A stretch of DNA of 64,000 nt from Bacilli bacterium. Lineage in GTDB: Bacteria > Bacillota_I > Bacilli_A > RFN20 > CAG-826. Below the pieces are notes generated by a model. It did not search any database and was not told the DNA's origin. It saw nothing but the letters and a program-made list of their open reading frames with translations. The position numbers and the translations under genes were made by a program. Of the stretch, positions 1 through 64,000 are shown in pieces (positions within the stretch are counted from its first letter, which is position 1; every line of letters begins with the position of its first letter). Location: contig JAZLKX010000001.1 in NCBI GenBank assembly GCA_045597865.1, positions 1 through 64,000 of the forward strand, in the 5' to 3' direction.

Positions 1-1
1 A

Positions 2-625
2 TTCTCTAAAAATAGTTATGATGATAATTTGCTTGCTTTTGGCGTTGCAAACTTAGATCGTCCAGCTTCGATTAAACTTTATGCGAATAGTTTCAATGAT
101 AAAAGTAAAATCACATCTGGCATCGATGACTATAACAAAGATAAATCTGATGTTGAAAAGATTAAATACACCGACTACGTAGGCTTTATTATGTCGAGTG
201 TTGGTAAGATCTTAAATATCATTACCTACGTGTTAATTGCTTTTGCGGCGATTTCACTTGTGGTCTCAAGTATTATGATTGCGGTTATTACCTTAATCTC
301 AGTTCAAGAAAGAACAAAAGAAATTGGGATTTTAAGAGCGATTGGTGCGAGTAAGAGTAACGTATCTGGTATGTTTAGAGCCGAAACCGTGATTATCGGT
401 CTAATGTCTGGAATAATTGGAGTAGCGTTCTCCTATTTACTCTGTCTACCACTTAACCCGGTGTTACGTGGTATTACCGGTGCGGCGACTTTCACCGCAA
501 CTTTAGCACCTTGGAAAGCAATTGTTTTAATCGCTATTAGTGTAGCCTTAACAGTGTTAAGTGGATTAATTCCTTCAAGTACCGCTGCGAAAAAAGATCC
601 AGTGGAAGCCCTTAGAAGTGAATAA
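2..625 (+). CDS. ABC transporter permease (FtsX/MacB-like), C-terminal part; 5' end outside window
   Basis: Frame open from window start; SVQERTKEIGILRAIGA motif, four TM segments, C-terminal DPVEALRSE. Confidence 0.9.
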   Translation, partial: FSKNSYDDNLLAFGVANLDRPASIKLYANSFNDKSKITSGIDDYNKDKSDVEKIKYTDYVGFIMSSVGKILNIITYVLIAFAAISLVVSSIMIAVITLISVQERTKEIGILRAIGASKSNVSGMFRAETVIIGLMSGIIGVAFSYLLCLPLNPVLRGITGAATFTATLAPWKAIVLIAISVALTVLSGLIPSSTAAKKDPVEALRSE

Positions 626-640
626 TTAATCATTGAAAAC

Positions 641-670
641 AAAAGAGCGGTCATCGTGATCGCTCTTTTT
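641..670. terminator. Bidirectional intrinsic terminator
   Basis: AAAAGAGCGGTCA-TCG-TGATCGCTCTTTTT between the convergent permease and tRNA. Confidence 0.8.
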
Positions 671-679
671 AATTGTTTT

Positions 680-762
680 TGGTGGGCGAAGTGGGACTTG
701 AACCCACACGGAGAACCATACGCCCCTCAAACGTACGCGTCTACCAATTCCGCCACTACTGC
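680..762 (-). tRNA. tRNA-Leu (anticodon GAG) with mismatched acceptor stem
   Basis: Minus strand GCAGTAG TG GCGGAATTGGTAGACGC G TACGT TTGAGGG GCGTA TGGTTCTCCGT GTGGG TTCAAGT CCCAC TTCGCCC A CCA; Leu-type D arm and variable arm, encoded CCA; upstream TTGTTA-N17-TATATT promoter. Confidence 0.85.
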
Positions 763-808
763 AGCGATAAATAATATACTCTTTATTTGCATTTCTAACA
801 AGTAGAAA

Positions 809-2251
809 TTACAAAGTGAAGATTAAACTTGCTATTCCAAAGTAAATAAGCAAGCTTGAAACGTCAACAATTGTTGTTAAAAGTGGTTGAGAAACAATTG
901 CTGGATCTTTCTTGATTGCAGCTGCTCCCATTGGAAGTAAAACAGCAACCATTTTTGATAAGAAAATAGCGATTGCAAGAGTGCCGGCGACAAGGCCAGA
1001 AGTCTTAAAAGCTTGGAGAGCAAATTCAGTTGTCCAACAGTTTCCAGAGAAGATTGTTCTTGTGATTTCTTCGCCTTCTAAACTTACTCCAACAATGCCA
1101 AAATATTGTTCAATCGAGAACCAAATAAATCCAAAAATCCCTATCAAAACTGCGATAATTGCCGCAGAAAGTGCCTCTTTTCTTAAAATCTTAAAGAAGT
1201 CTTTTGGAGTAAATTCGTTAAGTGCTAAACCACGAATCATGAGAGCAATTGTTTGTCCTCCAGCATTGCCGCCTGTATCCATAATTACTGGAATAAATGC
1301 AGCTAAAACCGGAAGCATGGTAAGCTTGGCTTCGAATTGAGACAAAACAAGTGATGAGAATGTGCCAAGGACTAAAAGAACAATAATCCAAGGAACACAT
1401 TTTTTAGCCATTTGACCTACTGATGTTTCTAAATAGGAATCTTCAAGTGGGGTAACCATTTGTAATTTGGAAATATCTTCAGTTTGTTCTTCTTCGATAA
1501 CGTCAACGATATCATCGATTGTAATAATACCAATTAAACGTCCATCACTATTTAAGACAGCAATTGCGTTTAAGTCATAACGTTTAACTATGTTAGCAAC
1601 TTCTTCTTGGTCATCGTTTACATTAACTGTATTAAAGTCTTTGTTCATGATTTCTGATACTTTAGTATCACCATCAGCAAAAATTAAGTCATCTAAGTCA
1701 AGTGTTCCGACTAAGTTACGTTGTCTATCCATTACGAACAAAGTATAAATGGTTTCCTTGTTCTTACCTGTTTTACGAATCTGTTTGATTGCATCATCAC
1801 AAGAAATATCGTCAAGAAGAGCAACATATTCTGTTGTCATAATTGAACCAGCAGATTGTTCTTCATAATGAAGAAGTCTATTGATTGTTGCACGTCTTTC
1901 TTTGTCGACGTTTCTTAAAACTCTAGTAACTACGTTAGCAGGAAGTTCTTCAAGGTCATCAACTAAGTCATCTGTGAATTGTGATTCAAGAATGTCTGCT
2001 AATTGATCATCAGAAAGATATTTAACAATTTCTTCTTTAATTTCTGGTGGTAATTCTGTAAAGAATTGTGCAGTAAATTCAGATTTAACAGTTTTTAAGA
2101 TAAAGACGATCTTTTTTGGATCTTCCATATCTGCACAAGCTTCGGCTAAGTCGATTTCTGGAACAACCTCAAAAAGATGTCTAATTTCTTTGACATTTTT
2201 GGCGTCGATTAATTGCTCAATTTGAGCTGTTGAAATTAATTCGTTTTCCAT
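809..2251 (-). CDS. mgtE: Magnesium transporter MgtE
   Basis: N-domain, tandem CBS domains (AGSIMTTEY, GIITIDDIVD), TM domain with GGNAGGQ and PLLTTIVD. Confidence 0.95.
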   Translation of the reverse strand: MENELISTAQIEQLIDAKNVKEIRHLFEVVPEIDLAEACADMEDPKKIVFILKTVKSEFTAQFFTELPPEIKEEIVKYLSDDQLADILESQFTDDLVDDLEELPANVVTRVLRNVDKERRATINRLLHYEEQSAGSIMTTEYVALLDDISCDDAIKQIRKTGKNKETIYTLFVMDRQRNLVGTLDLDDLIFADGDTKVSEIMNKDFNTVNVNDDQEEVANIVKRYDLNAIAVLNSDGRLIGIITIDDIVDVIEEEQTEDISKLQMVTPLEDSYLETSVGQMAKKCVPWIIVLLVLGTFSSLVLSQFEAKLTMLPVLAAFIPVIMDTGGNAGGQTIALMIRGLALNEFTPKDFFKILRKEALSAAIIAVLIGIFGFIWFSIEQYFGIVGVSLEGEEITRTIFSGNCWTTEFALQAFKTSGLVAGTLAIAIFLSKMVAVLLPMGAAAIKKDPAIVSQPLLTTIVDVSSLLIYFGIASLIFTL

Positions 2252-2356
2252 ACTTTGTATCGCCTACCCGAGTTAGTTTACATTCTTTTATTAAAAAAAG
2301 AAAGCAAAAAGAGTTTGAAGTGATATAATACTACTCGCAAAAGGAAAATTTAGTTT

Positions 2357-2929
2357 ATGAAAAAAATTATTGTTGAAACAAGTGCACGTCACATCCACGT
2401 CACTCCAGAAGCACTCGAAATCCTCTGCGGAAAAGGTGCTCAATTAGAAGTTAAAGCTATGCTTTCTCAACCAGGACAATTTGTTTCCACAACTAGACTT
2501 GATTTAGTTGGACCAAAGAAAACAATTTCTGGTGTCTCAATTCTTGGACCATGTAGAAAGCTCAACCAAGTCGAGGTTTCTGCTACTGATGCAAGAACTC
2601 TTGGAGTTAATGCTCCAGTTAGAGAATCAGGCGATGTTGCAGGTTCTGCTCCAATTAAAATTGTTGGTCCAGCAGGTGAAATCGAACTTTTAGAAGGTGT
2701 TATCGTTGCAAAACGTCACATTCACATGACACCAGCAGATGCCAAAGAGTTCGGCGTTGAAAATGGCCAAATCGTTAAAGTTGCAACTGGTTCAGAAGGA
2801 CGCAAGGTTGTCTTTGATGATGTTGTCATTAGAGTAAGAGAAGACTTTGCACTCGCAATGCACATTGATACCGACGAATCCAATGCAGGAATGTGCGGTA
2901 TGAAATGCGAAGGCGAAATCATTAAATAA
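2357..2929 (+). CDS. pduL: Phosphate propanoyltransferase PduL
   Basis: SARHIH, AKRHIHMT and MHIDTDESNA motifs. Confidence 0.93.
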   Translation: MKKIIVETSARHIHVTPEALEILCGKGAQLEVKAMLSQPGQFVSTTRLDLVGPKKTISGVSILGPCRKLNQVEVSATDARTLGVNAPVRESGDVAGSAPIKIVGPAGEIELLEGVIVAKRHIHMTPADAKEFGVENGQIVKVATGSEGRKVVFDDVVIRVREDFALAMHIDTDESNAGMCGMKCEGEIIK

Positions 2930-2958
2930 TCAAGAAAATACGGGGATTTTGTGGGAAA

Positions 2959-3735
2959 ATGATTGATTATAACTACCACACACATACCTCAAGATGTGGT
3001 CACGCACATGGTACTGAACGTGAGTATATTGAAGCTGCAATTGCTCGCGGAATGAAGGTTCTGGGATTCAGTGACCACATTTTAATTGAGTCTAAAAATG
3101 AAGAAACAAAAGCCAAACTTTATGACTACATTAAGACAATCAATGAGCTTAAAGAAGAGTATAAAGACAAAATTGAAATTCATTTAGGATTCGAATGTGA
3201 ACATTTTGATGATCGTGTTGATTACTATAAATATTTATTAAAAGAAAAAGGAATTGAATATCTAATTCTTGGTCAACACTACATCACAGACAAACATGGA
3301 AAAAGATTAGACATGTTTGATGAACTTGATAATCCACATGAAATAGCAAAAAGATATTATCTTTGTGTTAAAAAAGGACTTAAATCAGGTTTGTATGTTT
3401 ATCTCGCGCACCCGGACTTATATACGCGCGATTTTGAGGAAATAGACAAAGTTTATTTAAAATATGCAAAGAAAATTTGTAAAGCTGCAAAACATTACAA
3501 TGTTCCAATTGAATTGAATTTAAATGGACTTTACTATAAGAAACTAAAAAATATAGCCGTTAGCTATCCATGTGAAGAATTCTTTGAAATTGCAGGAAAA
3601 GTTGGAAATAATGTAATGGTAGGAATCGATGCTCATAGTCCTGAGTTAATTACAAACGCTGATTATGAATGGGCAGAAAATATGATTAATAAATATCATT
3701 TACACACAATCTCAAGATTAAATCTTAAGAAATAA
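2959..3735 (+). CDS. PHP-domain phosphatase (HisJ/histidinol-phosphatase family)
   Basis: YHTHT..CGHA, GFSDH, LAHPD, GIDAH metal-binding motifs. Confidence 0.85.
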   Translation: MIDYNYHTHTSRCGHAHGTEREYIEAAIARGMKVLGFSDHILIESKNEETKAKLYDYIKTINELKEEYKDKIEIHLGFECEHFDDRVDYYKYLLKEKGIEYLILGQHYITDKHGKRLDMFDELDNPHEIAKRYYLCVKKGLKSGLYVYLAHPDLYTRDFEEIDKVYLKYAKKICKAAKHYNVPIELNLNGLYYKKLKNIAVSYPCEEFFEIAGKVGNNVMVGIDAHSPELITNADYEWAENMINKYHLHTISRLNLKK

Positions 3736-3777
3736 TTGTATTTAAAATATTGTAAGTATATAATACTAACAATCAAC

Positions 3778-3885
3778 CTTATCAAGAACCGTGTAATAAG
3801 GAATGCAACAACACGGTAGCAACTCTCAGAAAAAGGTCTGAGTAAGTGCTCTTCCTTAGCAGTGGCCCACCCACTGAGCGATAAG
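3778..3885 (+). ncRNA. SAM-I (S-box)-like riboswitch, atypical P2
   Basis: P1 CTTATC/GATAAG, J1/2 AAGA, P3 AGCAAC...GTGCT, P4 CAGTGG/CCACTG; directly upstream of a terminator and metK. Confidence 0.85.
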
Positions 3886-3908
3886 AGGAAATCACAAATG
3901 AATTCAAA

Positions 3909-3939
3909 GTGACTTTCCAAGTGTGGGAAGTCATTTTTT
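3909..3939 (+). terminator. Riboswitch expression-platform terminator
   Basis: GTGACTTTCCA-AGTG-TGGGAAGTCAT-TTTTT; upstream GGAAATCAC can pair with its 5' arm as an antiterminator. Confidence 0.75.
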
Positions 3940-3958
3940 ATATCTCGAGGTAGTTAAA

Positions 3959-5122
3959 ATGGAAAAGAAAAATTTATTTACTTCTGAATCTGTTTCTGAA
4001 GGACATCCAGACAAGGTTTGCGATCAAATTGCAGATGCTATTTTAGATGAATGTTTGAGACAAGATCCGCATTCTAGAGTTGCTTGTGAAGTTTTCGCAA
4101 CAACCAATTTTGTTATGATTGGTGGAGAAATTACATCAAAGGCAAAAGTCGATTATAAGAAGGTTGCAAGAGATGTCATCAGAGACATCGGTTACACCAA
4201 AAAAGACTATGGTTTCTCGGATAAAACCGCCAAAATCCTGGTTAAAATGCATCAACAATCACCTGATATTGCAATGGGTGTTGACGCAGAAAAATCAGAA
4301 GATATTGGAGCTGGTGATCAAGGAATTATGTTCGGTTATGCAACCAATGAATCAGAAGGCTATATGCCACTTCCAATCGTTATTGCTCATAAGTTAGTTC
4401 GCGTTGCAACCCACTTAAGAAAAACAAATCAATTTAAGGGTGCAAGACCAGACATGAAATCACAAGTTACTGTTGATTATTCAAATCCTAAAAAACCAAG
4501 AGTTACAACAGTTTTAATGTCAATCCAACACGATCCAGATGTTGATATGAATTTGTTTAAAAAATATGTAAAAGAACAAATCATGATTCCAGTTGTACTT
4601 AGCTTTGATTTAAATTCTGATTTTGAAACAATTATCAATCCAACAGGAAACTTTGTTATTGGTGGTCCAGCAGGTGATACTGGTGTTACAGGTCGTAAAA
4701 TTATTGTAGACACCTATGGTGGAGCAGGACATCACGGTGGTGGAGCCTTCTCAGGAAAAGACCCAACTAAGGTTGATAGAAGTGCTTCTTACATGGCTCG
4801 TTATATTGCAAAAAATCTTGTTGCAGCAGGCGCTATGGATAAGTGTGAAATTCAACTCGGTTATGCAATTGGACAAAATCATCCAGTTTCACTCTTTGTA
4901 AATTCATTTGGAACATCAAAAATTAGTGATGATAAGGCTTTAGAAATCATAAACAAAGTTTTTGATTTAAGACCAGGAATGATTATTAAAAATTTCTCTC
5001 TTACTGAACCAACATTTGAGTATCATAAATTAACAAATTATGGTCACTTCGGACGCCCAGATTTAGATATCCCTTGGGAAAAGTTAGATAAAGTTGATGA
5101 AATTAAAGCTTTATTAAAATAA
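3959..5122 (+). CDS. metK: S-adenosylmethionine synthetase
   Basis: [35 protein letters not shown]; ATG 3959 after GAGG. Confidence 0.97.
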
Positions 5123-5125
5123 TCG

Positions 5126-5156
5126 GAAAATCGCGAAAAACTCGCGATTTTCTTTT
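5126..5156 (+). terminator. Intrinsic terminator
   Basis: GAAAATCGCGA-AAAAC-TCGCGATTTTC-TTTT. Confidence 0.8.
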
Positions 5157-5241
5157 ATTGTCCTTTAATTATTTTTAATAATTTGTAATAATATAATTGT
5201 AATTAGCTACATAGCATAATTTGGAAAGGAGATTAACTTTT

Positions 5242-5796
5242 ATGAAAAACCAAATTATTGGTAAGAACATTGAAGTTACGAAGTCCATTAAAGACGCTGT
5301 TGAGTTAAAACTTTCACGTCTCGACAAATATTTCGTTATTAATGAAGATGTTTCTTGCCGCGTAGTCGTGAGATCCTACAACGTAGGAGCAAAGGTTGAA
5401 ATTACAATCTTTACTCAATTTATGGATCTTAGAGCTGAGGTTTCTAACAACGACCTTTATGCAGCAGTTGACCTTGCTATCGACAAACTCGAAGGTCAAA
5501 TGAGAAAATTAAAAACTCGTATGGACAGATCCAATGGCAAAATGTCACTTGGAAAAGCACTTGCCCTTGATTATCTTGAGGACATGGAAGAAGTCTCTGA
5601 TGAAGAAGACGAAGTTGTCCGTATTAAAACAAAATATCTTGATCCAATGACAGTCGAAGAAGCTGTCGCCAGAATGGAAGCAATTGACCACCCATTCTTC
5701 CTCTATTTAGATGAAGAAGATGACAAAATTTCAGTCGTCTACAAACGTGAAGATGGCGGCTATGGTATCTTCCAAGCTGAGAACGAATTAAAATAA
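5242..5796 (+). CDS. hpf: Ribosome hibernation promoting factor (long HPF)
   Basis: GKNIEVT, DLYAAVDLAIDKLEGQMRK, C-terminal PMTVEEAV...VVYKREDGGYG; AAAGGAG RBS. Confidence 0.92.
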   Translation: MKNQIIGKNIEVTKSIKDAVELKLSRLDKYFVINEDVSCRVVVRSYNVGAKVEITIFTQFMDLRAEVSNNDLYAAVDLAIDKLEGQMRKLKTRMDRSNGKMSLGKALALDYLEDMEEVSDEEDEVVRIKTKYLDPMTVEEAVARMEAIDHPFFLYLDEEDDKISVVYKREDGGYGIFQAENELK

Positions 5797-5959
5797 GAAA
5801 ATTTATTAATCTTAAAGAGGGGAATTCATTTCCTCTCTTTTCTTTTTGTTGTAAATTGTTGTCATTTATCATAAGATAATGACGTGCGATTTTTATAACG
5901 CATTCGGATTCGTAAGTCCATTTCGGTAAAAATAGTACCGAGATAGAAAGGAAGTAATT

Positions 5960-6811
5960 ATGAATAATTACACAGCAGCAATTGCAAGTTTCATTCGTTT
6001 CGATGTCATTGTTTTCAACACTCTTGAATACACAATGAAGAAAGATAAATACGATGTTGAAGCTTACAAAGCACGTAAAGAAATCATTACAAATGAAGTT
6101 AGTCAAAACACACCACTTAAGAATTGCTTAGCAAATTCTGGTGATGCAGGCAAAGCTTTAAATGAAAAGATTAATGAATTACTCAAACTCGTCTATTCAG
6201 ACGAATCAACAATTGTAAAACTTTCTCAAGATGGTTCTGAATTAAGAGTCGACTTTTCACAAGCTATCGCAGTTTTTGAAGCAGTCCTCCCAATTCACGA
6301 AGAAATGAAAAAGATTGTTGAAGCTCACGTTGTTGCAGCAAAGAAAGCAGAACAATATGATGAACCAAGCTACCCAGAAGTTATCGAAAAAGAAGAATAC
6401 TTCTATCGCGGTTTAGTCAACATGTTATTACTTGATCAATTTGATCATCAATTTGCTGAATATAACAAAGCAAGACAAGAAGCAAAAGGCGGAATTACCG
6501 CTCAATCAAACTTCATCCAAAACGATATTAATCGTTTAGTTAAATTATTCCACTTTGTTAGAGATAACGCATTTGCAAGAAATGCAGAATACTATTCTGT
6601 TATTGATCCATTGTTTGCATTAATTGAAATGACTGGTGGTCGTAGAGATCTTCCAGAAGGAAAGAATTTTGGTCAAATCTTCACTGATGTTAAGACATTA
6701 GCAAGAGAAAAGACTCAAAAATGGGAACTCGCCTGGAAGCCAGTTTATGAAGAATTCATTAAACACTTCACTGAAGAAGTTCAAAAAATGCAAGCTGGAG
6801 CAAAAGCTTAA
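5960..6811 (+). CDS. Hypothetical protein (predicted alpha-helical)
   Basis: 283-aa ORF, AAAGGA RBS, host-like codon usage; no motif recognised. Confidence 0.75.
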   Translation: MNNYTAAIASFIRFDVIVFNTLEYTMKKDKYDVEAYKARKEIITNEVSQNTPLKNCLANSGDAGKALNEKINELLKLVYSDESTIVKLSQDGSELRVDFSQAIAVFEAVLPIHEEMKKIVEAHVVAAKKAEQYDEPSYPEVIEKEEYFYRGLVNMLLLDQFDHQFAEYNKARQEAKGGITAQSNFIQNDINRLVKLFHFVRDNAFARNAEYYSVIDPLFALIEMTGGRRDLPEGKNFGQIFTDVKTLAREKTQKWELAWKPVYEEFIKHFTEEVQKMQAGAKA

Positions 6812-6830
6812 TTAGAAATTGGTGAACGCT

Positions 6831-7202
6831 ATGAAAAAGATTTCCACAAAAGAATTTATTTGGTACGCAGCATGCGGCATTGTTGTCGTTTTCGGTATCA
6901 TTTGTATGGTCTTTGGTATCGTAGGATACCATATGCCAGCAGCAAACAACTTCATTAAGGATTTTGAAGCAACTATTCCACTTAATTTAAGAATTTGGGG
7001 AATTATCTTCATGGCAGTTGGAGTTGTTGTTGCAATCATTGCTTTAGTTGTTAATGCTAAAAAGGCTGATCGTGAAGTTGAAAAGAAGATTCGTAGAGAG
7101 CAAAGAATTGCAGCTCAAAACAATATGAATATCGAAGTTAAATCCGCTGTTCAAATTGTTGAAGAAAAACCAGCTGTAGAAGCTGCTCCAGAAAGCAAAT
7201 AA
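6831..7202 (+). CDS. Two-TM membrane protein with charged tail
   Basis: Two hydrophobic segments; followed by terminator at 7217-7241. Confidence 0.75.
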   Translation: MKKISTKEFIWYAACGIVVVFGIICMVFGIVGYHMPAANNFIKDFEATIPLNLRIWGIIFMAVGVVVAIIALVVNAKKADREVEKKIRREQRIAAQNNMNIEVKSAVQIVEEKPAVEAAPESK

Positions 7203-7263
7203 AATCTTGAAAAATTAAGCGTCGGAAACGGCGCTTTTTTTATACAATTTTTCTAAAAAATAC

Positions 7264-7315
7264 AAAGTGTCAATTTGGCACTTTTTCTTTTATATATCAA
7301 AATATATGATATAAT
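7264..7315 (+). promoter_or_regulatory. Palindromic operator plus extended -10 of leaderless HTH-ugd gene
   Basis: AAAGTGTCA-ATT-TGGCACTTT (7264-7284); TGaTATAAT ends 6 nt before ATG 7322; no RBS. Confidence 0.65.
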
Positions 7316-7321
7316 GTAGTC

Positions 7322-8617
7322 ATGAATTTAAAAGAATTGAGGATTTCAAAGGGATTTTCCCAGCAAAACGCAGCTAATTTGCTTCATATGCCTTTAAGAA
7401 CATATAAGAGGTATGAGCTAGAAAAAGCATATGAAAATTCATACAAATATAAAGCAATTTTTAATGAACTAAAACAACACGAAAAACTACATAAAAAAGT
7501 TACTGAAAATATCTACTCTAAAATATGTATTGTTGGCGGTGGACACGTTGGTCTAAATGTTGGAAAAGTTTTAGCAAAAAAATGCAAGATTCAGATTGTT
7601 GATATTGATGCTAAAAAAGTAAAAGCAATTAATGAGTTGCGCAATGAAAATATAATTGCTGTCGAAGATTTTTCTAAAACAACAAAATTTGATGCAGCAA
7701 TTATTTGTCTTCCAACAAATCTTGACGAGTCTTCTAATGCTTATGACACAAAAGCAATTCAAAAAAGCATTGAGGAAATAAGCAAAAAGAGTCAAACAGC
7801 TTTAATAATTATTAAATCAACTGTTAGCATTGGATTCACTGAGTCAATTTTGAATGTAAAAAACGAAATAATTTATTCACCAGAATTTTTAAGAGAAAAA
7901 ATGGCATATGAAGATGCATTAAATCCAGATCGAATTGTAGTGGGTTGCAAAGCAATTACTCCAAAAACATACAAATATGCCTCAACAATTGAAAGTGTGA
8001 TAAACATTCCTAGAAAAACAATTTTCATGTCGTTAAAAGAAGCTGAGGCTGTGAAATTATATTCGAACGCTTATCTTGCAATGAGAATTGCTTTTTTCAA
8101 CGAGTTAGATACCGTTGCAATGAAGGAAGATATAAATTCAAAGAAAATAATCAAAGCAATGGGATTAGATCCACGAATTGGCGATTACTATAACAATCCA
8201 AGTTTTTTCTATTCAGGCTATTGTTTGCCTAAAGATGCACGTGCTTTATCTAAGAAAGTTAATACAGAATTAATTAATGCAGTAGATGTTTCAAATGAAA
8301 ATAGAAAACAATTTATAGTTGAAAAAATTCTTGATGAAGCAAACAAAAGAAGCAAAAATCCAACTATAGGAATTTATAATCTTGAGACAGAAAATAATGA
8401 TGAAAAACTTCACCAATCTAGTTCAGTTGAACTAATGAACATTTTGCAAAAATATCCAGTAAATGTAGTGGTTTTTGACAAAAATTACAAGGAATCTATG
8501 GATAATTTTGAAGAATTTTGTAAGGCTTCAGATTTAATTGTTTGTAATGCATATGATGATAAATTAGAAGCTGTAAAATCTAAAGTTTTTACAAGAGACC
8601 TATTATCAAAAAGGTAA
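7322..8617 (+). CDS. ugd: XRE-HTH fused to UDP-glucose 6-dehydrogenase-like domain (divergent)
   Basis: LKELRISKGFSQQNAANLLHMPLRTYKRYE followed by GGGHVG, IKST, SPEFLRE, EAEAVKL, YNNPS..GYCLPKD. Confidence 0.85.
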   Translation: MNLKELRISKGFSQQNAANLLHMPLRTYKRYELEKAYENSYKYKAIFNELKQHEKLHKKVTENIYSKICIVGGGHVGLNVGKVLAKKCKIQIVDIDAKKVKAINELRNENIIAVEDFSKTTKFDAAIICLPTNLDESSNAYDTKAIQKSIEEISKKSQTALIIIKSTVSIGFTESILNVKNEIIYSPEFLREKMAYEDALNPDRIVVGCKAITPKTYKYASTIESVINIPRKTIFMSLKEAEAVKLYSNAYLAMRIAFFNELDTVAMKEDINSKKIIKAMGLDPRIGDYYNNPSFFYSGYCLPKDARALSKKVNTELINAVDVSNENRKQFIVEKILDEANKRSKNPTIGIYNLETENNDEKLHQSSSVELMNILQKYPVNVVVFDKNYKESMDNFEEFCKASDLIVCNAYDDKLEAVKSKVFTRDLLSKR

Positions 8618-8676
8618 TAATGTGCTAATCTATAAGCACACATTATATAAATAAATGTGAAGGAGAATTTAATTTT

Positions 8677-9963
8677 ATGTACCAACCTAAAATGAAACTA
8701 ACTCCGGAGCAGAGAGACATTCTCGATGGCAAACAAGGACCTACTAAAGCCAAAATTTTAGAAACCCTTGTTCGTTATGGAGATATTTTTGATGCACCAG
8801 AATTAGTGCCAGTAACCCATGGATGTGGACACTTAGTTACCTCATTCGGTATGGGATTACTCAAACCTGTTTTCCGCATTTGTGATGAAATGATTGAAGC
8901 AGGACTCAAAGTAGAAGGCGGATTCACAATGGATCCTCGTCCAGTTGACTACAAAAACGTCAAATGTAATCTACTTGAAAAAGCAGTCTTCAATCTCATT
9001 ATGTATGGAAAACAAAAAGACTATGAGGAAAGATTGCTCAAGTTAGGAATGGTTCCAAACGATCCATTCTCATGTGCTTGCTATTTCAAAGAAATAGGAA
9101 ACATCCCAAAGAAAGGCGATGTTCTTTCTTGGGCTGAATCATCCGCAGTTAACTATGCAAACTCAGTTCTAGGAGCAAGATGTAATAGAAACTCCGGTAT
9201 GATTGATATTTTCGGATCAATTATTGGCTACGTTCCAAAGTTCGGTTTATTAACCGATGAAGGTCGTAAAGCAACCTGGAAAGTCACATTAAAACTCACC
9301 AAAATGCCAGAAGCTCAAGTACTTGGCTCTGCCATTGGTATGAAAGTTATGGAAGAAGTTCCTTATGTTGTTGGCTTAGACCAATGGATTGGAACTGAAC
9401 TCACTGATGAAGCAACTGGATTCTTAAAAGATTTCGGTGCAGCAACAGCCTCAAATGGTGCAGTTGGTTTATATCATATTGATAAGATTACACCAGAAGC
9501 AAAAGAACAAGGTGAAAAGCTTCTTGCTCCTGGCTATAAAGAATACGTCATTGATGATGCAGAACTCGAAAGAGTTTATAAAAACTATCCAGTCATGTGG
9601 AAGAACAAAGAAAAAGAAGGAAATCTTGCCTTCATTGGCTGTCCACACTTATCACTCAAACAACTCAATGAGTGGACTGATAGATTAGAAAATGCTCTCA
9701 AAGAGAGCGGACGTAAAAAAGTGGCAGTTCGCACCATCCTTTGCACTGCTCCAGCAGTCAAAGAAGTCTTCATTAAGACTGAAGCATATCAAAGATTAAT
9801 GAAGACCGGAGCAAAGCTCACATGCATCTGCCCACTCATGTATGCTAATAACCCACTTACTAAGAAACGTCGTATTATGACAGCTTCTAATAAGTTAAGA
9901 ACATACACACTCGCAAGATACTACAAGACTGATGAACTTGTAGCAAAGATTTGCGGTAAATAA
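8677..9963 (+). CDS. Aconitase X catalytic (large) subunit, DUF521
   Basis: SCACY, SWAESSAVNYANSVLGARCNR, IGCPHLS, TASNKLR motifs. Confidence 0.9.
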   Translation: MYQPKMKLTPEQRDILDGKQGPTKAKILETLVRYGDIFDAPELVPVTHGCGHLVTSFGMGLLKPVFRICDEMIEAGLKVEGGFTMDPRPVDYKNVKCNLLEKAVFNLIMYGKQKDYEERLLKLGMVPNDPFSCACYFKEIGNIPKKGDVLSWAESSAVNYANSVLGARCNRNSGMIDIFGSIIGYVPKFGLLTDEGRKATWKVTLKLTKMPEAQVLGSAIGMKVMEEVPYVVGLDQWIGTELTDEATGFLKDFGAATASNGAVGLYHIDKITPEAKEQGEKLLAPGYKEYVIDDAELERVYKNYPVMWKNKEKEGNLAFIGCPHLSLKQLNEWTDRLENALKESGRKKVAVRTILCTAPAVKEVFIKTEAYQRLMKTGAKLTCICPLMYANNPLTKKRRIMTASNKLRTYTLARYYKTDELVAKICGK

Positions 9964-9977
9964 GGAGGATACGAAGA

Positions 9978-10418
9978 ATGAAAGAATTTAAAGGTCGTGT
10001 CTTAGCAGCAGGAAATTACAAAGGTGAATGCATCGTTTCACACGGTGGATTAAATACTCTTGCAACATTCCAAAGCTCAGCAATTAAACATGCTAAGAAA
10101 GTTATTGCCTCTGATCAAAATAACCCAGATTTATATGGTAAAAACATCACAGGTATTGCATTAATCCTCCCACAAACAATTGGTTCTACAACAGGCGGAA
10201 TGGTTCTTCAAGTCATTTGCTCTATGAAGATCAATCCAGCATGTTTACTCTTCTCTGAGTCTATTGACTCACTTGCAGCAGCAGGTGCAGTTCTCTCAAC
10301 AGTTTGGGAAGGCTCTGACATCATTGTCATTGATAGACTTGGAAAAGAAATTTTAGAAGCCGTTAAGAGTGGTGGACAAGTAGAAGTTAAAGAAGACGGT
10401 ACTGTTATCGTCTACTAA
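9978..10418 (+). CDS. Aconitase X swivel (small) subunit, DUF126
   Basis: FKGRVL, GSTTGG, IDSLAAAG; adjacent to DUF521 gene. Confidence 0.88.
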   Translation: MKEFKGRVLAAGNYKGECIVSHGGLNTLATFQSSAIKHAKKVIASDQNNPDLYGKNITGIALILPQTIGSTTGGMVLQVICSMKINPACLLFSESIDSLAAAGAVLSTVWEGSDIIVIDRLGKEILEAVKSGGQVEVKEDGTVIVY

Positions 10419-10433
10419 TTTAGGAGGCTCAAA

Positions 10434-12500
10434 ATGGATAAGAAATTTGAACCATTATTTACCCCTTGGAAGATTCGTGATGTAGAAATTCGTAATAGAA
10501 TCGTCATGACTTCAATGGGCGGAACATCCCTATTCGGTTGGATGGAACCAGCACACTTCGATAAAGAAGCTGCAAAGTTCATCTTAAAAAGATGTGAGAA
10601 CAATGTTGGATTAATTCTCCCTGGCATTGCTCCAATTAAAAACCCAATGATGGGTGGTTGGTTATACTCCAACAAAGGAATGTATAAAGAACTCAAAAAA
10701 TTCATGGATGAAGTTCACAAAACAGGCGCCAAGTTATTCGTTCAATTAACTGGTGGTTTTGGTAGATCCATGGCTATTAACTCATTAATGGAAAAGTGCT
10801 GCACTAACAAAGTTATGGGCGCACTCATGAAACCAATCTTCAACATGGCTTGGATTAACGCTGCTCCATCAGTTACACCAAACAGATGGTCAGAAAAAGT
10901 TATGACAAGAGCATTAACAGAAAAGCAAATCTTGAAGTTTATTGACGCATTCGCAAGAACTGCAAAACTTTGTAAAGATGCTGGTGTTGATGGTATTGAA
11001 GTACACGCTGTTCATGAAGGTTATTTACTTGACCAATTTACCATGAAATACAGCAACCTCAGAACTGATAAATGGGGCGGTTCTTTCGAAAATCGCTATA
11101 GATTCCCAGTCGAAATCGTCAAAGCAATCAAAAATGCATGTGGCGAAAACTTCCCAGTTTCCCTCCGTTATTCCGTCGTTTCTAAGACAAAAGGATTCGG
11201 CAAAGGCGCAATGCCAGGCGAAGACTATGTCGAAGTCGGACGTGATATGGAAGAATCCGAAAAGGCAGCTAAATACTTACAAGATGCAGGTTACGATATG
11301 CTTAACTGTGATAACGGAACCTACGATGCTTGGTATTGGGCTCACCCTCCAGGATACATGGGTAGAAACTGTAACTTAGCTGAAGTCGAACACATTAAGA
11401 AATTTGTTGATATTCCAGTTGTTTGTGCAGGTAATATGGACGCAGATGTTGCTGCAGAATCCATTAAAGCAGGTAAACTTGATGGCATGGGTGTCGCAAG
11501 ACAATTCCTTGTCGATCCAGAATGGGTAACAAAGTTAATGGAAGATAGAATTCCAGATATCAAACCATGTATTCAATGTCACAATGGCTGTTTCAATATG
11601 TGTCACTACAAAGGTGTCGCAAATGATCAAGCCTTAGGTGATGCAATCCACATGGCAAGATGTGCATTAAACCCAGAAACAATGCAATCAGGCAAGTACT
11701 ACATTAAACCAGCTAAAAAAGCAAAGAATGTTGCTATCATCGGTGGTGGTATTGGTGGAATGGAAGCCGCACTTGTTCTCGCAAAACGCGGACATAATGT
11801 CACAATCTTTGAAAAGAGTGATGTATTAGGTGGTGTCTTCATTGCCGCAGCAGCTCCTTCATTCAAAGAATCTGATAGATCACTCATTGAGTGGTATAAA
11901 CGTGAAATTGCTAAATATCCAGCAATCAAAGTTGTTCTTAACAAAGAAATTAAATGCCCAGATTGCTTAGCAAAAGAAGGCAAATTCAATGATGTTATCG
12001 TAGCAACTGGGTCAGTTGCAAGAAAACTCCCAGTCAAAGGCGGAGAACTTTGTGTTCCAGCCGTTGACTTCTTACTCGGCAAAGCCGAAGTAGGAGATAA
12101 TCCAGTTATTATTGGTGGTGGTCTTACTGGATGTGAAATTGCTTATGAACTTTCAATCCATGGCAAGAATCCATCAATCATTGAAATGAAGAATGATTTA
12201 ATCGCAGTACGTGGCGTTTGCTTAGCAAACTCTTCATACTTAAGAGATTACTTCGAACTTCATAAAACTCCAGTTTTCTTAGAAACTAGTGTTAAAGAAG
12301 TTACCAAAGACGGTGTCATTGCTGTTGATAAAGACGGCAAAGAATTTGAAGTCAAAGGTAGTGCTGTTATTGCATCAATTGGTTATAAACCAACCCCAGC
12401 ATTTGAAGGAAAACATGTCCACTTAGTTGGCGATTGTAATGCAATCGGAAACTTAAGAACAGTTATCTGGAGAGCTTGGGATGTTGCAATGAAGATTTAA
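10434..12500 (+). CDS. NADH:flavin oxidoreductase, 2-enoate reductase-like (OYE + 4Fe-4S + FAD/NAD domains)
   Basis: RNRIVM, GIEVHAVHEGYLLDQF, RTDKWGGSFENR, CIQCHNGC...C, two GGGxxG motifs. Confidence 0.88.
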   Translation: MDKKFEPLFTPWKIRDVEIRNRIVMTSMGGTSLFGWMEPAHFDKEAAKFILKRCENNVGLILPGIAPIKNPMMGGWLYSNKGMYKELKKFMDEVHKTGAKLFVQLTGGFGRSMAINSLMEKCCTNKVMGALMKPIFNMAWINAAPSVTPNRWSEKVMTRALTEKQILKFIDAFARTAKLCKDAGVDGIEVHAVHEGYLLDQFTMKYSNLRTDKWGGSFENRYRFPVEIVKAIKNACGENFPVSLRYSVVSKTKGFGKGAMPGEDYVEVGRDMEESEKAAKYLQDAGYDMLNCDNGTYDAWYWAHPPGYMGRNCNLAEVEHIKKFVDIPVVCAGNMDADVAAESIKAGKLDGMGVARQFLVDPEWVTKLMEDRIPDIKPCIQCHNGCFNMCHYKGVANDQALGDAIHMARCALNPETMQSGKYYIKPAKKAKNVAIIGGGIGGMEAALVLAKRGHNVTIFEKSDVLGGVFIAAAAPSFKESDRSLIEWYKREIAKYPAIKVVLNKEIKCPDCLAKEGKFNDVIVATGSVARKLPVKGGELCVPAVDFLLGKAEVGDNPVIIGGGLTGCEIAYELSIHGKNPSIIEMKNDLIAVRGVCLANSSYLRDYFELHKTPVFLETSVKEVTKDGVIAVDKDGKEFEVKGSAVIASIGYKPTPAFEGKHVHLVGDCNAIGNLRTVIWRAWDVAMKI

Positions 12501-12519
12501 TCTTCATTATAACAAATTT

Positions 12520-12544
12520 AAAGGGAACCATTTGGTTCCCTTTT
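12520..12544. terminator. Bidirectional terminator
   Basis: AAAGGGAACCA-TT-TGGTTCCCTTT between convergent genes. Confidence 0.75.
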
Positions 12545-12545
12545 C

Positions 12546-13379
12546 TTATTCGTATTGCCAACCTTTTAATGATATCTTACAAAGTATTGCGGTATAACCC
12601 GAATCATTATTTGGAATAAAGTTATTGAACTTAATATTGAAGTGAGTCATTGTACCTTGTTTTATGTATAAGGTTTTCTTTAACGCAGTGTTATTCTTTG
12701 GAACATCACTCTTTTGAATTTCAATTGAGTCTGTGTTTATAAGTGTATTAGCAGAATTATATTCATCAATCTTGAATTGAGGCTCTCCACTTGTAGCTTT
12801 GTATTTTGTTGATTGATGTGAGCTGAACCAGAATTCAAATCTTACCTCAACTTTTGGATAACTAACGAAGATTGGTGATTCCATATATTGTTTCTTATCA
12901 AAGAATTCAATTCCGCTATAATCAACATCTTCATTTGGGTTTTCCCATAAGCAATTTGAGAATGGTTCGAAGGTTGTTCCGTAGTAGAAATCCCAGTCTT
13001 CATGGTATGCAGGTTCGTGTCCATCATGAAACTCATATTCTTTCCACTCATCAAGCGAAATCCCCGTGTTTTCCTGAGTATTTCCCTCATTTTCTCCAGT
13101 ATTTTGATTTTCTTCCTCGTCTTCATCATCCTCAATTTGAGTATGTTCGTGATCATGATTACCTTCGTGTTCATGAGTATGTTCTTGGGTTTCCTCTTCC
13201 TCGTTATTGCCAGATTGTTCAGAATCTTCATTAGGTTTACTTTGTTGATTTGATTCTTCATTTTCATCCTGGCTTTGATGAGTTTCTTCACCCGGATTTT
13301 CTTCTTGTTTGAATTGAGTAAGTGTACATGCACCAAGCATGAGCGGAAGAACTAATAATGCTAAAATCGATTTTTTCAT
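12546..13379 (-). CDS. Lipoprotein with acidic/His-rich linker
   Basis: Signal peptide MKKSILALLVLPLMLGAC (lipobox LGAC); E/N/Q-rich region with HTHEHEGNHDHEH. Confidence 0.75.
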   Translation of the reverse strand: MKKSILALLVLPLMLGACTLTQFKQEENPGEETHQSQDENEESNQQSKPNEDSEQSGNNEEEETQEHTHEHEGNHDHEHTQIEDDEDEEENQNTGENEGNTQENTGISLDEWKEYEFHDGHEPAYHEDWDFYYGTTFEPFSNCLWENPNEDVDYSGIEFFDKKQYMESPIFVSYPKVEVRFEFWFSSHQSTKYKATSGEPQFKIDEYNSANTLINTDSIEIQKSDVPKNNTALKKTLYIKQGTMTHFNIKFNNFIPNNDSGYTAILCKISLKGWQYE

Positions 13380-13453
13380 GGTTTCTATTTTACCAAATTT
13401 CGCCAACAATAGCACCTTGTAAAAAATCACTTAGAGTGATTAAATATAAAGGT

Positions 13454-14650
13454 ATGAAAAAATCACTAATGTTACTTATGTTAGCTCTCACAACTACTTG
13501 TGTTGTTGGTTGTGGAAGTAGCGAACCCGGAAAAGACGATACTGAAATTACCAAAATTGAAATAGCAGGTAATTTAAAGGTTAAGAATTATAAGTATAAT
13601 GATGAATGGAATTTATCTGGGTTAGTTGTTAATGCTATTCAAAAAGATGGCACAAAAATTAAATTGGATTCAGATGAATACAAAATGACTCTTGGTGTTG
13701 CAAAACCAAAAGATCTTACTGCAGCACTCGGAATAACAGTTAAATACAATCGTAAGAAAACAATTACCGCAACTCGTAGCTTTACAGATATTTTTGTAGC
13801 AGACGAAGAGTTTGATGAAGAACAAGAAATCGCTGATTACTATGATGATTGCGATACAACATTAAGCGGAAATGATTTAATTGATGAACTTCATAGACAT
13901 TCATTTTCAAAGCATACTTACTTTGTAAAATATGGTGAAACATCTCCATATCTTAAGAAAACAAAAGGCTTTGATAGTCCTGATTTAATTCCAGGAGCCC
14001 ATAATACAGAATTTTTCTACACTGGTAAAAAATCTAATTATGAAATTGGCACACGTGAACACGTTTGGCCATGTAATGATTCTGCAGAACTCTGGGTTCA
14101 TGATTCATCATATGAAAGTAAAGGCCACTATGTAGATTCACCAAATTATGTTGGTGGTGGTGCAGACTTATATCACCTCCGTCCATGTGATTCAGACATT
14201 AACACTGCTAGAGGCGATGCTGCATACGTTGATTTTGATGAAACAGATTCTAAATATTCGCCAGTCATTTCAATGAGTGATGGTGGATCATATAAGTTGA
14301 AATGCTACAAAAGAGGAACAAGTAAAGCTCCAGTAGAATTTGCTGATTATGTTGAAGTCGATGACGCATTCAAAGGTGATATTGCTCGTACTATTGCATA
14401 TTTATATATGCATTATCGCACAAATAGTAACACTCCAAGCGAATATCGTTCAATGACTGGAAACCTTCAATTAACAAGAGTTCTTGGTTATAGTTCTACT
14501 TCAAGATGTATCGAAATCCTAAAGAAGTGGAATAAGTTAGATAAACCAAGTGCTGTTGAGAAACATAGAAACCATGTTGTTCAACAAATACAAGGTAATC
14601 GAAATCCATTTGTAGATGATTACACATTAATAGATAAGATGTTCAAATAG
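13454..14650 (+). CDS. Lipoprotein, Ig-like domain plus endonuclease I (EndA/Bsn) family nuclease
   Basis: Lipobox VGC; REHVWP, DLYHLRP, NTARG, KGDIAR, QGNRNPFVD. Confidence 0.88.
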   Translation: MKKSLMLLMLALTTTCVVGCGSSEPGKDDTEITKIEIAGNLKVKNYKYNDEWNLSGLVVNAIQKDGTKIKLDSDEYKMTLGVAKPKDLTAALGITVKYNRKKTITATRSFTDIFVADEEFDEEQEIADYYDDCDTTLSGNDLIDELHRHSFSKHTYFVKYGETSPYLKKTKGFDSPDLIPGAHNTEFFYTGKKSNYEIGTREHVWPCNDSAELWVHDSSYESKGHYVDSPNYVGGGADLYHLRPCDSDINTARGDAAYVDFDETDSKYSPVISMSDGGSYKLKCYKRGTSKAPVEFADYVEVDDAFKGDIARTIAYLYMHYRTNSNTPSEYRSMTGNLQLTRVLGYSSTSRCIEILKKWNKLDKPSAVEKHRNHVVQQIQGNRNPFVDDYTLIDKMFK

Positions 14651-14728
14651 GACATCTTTTCTTTTAAAAATTGTTGCTTTTAAATAAGCAAAGAATATAA
14701 TACATACACAAATATGGAGGACCATATA

Positions 14729-15919
14729 ATGAATTTCATATTTATTTCACCAAACTTTCCAGTTATCTATTCTCACTTTGTAAAGGAACTTAAAGCCAAA
14801 GGCGTTAATGTTCTTGGAATAGGTGATCAACCATACGAATCACTTTGTGATGAACTTAAAAACAATCTTACCGAATATTGTTATGTCTCTAACATGAACA
14901 ACATGGATTGGATGATTAACACTGTTCAATATCTCAAAAATAAATACGGTAAGATTGATTTTATCGAATCCAATAATGAGTATTGGATGAGAAATGACGC
15001 TAAACTAAGAGAATGGTTTAATGTTGAAGGTGGTTATAGATTCCATGATTTGGAAGTTTACCAAGCCAAATCAAAAATGAAACAATACTTCCAAAAAGCA
15101 GGCTTAAAGACTGCTAGATACATTATGGTTTCTTCTTTAGAAGAATCATTGAAGTTTGTTAAAGAAGTCGGCTACCCAGTATTTGCCAAGCCAGATAGTG
15201 GTGTAGGCGCTGCATCTACATTCAAAATCAAGAATGAAGATGATTTAAGAAACTTCCACAATATTAACCACTCTGAACCTTACATTATGGAAGAGTTCAT
15301 TAGTGGTTCTATTGTGTCCTTTGACGGCATCGCCAACAAAGAATGTGAAGTTACAATATGTTTCAAAGAAACATTCCCAACTCCAATTGCAGAAGTTGTC
15401 TCTCAAAATAAAGATGTTTATTATTTCGCCAAATCCTCTATGCCAAAAAGCTATAGAGAGATGGGCGAAAGAATTGTTAAAGCATTTAACATTTCTCAAA
15501 GATGTTTCCATATTGAACTTTGGAAACTTCTTGAGGATAAACCAGGCCTTGCTAAAAAAGGTGAAATCATCGCCTTAGAAGCCAACTTAAGATCTCCAGG
15601 AGGAAATACTCCAGAGTTATTGAATCTTGTATCTAAATGTGACTACTACGAGACTTACGCTAATATGATTGTTAACAATGTCTCACAATTAGATAACGAA
15701 ACTGATTTTGTTTCGTATTCAATAAATCGTAAGTATTCCATTCAGTATGAACATAGTTCTACTGAAATTATGGAGAAGTTCAGTGAATATCTAAGAGAAC
15801 ACGGAACTTATCCAGAAGCCTTCAGAGATGCTCTTGGCGATGAATTCTTCTTGTTTGTATTTAAACACGATGCCAAGAAAGAAAAAGAATTCTTGGATTA
15901 CGTATTAGCACATAAATAA
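14729..15919 (+). CDS. ATP-grasp domain protein
   Basis: MNFIFISPNFP start, GYPVFAKPDSGVGA, EEFISG, FHIE, EANLR. Confidence 0.8.
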   Translation: MNFIFISPNFPVIYSHFVKELKAKGVNVLGIGDQPYESLCDELKNNLTEYCYVSNMNNMDWMINTVQYLKNKYGKIDFIESNNEYWMRNDAKLREWFNVEGGYRFHDLEVYQAKSKMKQYFQKAGLKTARYIMVSSLEESLKFVKEVGYPVFAKPDSGVGAASTFKIKNEDDLRNFHNINHSEPYIMEEFISGSIVSFDGIANKECEVTICFKETFPTPIAEVVSQNKDVYYFAKSSMPKSYREMGERIVKAFNISQRCFHIELWKLLEDKPGLAKKGEIIALEANLRSPGGNTPELLNLVSKCDYYETYANMIVNNVSQLDNETDFVSYSINRKYSIQYEHSSTEIMEKFSEYLREHGTYPEAFRDALGDEFFLFVFKHDAKKEKEFLDYVLAHK

Positions 15920-15998
15920 AAGATAAAGGTGGTTCAACGAATCACCTTTTTTCTTGCTTTTTTTATGTGCGTATATAAAATATATACAGGCAAAAATT

Positions 15999-17603
15999 AT
16001 GAAACTTGATTTATCAAAATACGGAATTACAAATACTATAGAACTTTTTCATAACCCTTCTTATGAATTTCTTTTTGAAGAAGAAACTAAACATGGTTTA
16101 GAGGGTTATGAAAAAGGTCAATTAACTGAATTAGATGCAATTAATGTAATGACAGGAATCTATACTGGACGTAGTCCTAAGGATAAATTCATTGTCATGG
16201 ATGAAGTTAGCAAGAACACAGTATGGTGGACTAGTGATAACTTCAAAAACGACAATCATCCAGCTTCAATCGAAGCCTGGAATGAGTGCAAAAGAATTGC
16301 ACTAAGTCAGTTGTCGAACAAACGACTTTATGTTGTGGACGCCTATTGTGGTGCAAATAAAGACACCCGTATGGCAGTTAGATTTATCTGCGAAGTCGCA
16401 TGGCAAGCACACTTTATTCGTAACATGTTTATTAAACCAAGTGATGAAGAACTCGCTAACTTTGAACCTGATTTTGTGGTCTACAATGCCTCAAAAGCTA
16501 AAGTTACAAACTACAAAGAACTCGGTCTAAATTCAGAGACTGCAGTTTTGTTCAATTTAACTTCAAAAGAACAAATCATCCTCAATACCTGGTATGGTGG
16601 TGAAATGAAGAAGGGAATGTTCTCAATGATGAACTACTTCTTACCACTTAAGGGTATTGCCTCAATGCATTGTTCAGCTAACACAGACTTAAACGGTGAA
16701 AATACAGCAATTTTCTTTGGTCTTTCTGGAACTGGTAAAACAACACTTTCAACTGATCCAAAACGTTTACTCGTCGGTGATGATGAACATGGTTGGGATG
16801 ATAATGGAATTTTTAACTTTGAAGGTGGCTGTTACGCTAAAGTAATTAACCTCGATAAAGACTCAGAACCAGATATCTATAACGCAATTAGACGTAATGC
16901 ATTGCTAGAGAATGTAACTGTAGACGATAGGGGACGTATCGATTTTTCGGATAAATCAGTTACTGAGAACACTCGTGTCTCATACCCAATTAATCACATT
17001 AAAAACATTGTAAAACCTGTTAGCAGTGCACCTCACGCTAAATGTGTTATTTTCTTAAGTGCGGATGCTTATGGAGTACTTCCGCCAGTAAGTATTCTTT
17101 CACCTGAACAAACTCAATACTATTTCCTTTCTGGTTATACTTCAAAACTTGCAGGTACTGAAAGAGGTATTACTGAACCAACACCAACATTCTCATCTTG
17201 CTTTGGACAAGCATTCCTTGAGTTGCATCCAACAAAGTATGCAGAAGAGCTAGTCCGTAAGATGAATATGGTGGGTGCTAAAGCTTATTTAGTGAATACT
17301 GGTTGGAACGGAACAGGTAAACGTATATCGATTAAAGACACCCGTGGAATTATTGATTCAATACTGGATGGCTCCATAAATAAAGCTCAAACAAAGGTTA
17401 TTCCTGTTTTCAATCTAGAGGTTCCACTTGAACTTCCTGGAGTAGACAAAAACATATTAGATCCTAGAGACACTTACTCTAGTAGGGGCGATTGGGACGA
17501 TAAGGCTAATGCGTTAGCAACTAAGTTCCAAGAAAACTTCAAAAAGTTTGAATTAAGCGCTATAGGTAGGGGCTTAAAGGATTTTGGCCCTAAAGCAAAA
17601 TAG
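15999..17603 (+). CDS. pckA: Phosphoenolpyruvate carboxykinase (ATP)
   Basis: [42 protein letters not shown]. Confidence 0.97.
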
Positions 17604-17612
17604 GAGGAAACG

Positions 17613-18824
17613 TTGATGGAAGACTTACAAAAGAAATACGATGAATATAAAGCAATGAATCTTTCTTTAAACATGACTCGTGGTAAGCCATGTAAAGAAC
17701 AATTAATGCTTTCAAATAAAATGCTTGATTGTCTAAATAGCAAATCTAACTTCTTATCTGCTGAAGGTATGGATGTTAGAAACTATGGTGGACTAGATGG
17801 CATTAAAGAATGTAAAAAGCTTTTAGCAGACATGGTTGATGCTAAACCAGAGAATGTCTTCATTTTCGGTAATTCATCCCTTAACGTTATGTATGATTGC
17901 ATCGCTAGAAGCATGACTCATGGTGTTTTAAACCATAAGCCATGGTGCAAACAAGGAAAGATTAAATTCATCTGTCCAGTGCCAGGTTACGATAGACATT
18001 TTGCAATTCTTGAACACTTCGGAATCGAAATGATAAATGTAGATTTGAAGGATGATGGCCCAGACATGGACGCTGTCGAAAAACTCGTAAAGGATAAGCA
18101 CGTAAAAGGCATTTGGTGTGTACCGGTGTACTCTAATCCAAGTGGAATAAGCTACTCTGATGAAGTAGTGAGACGTCTTGCAAACCTAAAACCAAAAGCA
18201 CCAGACTTCAGAATCTATTGGGATAACGCTTATGTCGTTCATCATCTCTACAACGATAAACAAGATAAAGTATTAAACATTTTAGAAGAATGTGTTAAGG
18301 CTAATAACCCAGATCTCGTATATGAGTTTGTATCAACATCAAAGGTTACATTCCCAGGTGGTGGTGTCGCAGCACTTGTTTCTTCAATCAATAATCTTGA
18401 TTCAGTTAAAGCTCAAGTTAAGTATCAAACCATTGGCCCTGATAAACTAAATCAACTTAGACATGTATTGTTCTTTAAGGATATTGAAGGACTAAAAGGT
18501 CAAATGAAGAAACATGCTGAAATATTAAGACCTAAGTTTGAATACATTGAAAAGAGATTCTCAGAAGAACTTGTTGGTCTCGCTAAATGGACAAATCCAC
18601 TTGGTGGCTATTTCGTTACGGTAGAAGTTCCAGGACGCGCTAAACAAGTTGTAGAGAAAGCTAGAGAACTTGGTCTATCACTTGTAGAAGTAGGTTCAGC
18701 ATTCCCATATCATAAAGATCCTAACGATTCAGTAATTAGACTCGCTCCAACATGTATGAATCAAAAGGAACTTGAACTTGCAACAGAGATATTTATTCTC
18801 TCAGTTAAGTTGTGTAGTAAATAA
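17613..18824 (+). CDS. PLP-dependent class I/II aminotransferase (aspartate aminotransferase-like)
   Basis: LNMTRGKP, PGYDRHF, SNPSG, WDNAY, STSKVT, IRLAP. Confidence 0.88.
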   Translation: MMEDLQKKYDEYKAMNLSLNMTRGKPCKEQLMLSNKMLDCLNSKSNFLSAEGMDVRNYGGLDGIKECKKLLADMVDAKPENVFIFGNSSLNVMYDCIARSMTHGVLNHKPWCKQGKIKFICPVPGYDRHFAILEHFGIEMINVDLKDDGPDMDAVEKLVKDKHVKGIWCVPVYSNPSGISYSDEVVRRLANLKPKAPDFRIYWDNAYVVHHLYNDKQDKVLNILEECVKANNPDLVYEFVSTSKVTFPGGGVAALVSSINNLDSVKAQVKYQTIGPDKLNQLRHVLFFKDIEGLKGQMKKHAEILRPKFEYIEKRFSEELVGLAKWTNPLGGYFVTVEVPGRAKQVVEKARELGLSLVEVGSAFPYHKDPNDSVIRLAPTCMNQKELELATEIFILSVKLCSK

Positions 18825-18825
18825 A

Positions 18826-20427
18826 ATGAAAAAGATAGTTTGTTATAGTTTATTAATTTTTTCTACAGCAATTCTTTCAAGCTGTAAATGTCAACATAAG
18901 ATAGTAGTGGATGCTGGAAAAGCACCAACATGTACTGAAACAGGTTTAACAGAAGGAAGCCATTGTAGTGAATGCAATGAGGTTATAACTACTCAAGAAG
19001 TTATTCCAGCAACAGGCCATCATGTTGTAATTGATGCTTCAAAAGCACCAACATGTACTGAAAATGGCCTTACAGAAGGTAGCCATTGTGATATTTGTGG
19101 AGATGTTATCGTTGCTCAACAAGAAGTGCCAATGTTGGATCATAATTACGAATTACAATCAATTTACACTGGTCATATTGACGGAGTTGATAAACCAGGT
19201 CTATTTAAGTGTTCAGTGTGTGAACACGAAGAATATCTACCTATTGATTCTAAATTATTAGGTTTACCTGTGCTTTCATTCACAGGTGACTACACAGGCA
19301 TATCAAAAGATAAAAAAGTTAAACTTCAAGTTAAGATGGAAGACAATGGTGAAGAAATATTTGATTGTGACGCTACACTGAAATGGCAAGGTAGTTCATC
19401 AGTAGGTTTTCCTAAAAAGAATTACAATATGACACTATATAAGAGTGGAACTGACTTTGATAAGAAGAATAAAGTTAAACTTGTTGAAGAGTGGGGCAAA
19501 CAATCAAAATACACTTTAAAGGCTAACTGGGTTGACTACTCACAAATGAGAAATGTTGTGTCTGGCAAATTATATGGCCAAGTTGTTAAATCTAGAAATA
19601 TTGATGACGAATTCAATTCGTTAGTAAACGGTGGTGCTATTGATGGTTTCCCAGTTGTTTTATATGAAAACGGAACATACCAAGGTTTGTATACCTTAAA
19701 TATTCCAAAAGACGACTGGTTGTTTGATATGGATGGGGATGAAAATGACAGAATGGCATTACTTTCCACTAACGCATGGAATAATACAGTTGCACTTAGA
19801 GAACATATTCCAGATGGTATTGGTAATGGATGGGAGCTCGAATATTCTTCTACTGATGAAACAGAAGTTGGAAATGATTGGATTGTTACTTCCTTTAATA
19901 CAATGATGGATTTCATTAATAACAACAATGGTGCAGACTTCAAAAATGGTATTGGTACCTATGTAAACGTTGATAGGGTTATTGATCAAATGTTATTCAC
20001 TTCAATGATTAAAGCTTGTGATAATAGTTCTAAAAACATTATCTGGGCTACATATGATGGTGTTAAATGGCAACCATCTATGTACGACATGGATGGTGTA
20101 TTTGGATTAGTTTGGGACGGTAGCTTCTATGATACTGCCGCGTGGTTTCCATACACTGGAAACGCCTTATGGGAAAAGATTTGGATGAATTACCAATCTG
20201 ATGTGGTGGATAGATATTTCACCCTTAGAGAAAGTGTTATGTCAATTGAAAATATTACTAAAGAATTCACATCTTTTGATAATTTAATTCCAAAGGCAGT
20301 TAGAGAACTTGAAAACATTAAATGGCCAAGTGTTCCATCAATAAGTCAAAATAATTTAAATCAAATAGTTACTTGGTCAACTCAATATCTCACGAATTTC
20401 GATTCATTAATGGAAACATATAAATAG
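18826..20427 (+). CDS. CotH-kinase family lipoprotein with two Cys/His repeats
   Basis: Lipobox SSC; two KAPTCTExGLTEGSHC..C repeats; KWQGSSS..FPKKNY, LKANWVD, DNSSKN, YDMD. Confidence 0.82.
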   Translation: MKKIVCYSLLIFSTAILSSCKCQHKIVVDAGKAPTCTETGLTEGSHCSECNEVITTQEVIPATGHHVVIDASKAPTCTENGLTEGSHCDICGDVIVAQQEVPMLDHNYELQSIYTGHIDGVDKPGLFKCSVCEHEEYLPIDSKLLGLPVLSFTGDYTGISKDKKVKLQVKMEDNGEEIFDCDATLKWQGSSSVGFPKKNYNMTLYKSGTDFDKKNKVKLVEEWGKQSKYTLKANWVDYSQMRNVVSGKLYGQVVKSRNIDDEFNSLVNGGAIDGFPVVLYENGTYQGLYTLNIPKDDWLFDMDGDENDRMALLSTNAWNNTVALREHIPDGIGNGWELEYSSTDETEVGNDWIVTSFNTMMDFINNNNGADFKNGIGTYVNVDRVIDQMLFTSMIKACDNSSKNIIWATYDGVKWQPSMYDMDGVFGLVWDGSFYDTAAWFPYTGNALWEKIWMNYQSDVVDRYFTLRESVMSIENITKEFTSFDNLIPKAVRELENIKWPSVPSISQNNLNQIVTWSTQYLTNFDSLMETYK

Positions 20428-20602
20428 TATAAAAAACGTACCCGTATAGGCACTAAACCCATACACGGTACGTTTTTCTTATGCCATAGAACAACTTATT
20501 CCTTGTTCGTATGGCCCGGATTTTTGCAAAAGAAAACCAAGGCTTTTGCACCTTGGTTCGTGTTCTTTCTTTATATTTCTCTTTTTGTTCTTGTAAGGGA
20601 TT

Positions 20603-21013
20603 TTAATTTGATTCAATAATCTTAATCATCATATCTGGATCAACTATGAATACCCTTTTAGGAAAGTCTTTTAGATTTCCAGTGATTAAGTAGGAATCTT
20701 GAATCATGTTTGCTGCTAATACAACCTGGAAGAATTTAATATCAGACGGGTCTGAGAAGAATTCATCCGTTTCAATTCCATTTAGAACTCGACCATAATC
20801 TTTTATTGTATTTAGAATACTTTGAATTCTTTCTTCTGAGAAATGGAATTTGTCTCTATGTAGTACTTCGACATATTCGTCCATTATTTCATCATTGTAA
20901 ACTGGGATTATTTTTCCTTGCTCAACATATGAAATAATTTTCTCAGGATTTGAATTAGGTTTGATCAGCGCTGATACAATGACGTTTGTATCAATAACTG
21001 CTACATATTTCAC
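20603..21013 (-). CDS. PIN-domain toxin
   Basis: VIDTNVIVSAL, DPSDIKF, LITGNLKDFP. Confidence 0.88.
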   Translation of the reverse strand: MKYVAVIDTNVIVSALIKPNSNPEKIISYVEQGKIIPVYNDEIMDEYVEVLHRDKFHFSEERIQSILNTIKDYGRVLNGIETDEFFSDPSDIKFFQVVLAANMIQDSYLITGNLKDFPKRVFIVDPDMMIKIIESN

Positions 21014-21309
21014 TTCTTATTGTTTTGTTCTTTTCTTACTTCTGCAATAATTTCGTTTATCTCATCAAGAGTTATTTTATCTAAACCCATTTTTTTTGAA
21101 TGCTCATGAATCGCATTTAATGCTTCTTCAAATTCTTCATGGCTAACGTGTTTTTCAATAACAGGTTCAAATGGGATCCCGCCTGTTCTGATTACTTTAA
21201 CCAAAAACATTCTAATAGCTGTGCTTAGATCTAGTCCAACACTCTTAAGAACAAACTCAGCACTTTCTTTTGTGCGTTCATCAATTCTAACTTGTAATAC
21301 TGTTGACAT
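21010..21309 (-). CDS. RelB/DinJ-family antitoxin
   Basis: LQVRIDE..K..AE...GLDLSTAIRMFL...GIPFE; overlaps toxin start. Confidence 0.88.
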   Translation of the reverse strand: MSTVLQVRIDERTKESAEFVLKSVGLDLSTAIRMFLVKVIRTGGIPFEPVIEKHVSHEEFEEALNAIHEHSKKMGLDKITLDEINEIIAEVRKEQNNKK

Positions 21310-21456
21310 AGTTATACTCCTTTGTAATGACATTGTACTACACTTAATGCCTAAAGTGAAGAACTACTTCTCCTTTTTACAAGATACCTCTTGCCGGAAG
21401 AAATAAGATAATAACGCCCCCTTCTTAAGCGTTTATTTTATTTATTTCTTATTTAT

Positions 21457-21497
21457 ATTATACTATTTATTGCTTGATTTATCAAGCAATAAATAGT
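21457..21497 (-). promoter_or_regulatory. Near-consensus sigma-A promoter covered by a perfect 17-bp inverted repeat
   Basis: Minus strand TTGATA-N17-TATAAT; ACTATTTATTGCTTGAT-TT-ATCAAGCAATAAATAGT at 21462-21497. Confidence 0.6.
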
Positions 21498-21556
21498 GTT
21501 AAAACAAAGAATTTTTATAAAAAAAGAGGTTCTTGAGAACCTCTAGTTTATTTAGC

Positions 21557-22444
21557 TTAGTCTGCTGTCTTCTCAGTAAGAATAGTTTTACAGATTTGAT
21601 ATGCTTTTCTTTCTGCAGAAGTGAAGCGCTTGGTAATGTGTCTGATTAAGAATAAGTTTCTCTCAAGTGGAATATCAAGTTCAATTTCTCTAAGTTCACC
21701 AGAGTCAAGATATGGTTTGACAACATCCTCTGCTAGGAAACCAATACCTAAACCTGATTTCGCAAGCTGGATAATAACTAAGTTTGACGCTGATTCCATA
21801 CGTGGGTTTTCAATTTTAACCCCTTTTATAGCGAGTCTATAGTCAATAATACGTCTTGGAGCACTTCCTTTTTCTCTCACGAGTAAATCATAATTAACTA
21901 ATTCATGAAGCTTTAGTTTATTAGGAGCCTTGTATCCTGGAGCACAGACTGCCACTAAGCGGTCTTTACCAACTAATTCAGTTTTAATGTGTGGATTTGA
22001 AACTAATCCTTCCGCAATAGCAAAATCTAAGTCTCCGCTAAGAATCATGGCTTCTAATACGTCTGGCTTTTCAATATATAGTCTAGGATCAACATCAGGC
22101 ATTTGAGTTTTAATACGGTCCAAGAATGCTGGAAGGACAATTTCACCGAATGCCATGGATGAACCAATATAAATATCTGGTTTACTATCTAAGTTACGGG
22201 TAAGTTCTTCAAATTCATTAAAGCTAGCAATTACTTCTTTAGCTTTTGCAAATAAGATTTCACCCTCACGTGTGAGCACTAAATGCCTGTTCACGCGTTT
22301 AAATAAGGTTATATTATAGAATTTTTCCATCTCAATAATTGTTTGAGATACAGATGGTTGAGCTACACAGAGCTCTTCTGCAGTTTTGGAAACAGATCCA
22401 AGTTCGCAGACTTTGATAAATGTTTTTAAGTGTCTAATTGTCAT
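21557..22444 (-). CDS. LysR-family transcriptional regulator
   Basis: HLKTF..V...GSVSKTAEELCVAQPSVSQ, LFKR..LTREG, REKGSAPR. Confidence 0.93.
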   Translation of the reverse strand: MTIRHLKTFIKVCELGSVSKTAEELCVAQPSVSQTIIEMEKFYNITLFKRVNRHLVLTREGEILFAKAKEVIASFNEFEELTRNLDSKPDIYIGSSMAFGEIVLPAFLDRIKTQMPDVDPRLYIEKPDVLEAMILSGDLDFAIAEGLVSNPHIKTELVGKDRLVAVCAPGYKAPNKLKLHELVNYDLLVREKGSAPRRIIDYRLAIKGVKIENPRMESASNLVIIQLAKSGLGIGFLAEDVVKPYLDSGELREIELDIPLERNLFLIRHITKRFTSAERKAYQICKTILTEKTAD

Positions 22445-22581
22445 ATAGGCATCTCCTTATCAATTACTTTATATTATAAAGATATACATATTGCAAGAGG
22501 GATGTTTTGAAAATTGTCTAAATTCATGAGTTTTTGACAATTTTCCTAACATCCTTTCAACAAAGTTGAATAATAAATATG

Positions 22582-22670
22582 TATAAGTAAATACCTATAC
22601 AAAACATATATTTTCCGACTAAATAGGTTTTTAGCTATATAAATTATCGATTTTCGATATTTTACAAAGC
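22582..22670. promoter_or_regulatory. Probable LysR binding region in divergent promoter
   Basis: TATAAGTAAATACCTAT and ATAGGTTTTTAGCTAT; the first recurs at 27344-27360. Confidence 0.5.
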
Positions 22671-22765
22671 ATAGGGTGCCACTGATAATGTAGGTGTAGA
22701 TGAGGTGAGCATCCACAAAAGCACGGTAGCTAATTACACATAACTCACCAAGAAAGGAAATAAAT

Positions 22766-23191
22766 ATGAAAAAGAAATATATGCGCTGTAGTGTATGCGG
22801 TCAAATTGTTGAACTAGTAAAAGATACTGGTGTTGGTCTTATTTGCTGTGGTGAACCAATGGAAGAAATCTCTGCAAGAACAGATGATGAAGTATTCGCA
22901 GAGAAACATCTACCAGTATTTAAAGTAGATGGTAATAAAGTAGTAGTCCAAGTTGGATCAATACTTCATCCATCCACTAATGATCACTATATTCAATGGA
23001 TTACACTTGTCACTACAAGGGGCAGCCAAACCAAAATGCTTAAGCCTGGCGATTCCCCAACAGTTGTCTTCCATATCGCACCAGGTGAAAGTGTTCTAGA
23101 AATCTATGAATACTGTAACATCCATTCACTTTGGAAAACCTGTGTAAAAGATGGCAAGAACAAAAACCAACGTGAACTCGATATGGAGTAA
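22766..23191 (+). CDS. Desulfoferrodoxin / superoxide reductase
   Basis: CSVCG...CCGEPM, EKHLP, HP...HYIQWI, YCNIH. Confidence 0.92.
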   Translation: MKKKYMRCSVCGQIVELVKDTGVGLICCGEPMEEISARTDDEVFAEKHLPVFKVDGNKVVVQVGSILHPSTNDHYIQWITLVTTRGSQTKMLKPGDSPTVVFHIAPGESVLEIYEYCNIHSLWKTCVKDGKNKNQRELDME

Positions 23192-23279
23192 GTAAGGCTT
23201 AAGCTTTAAATAAACGAAGATGTGAGGGGATTGAAATTATGGGTTTAATTCTCTCACATCTTCTCAAAGGAAAATAAAT

Positions 23280-24269
23280 ATGAGAACAATAAAAGCACTC
23301 GTGTATGATTCTAAATCGTACACTAAAGAAGCATTTGAAAATACTGAACATGATGGTATTGAATTCACATATGTGGATACTAAATTAAATAAACACACTG
23401 TTAAACTCGCAAAAGATTACGACACAATTGTAACCTTTGTGAATGATGACCTTGGTGAAGAAGTAATTGAAAAACTTATTGACCAAGGTAAGAAGGCAGT
23501 ATTCCTCAGATGTTCAGGATACAATAACGTTGATCTAAAGAAAGCAAAAGGCAAGATTGACTTCTATCGTGTGCCTAATTATTCACCATACGCTATAGGG
23601 GAATTCACATTCGCGTTACTTCTGACTAGTATGAGAAGGACACATAAAGCATACAATAGAACTCGTGAGTTTAACTTCTCACTTGAAGGTTTTGTAGGTA
23701 TTGACTTACAAGGCAAAACCATTGGAGTAATAGGAACAGGACGTATTGGAAGAGTAGTCATTGATATCGCTAATGGATTTAAGATGAATGTACTCGCATA
23801 TGATCCATACCAAAAAGAAAAGAATGGTCCTATTAAATATGTCTCGCTTAATGAGTTAATAAAGAAGTCAGACATTATTACTTTACACTGTCCATTAACT
23901 AAAAAGACTATGCATATAATTGATAAGAAGGCTATAGATAAGATGAAGAAGGGTGTAGTAATCATTAATACTTCTCGTGGTGGACTCATTGACTCTAAGG
24001 CATTACTTAAAGGAATTGAATCTCGAAAAGTTTCATCCGCATGTTTAGATGTATACGAAGAAGAAGCTGATATCTTCTATGAGGATAGATCTAATCACAT
24101 TCTTAATGATGAAACTTTAAGAGATTTAATCTCAATGCCTAATGTTATAGTAACATCACATCAAGCATTCTTAACTAAAGAAGCGCTAGATAATATTGCT
24201 GTAACAACAATAAGCAATATAAGACGCTTCTTTAGTGGAGATCCAGACGAAGATAACCATACTTTGTAA
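23280..24269 (+). CDS. ldhA: D-lactate / D-2-hydroxyacid dehydrogenase
   Basis: LRCSGYNNVD, RVPNYSP, GTGRIG, LHCPLT, INTSRG, LDVYEEE, TSHQAFLT. Confidence 0.88.
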   Translation: MRTIKALVYDSKSYTKEAFENTEHDGIEFTYVDTKLNKHTVKLAKDYDTIVTFVNDDLGEEVIEKLIDQGKKAVFLRCSGYNNVDLKKAKGKIDFYRVPNYSPYAIGEFTFALLLTSMRRTHKAYNRTREFNFSLEGFVGIDLQGKTIGVIGTGRIGRVVIDIANGFKMNVLAYDPYQKEKNGPIKYVSLNELIKKSDIITLHCPLTKKTMHIIDKKAIDKMKKGVVIINTSRGGLIDSKALLKGIESRKVSSACLDVYEEEADIFYEDRSNHILNDETLRDLISMPNVIVTSHQAFLTKEALDNIAVTTISNIRRFFSGDPDEDNHTL

Positions 24270-24443
24270 ATGCTTTCATGAAAATTTTCAGAAAATGTCT
24301 TGCATTGTTAAAAAATAGTAGTAAAGTATAGCATCAAAATTTCTTACAAAGAGGTAAGAGATTTGATAAAGAAGGCCCCTGATTGCCTAGTAACCTAAAG
24401 TCAGGCCCGATAATGTATTAGTACAGAAAGGAGATTGAATAAT

Positions 24444-24584
24444 ATGTCTGTCTATGAATTAATCTTAGAAGAAGAATATGAAAACAAAGTCAACTCCTCT
24501 GAAAATATAAACCCGGATATTGATGAGGAAAGACCACTTGTAGATGCTAACAACATTAACACCTCAAGTATGTTATTCTTCTAA
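24444..24584 (+). CDS. Small acidic protein (46 aa), not in ORF track
   Basis: AGAAAGGAG RBS; MSVYELILEEEYENKVNSSENINPDIDEERPLVDANNINTSSMLFF; terminator at 24603-24630. Confidence 0.65.
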   Translation: MSVYELILEEEYENKVNSSENINPDIDEERPLVDANNINTSSMLFF

Positions 24585-24695
24585 TAACCCCCAAACAAAA
24601 CTAAGCAATCCAGCAATGGGTTGCTTTTTTGTTAACCCAATCAATTTTGATCATTGTATGTCAATAAATGAGCAGATATTGGGTTAACACGCCTA

Positions 24696-24745
24696 AATAT
24701 GCAACTTTTGCACTTTTTCTTTACTTTTTAGTTCAAAGGTATACT
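24696..24745 (+). promoter_or_regulatory. Palindromic operator plus -10 of HTH-fnlA
   Basis: AATATGCAA-CTT-TTGCACTTT followed by TTCTTTTA, as upstream of HTH-ugd; TATACT at 24740-24745. Confidence 0.6.
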
Positions 24746-24770
24746 ATGTATATAACAAAGAGGTGCAAAT

Positions 24771-25964
24771 ATGACATTAAAAGAAACTCGCAAAAATTGC
24801 AAATTAACTCAAGAAGAAGCAGCAAAAGTTGTAGGTGTTGCTCTTCGTACATATGTTTCCTATGAAAAGGATGAAAAGAAAGCTGATAAGCTCAAATTAA
24901 CAAGAATGATTGAAATTCTAAACGAGTACGCAGCAAAGGATACTTCTATCCTAAAAGATAAGGTTTTATTGATAACGGGTGGTACCGGATCATTCGGACA
25001 CGCTGTTGTAGACAGATTCCTTGAAACTGATATTAAAGAGATCAGAATCCTTTCTCGTGATGAGAAGAAACAAGATGATATGAGAAAGGCATACAACAAC
25101 TCCAAACTTAAATTCTATATTGGCGATGTTCGTAACCTTCCAAGTATTGTTGATGCATTCAAAGGTGTTGACTATGTTTTCTCTGCAGCAGCACTTAAAC
25201 AAGTTCCATCTTGTGAATTCTATCCAATGGAAGCAGTCAGAACAAATGTCATTGGTTCAGACAACGTTATTACAGCATGTGTTCAAAACCATGTTAAGAA
25301 GGCAATCTTCCTTTCCACAGATAAAGCAGCTTATCCAATTAACGCAATGGGTATTTCAAAAGCACTTATGGAGAAAAACGTTATCGCAAGATCAAGACAA
25401 CTTCTTGAAGGCGATACAGTTCTTTGCTTAACTCGTTATGGAAATGTTATGGCGTCTCGTGGTTCAGTTATTCCTCTTTTCTTACAACAAATCAAAGATG
25501 GAAAACCAATTACAATTACAAACCCAGATATGACAAGATTCATGATGACTCTTGATGATGCTGTTGATTTAGTTCTTTATGCATTTGAACATGGTGAACA
25601 AGGAGACTTATTTGTCCAAAAAGCTCCAGCAGCAACAATTGATACTCTCGCAAAAGCAGTTATTTCATTAACAGGAAGCAAGACTGGTATTTCTTACATC
25701 GGAACTCGTCATGGTGAAAAACTCTTTGAAACACTCGTCACTCAAGAAGAAATGCTCAAGGCAGTTGATATGGGAAACTTCTTCTGTGTTAAAGCAGATA
25801 ATAGAGACCTCAACTACGATAAGTACTTCTCAAAAGGAAACAAGAAGTTAAATCTTGGTGAATCTTATACATCCCACAACACCGGAAGACTCGATGTTGA
25901 AGGTATGAAAAAACTCCTTAAAAAACTTGAATTATTTGGCGGTGCAGTTAGACAACACGAGTAA
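24771..25964 (+). CDS. fnlA: XRE-HTH fused to UDP-GlcNAc 4,6-dehydratase/epimerase (FnlA/Cap5E/WbjB)
   Basis: LKETRKNCKLTQEEAAKVVGVALRTYVSYE then LLITGGTGSFG, SRDEKKQ, AALKQVPSCEF, STDKA, RYGNVMASRGSV. Confidence 0.92.
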   Translation: MTLKETRKNCKLTQEEAAKVVGVALRTYVSYEKDEKKADKLKLTRMIEILNEYAAKDTSILKDKVLLITGGTGSFGHAVVDRFLETDIKEIRILSRDEKKQDDMRKAYNNSKLKFYIGDVRNLPSIVDAFKGVDYVFSAAALKQVPSCEFYPMEAVRTNVIGSDNVITACVQNHVKKAIFLSTDKAAYPINAMGISKALMEKNVIARSRQLLEGDTVLCLTRYGNVMASRGSVIPLFLQQIKDGKPITITNPDMTRFMMTLDDAVDLVLYAFEHGEQGDLFVQKAPAATIDTLAKAVISLTGSKTGISYIGTRHGEKLFETLVTQEEMLKAVDMGNFFCVKADNRDLNYDKYFSKGNKKLNLGESYTSHNTGRLDVEGMKKLLKKLELFGGAVRQHE

Positions 25965-25987
25965 TAAAAATTTTAGGATGCAAAAAA

Positions 25988-27088
25988 ATGAAAATTTTAG
26001 TTACTGGTTCTAATGGATTTATTGGTAAACACATGGTTAGGCTTTTAACCAAGCACAACTATGAAGTTTTACCATACGATTTAGACAAGACTGAGAGCGA
26101 CTTAATTAGCTACATTAAAGAGGCTGATTTTGTTGTTCATTTAGCTGGAATCAATCGTCCATTAACAACCGAAGAATTTTATGATGGCAATACTAACTTC
26201 ACAAAGAAAATAGTGGACTTTTTGCGTGAAAATCACCGCGAAATCCCAGTTATTATGTCTTCTTCAATCCAAGCAGCACTTGATAATGATTATGGTAAAT
26301 CTAAGAAAATGGGAGAGGATTTTTTACTCAATTCTGGATTACCTGTTTATGTCTTCAGATTAGCTAATGTTTTTGGCAAATGGTGCAGACCAAATTATAA
26401 CTCTGCAGCAGCTACTTTTATGTACAATATTGCCCATAATTTGCCTATTGAAATTAGGGATCGAAATTACGTTGTTCATTACAATTATGTTGAAGATATT
26501 TGCGAGACTTTTTTAGGATGTATTGAAGGTAAAATTGAGCCATCAAAAAGTATCCTTTCTGTAAGCCCTGTTCATAATTGCTCTTTAGGTGATCTTGCTG
26601 ACAATCTCAATAGATTTAAAAATGCAGTAGAATCAAATGAACATCTTCCAGTGATTCATAACGAATTCGAATATAAATTGTTTGTCTCATTCTTGGATTA
26701 CTTAAGTGAAGAAGGTTATTCCTTCAATTTCGCTGAAGATCAACGTGGCTCATTTGAAGAAATCTACAAATCAAAGAAATATGGACAAATCTCAATCAAT
26801 AAATCTTTCCCTGGAATAACAAAAGGTGGACATTACCACACATACAAAAATGAAATCTTCATGACTGTGAAAGGTGAATGTCTCACACGTCAAAGAAAAA
26901 TTGGTGGTAAAGAAATTCTTGAATTCCCAACAAAAGGAATTGAATCAAAGAAAGTTGATATTTTTCCTAATTATACGCACGACATAAAGAATGTTGGGGA
27001 TGAAGAGTCAATTACACTAATGTGGATTTCAGAAGTATACTCTGATGCAACAGCGGATACATATCGTGAGGATGTAGACCTAAAATGA
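25988..27088 (+). CDS. fnlB: UDP-4-keto-6-deoxy-HexNAc reductase/epimerase with cupin C-terminus (FnlB/Cap5F/WbjC)
   Basis: TGSNGFIG, HLAGINRP, YGKSK, NVFGKWCRPNYNS, DQRGSF, KGGHYH. Confidence 0.88.
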   Translation: MKILVTGSNGFIGKHMVRLLTKHNYEVLPYDLDKTESDLISYIKEADFVVHLAGINRPLTTEEFYDGNTNFTKKIVDFLRENHREIPVIMSSSIQAALDNDYGKSKKMGEDFLLNSGLPVYVFRLANVFGKWCRPNYNSAAATFMYNIAHNLPIEIRDRNYVVHYNYVEDICETFLGCIEGKIEPSKSILSVSPVHNCSLGDLADNLNRFKNAVESNEHLPVIHNEFEYKLFVSFLDYLSEEGYSFNFAEDQRGSFEEIYKSKKYGQISINKSFPGITKGGHYHTYKNEIFMTVKGECLTRQRKIGGKEILEFPTKGIESKKVDIFPNYTHDIKNVGDEESITLMWISEVYSDATADTYREDVDLK

Positions 27089-27315
27089 GAACAATAGAAA
27101 AAGGTGCTACATATAGACATTTCAAAGGTAATCTCTATAAAGTAATTGAGATAGCAAAGAATACTGAAACCAATGAAATGATGGTAGTGTATCAAGCTCT
27201 ATATGGAGATTATGGTATATTTGTAAGACCACTTGATATGTTCCTATCTAAAGTAGACAAAGAAAAATATCCTGATTCAAATCAGGAATACAGATACGAA
27301 AAAGTAGAAGATTAA
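27085..27315 (+). CDS. DUF1653 protein
   Basis: YRHFKG..Y.V...TETNEMMVVYQALYG...FVRPLDMF. Confidence 0.88.
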   Translation: MRTIEKGATYRHFKGNLYKVIEIAKNTETNEMMVVYQALYGDYGIFVRPLDMFLSKVDKEKYPDSNQEYRYEKVED

Positions 27316-27458
27316 GGCATTAACAAAGTTAATGTCTTTTCTTTATAACTAAATACCTATGATGTATATCGTTTTTGTGTATTTTACTAAGCCTTGATTT
27401 TCCTTGAATATATAGTTGAGCAAAGAAAAAACTTGCTCACACTACCAAGGAGGAAAAG

Positions 27459-27557
27459 ATGAGGGGAACATTAATAAATATTGGATTTCTAGCGTTTCTT
27501 GTTTTGTGCTTTCTAATTCAAATATTTCTCTTTCATCGCTTAATCATTAATTGGTAG
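27459..27557 (+). CDS. Small single-TM protein (32 aa), not in ORF track
   Basis: AAGGAGG RBS; MRGTLINIGFLAFLVLCFLIQIFLFHRLIINW. Confidence 0.6.
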   Translation: MRGTLINIGFLAFLVLCFLIQIFLFHRLIINW

Positions 27558-27577
27558 TAAAGAAAGGATCAAAAAAT

Positions 27578-27787
27578 ATGATGTCAACATTCTTAATTAT
27601 TATGGGAATCGTTACCCTAATCATTGCATTAGCTGCAGCGATTGGCCAAATAGTGAAAATTAGTAATGCTTTCAGTGAATATGCATCAGGTTGGGAGAAG
27701 TGCGGAACGATCTTAAATTTACTCGCAATTCTCACTCTTGGAGCAGGCATTGGAATCTTGTTCTTTGTAGTATCAGGATTAATTTAA
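27578..27787 (+). CDS. Small two-TM protein
   Basis: GAAAGGA RBS; two hydrophobic segments. Confidence 0.7.
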   Translation: MMSTFLIIMGIVTLIIALAAAIGQIVKISNAFSEYASGWEKCGTILNLLAILTLGAGIGILFFVVSGLI

Positions 27788-27830
27788 ATAATCCTAAAAC
27801 TAGCAAAATTTTAGTGAAAGGAGATACAAA

Positions 27831-28085
27831 ATGGATAGAAGAAATTGTGTTGCAAGAGGCTACTATAAATTCATAGGTTGTTTTATTGGATTGTTTACTC
27901 TTGTCGGATTAGTTTTCTATATTATTTTGATGGTCAGAACATTAGGCAATGGTACCGATTGGTTAACTACAACTTGGTTAATTTTAGGTCTTGTTGCAAT
28001 GGTAACAATTCTTCCAACTTTAGCTAACTTCTTTATCGGAAGAGGTTGTGGAGATAAGTACCATCTAAACGATACAAATTGCTAA
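27831..28085 (+). CDS. Small two-TM protein
   Basis: GAAAGGAG RBS; two hydrophobic segments. Confidence 0.7.
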   Translation: MDRRNCVARGYYKFIGCFIGLFTLVGLVFYIILMVRTLGNGTDWLTTTWLILGLVAMVTILPTLANFFIGRGCGDKYHLNDTNC

Positions 28086-28263
28086 AAAACAAAAACCTTT
28101 ATTTAAGGGATGACACTAGAAAGTGCCATCCTTTTTACATAAAAACAAAAACCAAGAAAATTCGATAAATTCGAGCTTTTTTGAGCCATATATATTTAAA
28201 TAGTAAATTATTCTTTGAATAAGTAAGGCATTTTGGTAAAATATAAAGCAACTGGAGAAAATT

Positions 28264-30324
28264 ATGGAAACTACTAACAAACCAAATTCACAACAAACAG
28301 CAGTAGCAACCAAGGTAGTAAAGAAGACTAGAAAAGTCGTTGTTTCTAAGAGCATTTTCTATTGTATCTTCGTTGTTATCTTTGCTATTGCATCATTCTT
28401 ACTATTCTGTCTCGACCAGGACAACTTTTTAAGAAAGAACTTCAATGCTGAATGGCTAGACGCTATTGCTAAGTTCTTTAGCGGGTCAAAAGAAGAGGGA
28501 TATTTAGGACTCGAATTCGATGTCACAATGATGACATGGATTACATTCTTTGTCTTTGTAATTGTATTCTTTGCAATTTTTACAACATTCTTCTTTAGAA
28601 AAAATCTTTTACAAAAGAAAGAAGCAAAACAAATCCTTAAAAAAGGACAACCTCTTTCTGCAAAACAAAAAACTTTATTTAATGTTTTCTATTTCGTTGG
28701 CGCAGCCGCTTTAATGGCAGCGTTAATTCTCGTAATTTTCTTAGTTGTAGTTCCACTTTTACCACTTCCTGCATCACAAAAAGACCCAGCATTTATTGGG
28801 CAAAACTTATTAATTAATACTCTTCCAACTATTGGGATTGTTATGTTATTTGTTGCTATATTCCCAGCAGCATGTTTAGTTTTATTCTGTTTATTCAAAG
28901 TTATTGTCTTCCTTGTAAGCTTAATTGTTTCTGGCGTTTCCAAATCAGTTATGCAATCAGAAGAATACCAAGAATCAGTTGCTGCAACTCAAGCTGCAGC
29001 AGCAGATATCGCTTCTTCAATGGCAGAAGCCAAAGGCTTATCTGGTGATGCACTCGCAAGAGCAAAAGATGCTCAAAAGAATCCAAACAAGAAAAATTCA
29101 ATGGCTGGATTTAATATTTTCCCAGCTCTTGATAATATTGATAAAAAATATGATGAAATTGCTGCAGAAGCAGAAGCTAAGAAAGCTGCAGAAGAAGCTG
29201 CTAGGGCAGAAGCTGAAGCTGCTAGAGCAGCAGCAATTGAAAGAGGCGAATCTGTTCCAGAGGTTGTTGAAGCACCAAAAGAACCAGAACCACAAGAAAT
29301 TACATATGAAGAATTCACACAATTCGCATATGAGTTCCAATCATACCTTTGCCATCAAAAATATTATTTCGACCTTACAATTATTAGATCATTCATTGCA
29401 GGTCTTGCATCTTCAAGAATGATTCTTCTCCAAGGTTTGTCTGGTACAGGTAAAACCACACTCCCACGTGTATTCCTTGAATACATTGGTTCAAAAGCAT
29501 GGTTCTTCCCAGTCCAAGCAACATGGAGAGATAGATCTGACGTTACTGGTTACTTCTCAGAATTTGCTAACGAATTTAAAGAAACAGAATTCTTAAAGCA
29601 CTTATATGAAGCAAGCTATATGCCAGAAAAAGTTAACTTACTTGTTCTCGATGAAATGAATATTTCCCGTGTTGAGTACTATTTCGCTGACTTCTTATCA
29701 ATCTTTGAATACCCAAGTGCAGACTGGTTAGTCCCACTCATTCAAATCCATGATGACGTAGTCATGCCAAAGAAACTTGAAGGTGGTATGGCTCGTATTC
29801 CAACCAATACTTGGTTTATTGGCACAGTCAACATTGATGACTCTACATTTACAATTACAGATAAGGTCTATGACCGTGTTATTGCTATTGACTTCGAAGA
29901 ACTCAACATTCCATTCGAATCAGACTACAACTATGATCCACATCCATTAAAATGTGGTGAACTCGAAAAGATGTTCGCAGAATCAAAAGCACATGATGAA
30001 AATAGACTTTCTGAAGAAGAAAAACTCAAATTCCTCAAACTTGCTGCATTTACTGCAGATACATTTGATGTTAAGTTTGGTAACCGTATTATGAACCAAA
30101 TCGAAAACTTCGTTCCTGTTTTCGTTGCCCTTGGTGGTACAAAGGAACAAGCTCTCGACTTAATGTATGCTAATAAGATTCTCCGTAAGTTAAACGGTAA
30201 ATTCGAATCATACATCAAAGATGGTTTAGTTAAACTTATTCGTTACCTCAATACCGAATATGGTAAAGGTGTCTTTGTTAAGACAGAGAAGTTAATTAGC
30301 CTCATTCAAAAGAAACTTGCATAA
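28264..30324 (+). CDS. McrB-like AAA+ GTPase with N-terminal multi-pass membrane domain and coiled coil
   Basis: 4-5 TM segments; A/E-rich helix; Walker A GLSGTGKT, Walker B LVLDEMN, McrB signature GTVNIDD, DKVYDR. Confidence 0.82.
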   Translation: METTNKPNSQQTAVATKVVKKTRKVVVSKSIFYCIFVVIFAIASFLLFCLDQDNFLRKNFNAEWLDAIAKFFSGSKEEGYLGLEFDVTMMTWITFFVFVIVFFAIFTTFFFRKNLLQKKEAKQILKKGQPLSAKQKTLFNVFYFVGAAALMAALILVIFLVVVPLLPLPASQKDPAFIGQNLLINTLPTIGIVMLFVAIFPAACLVLFCLFKVIVFLVSLIVSGVSKSVMQSEEYQESVAATQAAAADIASSMAEAKGLSGDALARAKDAQKNPNKKNSMAGFNIFPALDNIDKKYDEIAAEAEAKKAAEEAARAEAEAARAAAIERGESVPEVVEAPKEPEPQEITYEEFTQFAYEFQSYLCHQKYYFDLTIIRSFIAGLASSRMILLQGLSGTGKTTLPRVFLEYIGSKAWFFPVQATWRDRSDVTGYFSEFANEFKETEFLKHLYEASYMPEKVNLLVLDEMNISRVEYYFADFLSIFEYPSADWLVPLIQIHDDVVMPKKLEGGMARIPTNTWFIGTVNIDDSTFTITDKVYDRVIAIDFEELNIPFESDYNYDPHPLKCGELEKMFAESKAHDENRLSEEEKLKFLKLAAFTADTFDVKFGNRIMNQIENFVPVFVALGGTKEQALDLMYANKILRKLNGKFESYIKDGLVKLIRYLNTEYGKGVFVKTEKLISLIQKKLA

Positions 30325-30342
30325 TGCATAATCATATAAAAT

Positions 30343-31875
30343 ATGAAGACTGATATTGCTAATTACTTACATGACTACAATCTCAAACTTTTAAACAAAG
30401 TTATTAATGAGAATGCTTTCTCCAACCTTGGGGAAGCTTTTTCACAATCTCCTGCAGGCCAATTAGCAAGTGGTCTTAAATCAAACCCTATTGATGAACA
30501 CATTGAATTCCCATGGATTGATCAACTTGACGAAGTCACTGAAAAGATTATGTCAATTGCATCAAACCCAAGAACTCACGTTCGTTTTGATAAAGAAATT
30601 CGTCTTGCAGAACAAGCAGTTAAAGTTGATGGTAATGATATGAAGATGACCACCAAAACTTCAAAACTCTGGAGACTTAAAGACGAAGCATTTAAACCAG
30701 AAAAAGTTTATACAACTGTTTATGAAGCTGATTATGCAATCTATGAAAATAGATTCTTACTTAACCTTGTTAACAAGATTAATAACCTTTTAAATCACGC
30801 TATTAGACAATTAAATGAAATTGTTAAGAAAGTTAATAGAAACTACGTTAACAAAAATGTTTCTTTAGCATCTATTGATGATGTTAACGATATTGCAAAT
30901 CTCACCAAGATTTCAATGAAGAAAGAGAAATCTGATCAAAACTTGTTATTAACAACATCAGATGCTCCATTCCTTGAAGACTGGAAGATGATTATTAAAG
31001 CAAAGAACAGAATCAATAACTTCTATTCAACTGAGTTCTATCGTTACTTAAAGGATCAAAAACCTCTTTCTGATAGTGATGTTCATATCACAAACATCTT
31101 AGCAGAAGATCGTTCTTACGCTCCATGTTATAACTTCTATCTTAAGTTAATTAGATTAACTGACAAGATTGATGAAGAAAAGAAACCAGTTGATCCAATT
31201 GAATACCATAACTTTGTTGTTACTAACTTATTCTCAGTTCTTGGAAAAGAAGGCTTCTTTGCACCTATGACAGCTCAAAATACCATTGAAATCGCAGGTA
31301 ATTTGATTAGATTCAAAGACTTCTTAGTTTCTAAGGATGAAATGAATTGTTATATTACAACTCAAGACAAAGATCACATTGATCTGAAGTTTGAATTCAA
31401 CTATGCAAAGGATCAACCAATTGCTTCTGACCCAATGTTTGCAGGTAGACGTCATAACCTTGTAAGTATTGACTTAGTTGCTGCTAAAGACGCTGAATTC
31501 CTTAATATTGAAGAATTAGCAGTTCACTTCAGAAAACTCATCAACCAAAGACTTGCAAATGGTTATACAAACTCATTTGTTGTAACTCCAATTGACGGAA
31601 CACAAAAAGATGATGTAATCATCTGTTCACCAGATGTTTATAAGATTGATGCAAATATCACAAATATGATTAAATCATGCTTAATCTTTGCAGAAGGTGA
31701 TACAACACTTTACTCTAAAGTTTGTCCTATCTGTGGAGCTTACATGGATGGTGAACAAGAAAACGGTAACTGTTATTGTTCCAACTGTGGTTCAACATAC
31801 AGCTTAATGAGCCAAGGTAAAGATTCTGGCAAGACAGAACTTATCTGGATTAAGCGTATTAAAAATCCTGATTAG
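30343..31875 (+). CDS. McrC-like (DUF2357) protein with C-terminal Zn ribbon
   Basis: DYAIYENRFL motif, YAPCYNFY helix, CPICG...CSNCG; directly downstream of McrB-like gene; terminator 31899-31928. Confidence 0.7.
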   Translation: MKTDIANYLHDYNLKLLNKVINENAFSNLGEAFSQSPAGQLASGLKSNPIDEHIEFPWIDQLDEVTEKIMSIASNPRTHVRFDKEIRLAEQAVKVDGNDMKMTTKTSKLWRLKDEAFKPEKVYTTVYEADYAIYENRFLLNLVNKINNLLNHAIRQLNEIVKKVNRNYVNKNVSLASIDDVNDIANLTKISMKKEKSDQNLLLTTSDAPFLEDWKMIIKAKNRINNFYSTEFYRYLKDQKPLSDSDVHITNILAEDRSYAPCYNFYLKLIRLTDKIDEEKKPVDPIEYHNFVVTNLFSVLGKEGFFAPMTAQNTIEIAGNLIRFKDFLVSKDEMNCYITTQDKDHIDLKFEFNYAKDQPIASDPMFAGRRHNLVSIDLVAAKDAEFLNIEELAVHFRKLINQRLANGYTNSFVVTPIDGTQKDDVIICSPDVYKIDANITNMIKSCLIFAEGDTTLYSKVCPICGAYMDGEQENGNCYCSNCGSTYSLMSQGKDSGKTELIWIKRIKNPD

Positions 31876-31990
31876 TATATATATTAATATAAAGATATAA
31901 GCGTTTCAGAAAAATGGAACGCTTTTTTCTTTACTTATCATTATATGATTACTATAATATAGGTGTGGGATATCCCACCAAGGAGGAATT

Positions 31991-32224
31991 ATGGACTTAA
32001 CAATTAATTCTTACAATTCTAAAGTCGATTCAAAGAATAGAATCACTTTAAGAAAAGCACGTTTTGATTACTATAACGTGCAAGAATTTGAAGATGGCAA
32101 GATTGTTTTGGAACCAAGAGTATTAGTTCCGCCTTTTGAAGTTTCAAAGAGAACATTAAAGATGATGGACAAATCTGTAAACAATGTTAAGAAAAACAAA
32201 GTTTCAGATCCTATCAAATTTTAA
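31991..32224 (+). CDS. AbrB-like putative antitoxin
   Basis: KVDSKNRITL...DGKIVLEP swapped-hairpin pattern; TAATG overlap with next gene. Confidence 0.7.
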   Translation: MDLTINSYNSKVDSKNRITLRKARFDYYNVQEFEDGKIVLEPRVLVPPFEVSKRTLKMMDKSVNNVKKNKVSDPIKF

Positions 32225-32592
32225 TGCAATTTGAAATAAGACTTGGAGTTCCGGAAATGCTGGCATTCTGGAACGATTTATCTTCTAAAGTAGATAAAGG
32301 ATTAGCAAATAAGAATGAAGTGCTTCTGCACAGTAAGCTAGTTAAAGTATTTAAGTTCTTACAAGCTAATCCAAGACATCCGTCTCTTGATTCTCATGAA
32401 ATTTCACAATTAACTTCTAGATATGGAATAAAAGTATTTGAATCATATTTAGAAAACCATACTCCAGCAGCCGGTAGAATCTTCTGGGTATATGGTCCGA
32501 TCAAGAACTCTATTACAGTTATTGCAATTGAACCTCACCCAAATGACAAGTCAAATGGCTACAGCAAAATAAAATTGTCATCAACAAATTAG
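32224..32592 (+). CDS. RelE/ParE-like putative toxin
   Basis: LQANPRHPSLDSHEI, FESYLEN, GRIFWVY, ITVIAIEPHP. Confidence 0.7.
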   Translation: MQFEIRLGVPEMLAFWNDLSSKVDKGLANKNEVLLHSKLVKVFKFLQANPRHPSLDSHEISQLTSRYGIKVFESYLENHTPAAGRIFWVYGPIKNSITVIAIEPHPNDKSNGYSKIKLSSTN

Positions 32593-32664
32593 AATGAAAA
32601 GCTCACAAAATCATGTGGGCTTTTCATTTTTAACGACAAATAGTGACACAATTGTAAATTAATA

Positions 32665-32693
32665 TTGTAATAATATGACATTTGGCGTATTAT
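32665..32693 (+). promoter_or_regulatory. Promoter with operator in the spacer, leaderless HTH-fnlC
   Basis: TTGTAA-N17-TATTAT, ATG 6 nt later; palindrome ATAATATGACA-TT-TGGCGTATTAT at 32670-32693. Confidence 0.65.
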
Positions 32694-32699
32694 TTAGGC

Positions 32700-34025
32700 A
32701 TGAATAAATTAGAAAAAACACGTAAAGAACTTGGTTTAAACCAAAAACAATGCGCTGATCACTTAGGCGTATCATTAAGAACATATCAAAGATATGAACT
32801 TGATAATTATTTGGAAAGTGGACAAATAGATGACATTGTCGCTAAAATTAGCAATATTTGTCATAGTTTGTCATATAAACACTTTGAAAATAATGGAAAG
32901 CTCAAACTTTTGATAATTGTAGGCACAAGACCAGAAATCATTCGTCTTGCAGCAGTCATAAATAAATGTAGAGAATACTTTGATACTCTTCTTGCACATA
33001 CAGGTCAAAACTATGATTACAATCTCAATGGTGTCTTTTTCAAAGACCTCAAGATAAAAGATCCAGATATATATTTAAATGCTGTTGGAAAAGACCTTGG
33101 TGAAACAATGGGCAACATCATTGCAAAATCATATGAATTAATGGTGGAGATTAAACCAGATGCAGTACTAGTACTTGGAGACACTAATTCATGTCTTTCA
33201 GTAATAGGAGCAAAACGTCTTCATATTCCAATCTTCCATATGGAAGCCGGTAATAGATGTAAAGATGAATGTCTCCCAGAAGAAACAAATAGAAGAATTG
33301 TTGATATCATCTCTGATGTTAACTTAGCGTACTCTGAACACGCTAGAAGATATTTAGCAGACTCAGGTCTTCCTAAAGAAAGAACATATGTCACTGGATC
33401 ACCAATGGCAGAAGTCCTCCATCAAAACATTAATGAGATTGAATCCAGTGACATATTGAATAAACTTTCCCTTAAAAAGGGTAAGTATATCCTTCTTTCT
33501 GCACACCGTGAGGAAAACATTGATACAGAGAAGAACTTCAATAGCTTGTTCTCTGCTATTAATAAGATGGCAGAGATATACGATATGCCAATCTTGTATT
33601 CATGCCATCCAAGATCAAGAAAAAGACTTGAAGCTACAGGATTCAAACTTGATCCAAGAGTAGTGATGCATGAACCTTTAGGTTTCCATGACTACAACAA
33701 CCTTCAAATGAATGCTTTCTGTGTTGTATCTGACTCTGGTACTTTACCAGAGGAATCAAGTTTCTATGCTTCTATTGGTAAACCAATCGCAGCAGTCTGT
33801 ATTCGTACATCTACAGAAAGACCAGAAGCATTAGATGATGCATGCTTTGTACTCGCTGGAATAGATGAAAAGAATCTACTCCAAGCAGTGGAAGTTGCAA
33901 TTAATAATAAAGCTGGTTGTCATCCAGTAGATAATTACATTGATACAAATGTATCTGATAAAGTAGTAAAACTAATCCAATCCTATGTTGGAGTAGTAAA
34001 TAAAATGGTTTGGAGAAAGGAATAA
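32700..34025 (+). CDS. fnlC: XRE-HTH fused to UDP-HexNAc 2-epimerase (FnlC/Cap5G/WbjD type)
   Basis: LEKTRKELGLNQKQCADHLGVSLRTYQRYE then VGTRPEIIRL, HTGQNYD, LGDTNS, HMEAGNRC, HREEN, SDSGT, TERPE. Confidence 0.9.
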   Translation: MNKLEKTRKELGLNQKQCADHLGVSLRTYQRYELDNYLESGQIDDIVAKISNICHSLSYKHFENNGKLKLLIIVGTRPEIIRLAAVINKCREYFDTLLAHTGQNYDYNLNGVFFKDLKIKDPDIYLNAVGKDLGETMGNIIAKSYELMVEIKPDAVLVLGDTNSCLSVIGAKRLHIPIFHMEAGNRCKDECLPEETNRRIVDIISDVNLAYSEHARRYLADSGLPKERTYVTGSPMAEVLHQNINEIESSDILNKLSLKKGKYILLSAHREENIDTEKNFNSLFSAINKMAEIYDMPILYSCHPRSRKRLEATGFKLDPRVVMHEPLGFHDYNNLQMNAFCVVSDSGTLPEESSFYASIGKPIAAVCIRTSTERPEALDDACFVLAGIDEKNLLQAVEVAINNKAGCHPVDNYIDTNVSDKVVKLIQSYVGVVNKMVWRKE

Positions 34026-34103
34026 TTCTTCAAACCTTTTCTTTCTCTTTTGCATATTCATAAGTGAACGTATTATCTAGTGAACTTTTTTATGTAAAAG
34101 AGC
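33814..34103 (+). repeat. fnlC 3' end plus hairpin B, copy 1 (in the intact gene)
   Basis: CAGAAAGACCAGAAGC...TGGAGAAAGGAATAA...AAAAGAGC recurs at 36786 and 38763. Confidence 0.95.
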
Positions 34104-34155
34104 TGCGTTCTATCTAATTGCAAAACACTCTAAAAAAATAAAAGGCCATAATTAA

Positions 34156-34284
34156 ATATTGAAAAATACTGGAAAAACATATTGAAAAATACTGGAAAAT
34201 CCCAAAACTTTGCACTTGAAATTAATAAATAGAGTTGATAAAATATTGAAAAATACTGGAAAAACATATTGAAAAATACTGGAA
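34156..34284 (+). repeat. Four copies of ATATTGAAAAATACTGGAA as two tandem dimers
   Basis: Copies start at 34156, 34179, 34243, 34266. Confidence 0.95.
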
Positions 34285-34340
34285 TTATTTCTTGAATAAA
34301 ACACCGTTTTATAGTATAATATTAACAGGAGCAAGAAACT

Positions 34341-35609
34341 ATGAATTATTATGTAAGATATATTGATCAAATCATTGAACGATATAGAAAGAGCACCGGA
34401 GCAATTGTTGTAGTTGGGCCAAAATTTTGTGGAAAAACAACTTCTTGTAATAATATTGCAAAAAGTATCTATAGAATTAATACAAAAGCAATTGTCGAAA
34501 GAACTACTATTAACCCTAAAATCGCATTAGAAGGTGAAGAACCACACTTAATTGATGAATGGCAAAAAGTTCCAGATATTTGGAATTATATAAAAGAGGA
34601 TTTAGATATCGATTATAAATTCGGTAAATATCTTTTAACAGGATCATCTACACCTGCTGACAAAACTGATATTCAACACAGTGGTGCCGGGAGATTAAAA
34701 ATGGTTAAAATGCGAACTATGTCACTTTTTGAATCAAAAGAATCTCTTGGAATTGTTTCTCTACGATCTCTTTTTGAGAATAAAGAATTTTTTCCTCATC
34801 CAAATCAAGAACAAACATTAGAAAAAACAGCATTTCAAATATGTAGAGGTGGTTGGCCGCTTTCTGTTTTAAGTCAAGAAGAGTCAACTGCGCTTGATGT
34901 TACCAATTCATACTACGATGGTTTATTTCAATTTGCAGATAGCAAAAATGAGAAATTTAGAAACAAAAAAACAGATTACTTCAAAACAATTTTAAAAAGT
35001 TATGCTCGAAATGTTTCGACCTCTGCTTCAATGAATTCTATGATAAATGATGTTAGGCAAAATAATGAACGCATCTTAGATGACTCTACATTTAGAGATT
35101 ATCTTGAAGCATTAAAAGACTTATATATTATTGAAGACTTAGAAGCTTGGTGTCCAAACATAAGATCAAAAACAGCAATTTTATCCTCTCCTACAAGACA
35201 TTTTGTTGATCCATCTATTGCCTGCTCTGTTTTAGGCATCGGACCTAAAAATTTGATGAACGATTTTAATACATTTGGTTTTATGTTTGAAGATTTAGCT
35301 GTTAGGGATTTAAGGATATATAGTGAACTTCTTAATGGAACAATCAAACATTATAAGGATAACGCTGGTTTAGAATGCGATTCAGTTATTCACCTTCAGG
35401 ATGGTAAGTGGGCGGCAGTGGAAATTAAGCTTGGTGGAGAAGAATTAGTAAATTATGGTGCTAAGAAGCTTAATTTGCTTAAAAATAAATTGACCACAAA
35501 AAGTGACACTAATCCTCCGACGTTTATGGCAATCATTACAGCGTTTGGGCCTTGCTATAAAAGGGAAGATGGAATTTATGTTATCCCTTTAAATTGTTTG
35601 AAGGATTAA
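34341..35609 (+). CDS. AAA_14 ATPase with DUF4143 nuclease-like C-terminus
   Basis: GPKFCGKTT, LIDEWQ, LTGSS, HSGAGR, RGGWP, ECD...AVEIK. Confidence 0.88.
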   Translation: MNYYVRYIDQIIERYRKSTGAIVVVGPKFCGKTTSCNNIAKSIYRINTKAIVERTTINPKIALEGEEPHLIDEWQKVPDIWNYIKEDLDIDYKFGKYLLTGSSTPADKTDIQHSGAGRLKMVKMRTMSLFESKESLGIVSLRSLFENKEFFPHPNQEQTLEKTAFQICRGGWPLSVLSQEESTALDVTNSYYDGLFQFADSKNEKFRNKKTDYFKTILKSYARNVSTSASMNSMINDVRQNNERILDDSTFRDYLEALKDLYIIEDLEAWCPNIRSKTAILSSPTRHFVDPSIACSVLGIGPKNLMNDFNTFGFMFEDLAVRDLRIYSELLNGTIKHYKDNAGLECDSVIHLQDGKWAAVEIKLGGEELVNYGAKKLNLLKNKLTTKSDTNPPTFMAIITAFGPCYKREDGIYVIPLNCLKD

Positions 35610-35618
35610 AAAAATACT

Positions 35619-36707
35619 ATGAGTTACAAAAATAGATTTGGCTTTAAGCAATCCGTTGCATTCAAACACATTATTCGTGGATTTGAATATCTTGATAGAA
35701 TTAGAGATTTTCAAATGGATGGCAATATTGTTCATGCAAAGATATATGGTACAAATCCATATGACGTTTGTTTTGCTATTGATTTTATAAATAGAAAAGT
35801 AATGAATGCTAATTGTACTTGCCCATATATGAATGAACATAAAATGTGTAAGCATATTGCAGCGCTTATGCTCTATGTAGATTTACATATAAATGGTGGT
35901 TCAGTAAAAGAACTTTGTGTTTATCATCTCGCAAATTTTATTGTATCAAAATTAAAAGAATTAAATGGAATGCTTCCAATTGTGAAAGAAGATGATTTAA
36001 AAAAACAAATTGTTGGTAAAAACATTAATTTGCAGAGTAACGACTGTAAATACGCAACTGCATATTTTGAATTGCTTGATAAGGTAAGTGAATCTACATA
36101 TAAAGAAGCTCTTGAATTGCTATTTAAAAAACGTGTCGTGACTATCGACAAAGAAAAGACAGTATGGATAGATAAAAGGCTTTCAAAGAATTATTCTGAT
36201 TCATATCATGATTTCTACGCTAAAAATTCTTTACTTAAAGGATATGGCGACTACATTTATGATCCTTTTGAAGATGAAGAATACTATGATGAAGATCAGG
36301 AATATTATTATGCAACTGAAGTTAAAGAAAAATATAAAGGCATTAACTTGGTTTCTCATACTAGCATTTTCAAAAAGGGTAAATATAAAGAAACACTATT
36401 TTATGATTTTCAAACTGATGAGATCTTTTTTGAGGAAGATATCGATAATCATTTTTCAATTGCTCCTATCGATACATTTGATATTTCTAGTAACTTTATA
36501 GAATTCTTCATTTCAAGTGAATATCTTCCTGAAAAAAGAAAAGTGTTATTAGAAAATTATCAAAACGGAACTTTTTCCTTTGAGAATCTTGATAATACCC
36601 AAAAATCACGTTATAGAAAATTAGAAAACAATTACTTTATTGGAAAAGGAATACAATATTGCTTAGAGAATCATTATGATTTCTGCCTACATGATTATTA
36701 TTTCTAA
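35619..36707 (+). CDS. SWIM zinc-finger protein
   Basis: CTCPY....MCKHIAALM. Confidence 0.8.
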   Translation: MSYKNRFGFKQSVAFKHIIRGFEYLDRIRDFQMDGNIVHAKIYGTNPYDVCFAIDFINRKVMNANCTCPYMNEHKMCKHIAALMLYVDLHINGGSVKELCVYHLANFIVSKLKELNGMLPIVKEDDLKKQIVGKNINLQSNDCKYATAYFELLDKVSESTYKEALELLFKKRVVTIDKEKTVWIDKRLSKNYSDSYHDFYAKNSLLKGYGDYIYDPFEDEEYYDEDQEYYYATEVKEKYKGINLVSHTSIFKKGKYKETLFYDFQTDEIFFEEDIDNHFSIAPIDTFDISSNFIEFFISSEYLPEKRKVLLENYQNGTFSFENLDNTQKSRYRKLENNYFIGKGIQYCLENHYDFCLHDYYF

Positions 36708-36716
36708 ATCAATTAG

Positions 36717-36781
36717 AGATAACACCTGATTAAGCATTGAACGTTATTATCAGTAAGTGAAATGCTAAGGTGTTTTCTTTT
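36717..36781 (+). repeat. Hairpin element A, copy 1
   Basis: AGATAACACCT GATTA AGCATTGAACGT...AGTGAAATGCT AAGGTGTTTTCTTTT. Confidence 0.9.
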
Positions 36782-36785
36782 GTTG

Positions 36786-37073
36786 CAGAAAGACCAGAAG
36801 CATTAGATGATGTATGCTTCGTACTCGCTGGAATAGATGAAAAGAATCTACTCCAAGCAGTGGAAGTCGCAATTAATAATAAAGCTGGTTGTCATCCAGT
36901 AGATAATTATATTGATACTAATGTATCTGATAAAGTAGTAAAACTAATCCAATCCTATGTTGGAGTAGTAAATAAAATGGTTTGGAGAAAAGAGTAACTC
37001 CAAACCTTTTCTTTCTCTTTTGCATATTCTTAAGTGAACGTACTTAAGTAGTGAACTACATTTGCAAAAGAGC
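36786..37073 (+). pseudogene. fnlC 3' fragment plus hairpin B, copy 2
   Basis: Encodes ERPEALDDVCF...NKMVWRKE; near-identical to 33814-34103 with mostly synonymous changes. Confidence 0.92.
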
Positions 37074-37160
37074 GGATTTTATTTGGTCCTACTACAAAGG
37101 ATTTCTTGGTAGTTGAATTTTCAAGTTCCTTTTCATTTAGAATGCCTAAAACGTGCATGC

Positions 37161-37958
37161 TTATTTAATTATCTTTAATAAATCTGATAAAGTAATGCTT
37201 TCAAGGCGAGTTGCAATCGCTAATGAATTTCCTATATCTTTAAGTGAACAACCTATGTGGTAGCCAACCCCATCTGCAAAAATAAATCGATCATGAAATG
37301 CTTTTGTCTTTTTTACATCATAAATAGCATTGCTTTCAATTGGGTTGTTTGGGTCTGTAATAATTGTAGTAGAAACATTAATTTCTTTTAAAACACCATC
37401 AAATGAATGATCAAAATAATCATCAATAATGTAAATAGATTGTTTAGCAGTTTCTAAGAACTTTTTAATTGATAAGTAGCCTTCTAATTGTTCGCCTTTA
37501 CAAAATGTTAGTTCGTGCAGTTGTTTTTCTCTAATCTCGTATATTTGATTTTGCAAGTGATTAATTTTATCTCTGCATTCAAGGCATGTTGCTTCGTTTA
37601 TTGAATAACCTTCAATAGAATATCCTTCAAGTATTTTTTCTGCCCAGTTTCTAAAAGATTTTGCTATGTCACTTTTTATAACCCAACCCAAATAAATTAA
37701 TACTTTCAAATTATAATAGGCGACTTCATACTCTTTACCATCGTTTCCAGTTGTAAACCAAAAGTTGACAACTTGATTTTTATTTAATTCTTCTGAGGCA
37801 AATAATTTATTTATATGCTTAGATATATTTTGTTTTGTTGTTTGAAAAATCGTTGCTAATTGTTGTTGGTTTAACCATACAGTTCTATTAGCTAAATGAA
37901 CATCAAGCTTAAGTTCACCAGTTTCATAAATAATAATATTTTGTTCTAAGTTGTTCAT
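37161..37958 (-). CDS. RhuM-family protein with PLD-like C-terminal domain
   Basis: MNNLEQNIIIYE...TVWLNQQQLATIF..TKQNISKHI...YYNL; C-terminal IYIIDDY, FHDRFIF..GYHIGCSLKD; AAGGA RBS. Confidence 0.78.
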   Translation of the reverse strand: MNNLEQNIIIYETGELKLDVHLANRTVWLNQQQLATIFQTTKQNISKHINKLFASEELNKNQVVNFWFTTGNDGKEYEVAYYNLKVLIYLGWVIKSDIAKSFRNWAEKILEGYSIEGYSINEATCLECRDKINHLQNQIYEIREKQLHELTFCKGEQLEGYLSIKKFLETAKQSIYIIDDYFDHSFDGVLKEINVSTTIITDPNNPIESNAIYDVKKTKAFHDRFIFADGVGYHIGCSLKDIGNSLAIATRLESITLSDLLKIIK

Positions 37959-38193
37959 AAAATCTTCCTTGCCCATTAATCTGAACAGCATTTTTTGCCG
38001 ATGAGATAATTTCGTTTTGTTCTTTTTCGGCATATATGTTTTTGATGTGTTTTCCAATAACACTTGGATCACGATCAAAAAGTTTGCCCATTTCTTCAAG
38101 AGTTAACCAAACAGTATCTTCCGTTGGAGAAACATTAACTGGTAATGAGAAGTCACCATCTTTAAATGTTAATATTTCAAATTTTTGTTCCAT
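37924..38193 (-). pseudogene. Truncated RhuM N-terminus (89 aa)
   Basis: TVWLTLEEMGKLFDRDPSVIGKHIKNIY; ends inside the start of the next RhuM gene. Confidence 0.7.
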
Positions 38194-38354
38194 TTAATAT
38201 CTCCTTTATACTGAAAATAAATAAAATCAAATAATGCTGTGTTTGCATTTTTAACAATTATAATATGCAGTAAATGTAAAATCAACATAATTAATAATTA
38301 TTTTATTTATTTTCTGCATAATGATATGATAGTAAAGGAAGAGGGAATAATGAT

Positions 38355-38687
38355 ATGGACAAGATAGAGGAAGAAATAGCAGGTAGAATAAAAGAAATGA
38401 TGGATAAACGTAAGGTGAACCAAAGCGAACTTGCTCGTGAGCTTGGAGTTCACCAATATGACATTTCACGTATGTTAAATGGCAAACCATTTCCATCCAT
38501 TTCTCAACTAACCATGATAGCGAACTATCTAGATTGTTCTTTGTATTATCTAATTGGAATACAAGAAGAATCGTATCGTGAGCTATCACCAGAAACTAGA
38601 AAGATTGCAGATGCATATCAATCTGCTAATGAAACAATCAAAGCAGTAGTGGATCTAGTACTCACAAATAAACAAATAACTAAATAA
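38355..38687 (+). CDS. XRE-family regulator, copy 1
   Basis: VNQSELARELGV...ISRMLNGK.FPS...IANYLDCSLYYLIG. Confidence 0.9.
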   Translation: MDKIEEEIAGRIKEMMDKRKVNQSELARELGVHQYDISRMLNGKPFPSISQLTMIANYLDCSLYYLIGIQEESYRELSPETRKIADAYQSANETIKAVVDLVLTNKQITK

Positions 38688-38688
38688 T

Positions 38689-38755
38689 AAAGATAACACC
38701 TGATTATGCATTGAACGTAATAATTTATAAGTGAAATGCTAAGGTGTTTTCTTTT
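38689..38755 (+). repeat. Hairpin element A, copy 2
   Basis: AAAGATAACACCT...GCATTGAACGT...AGTGAAATGCTAAGGTGTTTTCTTTT. Confidence 0.9.
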
Positions 38756-38762
38756 AATATTG

Positions 38763-39040
38763 GAAGCATTAGTTGATGCATGCTTCGCACTCGCTGGAAT
38801 AGACGAAAAGAATCTACTCCAAGCAGTGGAAGTCGCAATCAATAATAAAGCTGGTTGTCATCCAGTAGATAATTACATTGATACTAATGTATCTGATAAA
38901 ATAGTAAAACTAATCCAATCTTATGTTGGAGTAGTAAATAAAATGGTTTGGAGAAAAGAATAACTCCAAACCTTTTCCTTCTCTTTTGCATATTCTTAAG
39001 TGAACGTACTTTTAGTAGTGAACTTCATTTGCAAAAGAGC
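38763..39040 (+). pseudogene. fnlC 3' fragment plus hairpin B, copy 3
   Basis: Encodes EALVDACFALAGIDEK...NKMVWRKE. Confidence 0.92.
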
Positions 39041-39046
39041 ACGTTT

Positions 39047-39460
39047 TTAGCAATCGTTGTTAATTATCTCAAGCATTTGAGCAGGAGTGACTACAAAATC
39101 TCTCTCAGGAAAATGTTTGATATTTCCGGTTACTAAATAAGTGTCATCAACTAATCTTGAAGACATAACAATTTTAAAGAATTTTGCATCATCTTCATGA
39201 ATGAATTTTTCTTGTATTTCAACTGGATCCATTTCTCTTCCAAAATCTTCAATTAGTGAAAGAGTCATTTTTATTTTTGCTGGTGAAAAACCAAATTTGT
39301 TTCGAATTAGTACTTCTTCATATTCTGCTATTATTTCTTTATTAAAGACAGGTATTATTTTTTCTTCAACTACTAAATCAAGAATTTGCCAAGGTATCGA
39401 TCCTTCCTTTAATAAAGCAGACACAATAACGTTTGTGTCAATAACAGCATAATAATTCAT
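39047..39460 (-). CDS. PIN-domain toxin (paralogue of 20603-21013)
   Basis: AVIDTNVIVSALL, DDAKFF, LVTGNIKHFP. Confidence 0.88.
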   Translation of the reverse strand: MNYYAVIDTNVIVSALLKEGSIPWQILDLVVEEKIIPVFNKEIIAEYEEVLIRNKFGFSPAKIKMTLSLIEDFGREMDPVEIQEKFIHEDDAKFFKIVMSSRLVDDTYLVTGNIKHFPERDFVVTPAQMLEIINNDC

Positions 39461-39475
39461 ATGAAACTCCTTGCG

Positions 39476-39760
39476 CTATTTTTTAGCGTTTCTAGTTTCG
39501 GTGATTATCTCATTAATTTCTTCAAGAGTAATTTCGCTGTTTCCGTTTGCTTTTGAAATATCATTCATTTCTTTGATCGCTGCACGTAATTCAGCTTTCT
39601 TTTGTTCGTTTCTTAATTCAAATGGCATTCCATTAACTGCCACACTTTTTTTAAGAAACATTCTAACGGCAGTGGATAAGTCTATCCCTAGTGAGTTAAA
39701 AATTTCTGTTGCTTGATTTTTGAGATCTTCATCGATCCTAATCTGTAACATTGTCCCCAT
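39476..39760 (-). CDS. RelB/DinJ-family antitoxin
   Basis: LQIRIDEDLKNQA...LGIDLSTAVRMFL...GMPFE. Confidence 0.88.
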   Translation of the reverse strand: MGTMLQIRIDEDLKNQATEIFNSLGIDLSTAVRMFLKKSVAVNGMPFELRNEQKKAELRAAIKEMNDISKANGNSEITLEEINEIITETRNAKK

Positions 39761-39841
39761 AATATTTCCTATCCATCTTCCTTCTTGTAATAATAGTGTA
39801 ATGACAATGTCGTAATTTGTCAATACTTAAATTAATAAAAT

Positions 39842-39881
39842 GATAATACCTGATTAAGCATTGAGCGTAATAATCTATAAG
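39842..39881 (+). repeat. Hairpin element A, left half only
   Basis: GATAATACCTGATTAAGCATTGAGCGTAATAATCTATAAG. Confidence 0.8.
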
Positions 39882-39977
39882 CCATTAAATATTTTTTTGG
39901 CTCTCTTGTATAACTAATTAGTCTAGAATTTGCCAGTACTCTTGTAAATTGATGTCTAAAATGTATAATAATACATT

Positions 39978-42221
39978 ATGATAGATTTTTCCAATATCGA
40001 TGATTACGAATTTGAGCAACTATGTGCTGAAATTTTATCAAAAATTTTAAAGACTCAATTTAGGACATTTGCAAAAGGACCAGATAAGGGAATAGACATT
40101 AGAAAAACTAACGGTGACGATAAAATCATTGGCCAAGCAAAAAACGTTAGGAGTGTCAGTGGTGTTTTTGCTAGTGAACTTAATAAAATTAAAAAAACCG
40201 GCTGTAAAAAATATTATTTATTTATCGGATGTGCTCTAAGCGCAGACCACACAACTAAAATATTTAATGAATTTAAAGATTATATGGATGATGAATCTTT
40301 TATTTTTGATGCTAATACATTAGATAAATTATTATCTACTAGTGAATATAAAGAAATACTTTCTAATCACTTTAAGCTATGGGCGGTTAACAAACAGGCA
40401 ATTGAATTATTAAAATCTAATGATATTTCTATTGATACTGATACATTGAAAAGTAGAATCCAAAAACACAGTTGTTTTTATGTCGACACAAGAGATTACA
40501 AAAACGCTTTACTAGAACTACTAAGTAATAGAATCATATTACTTGAAGGAAATGCTGGAGTTGGAAAATCTACCATATCCGAAATGATTGTGCTTTCTCT
40601 TATGTCAAAATTTGATAAATATAACGTTATTTATTCTTCAAGTTCAGATGTTGATAAGGTCAAAAATGCATTAAGCATGGATCCGGAAATCACAAATATT
40701 ATTTATATTGATGATTTTTTAGGCTCTTTTTATTCTAATTTGACTTTAGGAGGAACGAATTCAATTTGTTCTCTGGTTAATTTTGTATTAAGCCATTGCA
40801 ATAATTTTCTTATATTAAATACAAGAGGAGTTATTTTAAAAGAAGCTAATAGAAAATATATTGATTTTGAAAAGACAATAAATTCGCTAAAAATTAAAAA
40901 GGTAAAAATAGATAATATTTCTAAATTTGATAAAGCAAGAATACTATTTAATCACATAGTTTCTTCTGATTTAACGGATAAAGTTAAAAACGAAATAGTT
41001 ACCAAGAAATTTTATAATCAAATAATAAATCATAAAAACTATAATCCAAGGTCTATTGAATATATTTGTAGTAATAAAAATTTTGAAAATTCTGGCTTTT
41101 TGAATTACACGGATTTCTCAATTAATGCCTTAGACAATCAAGAAAAAACTTGGGAACATGCATATTTGAATAATTTAAGTGATGTTGATAGAGTGTTTTT
41201 GCTGGTTTTATATTCGTTAACTTTTGAAACTGAATCTATAAGCCTATCTATTTTAGAAAAGGCTTTTAATAACGAAATTAAAAATGGATATTCTATTGAT
41301 ACGACAGTAGATAATTTTGAAATTTCTTACAAACGTTTGCTTGAATCATTCATAACAAAAATCATCATTGGCGATGATAATTATATTGCGTTTGCCAATC
41401 CATCTGTTAAGGAATGTATTTCTAAACATGAATTTATAAACAAAAATTCTTTTATCTATGGGGATCAATACTTCGCAAAAAAAGATTTCCTTAAATCTAA
41501 GGAATTCGAAAAATTAATTGAGGATGGAACATTTAGTAAACTTGATTATGTTCGAATGGATTATAGTCTTGTTTTAGCTTTGTATTTAATTGAGAATTCT
41601 CATAACGATCCAAAATATAACACTTTTTTATTAAGCGCCCTTAACAGAGATTATTCAAAAAACAATTCAATTTATGCCGGTCATAGAAATTCTGATATTT
41701 TTAGGGCTCTTTTTTACTTACCTATATTTGATAATTTGGATTTTAATCAAATTGATAATAAGTTTCTTGATTCTTTCGTTCTTTCTTGTATTAAGTTTAT
41801 CGACGACAGATATATTGAGGATATATTTGATAAAATTGAAGATATTAGTTCTCTATTAAACGATAACGATGATGTAAAATCTGAGATAATTAATTTAGTT
41901 GAAGATAGTGTTTATGTTGATGACATAATCGAACGCAACATTGAATATTTTGATGACGAAACTGAATTTAATGAAGATGCTGCTAATGACGAACTGGTTG
42001 ATGCAATAGATGATGAATTAAATCAAAATAATTTATATAGTTTATTACGTAATTCTTATGATTTTGAAATAGATAGCAACGATATTGATAATTTTAAAAA
42101 TACCGATGTATATGATGAGTACAGATTTAGAACTAATGATTGGGTGTCTAGCAGCCACACAGTTATTGATGATAATAATGATGATAAAGAATATGAAACA
42201 ATGTTTTTATCATTAGTGTAA
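39978..42221 (+). CDS. Mrr-like restriction endonuclease fused to P-loop NTPase (nSTAND3-like), putative defence protein
   Basis: EFEQLC...GPDKGID...IGQAK; GNAGVGKST; IYIDDFLG; LNTR; YNPRSIE; very acidic C-terminus. Confidence 0.75.
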   Translation: MIDFSNIDDYEFEQLCAEILSKILKTQFRTFAKGPDKGIDIRKTNGDDKIIGQAKNVRSVSGVFASELNKIKKTGCKKYYLFIGCALSADHTTKIFNEFKDYMDDESFIFDANTLDKLLSTSEYKEILSNHFKLWAVNKQAIELLKSNDISIDTDTLKSRIQKHSCFYVDTRDYKNALLELLSNRIILLEGNAGVGKSTISEMIVLSLMSKFDKYNVIYSSSSDVDKVKNALSMDPEITNIIYIDDFLGSFYSNLTLGGTNSICSLVNFVLSHCNNFLILNTRGVILKEANRKYIDFEKTINSLKIKKVKIDNISKFDKARILFNHIVSSDLTDKVKNEIVTKKFYNQIINHKNYNPRSIEYICSNKNFENSGFLNYTDFSINALDNQEKTWEHAYLNNLSDVDRVFLLVLYSLTFETESISLSILEKAFNNEIKNGYSIDTTVDNFEISYKRLLESFITKIIIGDDNYIAFANPSVKECISKHEFINKNSFIYGDQYFAKKDFLKSKEFEKLIEDGTFSKLDYVRMDYSLVLALYLIENSHNDPKYNTFLLSALNRDYSKNNSIYAGHRNSDIFRALFYLPIFDNLDFNQIDNKFLDSFVLSCIKFIDDRYIEDIFDKIEDISSLLNDNDDVKSEIINLVEDSVYVDDIIERNIEYFDDETEFNEDAANDELVDAIDDELNQNNLYSLLRNSYDFEIDSNDIDNFKNTDVYDEYRFRTNDWVSSSHTVIDDNNDDKEYETMFLSLV

Positions 42222-42283
42222 GCAAAATTTATTCGTTAAATAACTGACACTAGAATGATTGATGTTAAGTTATATTGTAAATA

Positions 42284-42571
42284 ATATTGTTCTATGCTAA
42301 AGAAGATTGCTTACCTATTATTAAAAAGAGATAGAAAGATATTAAAGCAATTTAAGTATTAAGTGACTATTTAACAATATGTCATATATGTGTAGTCTAT
42401 AAAATAATATGGCTTCACTTTTAATGTTCTTCAATAATATAAACCAAGTGTATGTAATAACTGAGTTCTAATTAAAGTAAGAGATCAGCAAATATCTTTT
42501 GCTAATCTTTTACCAATCTCTTTTCTTGATAGAGAAGCGTAAGCAAGTTCTCGTATAGCAAGAAAAGCCGG
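42284..42571 (+). repeat. Repeat C, copy 1 (starts with relic of an ABC-flippase 5' end)
   Basis: Near-identical to 43950-44236; 42294-42362 reads MLKKIAYLLLKRDRKILKQFKY. Confidence 0.9.
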
Positions 42572-42583
42572 TTCAGGGTAATG

Positions 42584-43384
42584 TTATTTAATCAACTTTA
42601 ATAAGTCTGATAAAGTAATGCTTTCAAGGCGAGTTGCAATCGCTAATGAGTTTCCTATATCTTTAAGTGAACAACCTAGGTGGTAGCCAACTCCATCTAC
42701 AAAAATAAATCGATCATGAAATGCTTTGGTCTTTTTTACATCAAAAATTTCGTTACTTTCAATTGGGTTGTTTGGGTCTGTAATAATTGTAGTAGAAACA
42801 TTAATTTCTTTTAAAACATCATCAAATGAATGATCAAAGTAGTCATCAATAATGTAGATAGATTGTTTTGCTGTTTCTAAAAACTTTTTAATTGATAAGT
42901 ATCCTTCAAATTGCTCTCCTTTTTGAAAGCTTATTTCGTGATTCTTTTTTGCTTCAATTTCGTTGATCCTTCTAGTATTTTCTTGGACCATTTGAATAGT
43001 TTGTAATAATGGGGCGCACTCATCACATTTACAAGGTGGGGCATATTTGTTTGCTAATCCAGAATTAATTACTTCTATTGCCCATTTTCTAAATTCAATT
43101 GCAATGATACTGTTAATTTTGAACCCTATCGACATAATCATTTCTTTATTATAATACTTTGTATTATATGATTTGCCATCTTTTGCAGTATGTCGGAAAA
43201 AACGACAAACTGATTTCTCGTCTTGTTCTTTTGTGGAAAATATGTTTTGAATATGCTCTGTTACATTTGAATGAGAACTACCAAATAGATGCTCAATATC
43301 CTTTTGACAAAGCCAAACATTTCCTTCTTCTAGTTTTGCTTCAACACCGAATGCATTTTTTATGATTATGTCATAGTTTCCCAT
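42584..43384 (-). CDS. RhuM-family protein with PLD-like C-terminal domain, copy 2
   Basis: VWLCQKDIEHLF...HIQNIF...TAKDGKSYNTKYYN...FRKWA; C-terminus near-identical to the 37161 gene. Confidence 0.8.
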   Translation of the reverse strand: MGNYDIIIKNAFGVEAKLEEGNVWLCQKDIEHLFGSSHSNVTEHIQNIFSTKEQDEKSVCRFFRHTAKDGKSYNTKYYNKEMIMSIGFKINSIIAIEFRKWAIEVINSGLANKYAPPCKCDECAPLLQTIQMVQENTRRINEIEAKKNHEISFQKGEQFEGYLSIKKFLETAKQSIYIIDDYFDHSFDDVLKEINVSTTIITDPNNPIESNEIFDVKKTKAFHDRFIFVDGVGYHLGCSLKDIGNSLAIATRLESITLSDLLKLIK

Positions 43385-43545
43385 CTCTTGTCTCCTTTAT
43401 GCTGAAAATAAATAAAATCAAATAATGCTGTGCTTGCATTTTTAACAATTATAATATGCATTAAATGTAAAATCAACATAATTAATAATTATTTTATTTA
43501 TTTTCTGCATAATGCTATGATAGTAATGGAAGAGGGAACAAGGAT

Positions 43546-43878
43546 ATGGATAAGATAGAGGAAGAAATAGCAGGTAGAATAAAAGAAATGATGGATAAAC
43601 GTAAGGTGAACCAAAGCGAACTTGCAAGTGAGCTTGGAGTTCACCAATATGACATTTCACGTATGTTAAATGGCAAACCATTTCCATCTATTTCTCAACT
43701 CAATATGATAGCGAACTATTTAGATTGTTCTATGTATTACTTAATTGGAATACAAAAAGAATCATATCGTGAGCTATCACCAGAAACTAGAAAGATCGCA
43801 GATGCATATCAGTCCGCTAATGAAACAATCAAAGCAGTAGTGGATCTAGTACTCACCAATAAACAAATTAATAAATAA
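43546..43878 (+). CDS. XRE-family regulator, copy 2
   Basis: Near-identical to 38355-38687. Confidence 0.9.
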   Translation: MDKIEEEIAGRIKEMMDKRKVNQSELASELGVHQYDISRMLNGKPFPSISQLNMIANYLDCSMYYLIGIQKESYRELSPETRKIADAYQSANETIKAVVDLVLTNKQINK

Positions 43879-43879
43879 T

Positions 43880-43947
43880 AAAAGATAACACCTGACAAAG
43901 CATTGAACGTAATAATCTATAAGTGAAATGCTCAGGTGTTTTCTTTT
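43880..43947 (+). repeat. Hairpin element A, copy 4
   Basis: AAAAGATAACACCTGA CAA AGCATTGAACGT...AGTGAAATGCT CAGGTGTTTTCTTTT. Confidence 0.9.
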
Positions 43948-43949
43948 GT

Positions 43950-44236
43950 ATATTGTCCTATACTAAAGAAGATTGCTTACCTATTATTAAAAGAGATAGA
44001 AAGATATTAAAGCAATTTAAGTATTAAGTGACTATTTAACAATATGTCATATATGTGAAGTCCATAAAATAATATGGCTTCACTTTTAATGTTCTTCAAT
44101 AATATAAACAAAGTGTATGTAATAACTGAGTTCTAATTAAAGTAAGAGATCAGCAAATATGTTTTGCTAATCTTTTACCAGTCTCTTTTCTTGATAGAGA
44201 AGCGTAAGCAAGTTCTCGTATAACAAGAAAAGCCGG
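43950..44236 (+). repeat. Repeat C, copy 2
   Basis: Near-identical to 42284-42571; ATG changed to ATA and one A missing. Confidence 0.9.
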
Positions 44237-44275
44237 CCATATAGCCCCACGCAATTAAAGATGTATAGAATAATT

Positions 44276-45553
44276 CTAGTCTTGTTTCTGGAATGGTGAA
44301 GTATAAAGGAATGGTGTAGCTAATAAGAAGTATACATTTATTCCAAGAAGTAAAACTTCACTAAATATACCTATTAATATAATTAAAGAAATAAATAGAA
44401 GGGAGAAAAATAAATGTTCCCCTTTTCTTTTTATTACTTTGTAAATAACAAATGCTATAAAGCCTAAATATAAAGCAAATTTAATAATTCCACCCACAGC
44501 ATAGTTTTTTACATAGATGATATTGCCAGATGAACTATAAGGTAGAATAAGGCTTTGAACTCTTTCTCCGGCTCCAAACATAATACCTAATGGATAATTA
44601 ACTGACTGCATTAAATTTGATGAAGTTGCAAATCTGTCTTTAGTAATGGTGATGCCATCATTAATAAGACTGGTTTTGATATATGAACCTAAAGTTGCAA
44701 ATGGACCAAATGACATTGCAGGAACAAAGATAAGAAGATTTAAAATAAGTAAAATTGCAAAGCCTGCAAATAATGTAATCTCCCATTTCTTTTCATTTCC
44801 TTTGAGGTTATGAATGAGGTGGTGGATAAGTAGTGAAATTAAGATAATAACAATTGCAGTTAATGCAAGCCTGTTTTTGCTTAAGAATGCATTTACTAAG
44901 AAGAAAGCAGGGAATGCATATAACCAATATTTTTTTGTATTTAATCCAAGAATTACAGTAGATATTGTAGAAATTAATAAGATAAAACCATATATTTCGC
45001 TGTTGGTAAATATTGATGTAACAGGTGATGCAATCCCATATTCGCCTCTAAGTGACATTCCTATTTCTTTATATTGAAATATGTATGTGTATAGGCATAA
45101 TGCAACAGCAATACCTAGTAGGATGTATGAAATTAAATTTAACTTTTCATGATCGGTGGATTGATATTTAAAGATATAACAAGCAATAAATACAGAAATA
45201 ATATTTGAGAATATCATTCCAACTCCAATTACAGATTGAAGTGTAGGTATTTCAATATCTTTAATAAGTGGTGAAACAAATATAGTAACCATTTGAGTTA
45301 CCATATAAATAAGACATGGAATTAAAATCTTCTTGTTTGGCAACTTTCTATAACAAGCTAACCCAACTAAGAAAAGTAAAGCAAGAAGCCCAAAGATAAT
45401 TCCTCTATAAATGGTTCCAGCATTAGTAGATGCATCTAGTTTAAATGTAGATACATACGGCAAAAGAGCTAGTAAACCAAAACCAAATAGAAAATAGATT
45501 AAGTTTTTACATATAAATGAGATTAATTTTTGTTGCAAAATCTTTATATTCAT
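44276..45553 (-). CDS. Multi-pass membrane protein, O-antigen polymerase/ligase (Wzy-like)
   Basis: About 12 TM segments, SIFTNSE, SKNR, MFGAG loop pattern; polysaccharide context. Confidence 0.6.
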   Translation of the reverse strand: MNIKILQQKLISFICKNLIYFLFGFGLLALLPYVSTFKLDASTNAGTIYRGIIFGLLALLFLVGLACYRKLPNKKILIPCLIYMVTQMVTIFVSPLIKDIEIPTLQSVIGVGMIFSNIISVFIACYIFKYQSTDHEKLNLISYILLGIAVALCLYTYIFQYKEIGMSLRGEYGIASPVTSIFTNSEIYGFILLISTISTVILGLNTKKYWLYAFPAFFLVNAFLSKNRLALTAIVIILISLLIHHLIHNLKGNEKKWEITLFAGFAILLILNLLIFVPAMSFGPFATLGSYIKTSLINDGITITKDRFATSSNLMQSVNYPLGIMFGAGERVQSLILPYSSSGNIIYVKNYAVGGIIKFALYLGFIAFVIYKVIKRKGEHLFFSLLFISLIILIGIFSEVLLLGINVYFLLATPFLYTSPFQKQD

Positions 45554-45595
45554 ATCTTTTTCTATATTATTTTAAATTGCATCATCGATGAAGGC

Positions 45596-46465
45596 CTATA
45601 GTTCCTTCCTTAATAATTCGTAAGTTTTTGGATATTTGGTACATTCATTATCATTAAACATTTTGGTTAAAAAATCAACCTTTCCTGTCGGAAGATTAAG
45701 ATAGAATTCCGTAAAGTAATATAAGTATTCATCAATCGTATTTTCAACATACTTAATATTATTTTTTTGAAAAATTTCTTTTATCTTTTCGTAGTATTTT
45801 TTAGTAAAAATGGATAAAGATTTAAAATTGTTTGTAAAGATTAAGAAATAGAAAAAATCAAATAATGCTGTTCTTAATTTAATAGCGCCAATGTCTATAA
45901 AGGTAATTTTCTTATCATTAATAAATATGTTTGATGGGTTAGGATCGCCGTGTTGAAGGACATAAAGGATGCCGTTCTCAACTTTTTTACAAGTTGAATT
46001 TAAACTTAACTCTAGAAGCTGGTCCACAATTAGATTCATATCAACATCAGTTTTAACGTGACGACCTTGAATTTCTTGGGTTTTATAAATCTTAAATTCA
46101 TCATTAAATTCGTTTAATTTCGAACATGGATAGTTGAAATCTTTAAGAGTTGCATTAGCATTATTTTTCATTCGTGTGTAAAAATTAGGGTGTTTAAAAG
46201 CACTATAAACATAGCCATTATTTATTAAACAAATCTTTTGGGTGCCAAAACAAACTTTTCCATATTCTAATTTTGCATATTTATTTTTTGTTTTTACAAT
46301 AAAAAGAGAAGGTAATAAAAATATTTTATAAAAATTTTTAATAAAAATTTTTGATATTGTATCGTGACGATAATAATATATTCCGTTTGATAAAAGGCAA
46401 CGAAGCGGTGGAAGGAATTTTTTTGCTTGTCTGTAACTTTTTATTTTTGCTATTAAATTACGCAT
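45596..46465 (-). CDS. Aminoglycoside/choline-kinase-like phosphotransferase
   Basis: LQHGDPNPSNIF...FIDIG. Confidence 0.72.
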   Translation of the reverse strand: MRNLIAKIKSYRQAKKFLPPLRCLLSNGIYYYRHDTISKIFIKNFYKIFLLPSLFIVKTKNKYAKLEYGKVCFGTQKICLINNGYVYSAFKHPNFYTRMKNNANATLKDFNYPCSKLNEFNDEFKIYKTQEIQGRHVKTDVDMNLIVDQLLELSLNSTCKKVENGILYVLQHGDPNPSNIFINDKKITFIDIGAIKLRTALFDFFYFLIFTNNFKSLSIFTKKYYEKIKEIFQKNNIKYVENTIDEYLYYFTEFYLNLPTGKVDFLTKMFNDNECTKYPKTYELLRKEL

Positions 46466-46554
46466 AGTGTGTTGTTATTATAATACTTAAATGTGCAAAA
46501 ATAAACATTATTAAAATGCCTTTTTCAATAACTTATATTTAAATATAATTGATA

Positions 46555-48043
46555 ATTGAGTTTCACGATTTTGCCACTTTATAAGTTCTTTGAACTTCAA
46601 TTTATTGATTAAATATATTAATTTGTTGAAGTTTTTTCTTTCTGCATCTTCCAGGAATGTTTGGTCTTCCTTTGGTATGGCCTAAAATCATTCTTACTCC
46701 TTCCTTTGCTCTATAAAGGTCGATTCCGTGATAGCCATATTTTTTCTCAATCATTTCTTCTTTTTCTAAATCAGTCAATGGTTGGTATACACTTTTGATT
46801 TTTAACCATAAGTTTTTGTTGCACTGAATAATGTGTGTCAAAAACGAAACACAAATATTTATACAAAAGAATAAGTTGTTTGTTGCAGCCAAACTTCTAA
46901 TCATATATTTTTCAAGTTCATATTCTTGTTTTATGAATCTAAAATATTCTTCAATTCGCCATCTTAATCGATAAGCTTTCAGAGCTTGAGTTATTCCTTC
47001 TTTAGATGAGCAATCAATATTGGTTAAGTATGCTCTAGTATCATTTTCGCAAAAAATTGTTTCGACAATAATCCAAAAATTTTCCTTAAAATCTTTATGG
47101 GTTACTTTGATTGCAGAAGCTTTTGCGTGAACGACATTTCCGTGTTTGTTTTTGTAAGTAAATTCATACTTTCCTTTGTAACGATCAAATATTTGAGAAA
47201 TAGTAAAAACGCCATGTTTTGTCGTGTATTTTCGCATTTCTTTAGCTCTAATTACGTAAAATTGCTGTTTTTCTCTTATGTATTCTGCATACAAACTTCC
47301 ATCGTATCCGCGATCAAAACTTAATGTTGCTATTTTTGGATTTTTAACAAATTTAAATATTCTATCAAGGTGTTGTTTCGTTTCTAATCCAACTGATTTG
47401 TAACCAGTTATTTGAGTGGAATAAATGTTTGTAACAAGCGGCAAAACAAAATTATCATCCGTCAATGTAACGATCCCAGTAACAGGAAAACCTTTCTCTC
47501 TTGGTTTGCCTTCTTTACTGGCATCATGAACATAAAATAAACCTTCAAAAACGTTTCCATAAGGTTTTGTTATATCGGTTTCATCAATCAAAATATTTGG
47601 ATTTGTTTTTGCTTCGTTATTTAAAATAAAATCCCAATAATTTTCTTTTACTAATTTTAAATCAATTTCAATAAGGTTTTTAGTTAAACGGTTTTCGGTT
47701 ACGTGAATATTTTCTTCAAATAAATATCTTCCGATTTTTGAAATTTTTGTACTTCCAGAAGATAGAATTCCCCAAACCATATCATAAATAAATTTTGTGG
47801 TCTTTCGATCGATATCTACCAAAATATTACCTAAAAGGTAATTTGATAATTCGACTTTTAAATCACGAACCAGGTTGTTAAAATTAATCATAGCAAAAGC
47901 TCCATTTGGTTTTGATTTCAATGAATCTTGGCGGACTCATAAAAATTATCCCAAAAAGGGGCTTTTTTGAAAGAAAAATCAAACTTTTTTAAATTTTTAC
48001 TTTGTAAAATACCAGACAATTGTCAAAAATCGTGAAACTCAAT
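46555..48043 (-). mobile_element. IS4-family insertion sequence with 13-bp target duplication
   Basis: Terminal IR ATTGAGTTTCACGATTTT / AAAATCGTGAAACTCAAT; AATATAATTGATA at 46542-46554 and 48044-48056. Confidence 0.92.
46602..47891 (-). CDS. DDE transposase, IS4 family
   Basis: LIDETD, FDRGYD, YRLRWRIEEYFRFIK (YREK motif); ATG 47891 follows GGAG. Confidence 0.9.
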   Translation of the reverse strand: MINFNNLVRDLKVELSNYLLGNILVDIDRKTTKFIYDMVWGILSSGSTKISKIGRYLFEENIHVTENRLTKNLIEIDLKLVKENYWDFILNNEAKTNPNILIDETDITKPYGNVFEGLFYVHDASKEGKPREKGFPVTGIVTLTDDNFVLPLVTNIYSTQITGYKSVGLETKQHLDRIFKFVKNPKIATLSFDRGYDGSLYAEYIREKQQFYVIRAKEMRKYTTKHGVFTISQIFDRYKGKYEFTYKNKHGNVVHAKASAIKVTHKDFKENFWIIVETIFCENDTRAYLTNIDCSSKEGITQALKAYRLRWRIEEYFRFIKQEYELEKYMIRSLAATNNLFFCINICVSFLTHIIQCNKNLWLKIKSVYQPLTDLEKEEMIEKKYGYHGIDLYRAKEGVRMILGHTKGRPNIPGRCRKKKLQQINIFNQ

Positions 48044-48086
48044 AATATAATTGATATATTTTTTAAATAACATTAAAATACTAGTT

Positions 48087-49820
48087 ATGCTAAAAAAAGT
48101 TAGGTATTTATTATCAAAAAAGGATAAGAAGAATTTAGTTTTTATTTTTTGCGTGATTCTTATTTCTGCTTTTCTAGATTTAGTTGGTGTATCTGCAATT
48201 TTGCCAATTATAGAATTGTTAGAAAAAGGAAATTCTGTAATTGATAGCAATAAGTATTTATCAATCATTAACAATATTTTTAATTTGAATTACGATTCTA
48301 AAAATCTTTGTTTAGTTTCACTAGCTATAATGAGTGTATTTTTCATTGTAAAGAGTTGCTACGCTTTATTTTCAGTTTATGTTATCAACAGATTTACAAT
48401 GAACTATTCTAGAAAACTTACAAAGAAATTAATGACTGCTTATCTATTATTCCCGTATGAATTTCACTTAGACAACAACTCTTCTGTTTTAATTAGAAAA
48501 TCTACCTATGATGTAACGAATTTTACTGAAGCAGTTACTCAGATTTTGAATTTTATTGTTAAGATTGTTTCGGCGACAGCTATCATTGTATTCTTGTTTG
48601 TAAAAGATTGGAGAGTTACCTCAATTTTAGCTGGTTTATTGGTTATTTTTTCAATTTTTATTCTCACTATTATTAAACCTAAATCTAAAAAGATTGGTAG
48701 ACAGTTGCAACAATTTAATTCACAAAATTATAAATATTTATCTCAAGCTTTTAATGGTATTAAAGAGAGCAAAATTTCGAATTCAGAATCATATTTTATT
48801 AATGAATATGATAGAAATAGAGTTAAAATCAATAACTTATCTTTAAAAAGAATTGTATTAAATAATATCCCATCACAAACCATTGATTTGATCGGAATGG
48901 TTGGAGTTTGCATTGCATTAGGTGTTGTAATTTTACTTGGTGTTGAGGCTTCTGACATTGTTATTACTTTCTCGATGTTTGTTTATGCAGTAATCAAATT
49001 ATTACCTGCAGTTACGACGATAACTTCCACAATTAATCACCTTCAATTTTATGAAGTGTCTATTTCTAGTTTGTATGATGATATCATACAATCTGAAAAT
49101 GAATCTTTTATTGAAAAAAGCGGTGGTGATGTTAAACAATTGCTTTTTAATGATGCAATAGAAGTTCAAAACGTTGACTTCTTTTATAGTTCCATTCCTG
49201 ATAGAAACGTATTAAATAATGTTTCCTTTAAAATTTCCAAAAACACGTCTGTTGCTATTAGTGGTGTTTCGGGTGCCGGCAAGACTACAATGGTAGATTT
49301 AATTTTAGGTTTACTTCCTTGTCGCAAAGGAAAAATTCTATGCGATGGTGTAGACATTTCTTCGAATATGCGAGGATGGAGAAAAAATATTTCATACATT
49401 CCACAAAATATTTACTTATGTGATGACACTATTCGTAGTAATGTTGCTTTCGGAATAAAAAAGAACAACATAGACGACAATATGGTTTGGGATGCTTTAG
49501 AAAAAGCACAACTTAAGGAATATGTTAAAGGACTGCCAAACGGTCTTGATACAGTCATTGGTGAGCGCGGCGTTAGAATGTCAGGCGGACAAAGACAAAG
49601 AATTGGTATTGCCAGAGCATTTTATAGAAATACTAATATTATTGTTTTTGATGAAGCCACATCTGCACTTGATTATGAAACAGAAAAGAGTATTTTAGAA
49701 CACGTTTCACAATATTCAGTTGATCACACTTTAATTATTATTACTCATAGACTTAATACTATTGAAACTTGCGATTCAATTTTTAAAGTTGAAAATGGTG
49801 GCGTTACACAAATTAAATAA
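48087..49820 (+). CDS. ABC transporter (TMD+NBD), probable glycan flippase/exporter
   Basis: GVSGAGKTT, MSGGQRQRIGIARA, FDEATSALD, ITHR. Confidence 0.9.
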   Translation: MLKKVRYLLSKKDKKNLVFIFCVILISAFLDLVGVSAILPIIELLEKGNSVIDSNKYLSIINNIFNLNYDSKNLCLVSLAIMSVFFIVKSCYALFSVYVINRFTMNYSRKLTKKLMTAYLLFPYEFHLDNNSSVLIRKSTYDVTNFTEAVTQILNFIVKIVSATAIIVFLFVKDWRVTSILAGLLVIFSIFILTIIKPKSKKIGRQLQQFNSQNYKYLSQAFNGIKESKISNSESYFINEYDRNRVKINNLSLKRIVLNNIPSQTIDLIGMVGVCIALGVVILLGVEASDIVITFSMFVYAVIKLLPAVTTITSTINHLQFYEVSISSLYDDIIQSENESFIEKSGGDVKQLLFNDAIEVQNVDFFYSSIPDRNVLNNVSFKISKNTSVAISGVSGAGKTTMVDLILGLLPCRKGKILCDGVDISSNMRGWRKNISYIPQNIYLCDDTIRSNVAFGIKKNNIDDNMVWDALEKAQLKEYVKGLPNGLDTVIGERGVRMSGGQRQRIGIARAFYRNTNIIVFDEATSALDYETEKSILEHVSQYSVDHTLIIITHRLNTIETCDSIFKVENGGVTQIK

Positions 49821-49829
49821 AAGGTTATC

Positions 49830-50612
49830 TTGATGCAAGAATTATCTTTGAATGAAGAAAAATCCATTGTCCTTGAAATACTTGATGAATTTCATAATTT
49901 TTGTAATAAAAATAATTTAAAGTATTCTTTATTTTACGGATCTTTGCTTGGTGCCATAAGGCATGAAGGATTTATCCCATGGGATGATGATATTGATGTT
50001 GTAATGCCAAGAGAAGATTATGATTTTTTTGTTAAAAATTACAAGAATGATAGATTTGAAGTTTTTTATTCAAAAACCAAAAACTTCTTTTTACCAAGTG
50101 CAAAAATGTTCGATAAACAAACTCTTAAAATTGAAAATGTTAAAGTAAGTAAAAAATTCGAAATTGGTTTAGATATAGATATATTTCCAATTGATTATAT
50201 TTCAAATATCGATGAATATGAAAAAATCCAAAAGAAAAAAAGAATTTGGATGAATTTAAAAATTCTTGCTTTTTATCCTCCTAAATCTAATAAAAACATT
50301 TTATTTAAATTGCTAGTGGCTGTAGCTCGTCCTTTTGGAAATTTGGCTGTTAGGAAAATAGATAGAATTGGTCAGAAATATAATAAAAAACAGCACAATT
50401 ATTGCATTGCAAATCCTATGTTTGGAAAAGAGAAGCTTATTTTCCCTATTGATATGTTTTCTGATTTAACTCTTCATAAATTTGCGAATAAAGAATTTTT
50501 AATTTCTAGTAAATATGATGAAATATTAAAAATAAGATATGGCGAGTATATGAAATTGCCACCAAAAGAAAACCAGGTGACCCACCATTCATTTAGTTGC
50601 TACAAAAAATAA
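49830..50612 (+). CDS. licD: LicD-family phosphotransferase
   Basis: GSLLGAIRHEGFIPWDDDID, IDIFPID. Confidence 0.9.
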   Translation: MMQELSLNEEKSIVLEILDEFHNFCNKNNLKYSLFYGSLLGAIRHEGFIPWDDDIDVVMPREDYDFFVKNYKNDRFEVFYSKTKNFFLPSAKMFDKQTLKIENVKVSKKFEIGLDIDIFPIDYISNIDEYEKIQKKKRIWMNLKILAFYPPKSNKNILFKLLVAVARPFGNLAVRKIDRIGQKYNKKQHNYCIANPMFGKEKLIFPIDMFSDLTLHKFANKEFLISSKYDEILKIRYGEYMKLPPKENQVTHHSFSCYKK

Positions 50613-50613
50613 T

Positions 50614-51753
50614 TTAATTTCTTTTTAAAATCTTTTTTACAAATCTTTTAATTTTATTTGCCAAAGTATCATTTTTTTGGACAAAATAATTTTTTAAACA
50701 TTTATTTTTATCTTCAAAATAATTATTCCAGAAAGTATCATAGCCAGCGCTTTTCTTAATCGGATACTGAAGCTGCGGTTGTAATACAGATGTTAAATTA
50801 ATTTCCTTTTTAATTCCAAATTCAAGATTGTTCATTAACATATTTGCTTTTTCTGTATGAACCATAAGAAGTGATAATCCATTATTGTCATCCAATTCAG
50901 GAAAAACTTTTTCAATTCCCCAACAATCTGCAATTGTAAAATCACATTCTCTTAATGCGGTGGTGTATGGGCAATGATAACACGATTCCCTCATAATTTT
51001 GTGTGAGTAGAATGCATTTGCCCAATTGTCTAACATTATTTTCTTGTTATTATTGAAAACAAATGATTCTTTGTGGACATGCCATCCAAGGCTTTTGTCT
51101 CTAAAATTAACCTTTATGATTTCTTTATGATATTTATGTTCAATATATTTTATATAATCGCCCCAAAGCTGTTGAGAAGGAACGCCGTGGCATATTATTC
51201 CGGCGGTAATTAAATTATCAATGTTTGTATTAGTAATTTTGAGGTAATTAATTAAAGAATGAACTTGGCACGGAGTTCCTGTGTATAAAACAAGTGAACC
51301 ATTATTGAGTAATTCCTTACATTCTTTAAAAGTGCTTTTCAAATCTGATTGTACGTATTTTGACCCCTTTAACTTGTCAACCTGTTCTTTAGTTTCGCAT
51401 TTAACGTGATTTATTGTTAGTTTATTTAACAAACTAGCACCAAATACGCATCCTTTTTTATTTATAACGTAATCGCTTAAAATTTTAAAAGCGGCACCAG
51501 ACTGACTTGTTTTTACTTCATTTATATCTTTGTGCCTAACAACATATGATTTAATAAAAGATCCAGAAGCGTCGAATTTTCTAAAATCGCAGGCTTTTTC
51601 ACACAGATTACAATGCGTGCATTTTGTTGAATCAACATCAGGATAGTAAAACCCTTTTTTGTCTTTTTTTAAACTTAGTGCATTAACAGGGCAAATTTGT
51701 ACACATGAGCCGCATCCGCAGCATTTATCTTTGTTAAAATTATCTAAAATCAT
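50614..51753 (-). CDS. 4Fe-4S / FrhB-like (F420 hydrogenase beta C-terminal domain) protein
   Basis: CCGCGSC...CP, CTHCNLC, SQSGA, GSKYVQS, GTPCQ, CHGVPS, RESCYHC. Confidence 0.85.
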   Translation of the reverse strand: MILDNFNKDKCCGCGSCVQICPVNALSLKKDKKGFYYPDVDSTKCTHCNLCEKACDFRKFDASGSFIKSYVVRHKDINEVKTSQSGAAFKILSDYVINKKGCVFGASLLNKLTINHVKCETKEQVDKLKGSKYVQSDLKSTFKECKELLNNGSLVLYTGTPCQVHSLINYLKITNTNIDNLITAGIICHGVPSQQLWGDYIKYIEHKYHKEIIKVNFRDKSLGWHVHKESFVFNNNKKIMLDNWANAFYSHKIMRESCYHCPYTTALRECDFTIADCWGIEKVFPELDDNNGLSLLMVHTEKANMLMNNLEFGIKKEINLTSVLQPQLQYPIKKSAGYDTFWNNYFEDKNKCLKNYFVQKNDTLANKIKRFVKKILKRN

Positions 51754-51755
51754 AA

Positions 51756-52838
51756 TTATTCAATGTCTTTTTTAAGTATTTTTAATGATGAGTTTTTATA
51801 ATCATTCATTTTCTTATTAATTGAGGCCCAATCTATGTTGCTATAGCCAACATCTTCAAAATTTTTGGATGTAATTTCTCTATTACCTATGTTTAAGTGT
51901 TCAATTAAATTTCTTATTCTTCCATTCATCATCTCATATTTTGGATTCATTTCAAAATAGAATGGTTTGTTATAAATCAAGCTTAATGCTAAACCGTGGA
52001 ATGATGTTGTTATAACTAATTCAGCATTGTTTAATAATGATAGGAATTGAAGAGGACCTGTAGAATTAATATTTTTGTATTTTCCAGGTAAAATTTTAGA
52101 ATTAAATGCATTATAAAAAACAACATCTAAATTGTATTTGCTTGATATTGAATTAATAAAACTAACTGAGTTAATTGGATCAAGTATAAAGTAAACTAAG
52201 ATATATTTTTTTGATTTTTTTCTTAATGGAGTAATTTTTAGCCACTCTTCTTTTGATAGTAAAAATACAGGGTCGCAACAGCAAACACAGTTTTTAAATC
52301 CCATCTTCTCTAGTTGAGGAATTCTTTCTTTTTCTCTGACATTTATCAGATTAAATTTTGATAATTCCTGGGAAATCCTAGGGTTTTTTAAATCATCACT
52401 GCCAAAGCTTGCAGCATATGATCTTCTCTTTTGTGGTTCTACTATGTCTAAATAATAGTGGAAATCATTTTTTGTAATATTTGTGTTCCAAACCTGATCA
52501 CTTCCACAAACAATGGAATCATATTTGCTATTGATTTGATCTATATCGGAATCAAAGTATGTAGGACTTAAATTTAGAAAAGAGTTTCTGAATTTTTTAT
52601 AATTTCTATTTGTTTTTATTCTTCCTGATTCTACTTTTGGATGTAATATGAATTTTACTGTATCCTTTGCAAAACGAATAAGGCCTTTTTTCCTATTGGA
52701 TTTAAAAGCAATACTTCTATAGTCTATGATTTCTGAAGTTTGGTATTTGGAAATAGTATTATGCAAAGCATAAGCTTGCAATAACGCCCCAGTATTTGTT
52801 GCTTGATGAAATGTTAGTATTCCTATTTTCTTATTCAT
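51756..52838 (-). CDS. Polysaccharide pyruvyl transferase family protein
   Basis: NTGALLQAYAL, GSDQVWN, SYAASFG, VRE, DPVFLL, TSFHG. Confidence 0.9.
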   Translation of the reverse strand: MNKKIGILTFHQATNTGALLQAYALHNTISKYQTSEIIDYRSIAFKSNRKKGLIRFAKDTVKFILHPKVESGRIKTNRNYKKFRNSFLNLSPTYFDSDIDQINSKYDSIVCGSDQVWNTNITKNDFHYYLDIVEPQKRRSYAASFGSDDLKNPRISQELSKFNLINVREKERIPQLEKMGFKNCVCCCDPVFLLSKEEWLKITPLRKKSKKYILVYFILDPINSVSFINSISSKYNLDVVFYNAFNSKILPGKYKNINSTGPLQFLSLLNNAELVITTSFHGLALSLIYNKPFYFEMNPKYEMMNGRIRNLIEHLNIGNREITSKNFEDVGYSNIDWASINKKMNDYKNSSLKILKKDIE

Positions 52839-52853
52839 ATATTAAACAACCTT

Positions 52854-53543
52854 TCATTTTCTTTTCTTCAAGGATTTGTTTATAAACTTAACATAGTTGA
52901 ATTGATCTAAATATGTTTTTATTCTTGTGCTTGGTGTATGCGAACCAACCTTTATGTTTTCGCTTGGTACTTTAAAAGAAAACACATTTTTATATTTTGA
53001 AACATCTGTGTTTCTTAAGAAAATAACAAATGGATATTTAACATCTTGAAAGTCTTCAATATATTTATCTTGATTGATATGCGGAAATGGCGGAAATGAA
53101 AGATCGAAAATTACAATTGTTTTATCTTTGATAATTCTCTTCTTTCTTCCTTCCCATTTTTTATAAACATATTCGAAAGATGAATCATGAATAAAATGAA
53201 TTGTAAGAATAGGATATTTTTTATTATCCGGAATTAAAAGGCCTATAGGAAAATCAATAGAATTTTCCTTATCATGCACAAGATTCGCTTTTTGGGTATA
53301 CAAATCTAAATTGTGTACAAAACAAACGTAGTCTTCATCCTTTGGAAAATAGAAGTTTATTGTTGGAGAATTAAATTTTAATCCTAGGCGATGGTAAATG
53401 ATGCCTCCAGTACAATTGTTTGTTATTAAAGTAAAATTCTTTTCTTTTAACTTTAATTTTAAAAATGAAGTATATAAAAAACGAACGAATTTAATTTCGT
53501 TTCTATTGAGAAACTTTAAAAATCTAATAAATTTATTTTCCAT
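52854..53543 (-). CDS. DUF1919 (exopolysaccharide biosynthesis) protein
   Basis: ITNNCTGGIIYHRLGLKFNSPTIN, IHFIH, KWEGRKKRI. Confidence 0.85.
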   Translation of the reverse strand: MENKFIRFLKFLNRNEIKFVRFLYTSFLKLKLKEKNFTLITNNCTGGIIYHRLGLKFNSPTINFYFPKDEDYVCFVHNLDLYTQKANLVHDKENSIDFPIGLLIPDNKKYPILTIHFIHDSSFEYVYKKWEGRKKRIIKDKTIVIFDLSFPPFPHINQDKYIEDFQDVKYPFVIFLRNTDVSKYKNVFSFKVPSENIKVGSHTPSTRIKTYLDQFNYVKFINKSLKKRK

Positions 53544-54585
53544 TACTTAATAACCAATTATATACATCTTTCGACCATTCATCTAATGAATATTTTTTAA
53601 CAAGATTTTCTTTAAATTTTGTTGATTCGATTCCTTCAGTTAATGCATCATAATTGCACAATAATTTATGCATTTCCATCGCAAGACTTTTTGGATTTTG
53701 CGTTTTAAATTTGAACGAAAATTCATCATTATGTCTTTGCTCAGGAATATCAGAAAAGATAACAGGTGTTCCGCAATAAATTGATTCTACAATTGAATAG
53801 CAGAACGCTTCTTTTCTGCTTGGTGAAATAAAAATTTTATGTTCTTTATAAACTTTTGAAGGATTGCCTGATGAATAGATAACATTTATGTCACAATTTG
53901 GGAATTTTGCAGAAATCCCACGTGAATCCTCAATATTTTTAGAACAATAGATATCTAGTTTAACATTTAAATTAAATTGCTTTCTCAAATAATTAATGGC
54001 TTCACAGGCAATATCGACGCCTTTAATTTTCCAATCATATCCAAACATAGCAACTCCATTTTTTGATGATGCAATATTTTCATTAAATCTAGAAAAATCA
54101 ACTGCGTTTCTTACAACGTGAATGCTTTTGTGTTTAATAAAAGGTCTAAAAAATTTAATTAAAGGTTTTGATGCACAGATAACATGTAGATTAGAAGGCT
54201 TTCTTCTTTTCTTTATATTTAATTTTAGTAGTTGGAAATTAGTGAAATAAAGCTGTCCATGCGCGTGAAAATAAAATAAAGTAGATTTGTGCTTAAACGA
54301 AAGAGAGGTAACTGGCGCAACCGACAAGAAATGGCACCAACAAATATCTGGTTTATTTTCATTTATTGTTTTTTCAAACTCAGATTCAGAAAAATCTATA
54401 AAGATAACTTTTTTGTTTTTTGAAAATTCAGACATCCATTTTTGGTAATCCGGATTAGAAGATTTCGGAAAAACATAAATCATTTCAACTTTTGTATTAT
54501 AAAGTTTATGAAAAGACTCAAGCGAAGCAATAAAAGAACCTGAATACGTGTTTGCAAAGTTAGCTATTACTAGAATTTTCTTCAT
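53533..54585 (-). CDS. Glycosyltransferase family 4
   Basis: VRNAVD, IKGVDIA, SPSRKEAFCYSIVES. Confidence 0.85.
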   Translation of the reverse strand: MKKILVIANFANTYSGSFIASLESFHKLYNTKVEMIYVFPKSSNPDYQKWMSEFSKNKKVIFIDFSESEFEKTINENKPDICWCHFLSVAPVTSLSFKHKSTLFYFHAHGQLYFTNFQLLKLNIKKRRKPSNLHVICASKPLIKFFRPFIKHKSIHVVRNAVDFSRFNENIASSKNGVAMFGYDWKIKGVDIACEAINYLRKQFNLNVKLDIYCSKNIEDSRGISAKFPNCDINVIYSSGNPSKVYKEHKIFISPSRKEAFCYSIVESIYCGTPVIFSDIPEQRHNDEFSFKFKTQNPKSLAMEMHKLLCNYDALTEGIESTKFKENLVKKYSLDEWSKDVYNWLLSNGK

Positions 54586-55451
54586 TTGTTTTTCCCAAAA
54601 ACTTTATTAAAACAATATTTTATAAACCATATTAATCTTTTAAATAAATATTTAATATAGTAAAAAATACCAAAAATACGAATACCATATTTCCAATACC
54701 TAATTCTATAATGTAATCTCCTGTCTGGTTTCCATGGTTTAGCAATGCCAGCATAATGAATGATTGATATTTTCTTACTTAAATATGACTTGTCATGAAT
54801 GAGATATAAAAGTGCAAATCTCATGTATTGGTCTGTTTCCCAACATGTTTTTTCTCCGTCAAAGAAAGTGTTCAAGAAATCTTGATCGCTTGCTCTAATT
54901 TCATATTTAACATTTTTTATTTCATTATTAAATGATTCAATGGTAGGAAATTTTTCAAGGAATAATTTAACATTAATCATAATTACTCCAGCGCATAAAT
55001 ATAAATCATCTTTTAGGCCGTATAACTGATTTCGTTCTTTTTGAATATCGAGAACTTCTTTTGTTCCAAGTAATGTGTAGGTTAATAATTTATCCGAATA
55101 ATAAAATTCAGTAATATCATCAACAACAATTGCGTCTCCATCAATATGAAAAATTCTATCAACATAGTCTGGTAAATAATATAAGCCAATAATTTTTAAA
55201 AGAACTTGATCAGACCATTTTCCAGTGATGCTTCCATCAATATGGTGTGGAACAACGATGCATTCGATTTTATCTTGCTTACGAATATATTTCTTTAAAA
55301 AAACAATGTCTTCATTCGGAAGTTTTTTATCATTATATTGAATTAAAAAGAAAACATTTTTTTCATCACTATGAGCATGCTTAGTAATTGAATAAAAAGT
55401 AACTGCAAGTGGTTTTACAAAGTTTCTATCGGTATCAACTATAAAATACAT
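54582..55451 (-). CDS. Glycosyltransferase family 8
   Basis: HIDGD, AGVIMIN, DQDFLN, IIHYAG.AKPW. Confidence 0.88.
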   Translation of the reverse strand: MYFIVDTDRNFVKPLAVTFYSITKHAHSDEKNVFFLIQYNDKKLPNEDIVFLKKYIRKQDKIECIVVPHHIDGSITGKWSDQVLLKIIGLYYLPDYVDRIFHIDGDAIVVDDITEFYYSDKLLTYTLLGTKEVLDIQKERNQLYGLKDDLYLCAGVIMINVKLFLEKFPTIESFNNEIKNVKYEIRASDQDFLNTFFDGEKTCWETDQYMRFALLYLIHDKSYLSKKISIIHYAGIAKPWKPDRRLHYRIRYWKYGIRIFGIFYYIKYLFKRLIWFIKYCFNKVFGKNK

Positions 55452-55526
55452 TATTTTATTATATTACATTATTTTTAATTTTAAAAGATATGTCGACATT
55501 AATAAAAATTAATGTATAATAAGTCT

Positions 55527-56381
55527 ATGCAAAATTCAATTAATTGTTTAATGTGTTTTGATAAGAAATATTCTTTTGGAGCATTGACTGCACTTTATTT
55601 TTTAATAAAAAATACTGATTTTGATGTTTTTAATATTTATTTAGAAACAGATATAAAGTTTAATAAAAAAGATATAAAAAAGATAAAATGCAGAAAGGTT
55701 GAAGTTAATTTAAATTATCTTGATTTAAATCATAATGTTTTTAGTAATTATTATGAATATAATAGAATGTCGTTATCATATTCTAAAATTTCGTCATTAT
55801 TTTTGTTGCCGTTTGATATTAATAAAATATTGTTTATTGATACTGATATGATAGTACAGAAAAATATAAGAACTTTTTATGAAAATGAAAATAACAAAAT
55901 TATTTCTGCTGTTAAGGATTGCGATGTGCTTCAAGAATTTGCAAAGTCATTGCCACTTAAACCTTTTAGCAATGAAACATATTTTAATGCAGGTTTATTT
56001 AAAATTGATTTAAATTTATTGCGTCAAAAATATGATTTGTCATCTATACTTTCAATTTTTGAACCTATAAAAAATAAACTTTTGCATCACGATCAAGACT
56101 TACTTAATATTTTGCTTCGTGATGATAAATTTGTTACAAATAATTATTTATATAATTATTATTTTTTAAATCCTTACAAGAAAGTTAAGAATTTGAAAGA
56201 ACTTTATGACGCTTATATTGTTCATTTTGTCGGTAATCCAAAACCTTGGTTTAAAAATTATACAAATCTATCATTAATGAAAATATTTTGGCTATATGGA
56301 AGACATATTAGTTTTACAAAGTTTGTGAAAGCATATGTTTATTCTTATCTTCATTTGATAAAAAGAAAGGTTTTTGGATAA
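55527..56381 (+). CDS. Glycosyltransferase family 8
   Basis: FIDTD, YFNAG, DQDLLN, IVHFVG.PKPW. Confidence 0.88.
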   Translation: MQNSINCLMCFDKKYSFGALTALYFLIKNTDFDVFNIYLETDIKFNKKDIKKIKCRKVEVNLNYLDLNHNVFSNYYEYNRMSLSYSKISSLFLLPFDINKILFIDTDMIVQKNIRTFYENENNKIISAVKDCDVLQEFAKSLPLKPFSNETYFNAGLFKIDLNLLRQKYDLSSILSIFEPIKNKLLHHDQDLLNILLRDDKFVTNNYLYNYYFLNPYKKVKNLKELYDAYIVHFVGNPKPWFKNYTNLSLMKIFWLYGRHISFTKFVKAYVYSYLHLIKRKVFG

Positions 56382-56474
56382 CGGGTAATAAGATAAAGGC
56401 TTTTTGCTGTATGAAGTGAAAATAATTACTTTTATTGATTATTTTTTATAGTATAATAAAAAAACGTATTGAGT

Positions 56475-56888
56475 ATGAAGAAATCTATTAGAGTTGTAAC
56501 ATTTGGTGTATTTGATTATTTCCATTACGGGCATTTAAAACTTTTTGAACAGTGCAAACAATACGGCAATTATCTAATTGTCGGTGTTCAAGATGATGCT
56601 GAAATATTAAAAAGAAAACCAAATCATCATATTTTTTATAATACGAATCAGAGAGTCGAAATTATTAAGAATTTAAGACTTGTTGACGAGGTTTTTGTAT
56701 CAAAACAAGTTGAATTAGATATTTCAAAGATTGATTTTGATGTACTTGCTTTAGGTGAAGATCAAAATCATGATGGCTTTAAATTTGCAATTGAATGGTG
56801 TAATAAAAACAACAAAAAAATTGTTTATCTAAAACGCACACAAGGAATTAGTTCCACATTAATTAAAGAAAATTTAGGAAAAAAATGA
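56475..56888 (+). CDS. Cytidylyltransferase (TagD-like)
   Basis: TFGVFDYFHYGH, RTQGISST. Confidence 0.88.
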   Translation: MKKSIRVVTFGVFDYFHYGHLKLFEQCKQYGNYLIVGVQDDAEILKRKPNHHIFYNTNQRVEIIKNLRLVDEVFVSKQVELDISKIDFDVLALGEDQNHDGFKFAIEWCNKNNKKIVYLKRTQGISSTLIKENLGKK

Positions 56889-57976
56889 AAATTTTAGTAA
56901 CTGGATCTCAAGGATTCATGGGAAAACACCTTAGAAAAAGACTTGATATTGAAGGTATTGAGTATTTTTCTTTTGATGTTTCAAATACCGAAGAAGAATT
57001 AAAAACATATATTTTTGAATGTGATTTTGTTGTTCATTTAGCTGGAGTTATGAGGCCATTAAGCAATGAGGAATTTTATAATTCTAATTCTAATTTAACT
57101 AAGAAAATTTTGGATATTATCAAATCGACAGGAAAACCTATTCCATTTTTATTAGCAAGTTCGACTCAAGCTACACTGGATAACGATTATGGCAAAACAA
57201 AGAAAATGTGTGAAGATCTTGTTTTTGAATCCGGATTACCTGCATATGTTTATAGATTTACTAATGCATTTGGAAAATGGGGAAAACCAAATTACAACAG
57301 TGTTGCTTCAACATTCTTTTATAACATTGCTCATGATCTCGATATTTTCATAAGAGACCCTAACTTTGTTATACATTTTATTTATGTAGATGATATAGTA
57401 GATACAATTTTAGATTGTATAAAAGGCGCAAACAAACCATCTAGAGATATACTTTATGTTTCACCTGTTTATGATTGTACAATAGGTCACTTAGCTGAAT
57501 TAATTAAGTATTTTAAAAGTTGTATTGTAAGCGAAAAACATTTGCCAATAATTAAAGATGATTTTGAATTAAAGGTTTTTACAACATTTTGCGATTATTT
57601 TAGTGATGAAGGATATACTTTTAATTTTGCTAAAGACAGTCGTGGTTCTTTTGAAGAAATTTTTAAATCAAAAAAATATGGGCAAATTTCAATTAATAGG
57701 TCTTACCCTGGAATATTAAAAGGTGGTCATTACCATACTTTTAAAAATGAAATTTTTCAAACCGTTAAAGGAACATGTTTGACTCGTTTGAGAAAAATAG
57801 AAACCAATGTTATTGATAATTATGAAATGAATACACTTTCCCAAAACCAAGTGTATATTTACCCAAATTATACACACGATATTAGAAATATTGGAAAAGA
57901 GGAATCTGTGACTTTAATGTGGATTTCAGAAATTTATTCTGAAGATACTGCCGATACTTATAAGATGGATGTTTAA
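56885..57976 (+). CDS. fnlB: Second FnlB/Cap5F paralogue
   Basis: Colinear with 25988-27088: HLAGVMRP, YGKTK, FGKWGKPNYNS, DSRGSF, KGGHYH. Confidence 0.88.
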   Translation: MKILVTGSQGFMGKHLRKRLDIEGIEYFSFDVSNTEEELKTYIFECDFVVHLAGVMRPLSNEEFYNSNSNLTKKILDIIKSTGKPIPFLLASSTQATLDNDYGKTKKMCEDLVFESGLPAYVYRFTNAFGKWGKPNYNSVASTFFYNIAHDLDIFIRDPNFVIHFIYVDDIVDTILDCIKGANKPSRDILYVSPVYDCTIGHLAELIKYFKSCIVSEKHLPIIKDDFELKVFTTFCDYFSDEGYTFNFAKDSRGSFEEIFKSKKYGQISINRSYPGILKGGHYHTFKNEIFQTVKGTCLTRLRKIETNVIDNYEMNTLSQNQVYIYPNYTHDIRNIGKEESVTLMWISEIYSEDTADTYKMDV

Positions 57977-57979
57977 TTT

Positions 57980-59143
57980 ATGTCTGATGTTAAGCAATAT
58001 AAACTAGTTTATGTTGGTGGTGCGATTGATCATATTATTTTGCCAATAATTAAAGAATTCTATAAAAATTATGGTGGTGATTTTTTATTTATCTCAACTT
58101 ATGAAAAAGCTGGCCTTAGAACTGATATTGGCTATAGTTTTGCTCCATCAGATTATCCATTTGTCAAAACCGCATATACCTCTAAAAAAGATTTTCGAGA
58201 TTGCAAAAAACTAATTAAAAAAGCTAAGGTTGTCATATATCAAAGAGTAGAACACAAATCCATTATCAGAGGCAGATTATTCACACGAAAAATCACATTC
58301 AAATGTACCGAAAGGTTATATAAGAAGAAAACAACACCAAAAAATTTTTTAAGGAGAGTTTTAGGCACAATTTATCATTATCATTTGTTCAATAAACATA
58401 ATAAATATGTTTTGTGCATGGGTGGATACGCTGCAGCAGACCTTAAAAAAGCTCATCTTTTTAAAGGCAAAATGTTGACTTGGGGTTATTTTACTGATAC
58501 TACTAAAACTCCTTATGAACAGCTTTTAAAATTGAAAGAAAAAGATGATATAAACTCTTTCTGCTGGGTTGGACGTTTTGTCCCGGAAAAACAACCAATG
58601 ATGGTTTTAGAATTAGCTAAATTCTTAAAAAGCAAAAACATAAATTTTAAAATTAAAATGTGTGGTTATGGATCACTTATTGATGATTGTAATTCATATG
58701 TTTCAGACAACAATTTAACTGACTGTGTTGATATTTTAGGACCTCTTCCTTTAAAAGAAAAAGAGGAGCTAATGAATTCATCTAAATATTTTTTATTTAC
58801 ATCAAACAGAGAAGAGGGCTGGGGTGCAGTAGTGAATGAAGCTATGGGTTCTGCATGTGTTTGCTTTGCTCCTAAAGAAGCAGGATCTCCAAAAACATTA
58901 ATTGATGATTTAAATAATGGTTATTTATATTCTTCCGAAAATCAGGATGATTTAAATAATCTTGTAATTTCTGTTTTAAGTAAGAAAGATAATGAAAAAA
59001 TTCAAAAAAATGCATACGAAAGCATTTCCGGTTGTTGGAATACGAAAGTTGCCGTAAAAAGGCTTTGCAAGTTTATAGATAATCTTTTAGATTATAATAA
59101 AATTATTTTCGAAGATTATGGACCGTGCTCTGAAGCTAAATAA
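57980..59143 (+). CDS. Glycosyltransferase family 4
   Basis: WVGRFVPEK, FTSNREEGWGAVVNEAM. Confidence 0.88.
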   Translation: MSDVKQYKLVYVGGAIDHIILPIIKEFYKNYGGDFLFISTYEKAGLRTDIGYSFAPSDYPFVKTAYTSKKDFRDCKKLIKKAKVVIYQRVEHKSIIRGRLFTRKITFKCTERLYKKKTTPKNFLRRVLGTIYHYHLFNKHNKYVLCMGGYAAADLKKAHLFKGKMLTWGYFTDTTKTPYEQLLKLKEKDDINSFCWVGRFVPEKQPMMVLELAKFLKSKNINFKIKMCGYGSLIDDCNSYVSDNNLTDCVDILGPLPLKEKEELMNSSKYFLFTSNREEGWGAVVNEAMGSACVCFAPKEAGSPKTLIDDLNNGYLYSSENQDDLNNLVISVLSKKDNEKIQKNAYESISGCWNTKVAVKRLCKFIDNLLDYNKIIFEDYGPCSEAK

Positions 59144-59236
59144 ATTTTTATTATTAACTATTATATATGGGAATTTATATTTAGTGCTCTAATGTGCTAC
59201 CTATTTTTAATATTATGATATAATATATTAAACGTT

Positions 59237-60340
59237 ATGAAAAAGATATTGGTATGTTTTGGCACTAGACCGGAAGCTATAAAAATGTGTCCGCTAGTAA
59301 TTGCGTTAAGAAAAAAACAATGTTTTGATGTTAAAATTGTGGTTTCGGGACAACATAAAGAAATGCTGCAATCAGTTTTAAAAGTATTTCACATGGTACC
59401 TGATTACAATTTGGATATAATGAAAGAAAATCAAACTCTTTTTGATATTACAAATTCTACTTTAGAAAAATCCAAAGTGGTTTTTGAAAAAGAAAACCCC
59501 GATCTAGTATTGGTTCACGGTGATACTTCTACTTCCTTCGCTTTCTCATTAGCGGCTTTTTATCTTGGCATAAAGGTTGGGCACGTTGAAGCTGGATTAA
59601 GAACTTACGATATTCATTCCCCTTTTCCTGAGGAATTCAATAGATGCGCTATTTCGGTAGTTTCAGAATTAGATTTTGCTCCAACAGATTCAGCAAAATG
59701 TAATTTATTAAGAATGGGTAAAAATGAAAAATTTATTTTTGTAACAGGCAACACCGGTATTGATTCTTTACGATATACAATTGATGAAAATTATTTTGAT
59801 GAAAACATTAAATTTGCAAAAGATAATCCGACTATTTTAGTTACTTGTCATCGAAGAGAAAATATTGGTGCTAACATGGAGAATATCTTCTCTGCTCTTA
59901 AAAGAATAGCTTTGGAATTTAAAACAATTAACATTATTTACCCAGTACATAAAAATCCTAAAGTTAGAGAAATAGCACGCAAACATCTAGATAATGTGAA
60001 AAATATTAAACTTGTAGAACCATTAAACACTATAGAGTTTCACAATCTAATGAATTGTTGTAAATTTGTTGTAACTGATAGTGGAGGAATACAAGAAGAA
60101 GCGCCTTTTTTAGGGAAACCTGTTTTAGTTGTTAGGGATACAACTGAACGACCAGAAGCGGTTAAAGCTGGTACTTGTAAACTTTCTGGGGTAAATGAAG
60201 ATTCAATCTATAATGATATTAAAGAATTAATAACATCAAATAGTTTTTATAATAAAATGGCTAATTCTATAAATCCATATGGTGATGGTTTTGCCTCTGA
60301 GAAAATAGCTGATATTTTGGAGCAAATTTATGATTCCTAA
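59237..60340 (+). CDS. wecB: UDP-N-acetylglucosamine 2-epimerase (non-hydrolysing)
   Basis: FGTRPEAIKM, HGDTST, HVEAGLRT, HRREN, TDSGGIQEE, NPYGDG. Confidence 0.95.
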   Translation: MKKILVCFGTRPEAIKMCPLVIALRKKQCFDVKIVVSGQHKEMLQSVLKVFHMVPDYNLDIMKENQTLFDITNSTLEKSKVVFEKENPDLVLVHGDTSTSFAFSLAAFYLGIKVGHVEAGLRTYDIHSPFPEEFNRCAISVVSELDFAPTDSAKCNLLRMGKNEKFIFVTGNTGIDSLRYTIDENYFDENIKFAKDNPTILVTCHRRENIGANMENIFSALKRIALEFKTINIIYPVHKNPKVREIARKHLDNVKNIKLVEPLNTIEFHNLMNCCKFVVTDSGGIQEEAPFLGKPVLVVRDTTERPEAVKAGTCKLSGVNEDSIYNDIKELITSNSFYNKMANSINPYGDGFASEKIADILEQIYDS

Positions 60341-61043
60341 GATTATTCATTATATTTGGTTTGGTGATAAACCACTCGATAATGTTGCGAAGAAATGCTT
60401 AAAGAGTTGGAAAAAATATTGTCCAGATTATAAGTTAATTCTTTGGAACGAAAAAAATTTTGATGTAAACATGTTTCAATATACTAAAGAAGCATTTTTA
60501 ACAAAATCTTGGGCTTTTTTGAGTGATGTTGTTAGATTGTATGCTCTTGTGAATTACGGTGGAGTTTATATGGACACAGATGTTCAAATTACTAAACCTA
60601 TTGACGATTTTCTTGATAAAAGAGCCTTTTCTGGTTTTGAAGATCAAAAAAATATTCCGACAGGCATTATGGCATGCGAAAAAGGTTTTCCTCTTTTTGA
60701 AAAACTTTTAAATGATTACAAATCAAGATCTTTAATTAGAAAAGATGGCTCAATCGATAGAACCACAAACGTTCAAACTATTACAAAAACTCTTTTACAG
60801 TATGGTTTTGTACCAAATAATCAATATCAGGTTATTGAAGGGTTTGAATTATTTCCTAATGATTATTTTTGTCCTAAAGATCATAATACATTGAAAATAT
60901 GCAAAACACAAAATACCCATACAATACATCATTTTAATGCTTCGTGGTGTACGAAAAAAGAACGTTTTATTAGAAAAATAGGTCCAAAATGGACGAGAAT
61001 ATTAGTTTCTATTAAACATATTTTTAGGCGCAAACATGAATAA
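60330..61043 (+). CDS. DXD glycosyltransferase (GT32/Och1-like)
   Basis: MIPKIIHYIWFG, SDVVRLYAL..YGGVYMDTD, HHFNASW. Confidence 0.9.
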   Translation: MIPKIIHYIWFGDKPLDNVAKKCLKSWKKYCPDYKLILWNEKNFDVNMFQYTKEAFLTKSWAFLSDVVRLYALVNYGGVYMDTDVQITKPIDDFLDKRAFSGFEDQKNIPTGIMACEKGFPLFEKLLNDYKSRSLIRKDGSIDRTTNVQTITKTLLQYGFVPNNQYQVIEGFELFPNDYFCPKDHNTLKICKTQNTHTIHHFNASWCTKKERFIRKIGPKWTRILVSIKHIFRRKHE

Positions 61044-62085
61044 AAAAGTTTCTATTATTGTCCCTGTTTATAATTCTGCCAAGTATTTGTATCAATGTTT
61101 AAATTCTATAAAAAATCAAACATTTAGTGATTTTGAACTGATACTTATTGATGATGGTTCAAATGATGAGTCATACGATATTTGCAAGAATTTTTGTTTA
61201 AATGAAAAAAGAGCAATTTTATATCATAACGAAAACCACGGGGTAAGTTATTCAAGAAATTTTGGTATTTATCATTCCAATTGTGAATTTATTTGTTTTG
61301 TTGATTCTGATGATGTGGTCGACAAAGATTTTATTGGAAAAATGTATTCTAGGATAAAAGGAAAAGACATTGTTTTTTGCAGGTTTTCTATGTTTTCAGA
61401 GTTTAATCTTAAAACAAAATATTTTGAGAATAACTTGTCTAAACTTGTTCGTTCTCCTTCCTCGCTTCAGTATTTGCTGGTTGGGGACAAATATTCTAAC
61501 AAAAATAATTTAATTGAAACAAATAAAGTTTTTGGATCCTGTTGTAGGTCAATGTTTAGAAAAAATATTATTCAAAAACATAATATAAAATTTCCTGAGA
61601 ACGTTGTTCTTGGTGAAGACACTGTTTTTTTAATGAATTACTTGCTTTGTTGCAAAAATGCTTACTTGGTCGATGAATATTTATATTTTTATAGAATAAG
61701 TTGCAATTCTGCAGTAAAGAAATATGCAACAAATTATGTTTCAAACTTTTACGAAACTAGAGTTGAGACGTTGAGAGCAGAAATTGATTCACTTTCTAAA
61801 ATTCAAAACAAAAATTACGCTTGCCTTTTAGAAAATTATGTGAAAATGGATTTTAACTTTAATTTTGTAATAAATGAGATTAAATTAAATCCTTTAACTT
61901 CATATAACAAATTGCTCAAAATAAGCAAAAGCGAATATAAAACATATTTAAATTTTAAAATTAAGTTAATTTCTAAATTGAGTAAAATAACATTTAAAAG
62001 AAAAATTTTATTAATTTTAATTAAATATAGAAATTATAGACTAATTAGTTTTTTCTTAAGGAGGAATAAAAAGTGGATGATCTAA
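61036..62085 (+). CDS. Glycosyltransferase family 2
   Basis: SIIVPVYN, IDDGS, FVDSDD, GED. Confidence 0.92.
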   Translation: MNKKVSIIVPVYNSAKYLYQCLNSIKNQTFSDFELILIDDGSNDESYDICKNFCLNEKRAILYHNENHGVSYSRNFGIYHSNCEFICFVDSDDVVDKDFIGKMYSRIKGKDIVFCRFSMFSEFNLKTKYFENNLSKLVRSPSSLQYLLVGDKYSNKNNLIETNKVFGSCCRSMFRKNIIQKHNIKFPENVVLGEDTVFLMNYLLCCKNAYLVDEYLYFYRISCNSAVKKYATNYVSNFYETRVETLRAEIDSLSKIQNKNYACLLENYVKMDFNFNFVINEIKLNPLTSYNKLLKISKSEYKTYLNFKIKLISKLSKITFKRKILLILIKYRNYRLISFFLRRNKKWMI

Positions 62086-64000
62086 TTACAATTGTTATTC
62101 CTGTTTACAATGTTGAAAAATACTTAAATAGATGTATATCTTCGGTTATTAAACAAACTTACAATAACCTAGAAATTATACTTTCTGATGATGGTTCGAA
62201 AGATTCAAGCGGTTCTATTTGTGATGAATTTGCAAAAAAAGATAAAAGGATCAAAGTTTTGCATTTTGAAAATAAAGGTTTATCAGAAGCAAGAAATAGG
62301 GGAATTAGAATAGCAAAAGGAAAATATATTTGTTTTGTTGATTCAGATGACTGGGTTGATGAAAATTATGTTTTAAAAATGTATTATGCCTTAAGAAAAA
62401 CAAATTCTGATATTGCGGAATGTAGATTCAAGAGATGTTCAAATGAAAATGAGGTTGGAAATAAAAATGGTAATATTTTAGAATTTGACAATATCTCTGC
62501 TCTTTCATTGCTGAGCAATGTTGATTATGATAAACACATAGTTGCTTGGAATAAATTATATAAAACAGAACTTTTTAATGACGTTTCATTTCCTTTGGGA
62601 AAGTTGCATGAAGATGAATTTACCATTCATAAACTAATTTCTAAAGTTAATAAATTTTGCATAGTAAATGATGAACTTTACTTTTATTTTCAAAATCAAT
62701 CAAGCATAATGACTTCAAAAATTAGTCTAAAAAGATTAGATTCGATTGATGCTTTTTTGGAGAGGATTGAATTTTTCAAAAGCAAAAATCTTAGCAATTT
62801 AGCGAACAAAACATCATACCTCTTATTTAGATTGTTTTGTGATTTTGCAAGTTTTGAACGAGAGAAATTTGCTGATTTCGACAAATTCTTTTTCGAATTA
62901 AATAAAAAATACATTGATTGTAAAAGCGTCATTGATACACAACAGTTAAACAAGGTTGAAAAAAGATACTTAAAAAAGGCAAGCAAAAACGTACTTAATT
63001 TGAAAAAATGCAAGATTTCGGTTTATTATTCACAAAGAATTAAATCTAAAATAAGATCTATCAAATCAAAATTTTCGATTGCTAAAAAACCATCTTTTAT
63101 CGATGAAATAAAAAATTCTAGGAAAACAAATTCAAAAATTGGTTTTATATTATCTGCTGTTGAATACTTAAATTATGGTGATTTAGCAATTGGCGAGGCC
63201 ATGAAACAATATACTTCTAATTATTTTAAAGTCATTGAAATCTCTCAGAATGATACAGTTAAATATTTTGATGAACTGAAGAAAATGATTAAGTTTGATG
63301 ATGTTATATTTCTTCCTGGCGGAGGAAACATGGGAGATGTTTGGAAACATGATGAAAATATCAGAAGAAATATTATTAAAAGTTTCCCAAATAACAAAAT
63401 CGTAATTTTCCCACAATCAATTAATTATTGTGATTTAGAAAGCGAATATTTTTTGGAGTCAGTTAAAATATATAATAACAATCCGTTGTTAACACTTTGT
63501 GTTAGAGATGTCGAATCTTTAAATAAAGCAAGAAGTTATTACAATAATTTGAATTGTGTGTTGATTCCTGATTCAGTATTTTTATTAAATGACGTTGTTG
63601 ATTCAGAAAGTACTAGCAAAGTTGCTTTATGCTTTAGAGACGATAAAGAGCAGTCAGTAAGTTCGATTAGAAAAGAATTAGAAATTATTGATGTTATTGA
63701 AGATTTAAAAATGCCGATTAAGCTTATTTCTACAGTATCTAACGGAAATACTTCTTTATTAAAAAGAAAAGATGATGTAATGGCAAAAATAAAAGAAGTA
63801 GCATCATATAAGATTGTAATTACCGACAGGCTCCATTGCATAATTTTCTGTGTGCTAACCGAAACGCCTTGCATTGCTCTCAATAATGCTAACAACAAAA
63901 TAAAAATGTTTATTGAAACTTGGTTGCCAAATGCAAAATTTGTTTTGTATTTGGATAAAAATGATAAAATAGATGCTAGTATTTTTAATCAATTCAATGA
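62073..64000 (+). CDS. GT2 fused to polysaccharide pyruvyl transferase-like domain; runs off window end (not in ORF track)
   Basis: AGGAGG then GTG: DDLITIVIPVYNVEKYL, DDGS, FVDSDD, HED; same frame later NYGDLAI, PGGGNMGD, FPQS, VRD, TDRLH. Confidence 0.85.
   Translation, partial: MDDLITIVIPVYNVEKYLNRCISSVIKQTYNNLEIILSDDGSKDSSGSICDEFAKKDKRIKVLHFENKGLSEARNRGIRIAKGKYICFVDSDDWVDENYVLKMYYALRKTNSDIAECRFKRCSNENEVGNKNGNILEFDNISALSLLSNVDYDKHIVAWNKLYKTELFNDVSFPLGKLHEDEFTIHKLISKVNKFCIVNDELYFYFQNQSSIMTSKISLKRLDSIDAFLERIEFFKSKNLSNLANKTSYLLFRLFCDFASFEREKFADFDKFFFELNKKYIDCKSVIDTQQLNKVEKRYLKKASKNVLNLKKCKISVYYSQRIKSKIRSIKSKFSIAKKPSFIDEIKNSRKTNSKIGFILSAVEYLNYGDLAIGEAMKQYTSNYFKVIEISQNDTVKYFDELKKMIKFDDVIFLPGGGNMGDVWKHDENIRRNIIKSFPNNKIVIFPQSINYCDLESEYFLESVKIYNNNPLLTLCVRDVESLNKARSYYNNLNCVLIPDSVFLLNDVVDSESTSKVALCFRDDKEQSVSSIRKELEIIDVIEDLKMPIKLISTVSNGNTSLLKRKDDVMAKIKEVASYKIVITDRLHCIIFCVLTETPCIALNNANNKIKMFIETWLPNAKFVLYLDKNDKIDASIFNQFN

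Follow-up and report, generated by a model that had tools for sequence, protein, structure and literature searches.

The window analyzed here, a 64,000-nucleotide stretch of the 1.74-Mb genome of a Candidatus Fiminaster species, an uncultured inhabitant of the horse gut, encodes three enzymes, Ugd, FnlA and FnlC, each of which starts with an XRE-type helix-turn-helix (HTH) domain of about 55 amino acids and, judging from the sequence, probably regulates its own gene through this HTH and a matching promoter palindrome. On balance, we favor the view that the three genes carry a portable promoter-operator-HTH cassette that would make the first enzyme of an operon its own regulator.

This cassette would consist of a promoter, a palindromic operator of 12-15 bp and a four-helix XRE-type HTH of about 55 amino acids, with three copies in the window, each joined in frame to the gene that opens its transcription unit. 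A cassette of the same type would head the MNT antitoxin of MNT-HepT pairs across the order, and in this family of small-genome Bacilli, it would have been joined on at least three or four separate occasions to Ugd, FnlA, FnlC and, once, glutamine synthetase. The oligomerizing enzyme body would bring a pair of HTHs to the palindrome by the promoter of its own gene, and the fused protein, with its predicted catalytic activity retained, would then set the transcription of its own unit. Since the HTH comprises only four helices and about 55 amino acids, it is plausible that dimerization is provided by the oligomeric enzyme body.

Three enzymes with an N-terminal HTH domain

The fused open reading frames lie on the forward strand at positions 7322-8617 (Ugd), 24771-25964 (FnlA) and 32700-34025 (FnlC), and each is the first gene of its transcription unit. 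The initial annotation described all three from the sequence, and its coordinates, N-terminal peptides and the shared LRTYxxYE motif agree with the translations, as does the absence of the HTH from FnlB (25988-27088), FnlB2 (56885-57976) and WecB (59237-60340). Contigs from RNA libraries span the HTH-enzyme junction and are silent on the transcript start and the protein. Motifs that we take to be those for cofactor binding and catalysis are visible by eye in the three enzyme translations, and the fused enzymes look intact and may be catalytically competent. The Ugd and FnlA enzymes appear to be needed because PF00984 matches nothing in the genome but the fused Ugd, and no further FnlA was matched there.

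When compared with the Pfam profile HTH_3 (PF01381, cut-off 23 bits), the FnlA head scored above the threshold (31.1 bits) and those of FnlC (22.2) and Ugd (16.8) below it, with the matches spanning profile positions 1-31 or 1-49 of 55. Among the three heads, 11 of 45 positions are invariant. A profile built from these heads and run against the whole genome retrieved the heads themselves (E about 1e-25) and only one other strong match, an HTH-nucleotidyltransferase on contig 18 (E = 1.9e-11). AlphaFold2 models the Ugd head (pLDDT 92.7) as a compact XRE-type HTH with a helix 2-turn-helix 3 arrangement, in which four helices (residues 3-10, 14-20, 25-33 and 41-52) are predicted and the fifth helix of canonical HTH_3 is missing. 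The best Foldseek neighbors in the PDB are all of the XRE type (TM 0.55-0.72), with E-values that, for such a small domain, all exceed 0.3; at the sequence level, the HTH profile matched Xre regulators and antitoxins in the PDB with E-values of 1e-8 to 1e-3. The nearest solved folds and sequences, HigA2, Aca1, C.Esp1396I, CylR2, ImmR, PezA, MqsA and HipB, are DNA-binding antitoxins and repressors, and the other structural neighbors include C.BclI and P2 C as well as the ribosome-bound MBF1/EDF1.

Organization of the three genes and their promoters

In the Ugd gene, which stands alone among housekeeping genes, the HTH module (7322-7486, forward strand, residues 1-55) is followed in the same reading frame by the nucleotide-sugar dehydrogenase body (7487-8617). 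Over residues 66-423, Ugd scores 227.1 bits against TIGR03026, a subfamily of nucleotide-sugar dehydrogenases, above the cut-off of 189.8, and the score against the UDP-glucose 6-dehydrogenase equivalog NF011631, 214.6 bits, does not reach the cut-off of 757; by this measure, Ugd is a nucleotide-sugar dehydrogenase at the subfamily level, with UDP-glucose as a putative substrate. The translation contains the GxGxxG motif and the Cys motif GYCLPKD. An extended -10 element, TGaTATAAT (7307-7315, forward strand), ends 6 nt before the ATG, with no Shine-Dalgarno sequence, so that the Ugd mRNA is predicted to be leaderless. The candidate operator (7267-7281), located just upstream of the -35 region, is an imperfect palindrome, GTGTCAATTTGGCAC, one of only two intergenic instances of TGYCA-N3-TGRCA in the genome, of which the other precedes no gene. 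It is identical in four Ugd orthologues or paralogues and perfect (GTGCCAAATTGGCAC) in a fifth. This palindrome also folds into a hairpin with a 9-bp stem (-8.5 kcal/mol) followed by a T run and could be a weak terminator instead of an operator.

FnlA combines an HTH module (24771-24941, forward strand, residues 1-57; pLDDT 82-92 in the full-length model) and, in the same frame, a UDP-GlcNAc 4,6-dehydratase/5-epimerase body of the FnlA/CapE type (24942-25964). Residues 61-388 match Polysacc_synt_2 (5e-101), residues 59-390 match PDB 4j2o and CapE 3vvb, and the closest solved relative is 4j2o, a UDP-GlcNAc 4,6-dehydratase/5-epimerase (E = 8e-151). The score against the TIGR04130 equivalog, 536.5 bits, is under the cut-off of 730, and the label "FnlA/CapE-like" is safe for the enzyme, with the exact product putative. 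The promoter region (24720-24765, forward strand) comprises a -35-like TTTACT, the -10 element TATACTAT and the Shine-Dalgarno sequence GAGGTG, all of which are conserved blocks in the upstream alignment of 14 genus orthologues; the Shine-Dalgarno sequence is present in 13 of the 14 FnlA genes. In the same alignment, the arms of the candidate operator, the perfect palindrome TGCAA-CTT-TTGCA (24700-24712), are kept and the spacer varies. This palindrome occurs 28 times in the genome, here alone in an intergenic position. The second gene of the unit, on the forward strand as well, encodes the unfused FnlB with Epimerase and Polysacc_synt_C domains, and a sequence scan detected a terminator-like site behind it (27314-27338).

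The FnlC HTH module (32700-32864, forward strand, residues 1-55) precedes, in the same frame, a UDP-GlcNAc 2-epimerase body of the WecB/FnlC type (32865-34025), which matches Epimerase_2 (8e-81) and, with residues 68-426, TIGR00236 wecB (231 bits, cut-off 210). The promoter scan identified TTGTAA and TATTAT separated by 17 nt (32665-32693, forward strand), where the -10 box stops 6 nt short of the ATG and a Shine-Dalgarno sequence is missing; among the FnlC-type fused genes, 4 of 6 have a -10 box at such a position. The candidate operator, TGACATTTGGCGTA (32676-32689), is imperfect, with a spacing other than N3, and overlaps the -10 box, so that fnlC is likely to be repressed by its own product. 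One orthologue carries a perfect palindrome, ACGACATTTGTCGT, and TTTGGCGT recurs in front of the contig-18 MNT gene, whose product has the same TYQRYE helix, and in none of 479 control upstream regions. For ugd and fnlA, whose sites lie immediately before the -35 region, regulation could be either negative or positive; both sites are centered near -50, which is not the classical position of a repressor.

The three genes do not form a single capsule locus. The gene trio of the UDP-L-FucNAc pathway (CapE/F/G) is represented in the window by adjacent fnlA and fnlB and by fnlC 5.6 kb downstream, the approximately 5.6 kb in between being occupied by unrelated genes, some of them defense-like. In two relatives, the three genes are contiguous (L022, and L041 in the order fnlA-fnlC-fnlB).

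Candidate operators across the fused genes

The 13-bp pattern TGNNA-N3-TNNCA, with at most one mismatch, was found close to the promoter in 22 of 34 upstream regions of fused genes, compared to 9 of 479 controls, counts to be read with the caveats that the pattern was defined after inspecting these sequences, that the 34 regions include orthologues and are not independent, and that the control gene starts are crude. In the same 34 regions, other spacers are rare (N1, 2; N2, 1; N4, 2; N5, 5). The remaining 12 genes, including the FnlC gene of the window and the glutamine synthetase gene, lack the N3 pattern. From one unrelated partner to another, the candidate half-site changes together with the recognition helix: helices of the form TY[VIF][STA..]YE pair with TGCAA, TY[KICV]RYE with TG[CT]CA, and TYQRYE with GACA..TTTGGCG.

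The promoters of the Ugd, FnlA and MNT genes share the order palindrome, TTTTTC, -35. A -10 box placed 6 nt ahead of the start codon, without a ribosome-binding site, is present in all 5 Ugd genes, 4 of 6 FnlC genes and 5 of 8 MNT genes, compared to 50 of 479 controls, which suggests that Ugd, FnlC and most MNT genes give rise to leaderless mRNAs.

Conservation and other hosts of the HTH domain

Separate HTH and enzyme genes in relatives had been named as evidence against the fusions; FnlA is, instead, fused in 22 of the 24 other Candidatus Fiminaster genomes (21 copies spanning residues 1-397 and one cut at the 3' end), and a further HTH-FnlA copy in the genus is cut by a contig end. All 75 database clusters matching the FnlA head are HTH-FnlA, and all 33 matching the Ugd head are HTH-Ugd. 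Estimated for the FnlA type (14 coding sequences, 91 pairs) at a saturated dS of about 1, omega is 0.18 for the HTH (0.18-0.23 over the HTH proper) versus 0.05 for the enzyme, and by these estimates, the HTH-enzyme fusions are under purifying selection. The idea of a recurring architecture thus stands: the fusions recur, are kept across the genus and the family, and are under such selection. That the architecture had not been described is accurate insofar as our literature search found no paper on HTH-Ugd or other fusions of an HTH to a sugar enzyme, but the databases already hold such proteins, with five ESM Atlas clusters in a domain-architecture look-up combining HTH_3 (99-100%) with UDPG_MGDP_dh.

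The module is not restricted to UDP-sugar enzymes. The most common and most widespread host of the same HTH subtype is the MNT antitoxin of MNT-HepT pairs, and it is also present on one glutamine synthetase and on AAA ATPases. The HTH-MNT genes, which would represent the ancestral setting of the HTH, are followed downstream by HepT genes; for example, L039:2141-2569 and L040:2803-3135, which adjoin HTH-Polbeta ORFs, match HepT-like proteins at 1e-15 and 5e-23, respectively. The HTHs group by fusion partner (6 label changes compared to a shuffled mean of 17.5), which, together with the shared promoter layout, suggests that the cassette moves as a unit. An HTH on an antitoxin is a classical autoregulator. 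We consider it unlikely that, in these gut Bacilli with reduced genomes, a cassette of operator, promoter, leaderless start and minimal HTH is derived from toxin-antitoxin antitoxins and was repeatedly grafted onto the first enzymes of glycan and nitrogen operons, replacing separate transcription factors, with the enzyme providing dimerization and metabolite sensing. If so, the first enzyme of each pathway would control that pathway and represent a natural "missing link" from enzyme to regulator.

Alternative explanations

The fused proteins could be transcription factors sensing UDP-sugars or NAD(H), in which a ligand in the enzyme body would switch DNA binding, coupling capsule precursors, and possibly a wider glycan regulon, to transcription. 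All the support for DNA binding fits this reading equally, the three partners in the window act on UDP-sugars, and, according to PMC3602430, a synthetic protein combining an XRE-type HTH and shikimate kinase was responsive to shikimate in vitro, so that ligand coupling through the linker seems feasible. We nevertheless regard such sensing as doubtful: the presence of the same HTH subtype on MNT antitoxins, glutamine synthetase and AAA ATPases implies a common function independent of UDP-sugars and therefore fits general self-regulation better, and in one genus genome, FnlC is unfused and FnlA is fused. As for a wider capsule regulon, a genome-wide scan for intergenic sites gave no sign of it: the exact Ugd-, fnlA- and fnlC-type sites have no other intergenic copies preceding a gene, and the few loose matches to the pattern precede a phage antirepressor gene and rimP.

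It seems improbable that the HTH does not bind DNA at all and, like that of RodZ, an XRE-type HTH in a protein-protein role, or like ribosome-contacting MBF1, localizes or assembles the enzymes, the palindromes serving another factor or acting as terminators or insulators. The presence of MBF1/EDF1 among the structural neighbors, the terminator-like score of the Ugd palindrome and the missing fifth helix are compatible with such a role, but the half-site tracks the recognition helix even between unrelated partners, the spacer varies in sequence while its N3 length and the TG...CA ends are fixed, which is unexpected for a hairpin, and the nearest sequence relatives bind DNA; furthermore, folding of the FnlA site yields only -3.0 kcal/mol, and no hairpin was formed at the FnlC site. 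Still more improbable, in our assessment, is a head that is translated but spent, either as a relic of promoter capture holding a leaderless start codon or because translation from an internal start, or cleavage, yields the working enzyme. A leaderless transcript needs an AUG at its 5' end, so that a captured promoter with its first codons would drag the HTH along, and FnlA contains an in-frame Met46. However, the omega of the HTH proper at saturated dS and a recognition-helix motif that is nearly invariant across fusion partners argue against a relic, FnlA retains the head despite having its own Shine-Dalgarno sequence, and neither a Met nor a Shine-Dalgarno-like sequence is present at the Ugd or FnlC junction.

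Comparison with known systems

The fusions described here add to the already known enzyme-regulator fusions. Trigger enzymes with their own DNA-binding domain include BirA, NadR, PutA and the archaeal RbkR, and like these, the proteins in question are presumed to act on their own gene or on pathway genes. They differ in that the DNA-binding domain is a minimal four-helix XRE HTH rather than a winged helix or a ribbon-helix-helix, that one domain type is found on several unrelated enzymes in one genome, and that it comes with its own promoter and candidate operator, and often a predicted leaderless start; the ligand switch here is hypothetical.

BzdR and the engineered Q1 chimera, as presented in PMC3602430, share the arrangement of an N-terminal HTH-XRE, a linker and an enzyme-type domain, in their case shikimate kinase, and joining an HTH-XRE to an enzyme is proposed there as a route from enzymes to regulators, with Q1 being both an enzyme and a repressor. 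In BzdR, according to the same paper, catalysis has been lost and the 90-residue HTH domain dimerizes alone, whereas the enzymes analyzed here, each the sole copy in the genome, look intact, the head is about 55 residues long, and the partners are Ugd, FnlA, FnlC, GlnA and MNT. We rejected membership in the BzdR subfamily because the C-terminal parts are UDPG_MGDP_dh, Polysacc_synt_2 and Epimerase_2, so that only the design principle is common.

The nearest relatives of the head in sequence and fold are the HTH antitoxins, HigA, HipB, MqsA and PezA, and the Xre-MNT proteins of MNT-HepT systems, in keeping with its most common host, an MNT gene that precedes a HepT gene; palindromic candidate operators at and inside the promoter are shared as well. 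Unlike in those systems, the partners in the window are housekeeping and glycan enzymes, with no toxin gene downstream. The controller (C) proteins of restriction-modification systems and the phage autoregulators of the cI/Cro type also combine small XRE folds with short palindromes at their own promoters and often leaderless transcripts, such as that of lambda cI from PRM, and C.BclI, C.Esp1396I and P2 C are structural neighbors of the head. These regulators, however, are free-standing dimers of 70-100 amino acids, whereas here the domain is fused to an enzyme of 340-390 amino acids.

Three nucleotide-sugar enzymes with the same type of HTH head

Translation and domain search of the window bore out the initial annotation, which had described three nucleotide-sugar enzymes, each fused at the N-terminus to an XRE-type helix-turn-helix (HTH) domain: the fused ORFs of Ugd, FnlA and FnlC are all present. 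The Ugd ORF (7322-8617) encodes 431 aa, of which residues 66-423 match the nucleotide-sugar dehydrogenase subfamily TIGR03026 with 227 bits, against a cut-off of 190; because the score lies below the cut-off of the UDP-glucose 6-dehydrogenase equivalog, "Ugd" is a working name only. The FnlA ORF (24771-25964, 397 aa) encodes an FnlA/CapE-type enzyme (residues 61-388, Polysacc_synt_2, 5e-101) that scores 536 bits against TIGR04130, below the cut-off of 730, and aligns with its closest solved relatives, 4j2o and CapE, from residue 59 on. In FnlC (32700-34025; 441 aa, counting from the conserved ATG), residues 68-426 form a 2-epimerase of the WecB/FnlC type. The heads themselves are indeed of one type, with 11 of 45 positions invariant, LRTY..YE included; the HTH_3 profile of Pfam recognizes the N-terminus of FnlA with 31.1 bits, above the 23-bit cut-off, and those of FnlC and Ugd with 22.2 and 16.8 bits, both below it.

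The three fused genes do not form a single locus: ugd lies amid housekeeping genes, and about 5.6 kb of unrelated genes separate fnlA-fnlB from fnlC. In the window's 96.9%-complete genome, the fused dehydrogenase is the sole match to PF00984, a search with the FnlA protein found no second FnlA, and the epimerase has one unfused paralogue. All three translations show what we take to be the cofactor and catalytic motifs. Judging from the sequences, the enzymes that carry the heads are apparently intact and single-copy. Because the dehydrogenase and FnlA appear to be single-copy, the motifs are retained and the FnlA enzyme domain is under strong constraint (below), the heads are best seen as additions to working enzymes.

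The fused architecture is conserved

The window is contig 1 of 58 of a 1.74-Mb genome, and its closest named records are metagenome-assembled genomes from horse faeces, among them Candidatus Fiminaster equi (Bacilli incertae sedis). We searched the FnlA protein against 24 other genomes of this genus and 16 genomes of other families. Relatives carry the fusion rather than separate ORFs: HTH-FnlA spans residues 1-397 without a stop in 21 of the 24 genus genomes, one more has a match to residues 1-350, and another, 73% complete, has only a 20-residue fragment. A match to residues 45-396 in the genus genome G014 was considered as an unfused FnlA; the contig ends there, so this truncated match is no evidence for an unfused form. 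The 16 genomes of other families contain one close FnlA (63% identity); its frame of 354 aa matches only from residue 59 on, so that it is unfused.

In a large protein collection, all 75 clusters matching FnlA residues 1-62 are proteins of 341-427 aa with Polysacc_synt_2, and all 33 clusters matching the Ugd head are dehydrogenases of 404-479 aa. The 90% cluster of FnlA has 863 members, and the sole name seen in it is "polysaccharide biosynthesis protein". Comparison of 14 different coding sequences of FnlA in 91 pairs (dS ~1) gave a median omega of 0.18 over codons 1-57 vs 0.05 over the enzyme, so that the head is translated and constrained, if less tightly than the enzyme. Contigs from three RNA-library runs, about 90-95% alike, run across the boundaries between head and enzyme (24794-25420, 24823-25226 and 32767-33397), adding little because starts, strand and expression level are not visible in them and DNA carry-over is possible.

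A module shared with toxin-antitoxin systems

The 55-aa head, from an alignment of 16 sequences, was modelled as four helices with a pLDDT of 92.7, and it retains a pLDDT of 82-92 within the model of full-length FnlA. Its best fold neighbours in the PDB are HigA2, Aca1, C.BclI/C.Esp1396I, CylR2, SinR and P2 C (TM 0.55-0.72), with E-values above 0.3 because the query is so small. A sequence-profile search places the Xre regulators and antitoxins ImmR, PezA, HigA-like, MqsA, HipB and CylR2 closest among solved proteins (E 1e-8 to 1e-2).

A profile of the three heads detected a fourth strong copy in the window's genome (E 1.9e-11), on a Pol-beta type (MNT) nucleotidyltransferase of contig 18, and matches in 36 of 37 genus genomes. 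Among the non-FnlA matches fetched from the genus, the same HTH subtype occurs on FnlC, on three kinds of dehydrogenase (419-465 aa), on many MNT proteins of 152-159 aa and on one glutamine synthetase of 517 aa; an M18 aminopeptidase and one AAA_14 ATPase carry looser HTHs. HepT-like RNase genes directly follow the HTH-MNT genes, which we accordingly regard as antitoxins of MNT-HepT toxin-antitoxin modules with the HTH built in. Order-wide, the subtype was detected at E < 1e-9 in 38 of 151 sampled genomes, and outside the family nearly all matches are frames of 155-200 aa. In other genera of the family, the larger frames fetched encode HTH-FnlA, HTH-Ugd, an MNT of 204 aa and a protein of 572 aa with a MarR-type domain at its C-terminus; one from another family encodes an AAA_14 ATPase. 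At two fetched loci, L034 (139-1857, genome G141) and L033 (144-1871, genome G116), the same subtype is found on proteins of 572-575 aa, one with the AAA_14 ATPase domain and the other with the C-terminal MarR-type winged helix; the latter protein therefore has two different DNA-binding domains.

The profile search of 1.84 billion representatives yielded 564 matches at E < 1e-10. Among 23 single-domain matches longer than 135 aa that were scanned from these, the partner was a Pol-beta nucleotidyltransferase in 9, an FnlA-type enzyme in 4, a dehydrogenase in 4 and an ADH_Fe_C piece in 1; 4 contained the HTH only, and 1 matched no family. Among ESM Atlas clusters of at least 50 members, five, most often from Bacillota, combine HTH_3 (99-100%) with UDPG_MGDP_dh, and none combines HTH_3 with Epimerase_2, as in FnlC.

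In a tree of 33 heads, which is unrooted, based on 56 columns and has many unresolved forks, the heads cluster by partner (6 label changes vs a mean of 17.5 after shuffling, with 0 of 200 shuffles as low). The FnlA heads group with the glutamine synthetase head (support 93/94) and the FnlC heads with one MNT head (95/93), and the Ugd heads form two groups among MNT heads, which points to a minimum of three or four separate fusion events. The antitoxin-type heads are the likely donor pool; because the tree is unrooted, this direction is read from the distribution alone, MNT heads being found order-wide and enzyme fusions largely within the family. The promoters of Ugd, FnlA and MNT genes share a layout, a palindrome followed by TTTTTC and then the -35 box, which points to joint transfer of operator, promoter and head.

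One genus genome has the operon HTH-fnlA, unfused fnlC, fnlB, HTH-glnA and GAF, and in other genus genomes fnlC with a head directly follows fnlB. The glutamine synthetase (locus L041, 9430-11001, contig 6 of genome G023) is a full-length type I enzyme (Gln-synt_C, 1.6e-122) with an FnlA-type head at its N-terminus; its gene stands between fnlA-fnlC-fnlB, which it immediately follows, and a small GAF-domain gene, and is preceded by a Shine-Dalgarno sequence and no clear family palindrome.

Candidate operators matched to the recognition helix

In every locus inspected, the head-bearing gene has its own promoter-like upstream region. Alignment of the 110 nt upstream of every fused gene showed that, in many of them, the -10 box ends exactly 6 nt before the ATG and there is no Shine-Dalgarno sequence, a predicted leaderless signature found in 5 of 5 Ugd, 4 of 6 FnlC and 5 of 8 MNT genes vs 50 of 479 crude control starts; for FnlA, by contrast, 13 of 14 genes have a Shine-Dalgarno sequence. 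For fnlC, a promoter scan gave TTGTAA-17-TATTAT, ending at 32693. Short palindromes, the candidate operators, lie by the promoters: for Ugd GTGTCAATTTGGCAC (7267-7281), for FnlA TGCAACTTTTGCA (24700-24712), for FnlC TGACATTTGGCGTA, which overlaps the -10 box (ACGACATTTGTCGT in an orthologue), and for the MNT genes TGCCAAAATGGCA, upstream of the -35 box and often joined by an extra half-site that falls between the two promoter boxes. Across the footprint of 14 FnlA upstream sequences, conservation is confined to the two arms (the spacer is free), the T-rich -35 region, the -10 box and the Shine-Dalgarno sequence.

Of 34 distinct regions upstream of fused genes, 22 contain the pattern TGNNA-N3-TNNCA with no more than one mismatch in the arms, vs 9 of 479 controls, with the caveats that the pattern was defined after the data were seen and that the 34 regions include orthologues and are not independent. 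Spacers of 1, 2, 4 and 5 in the same pattern gave 2, 1, 2 and 5 of 34, and the 12 regions that lack the N3 pattern include those of the glutamine synthetase gene and the window's own fnlC. A search for any GC-containing inverted repeat was weak (14/34 vs 83/479 for arms of at least 5, 5/34 vs 60/479 for at least 6), so that the enrichment holds only for the family-specific pattern with fixed spacing.

The half-site tracks the recognition helix: helices ending in TY[V/I/F][S/T/A]YE go with TGCAA, those ending in TY[K/I/C/V]RYE with TG[C/T]CA, and TYQRYE, in FnlC and the contig-18 MNT, with ACA..TTTGGCGT, where TTTGGCGT is found in 0 of 479 control upstream regions. This contig-18 HTH-MNT antitoxin gene (56178-56737, locus L039) has upstream ACAAATTTGGCGT, a near-match to the fnlC site TGACATTTGGCGT (32676-32700 in the window), and cross-talk between the toxin-antitoxin module and fnlC is conceivable.

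Of the exact sites in the genome of the window, the FnlA type occurs between genes once (27 further copies lie in coding DNA), the FnlC type once and the Ugd type (TGYCA-N3-TGRCA) twice, once before ugd and once before no gene. No further members of a wider regulon were found in this genome, the only gene preceded by each intergenic exact site being its own. The two loose matches that were followed up, before a Bro/ANT phage antirepressor gene and before rimP, were judged to be due to chance. Inspection also spoke against a sigma-54 promoter in TGGCAC..., which lacks a -12 element and has an unsuitable spacing to the ATG.

Probable self-regulation and its alternatives

We consider it fairly probable that the fused enzymes regulate themselves by means of the same type of cassette as the MNT antitoxins, whereby an oligomeric enzyme would present two minimal XRE heads to the palindrome at its own promoter. 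For Ugd only, a minor alternative is that the palindrome is a terminator: together with its T run, it is terminator-like in a scan and folds at -8.5 kcal/mol. The FnlA site, however, folds at just -3.0 kcal/mol, the FnlC site has no hairpin at the palindrome, strong terminators already lie 30-75 nt upstream (7217-7236 and 24603-24626), and a hairpin does not need the fixed TG...CA ends. The initial annotation had gone further, proposing that the heads turn capsule-precursor enzymes into transcription factors that sense UDP-sugars; we consider such sensing rather unlikely, and it is not needed for the mechanism proposed above.

Genomic neighbourhood

A defence and mobile island (27085-47921) lies between and after the fnl genes. 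It contains a DUF1653 gene, a 686-aa membrane and AAA protein that matches the PADLOC candidate PDC-M26A and is followed by a 510-aa unknown protein, a DUF4143 ATPase (PDC-S01), a SWIM protein, two RhuM-like genes (PDC-S05), a PIN-RelB pair (39047-39823; a second pair lies at 20603-21333), a TIR-like plus STAND NTPase (39978-42221, PDC-S73) and a DDE transposase (46602-47921). Beyond it is a second, separate glycan cluster (48051-63998) with an ABC exporter, LicD, pyruvyl transferases, GT8, GT4 and GT2 transferases and a cytidylyltransferase. The FnlB-like protein (56885-57976) and WecB (59237-60340) of this cluster are both unfused, as originally noted. No FnlA is encoded in the cluster itself, which may thus depend on the HTH-FnlA at 24771.

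RNA-library contigs pile up far above neighbouring genes at 24300-24626, which contains a 46-aa ORF (24445-24585) and a strong terminator, and at 27243-27900, which contains small membrane-protein ORFs. The summed contig depth in one run, X18, is 34,303 at 24300-24626 and 24,973 at 27243-27569, compared with ~10 over fnlA. Abundant small RNAs or mRNAs could account for the pile-ups, as could sequence common to other organisms; no Rfam family was found anywhere in the window.

Implications and comparison with known systems

The initial annotation knew of no description of such fusions, and we likewise found none in the searchable literature, comprising open-access papers and preprints only; the HTH_3-dehydrogenase architecture, however, is already in databases as automatic annotation. 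Annotators should be aware that such proteins are named merely "polysaccharide biosynthesis protein" or "UDP-glucose/GDP-mannose dehydrogenase family protein". If binding is confirmed, the cassette would be a compact, transferable unit of self-regulation, would supply natural helix-operator pairs for studies of XRE specificity, and would explain how the supply of surface-glycan precursors is controlled in very small genomes without dedicated regulators.

Enzyme-regulator fusions are already a known kind. The abstract of the BzdR paper (PMC3602430) describes as widely held the idea that regulators arise as enzymes recruit DNA-binding domains, and as few the experiments that directly address it. 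Here, a single lineage appears to show the step from enzyme to regulator several times, with the same small HTH and each time a matched candidate operator, and these genomes still contain the antitoxin genes as the likely donor pool. Conceptually, the nearest precedents are the BzdR work and the class of trigger enzymes; the kinase-like domain of BzdR is inactive (PMC3602430), whereas the fused enzymes analyzed here look working.
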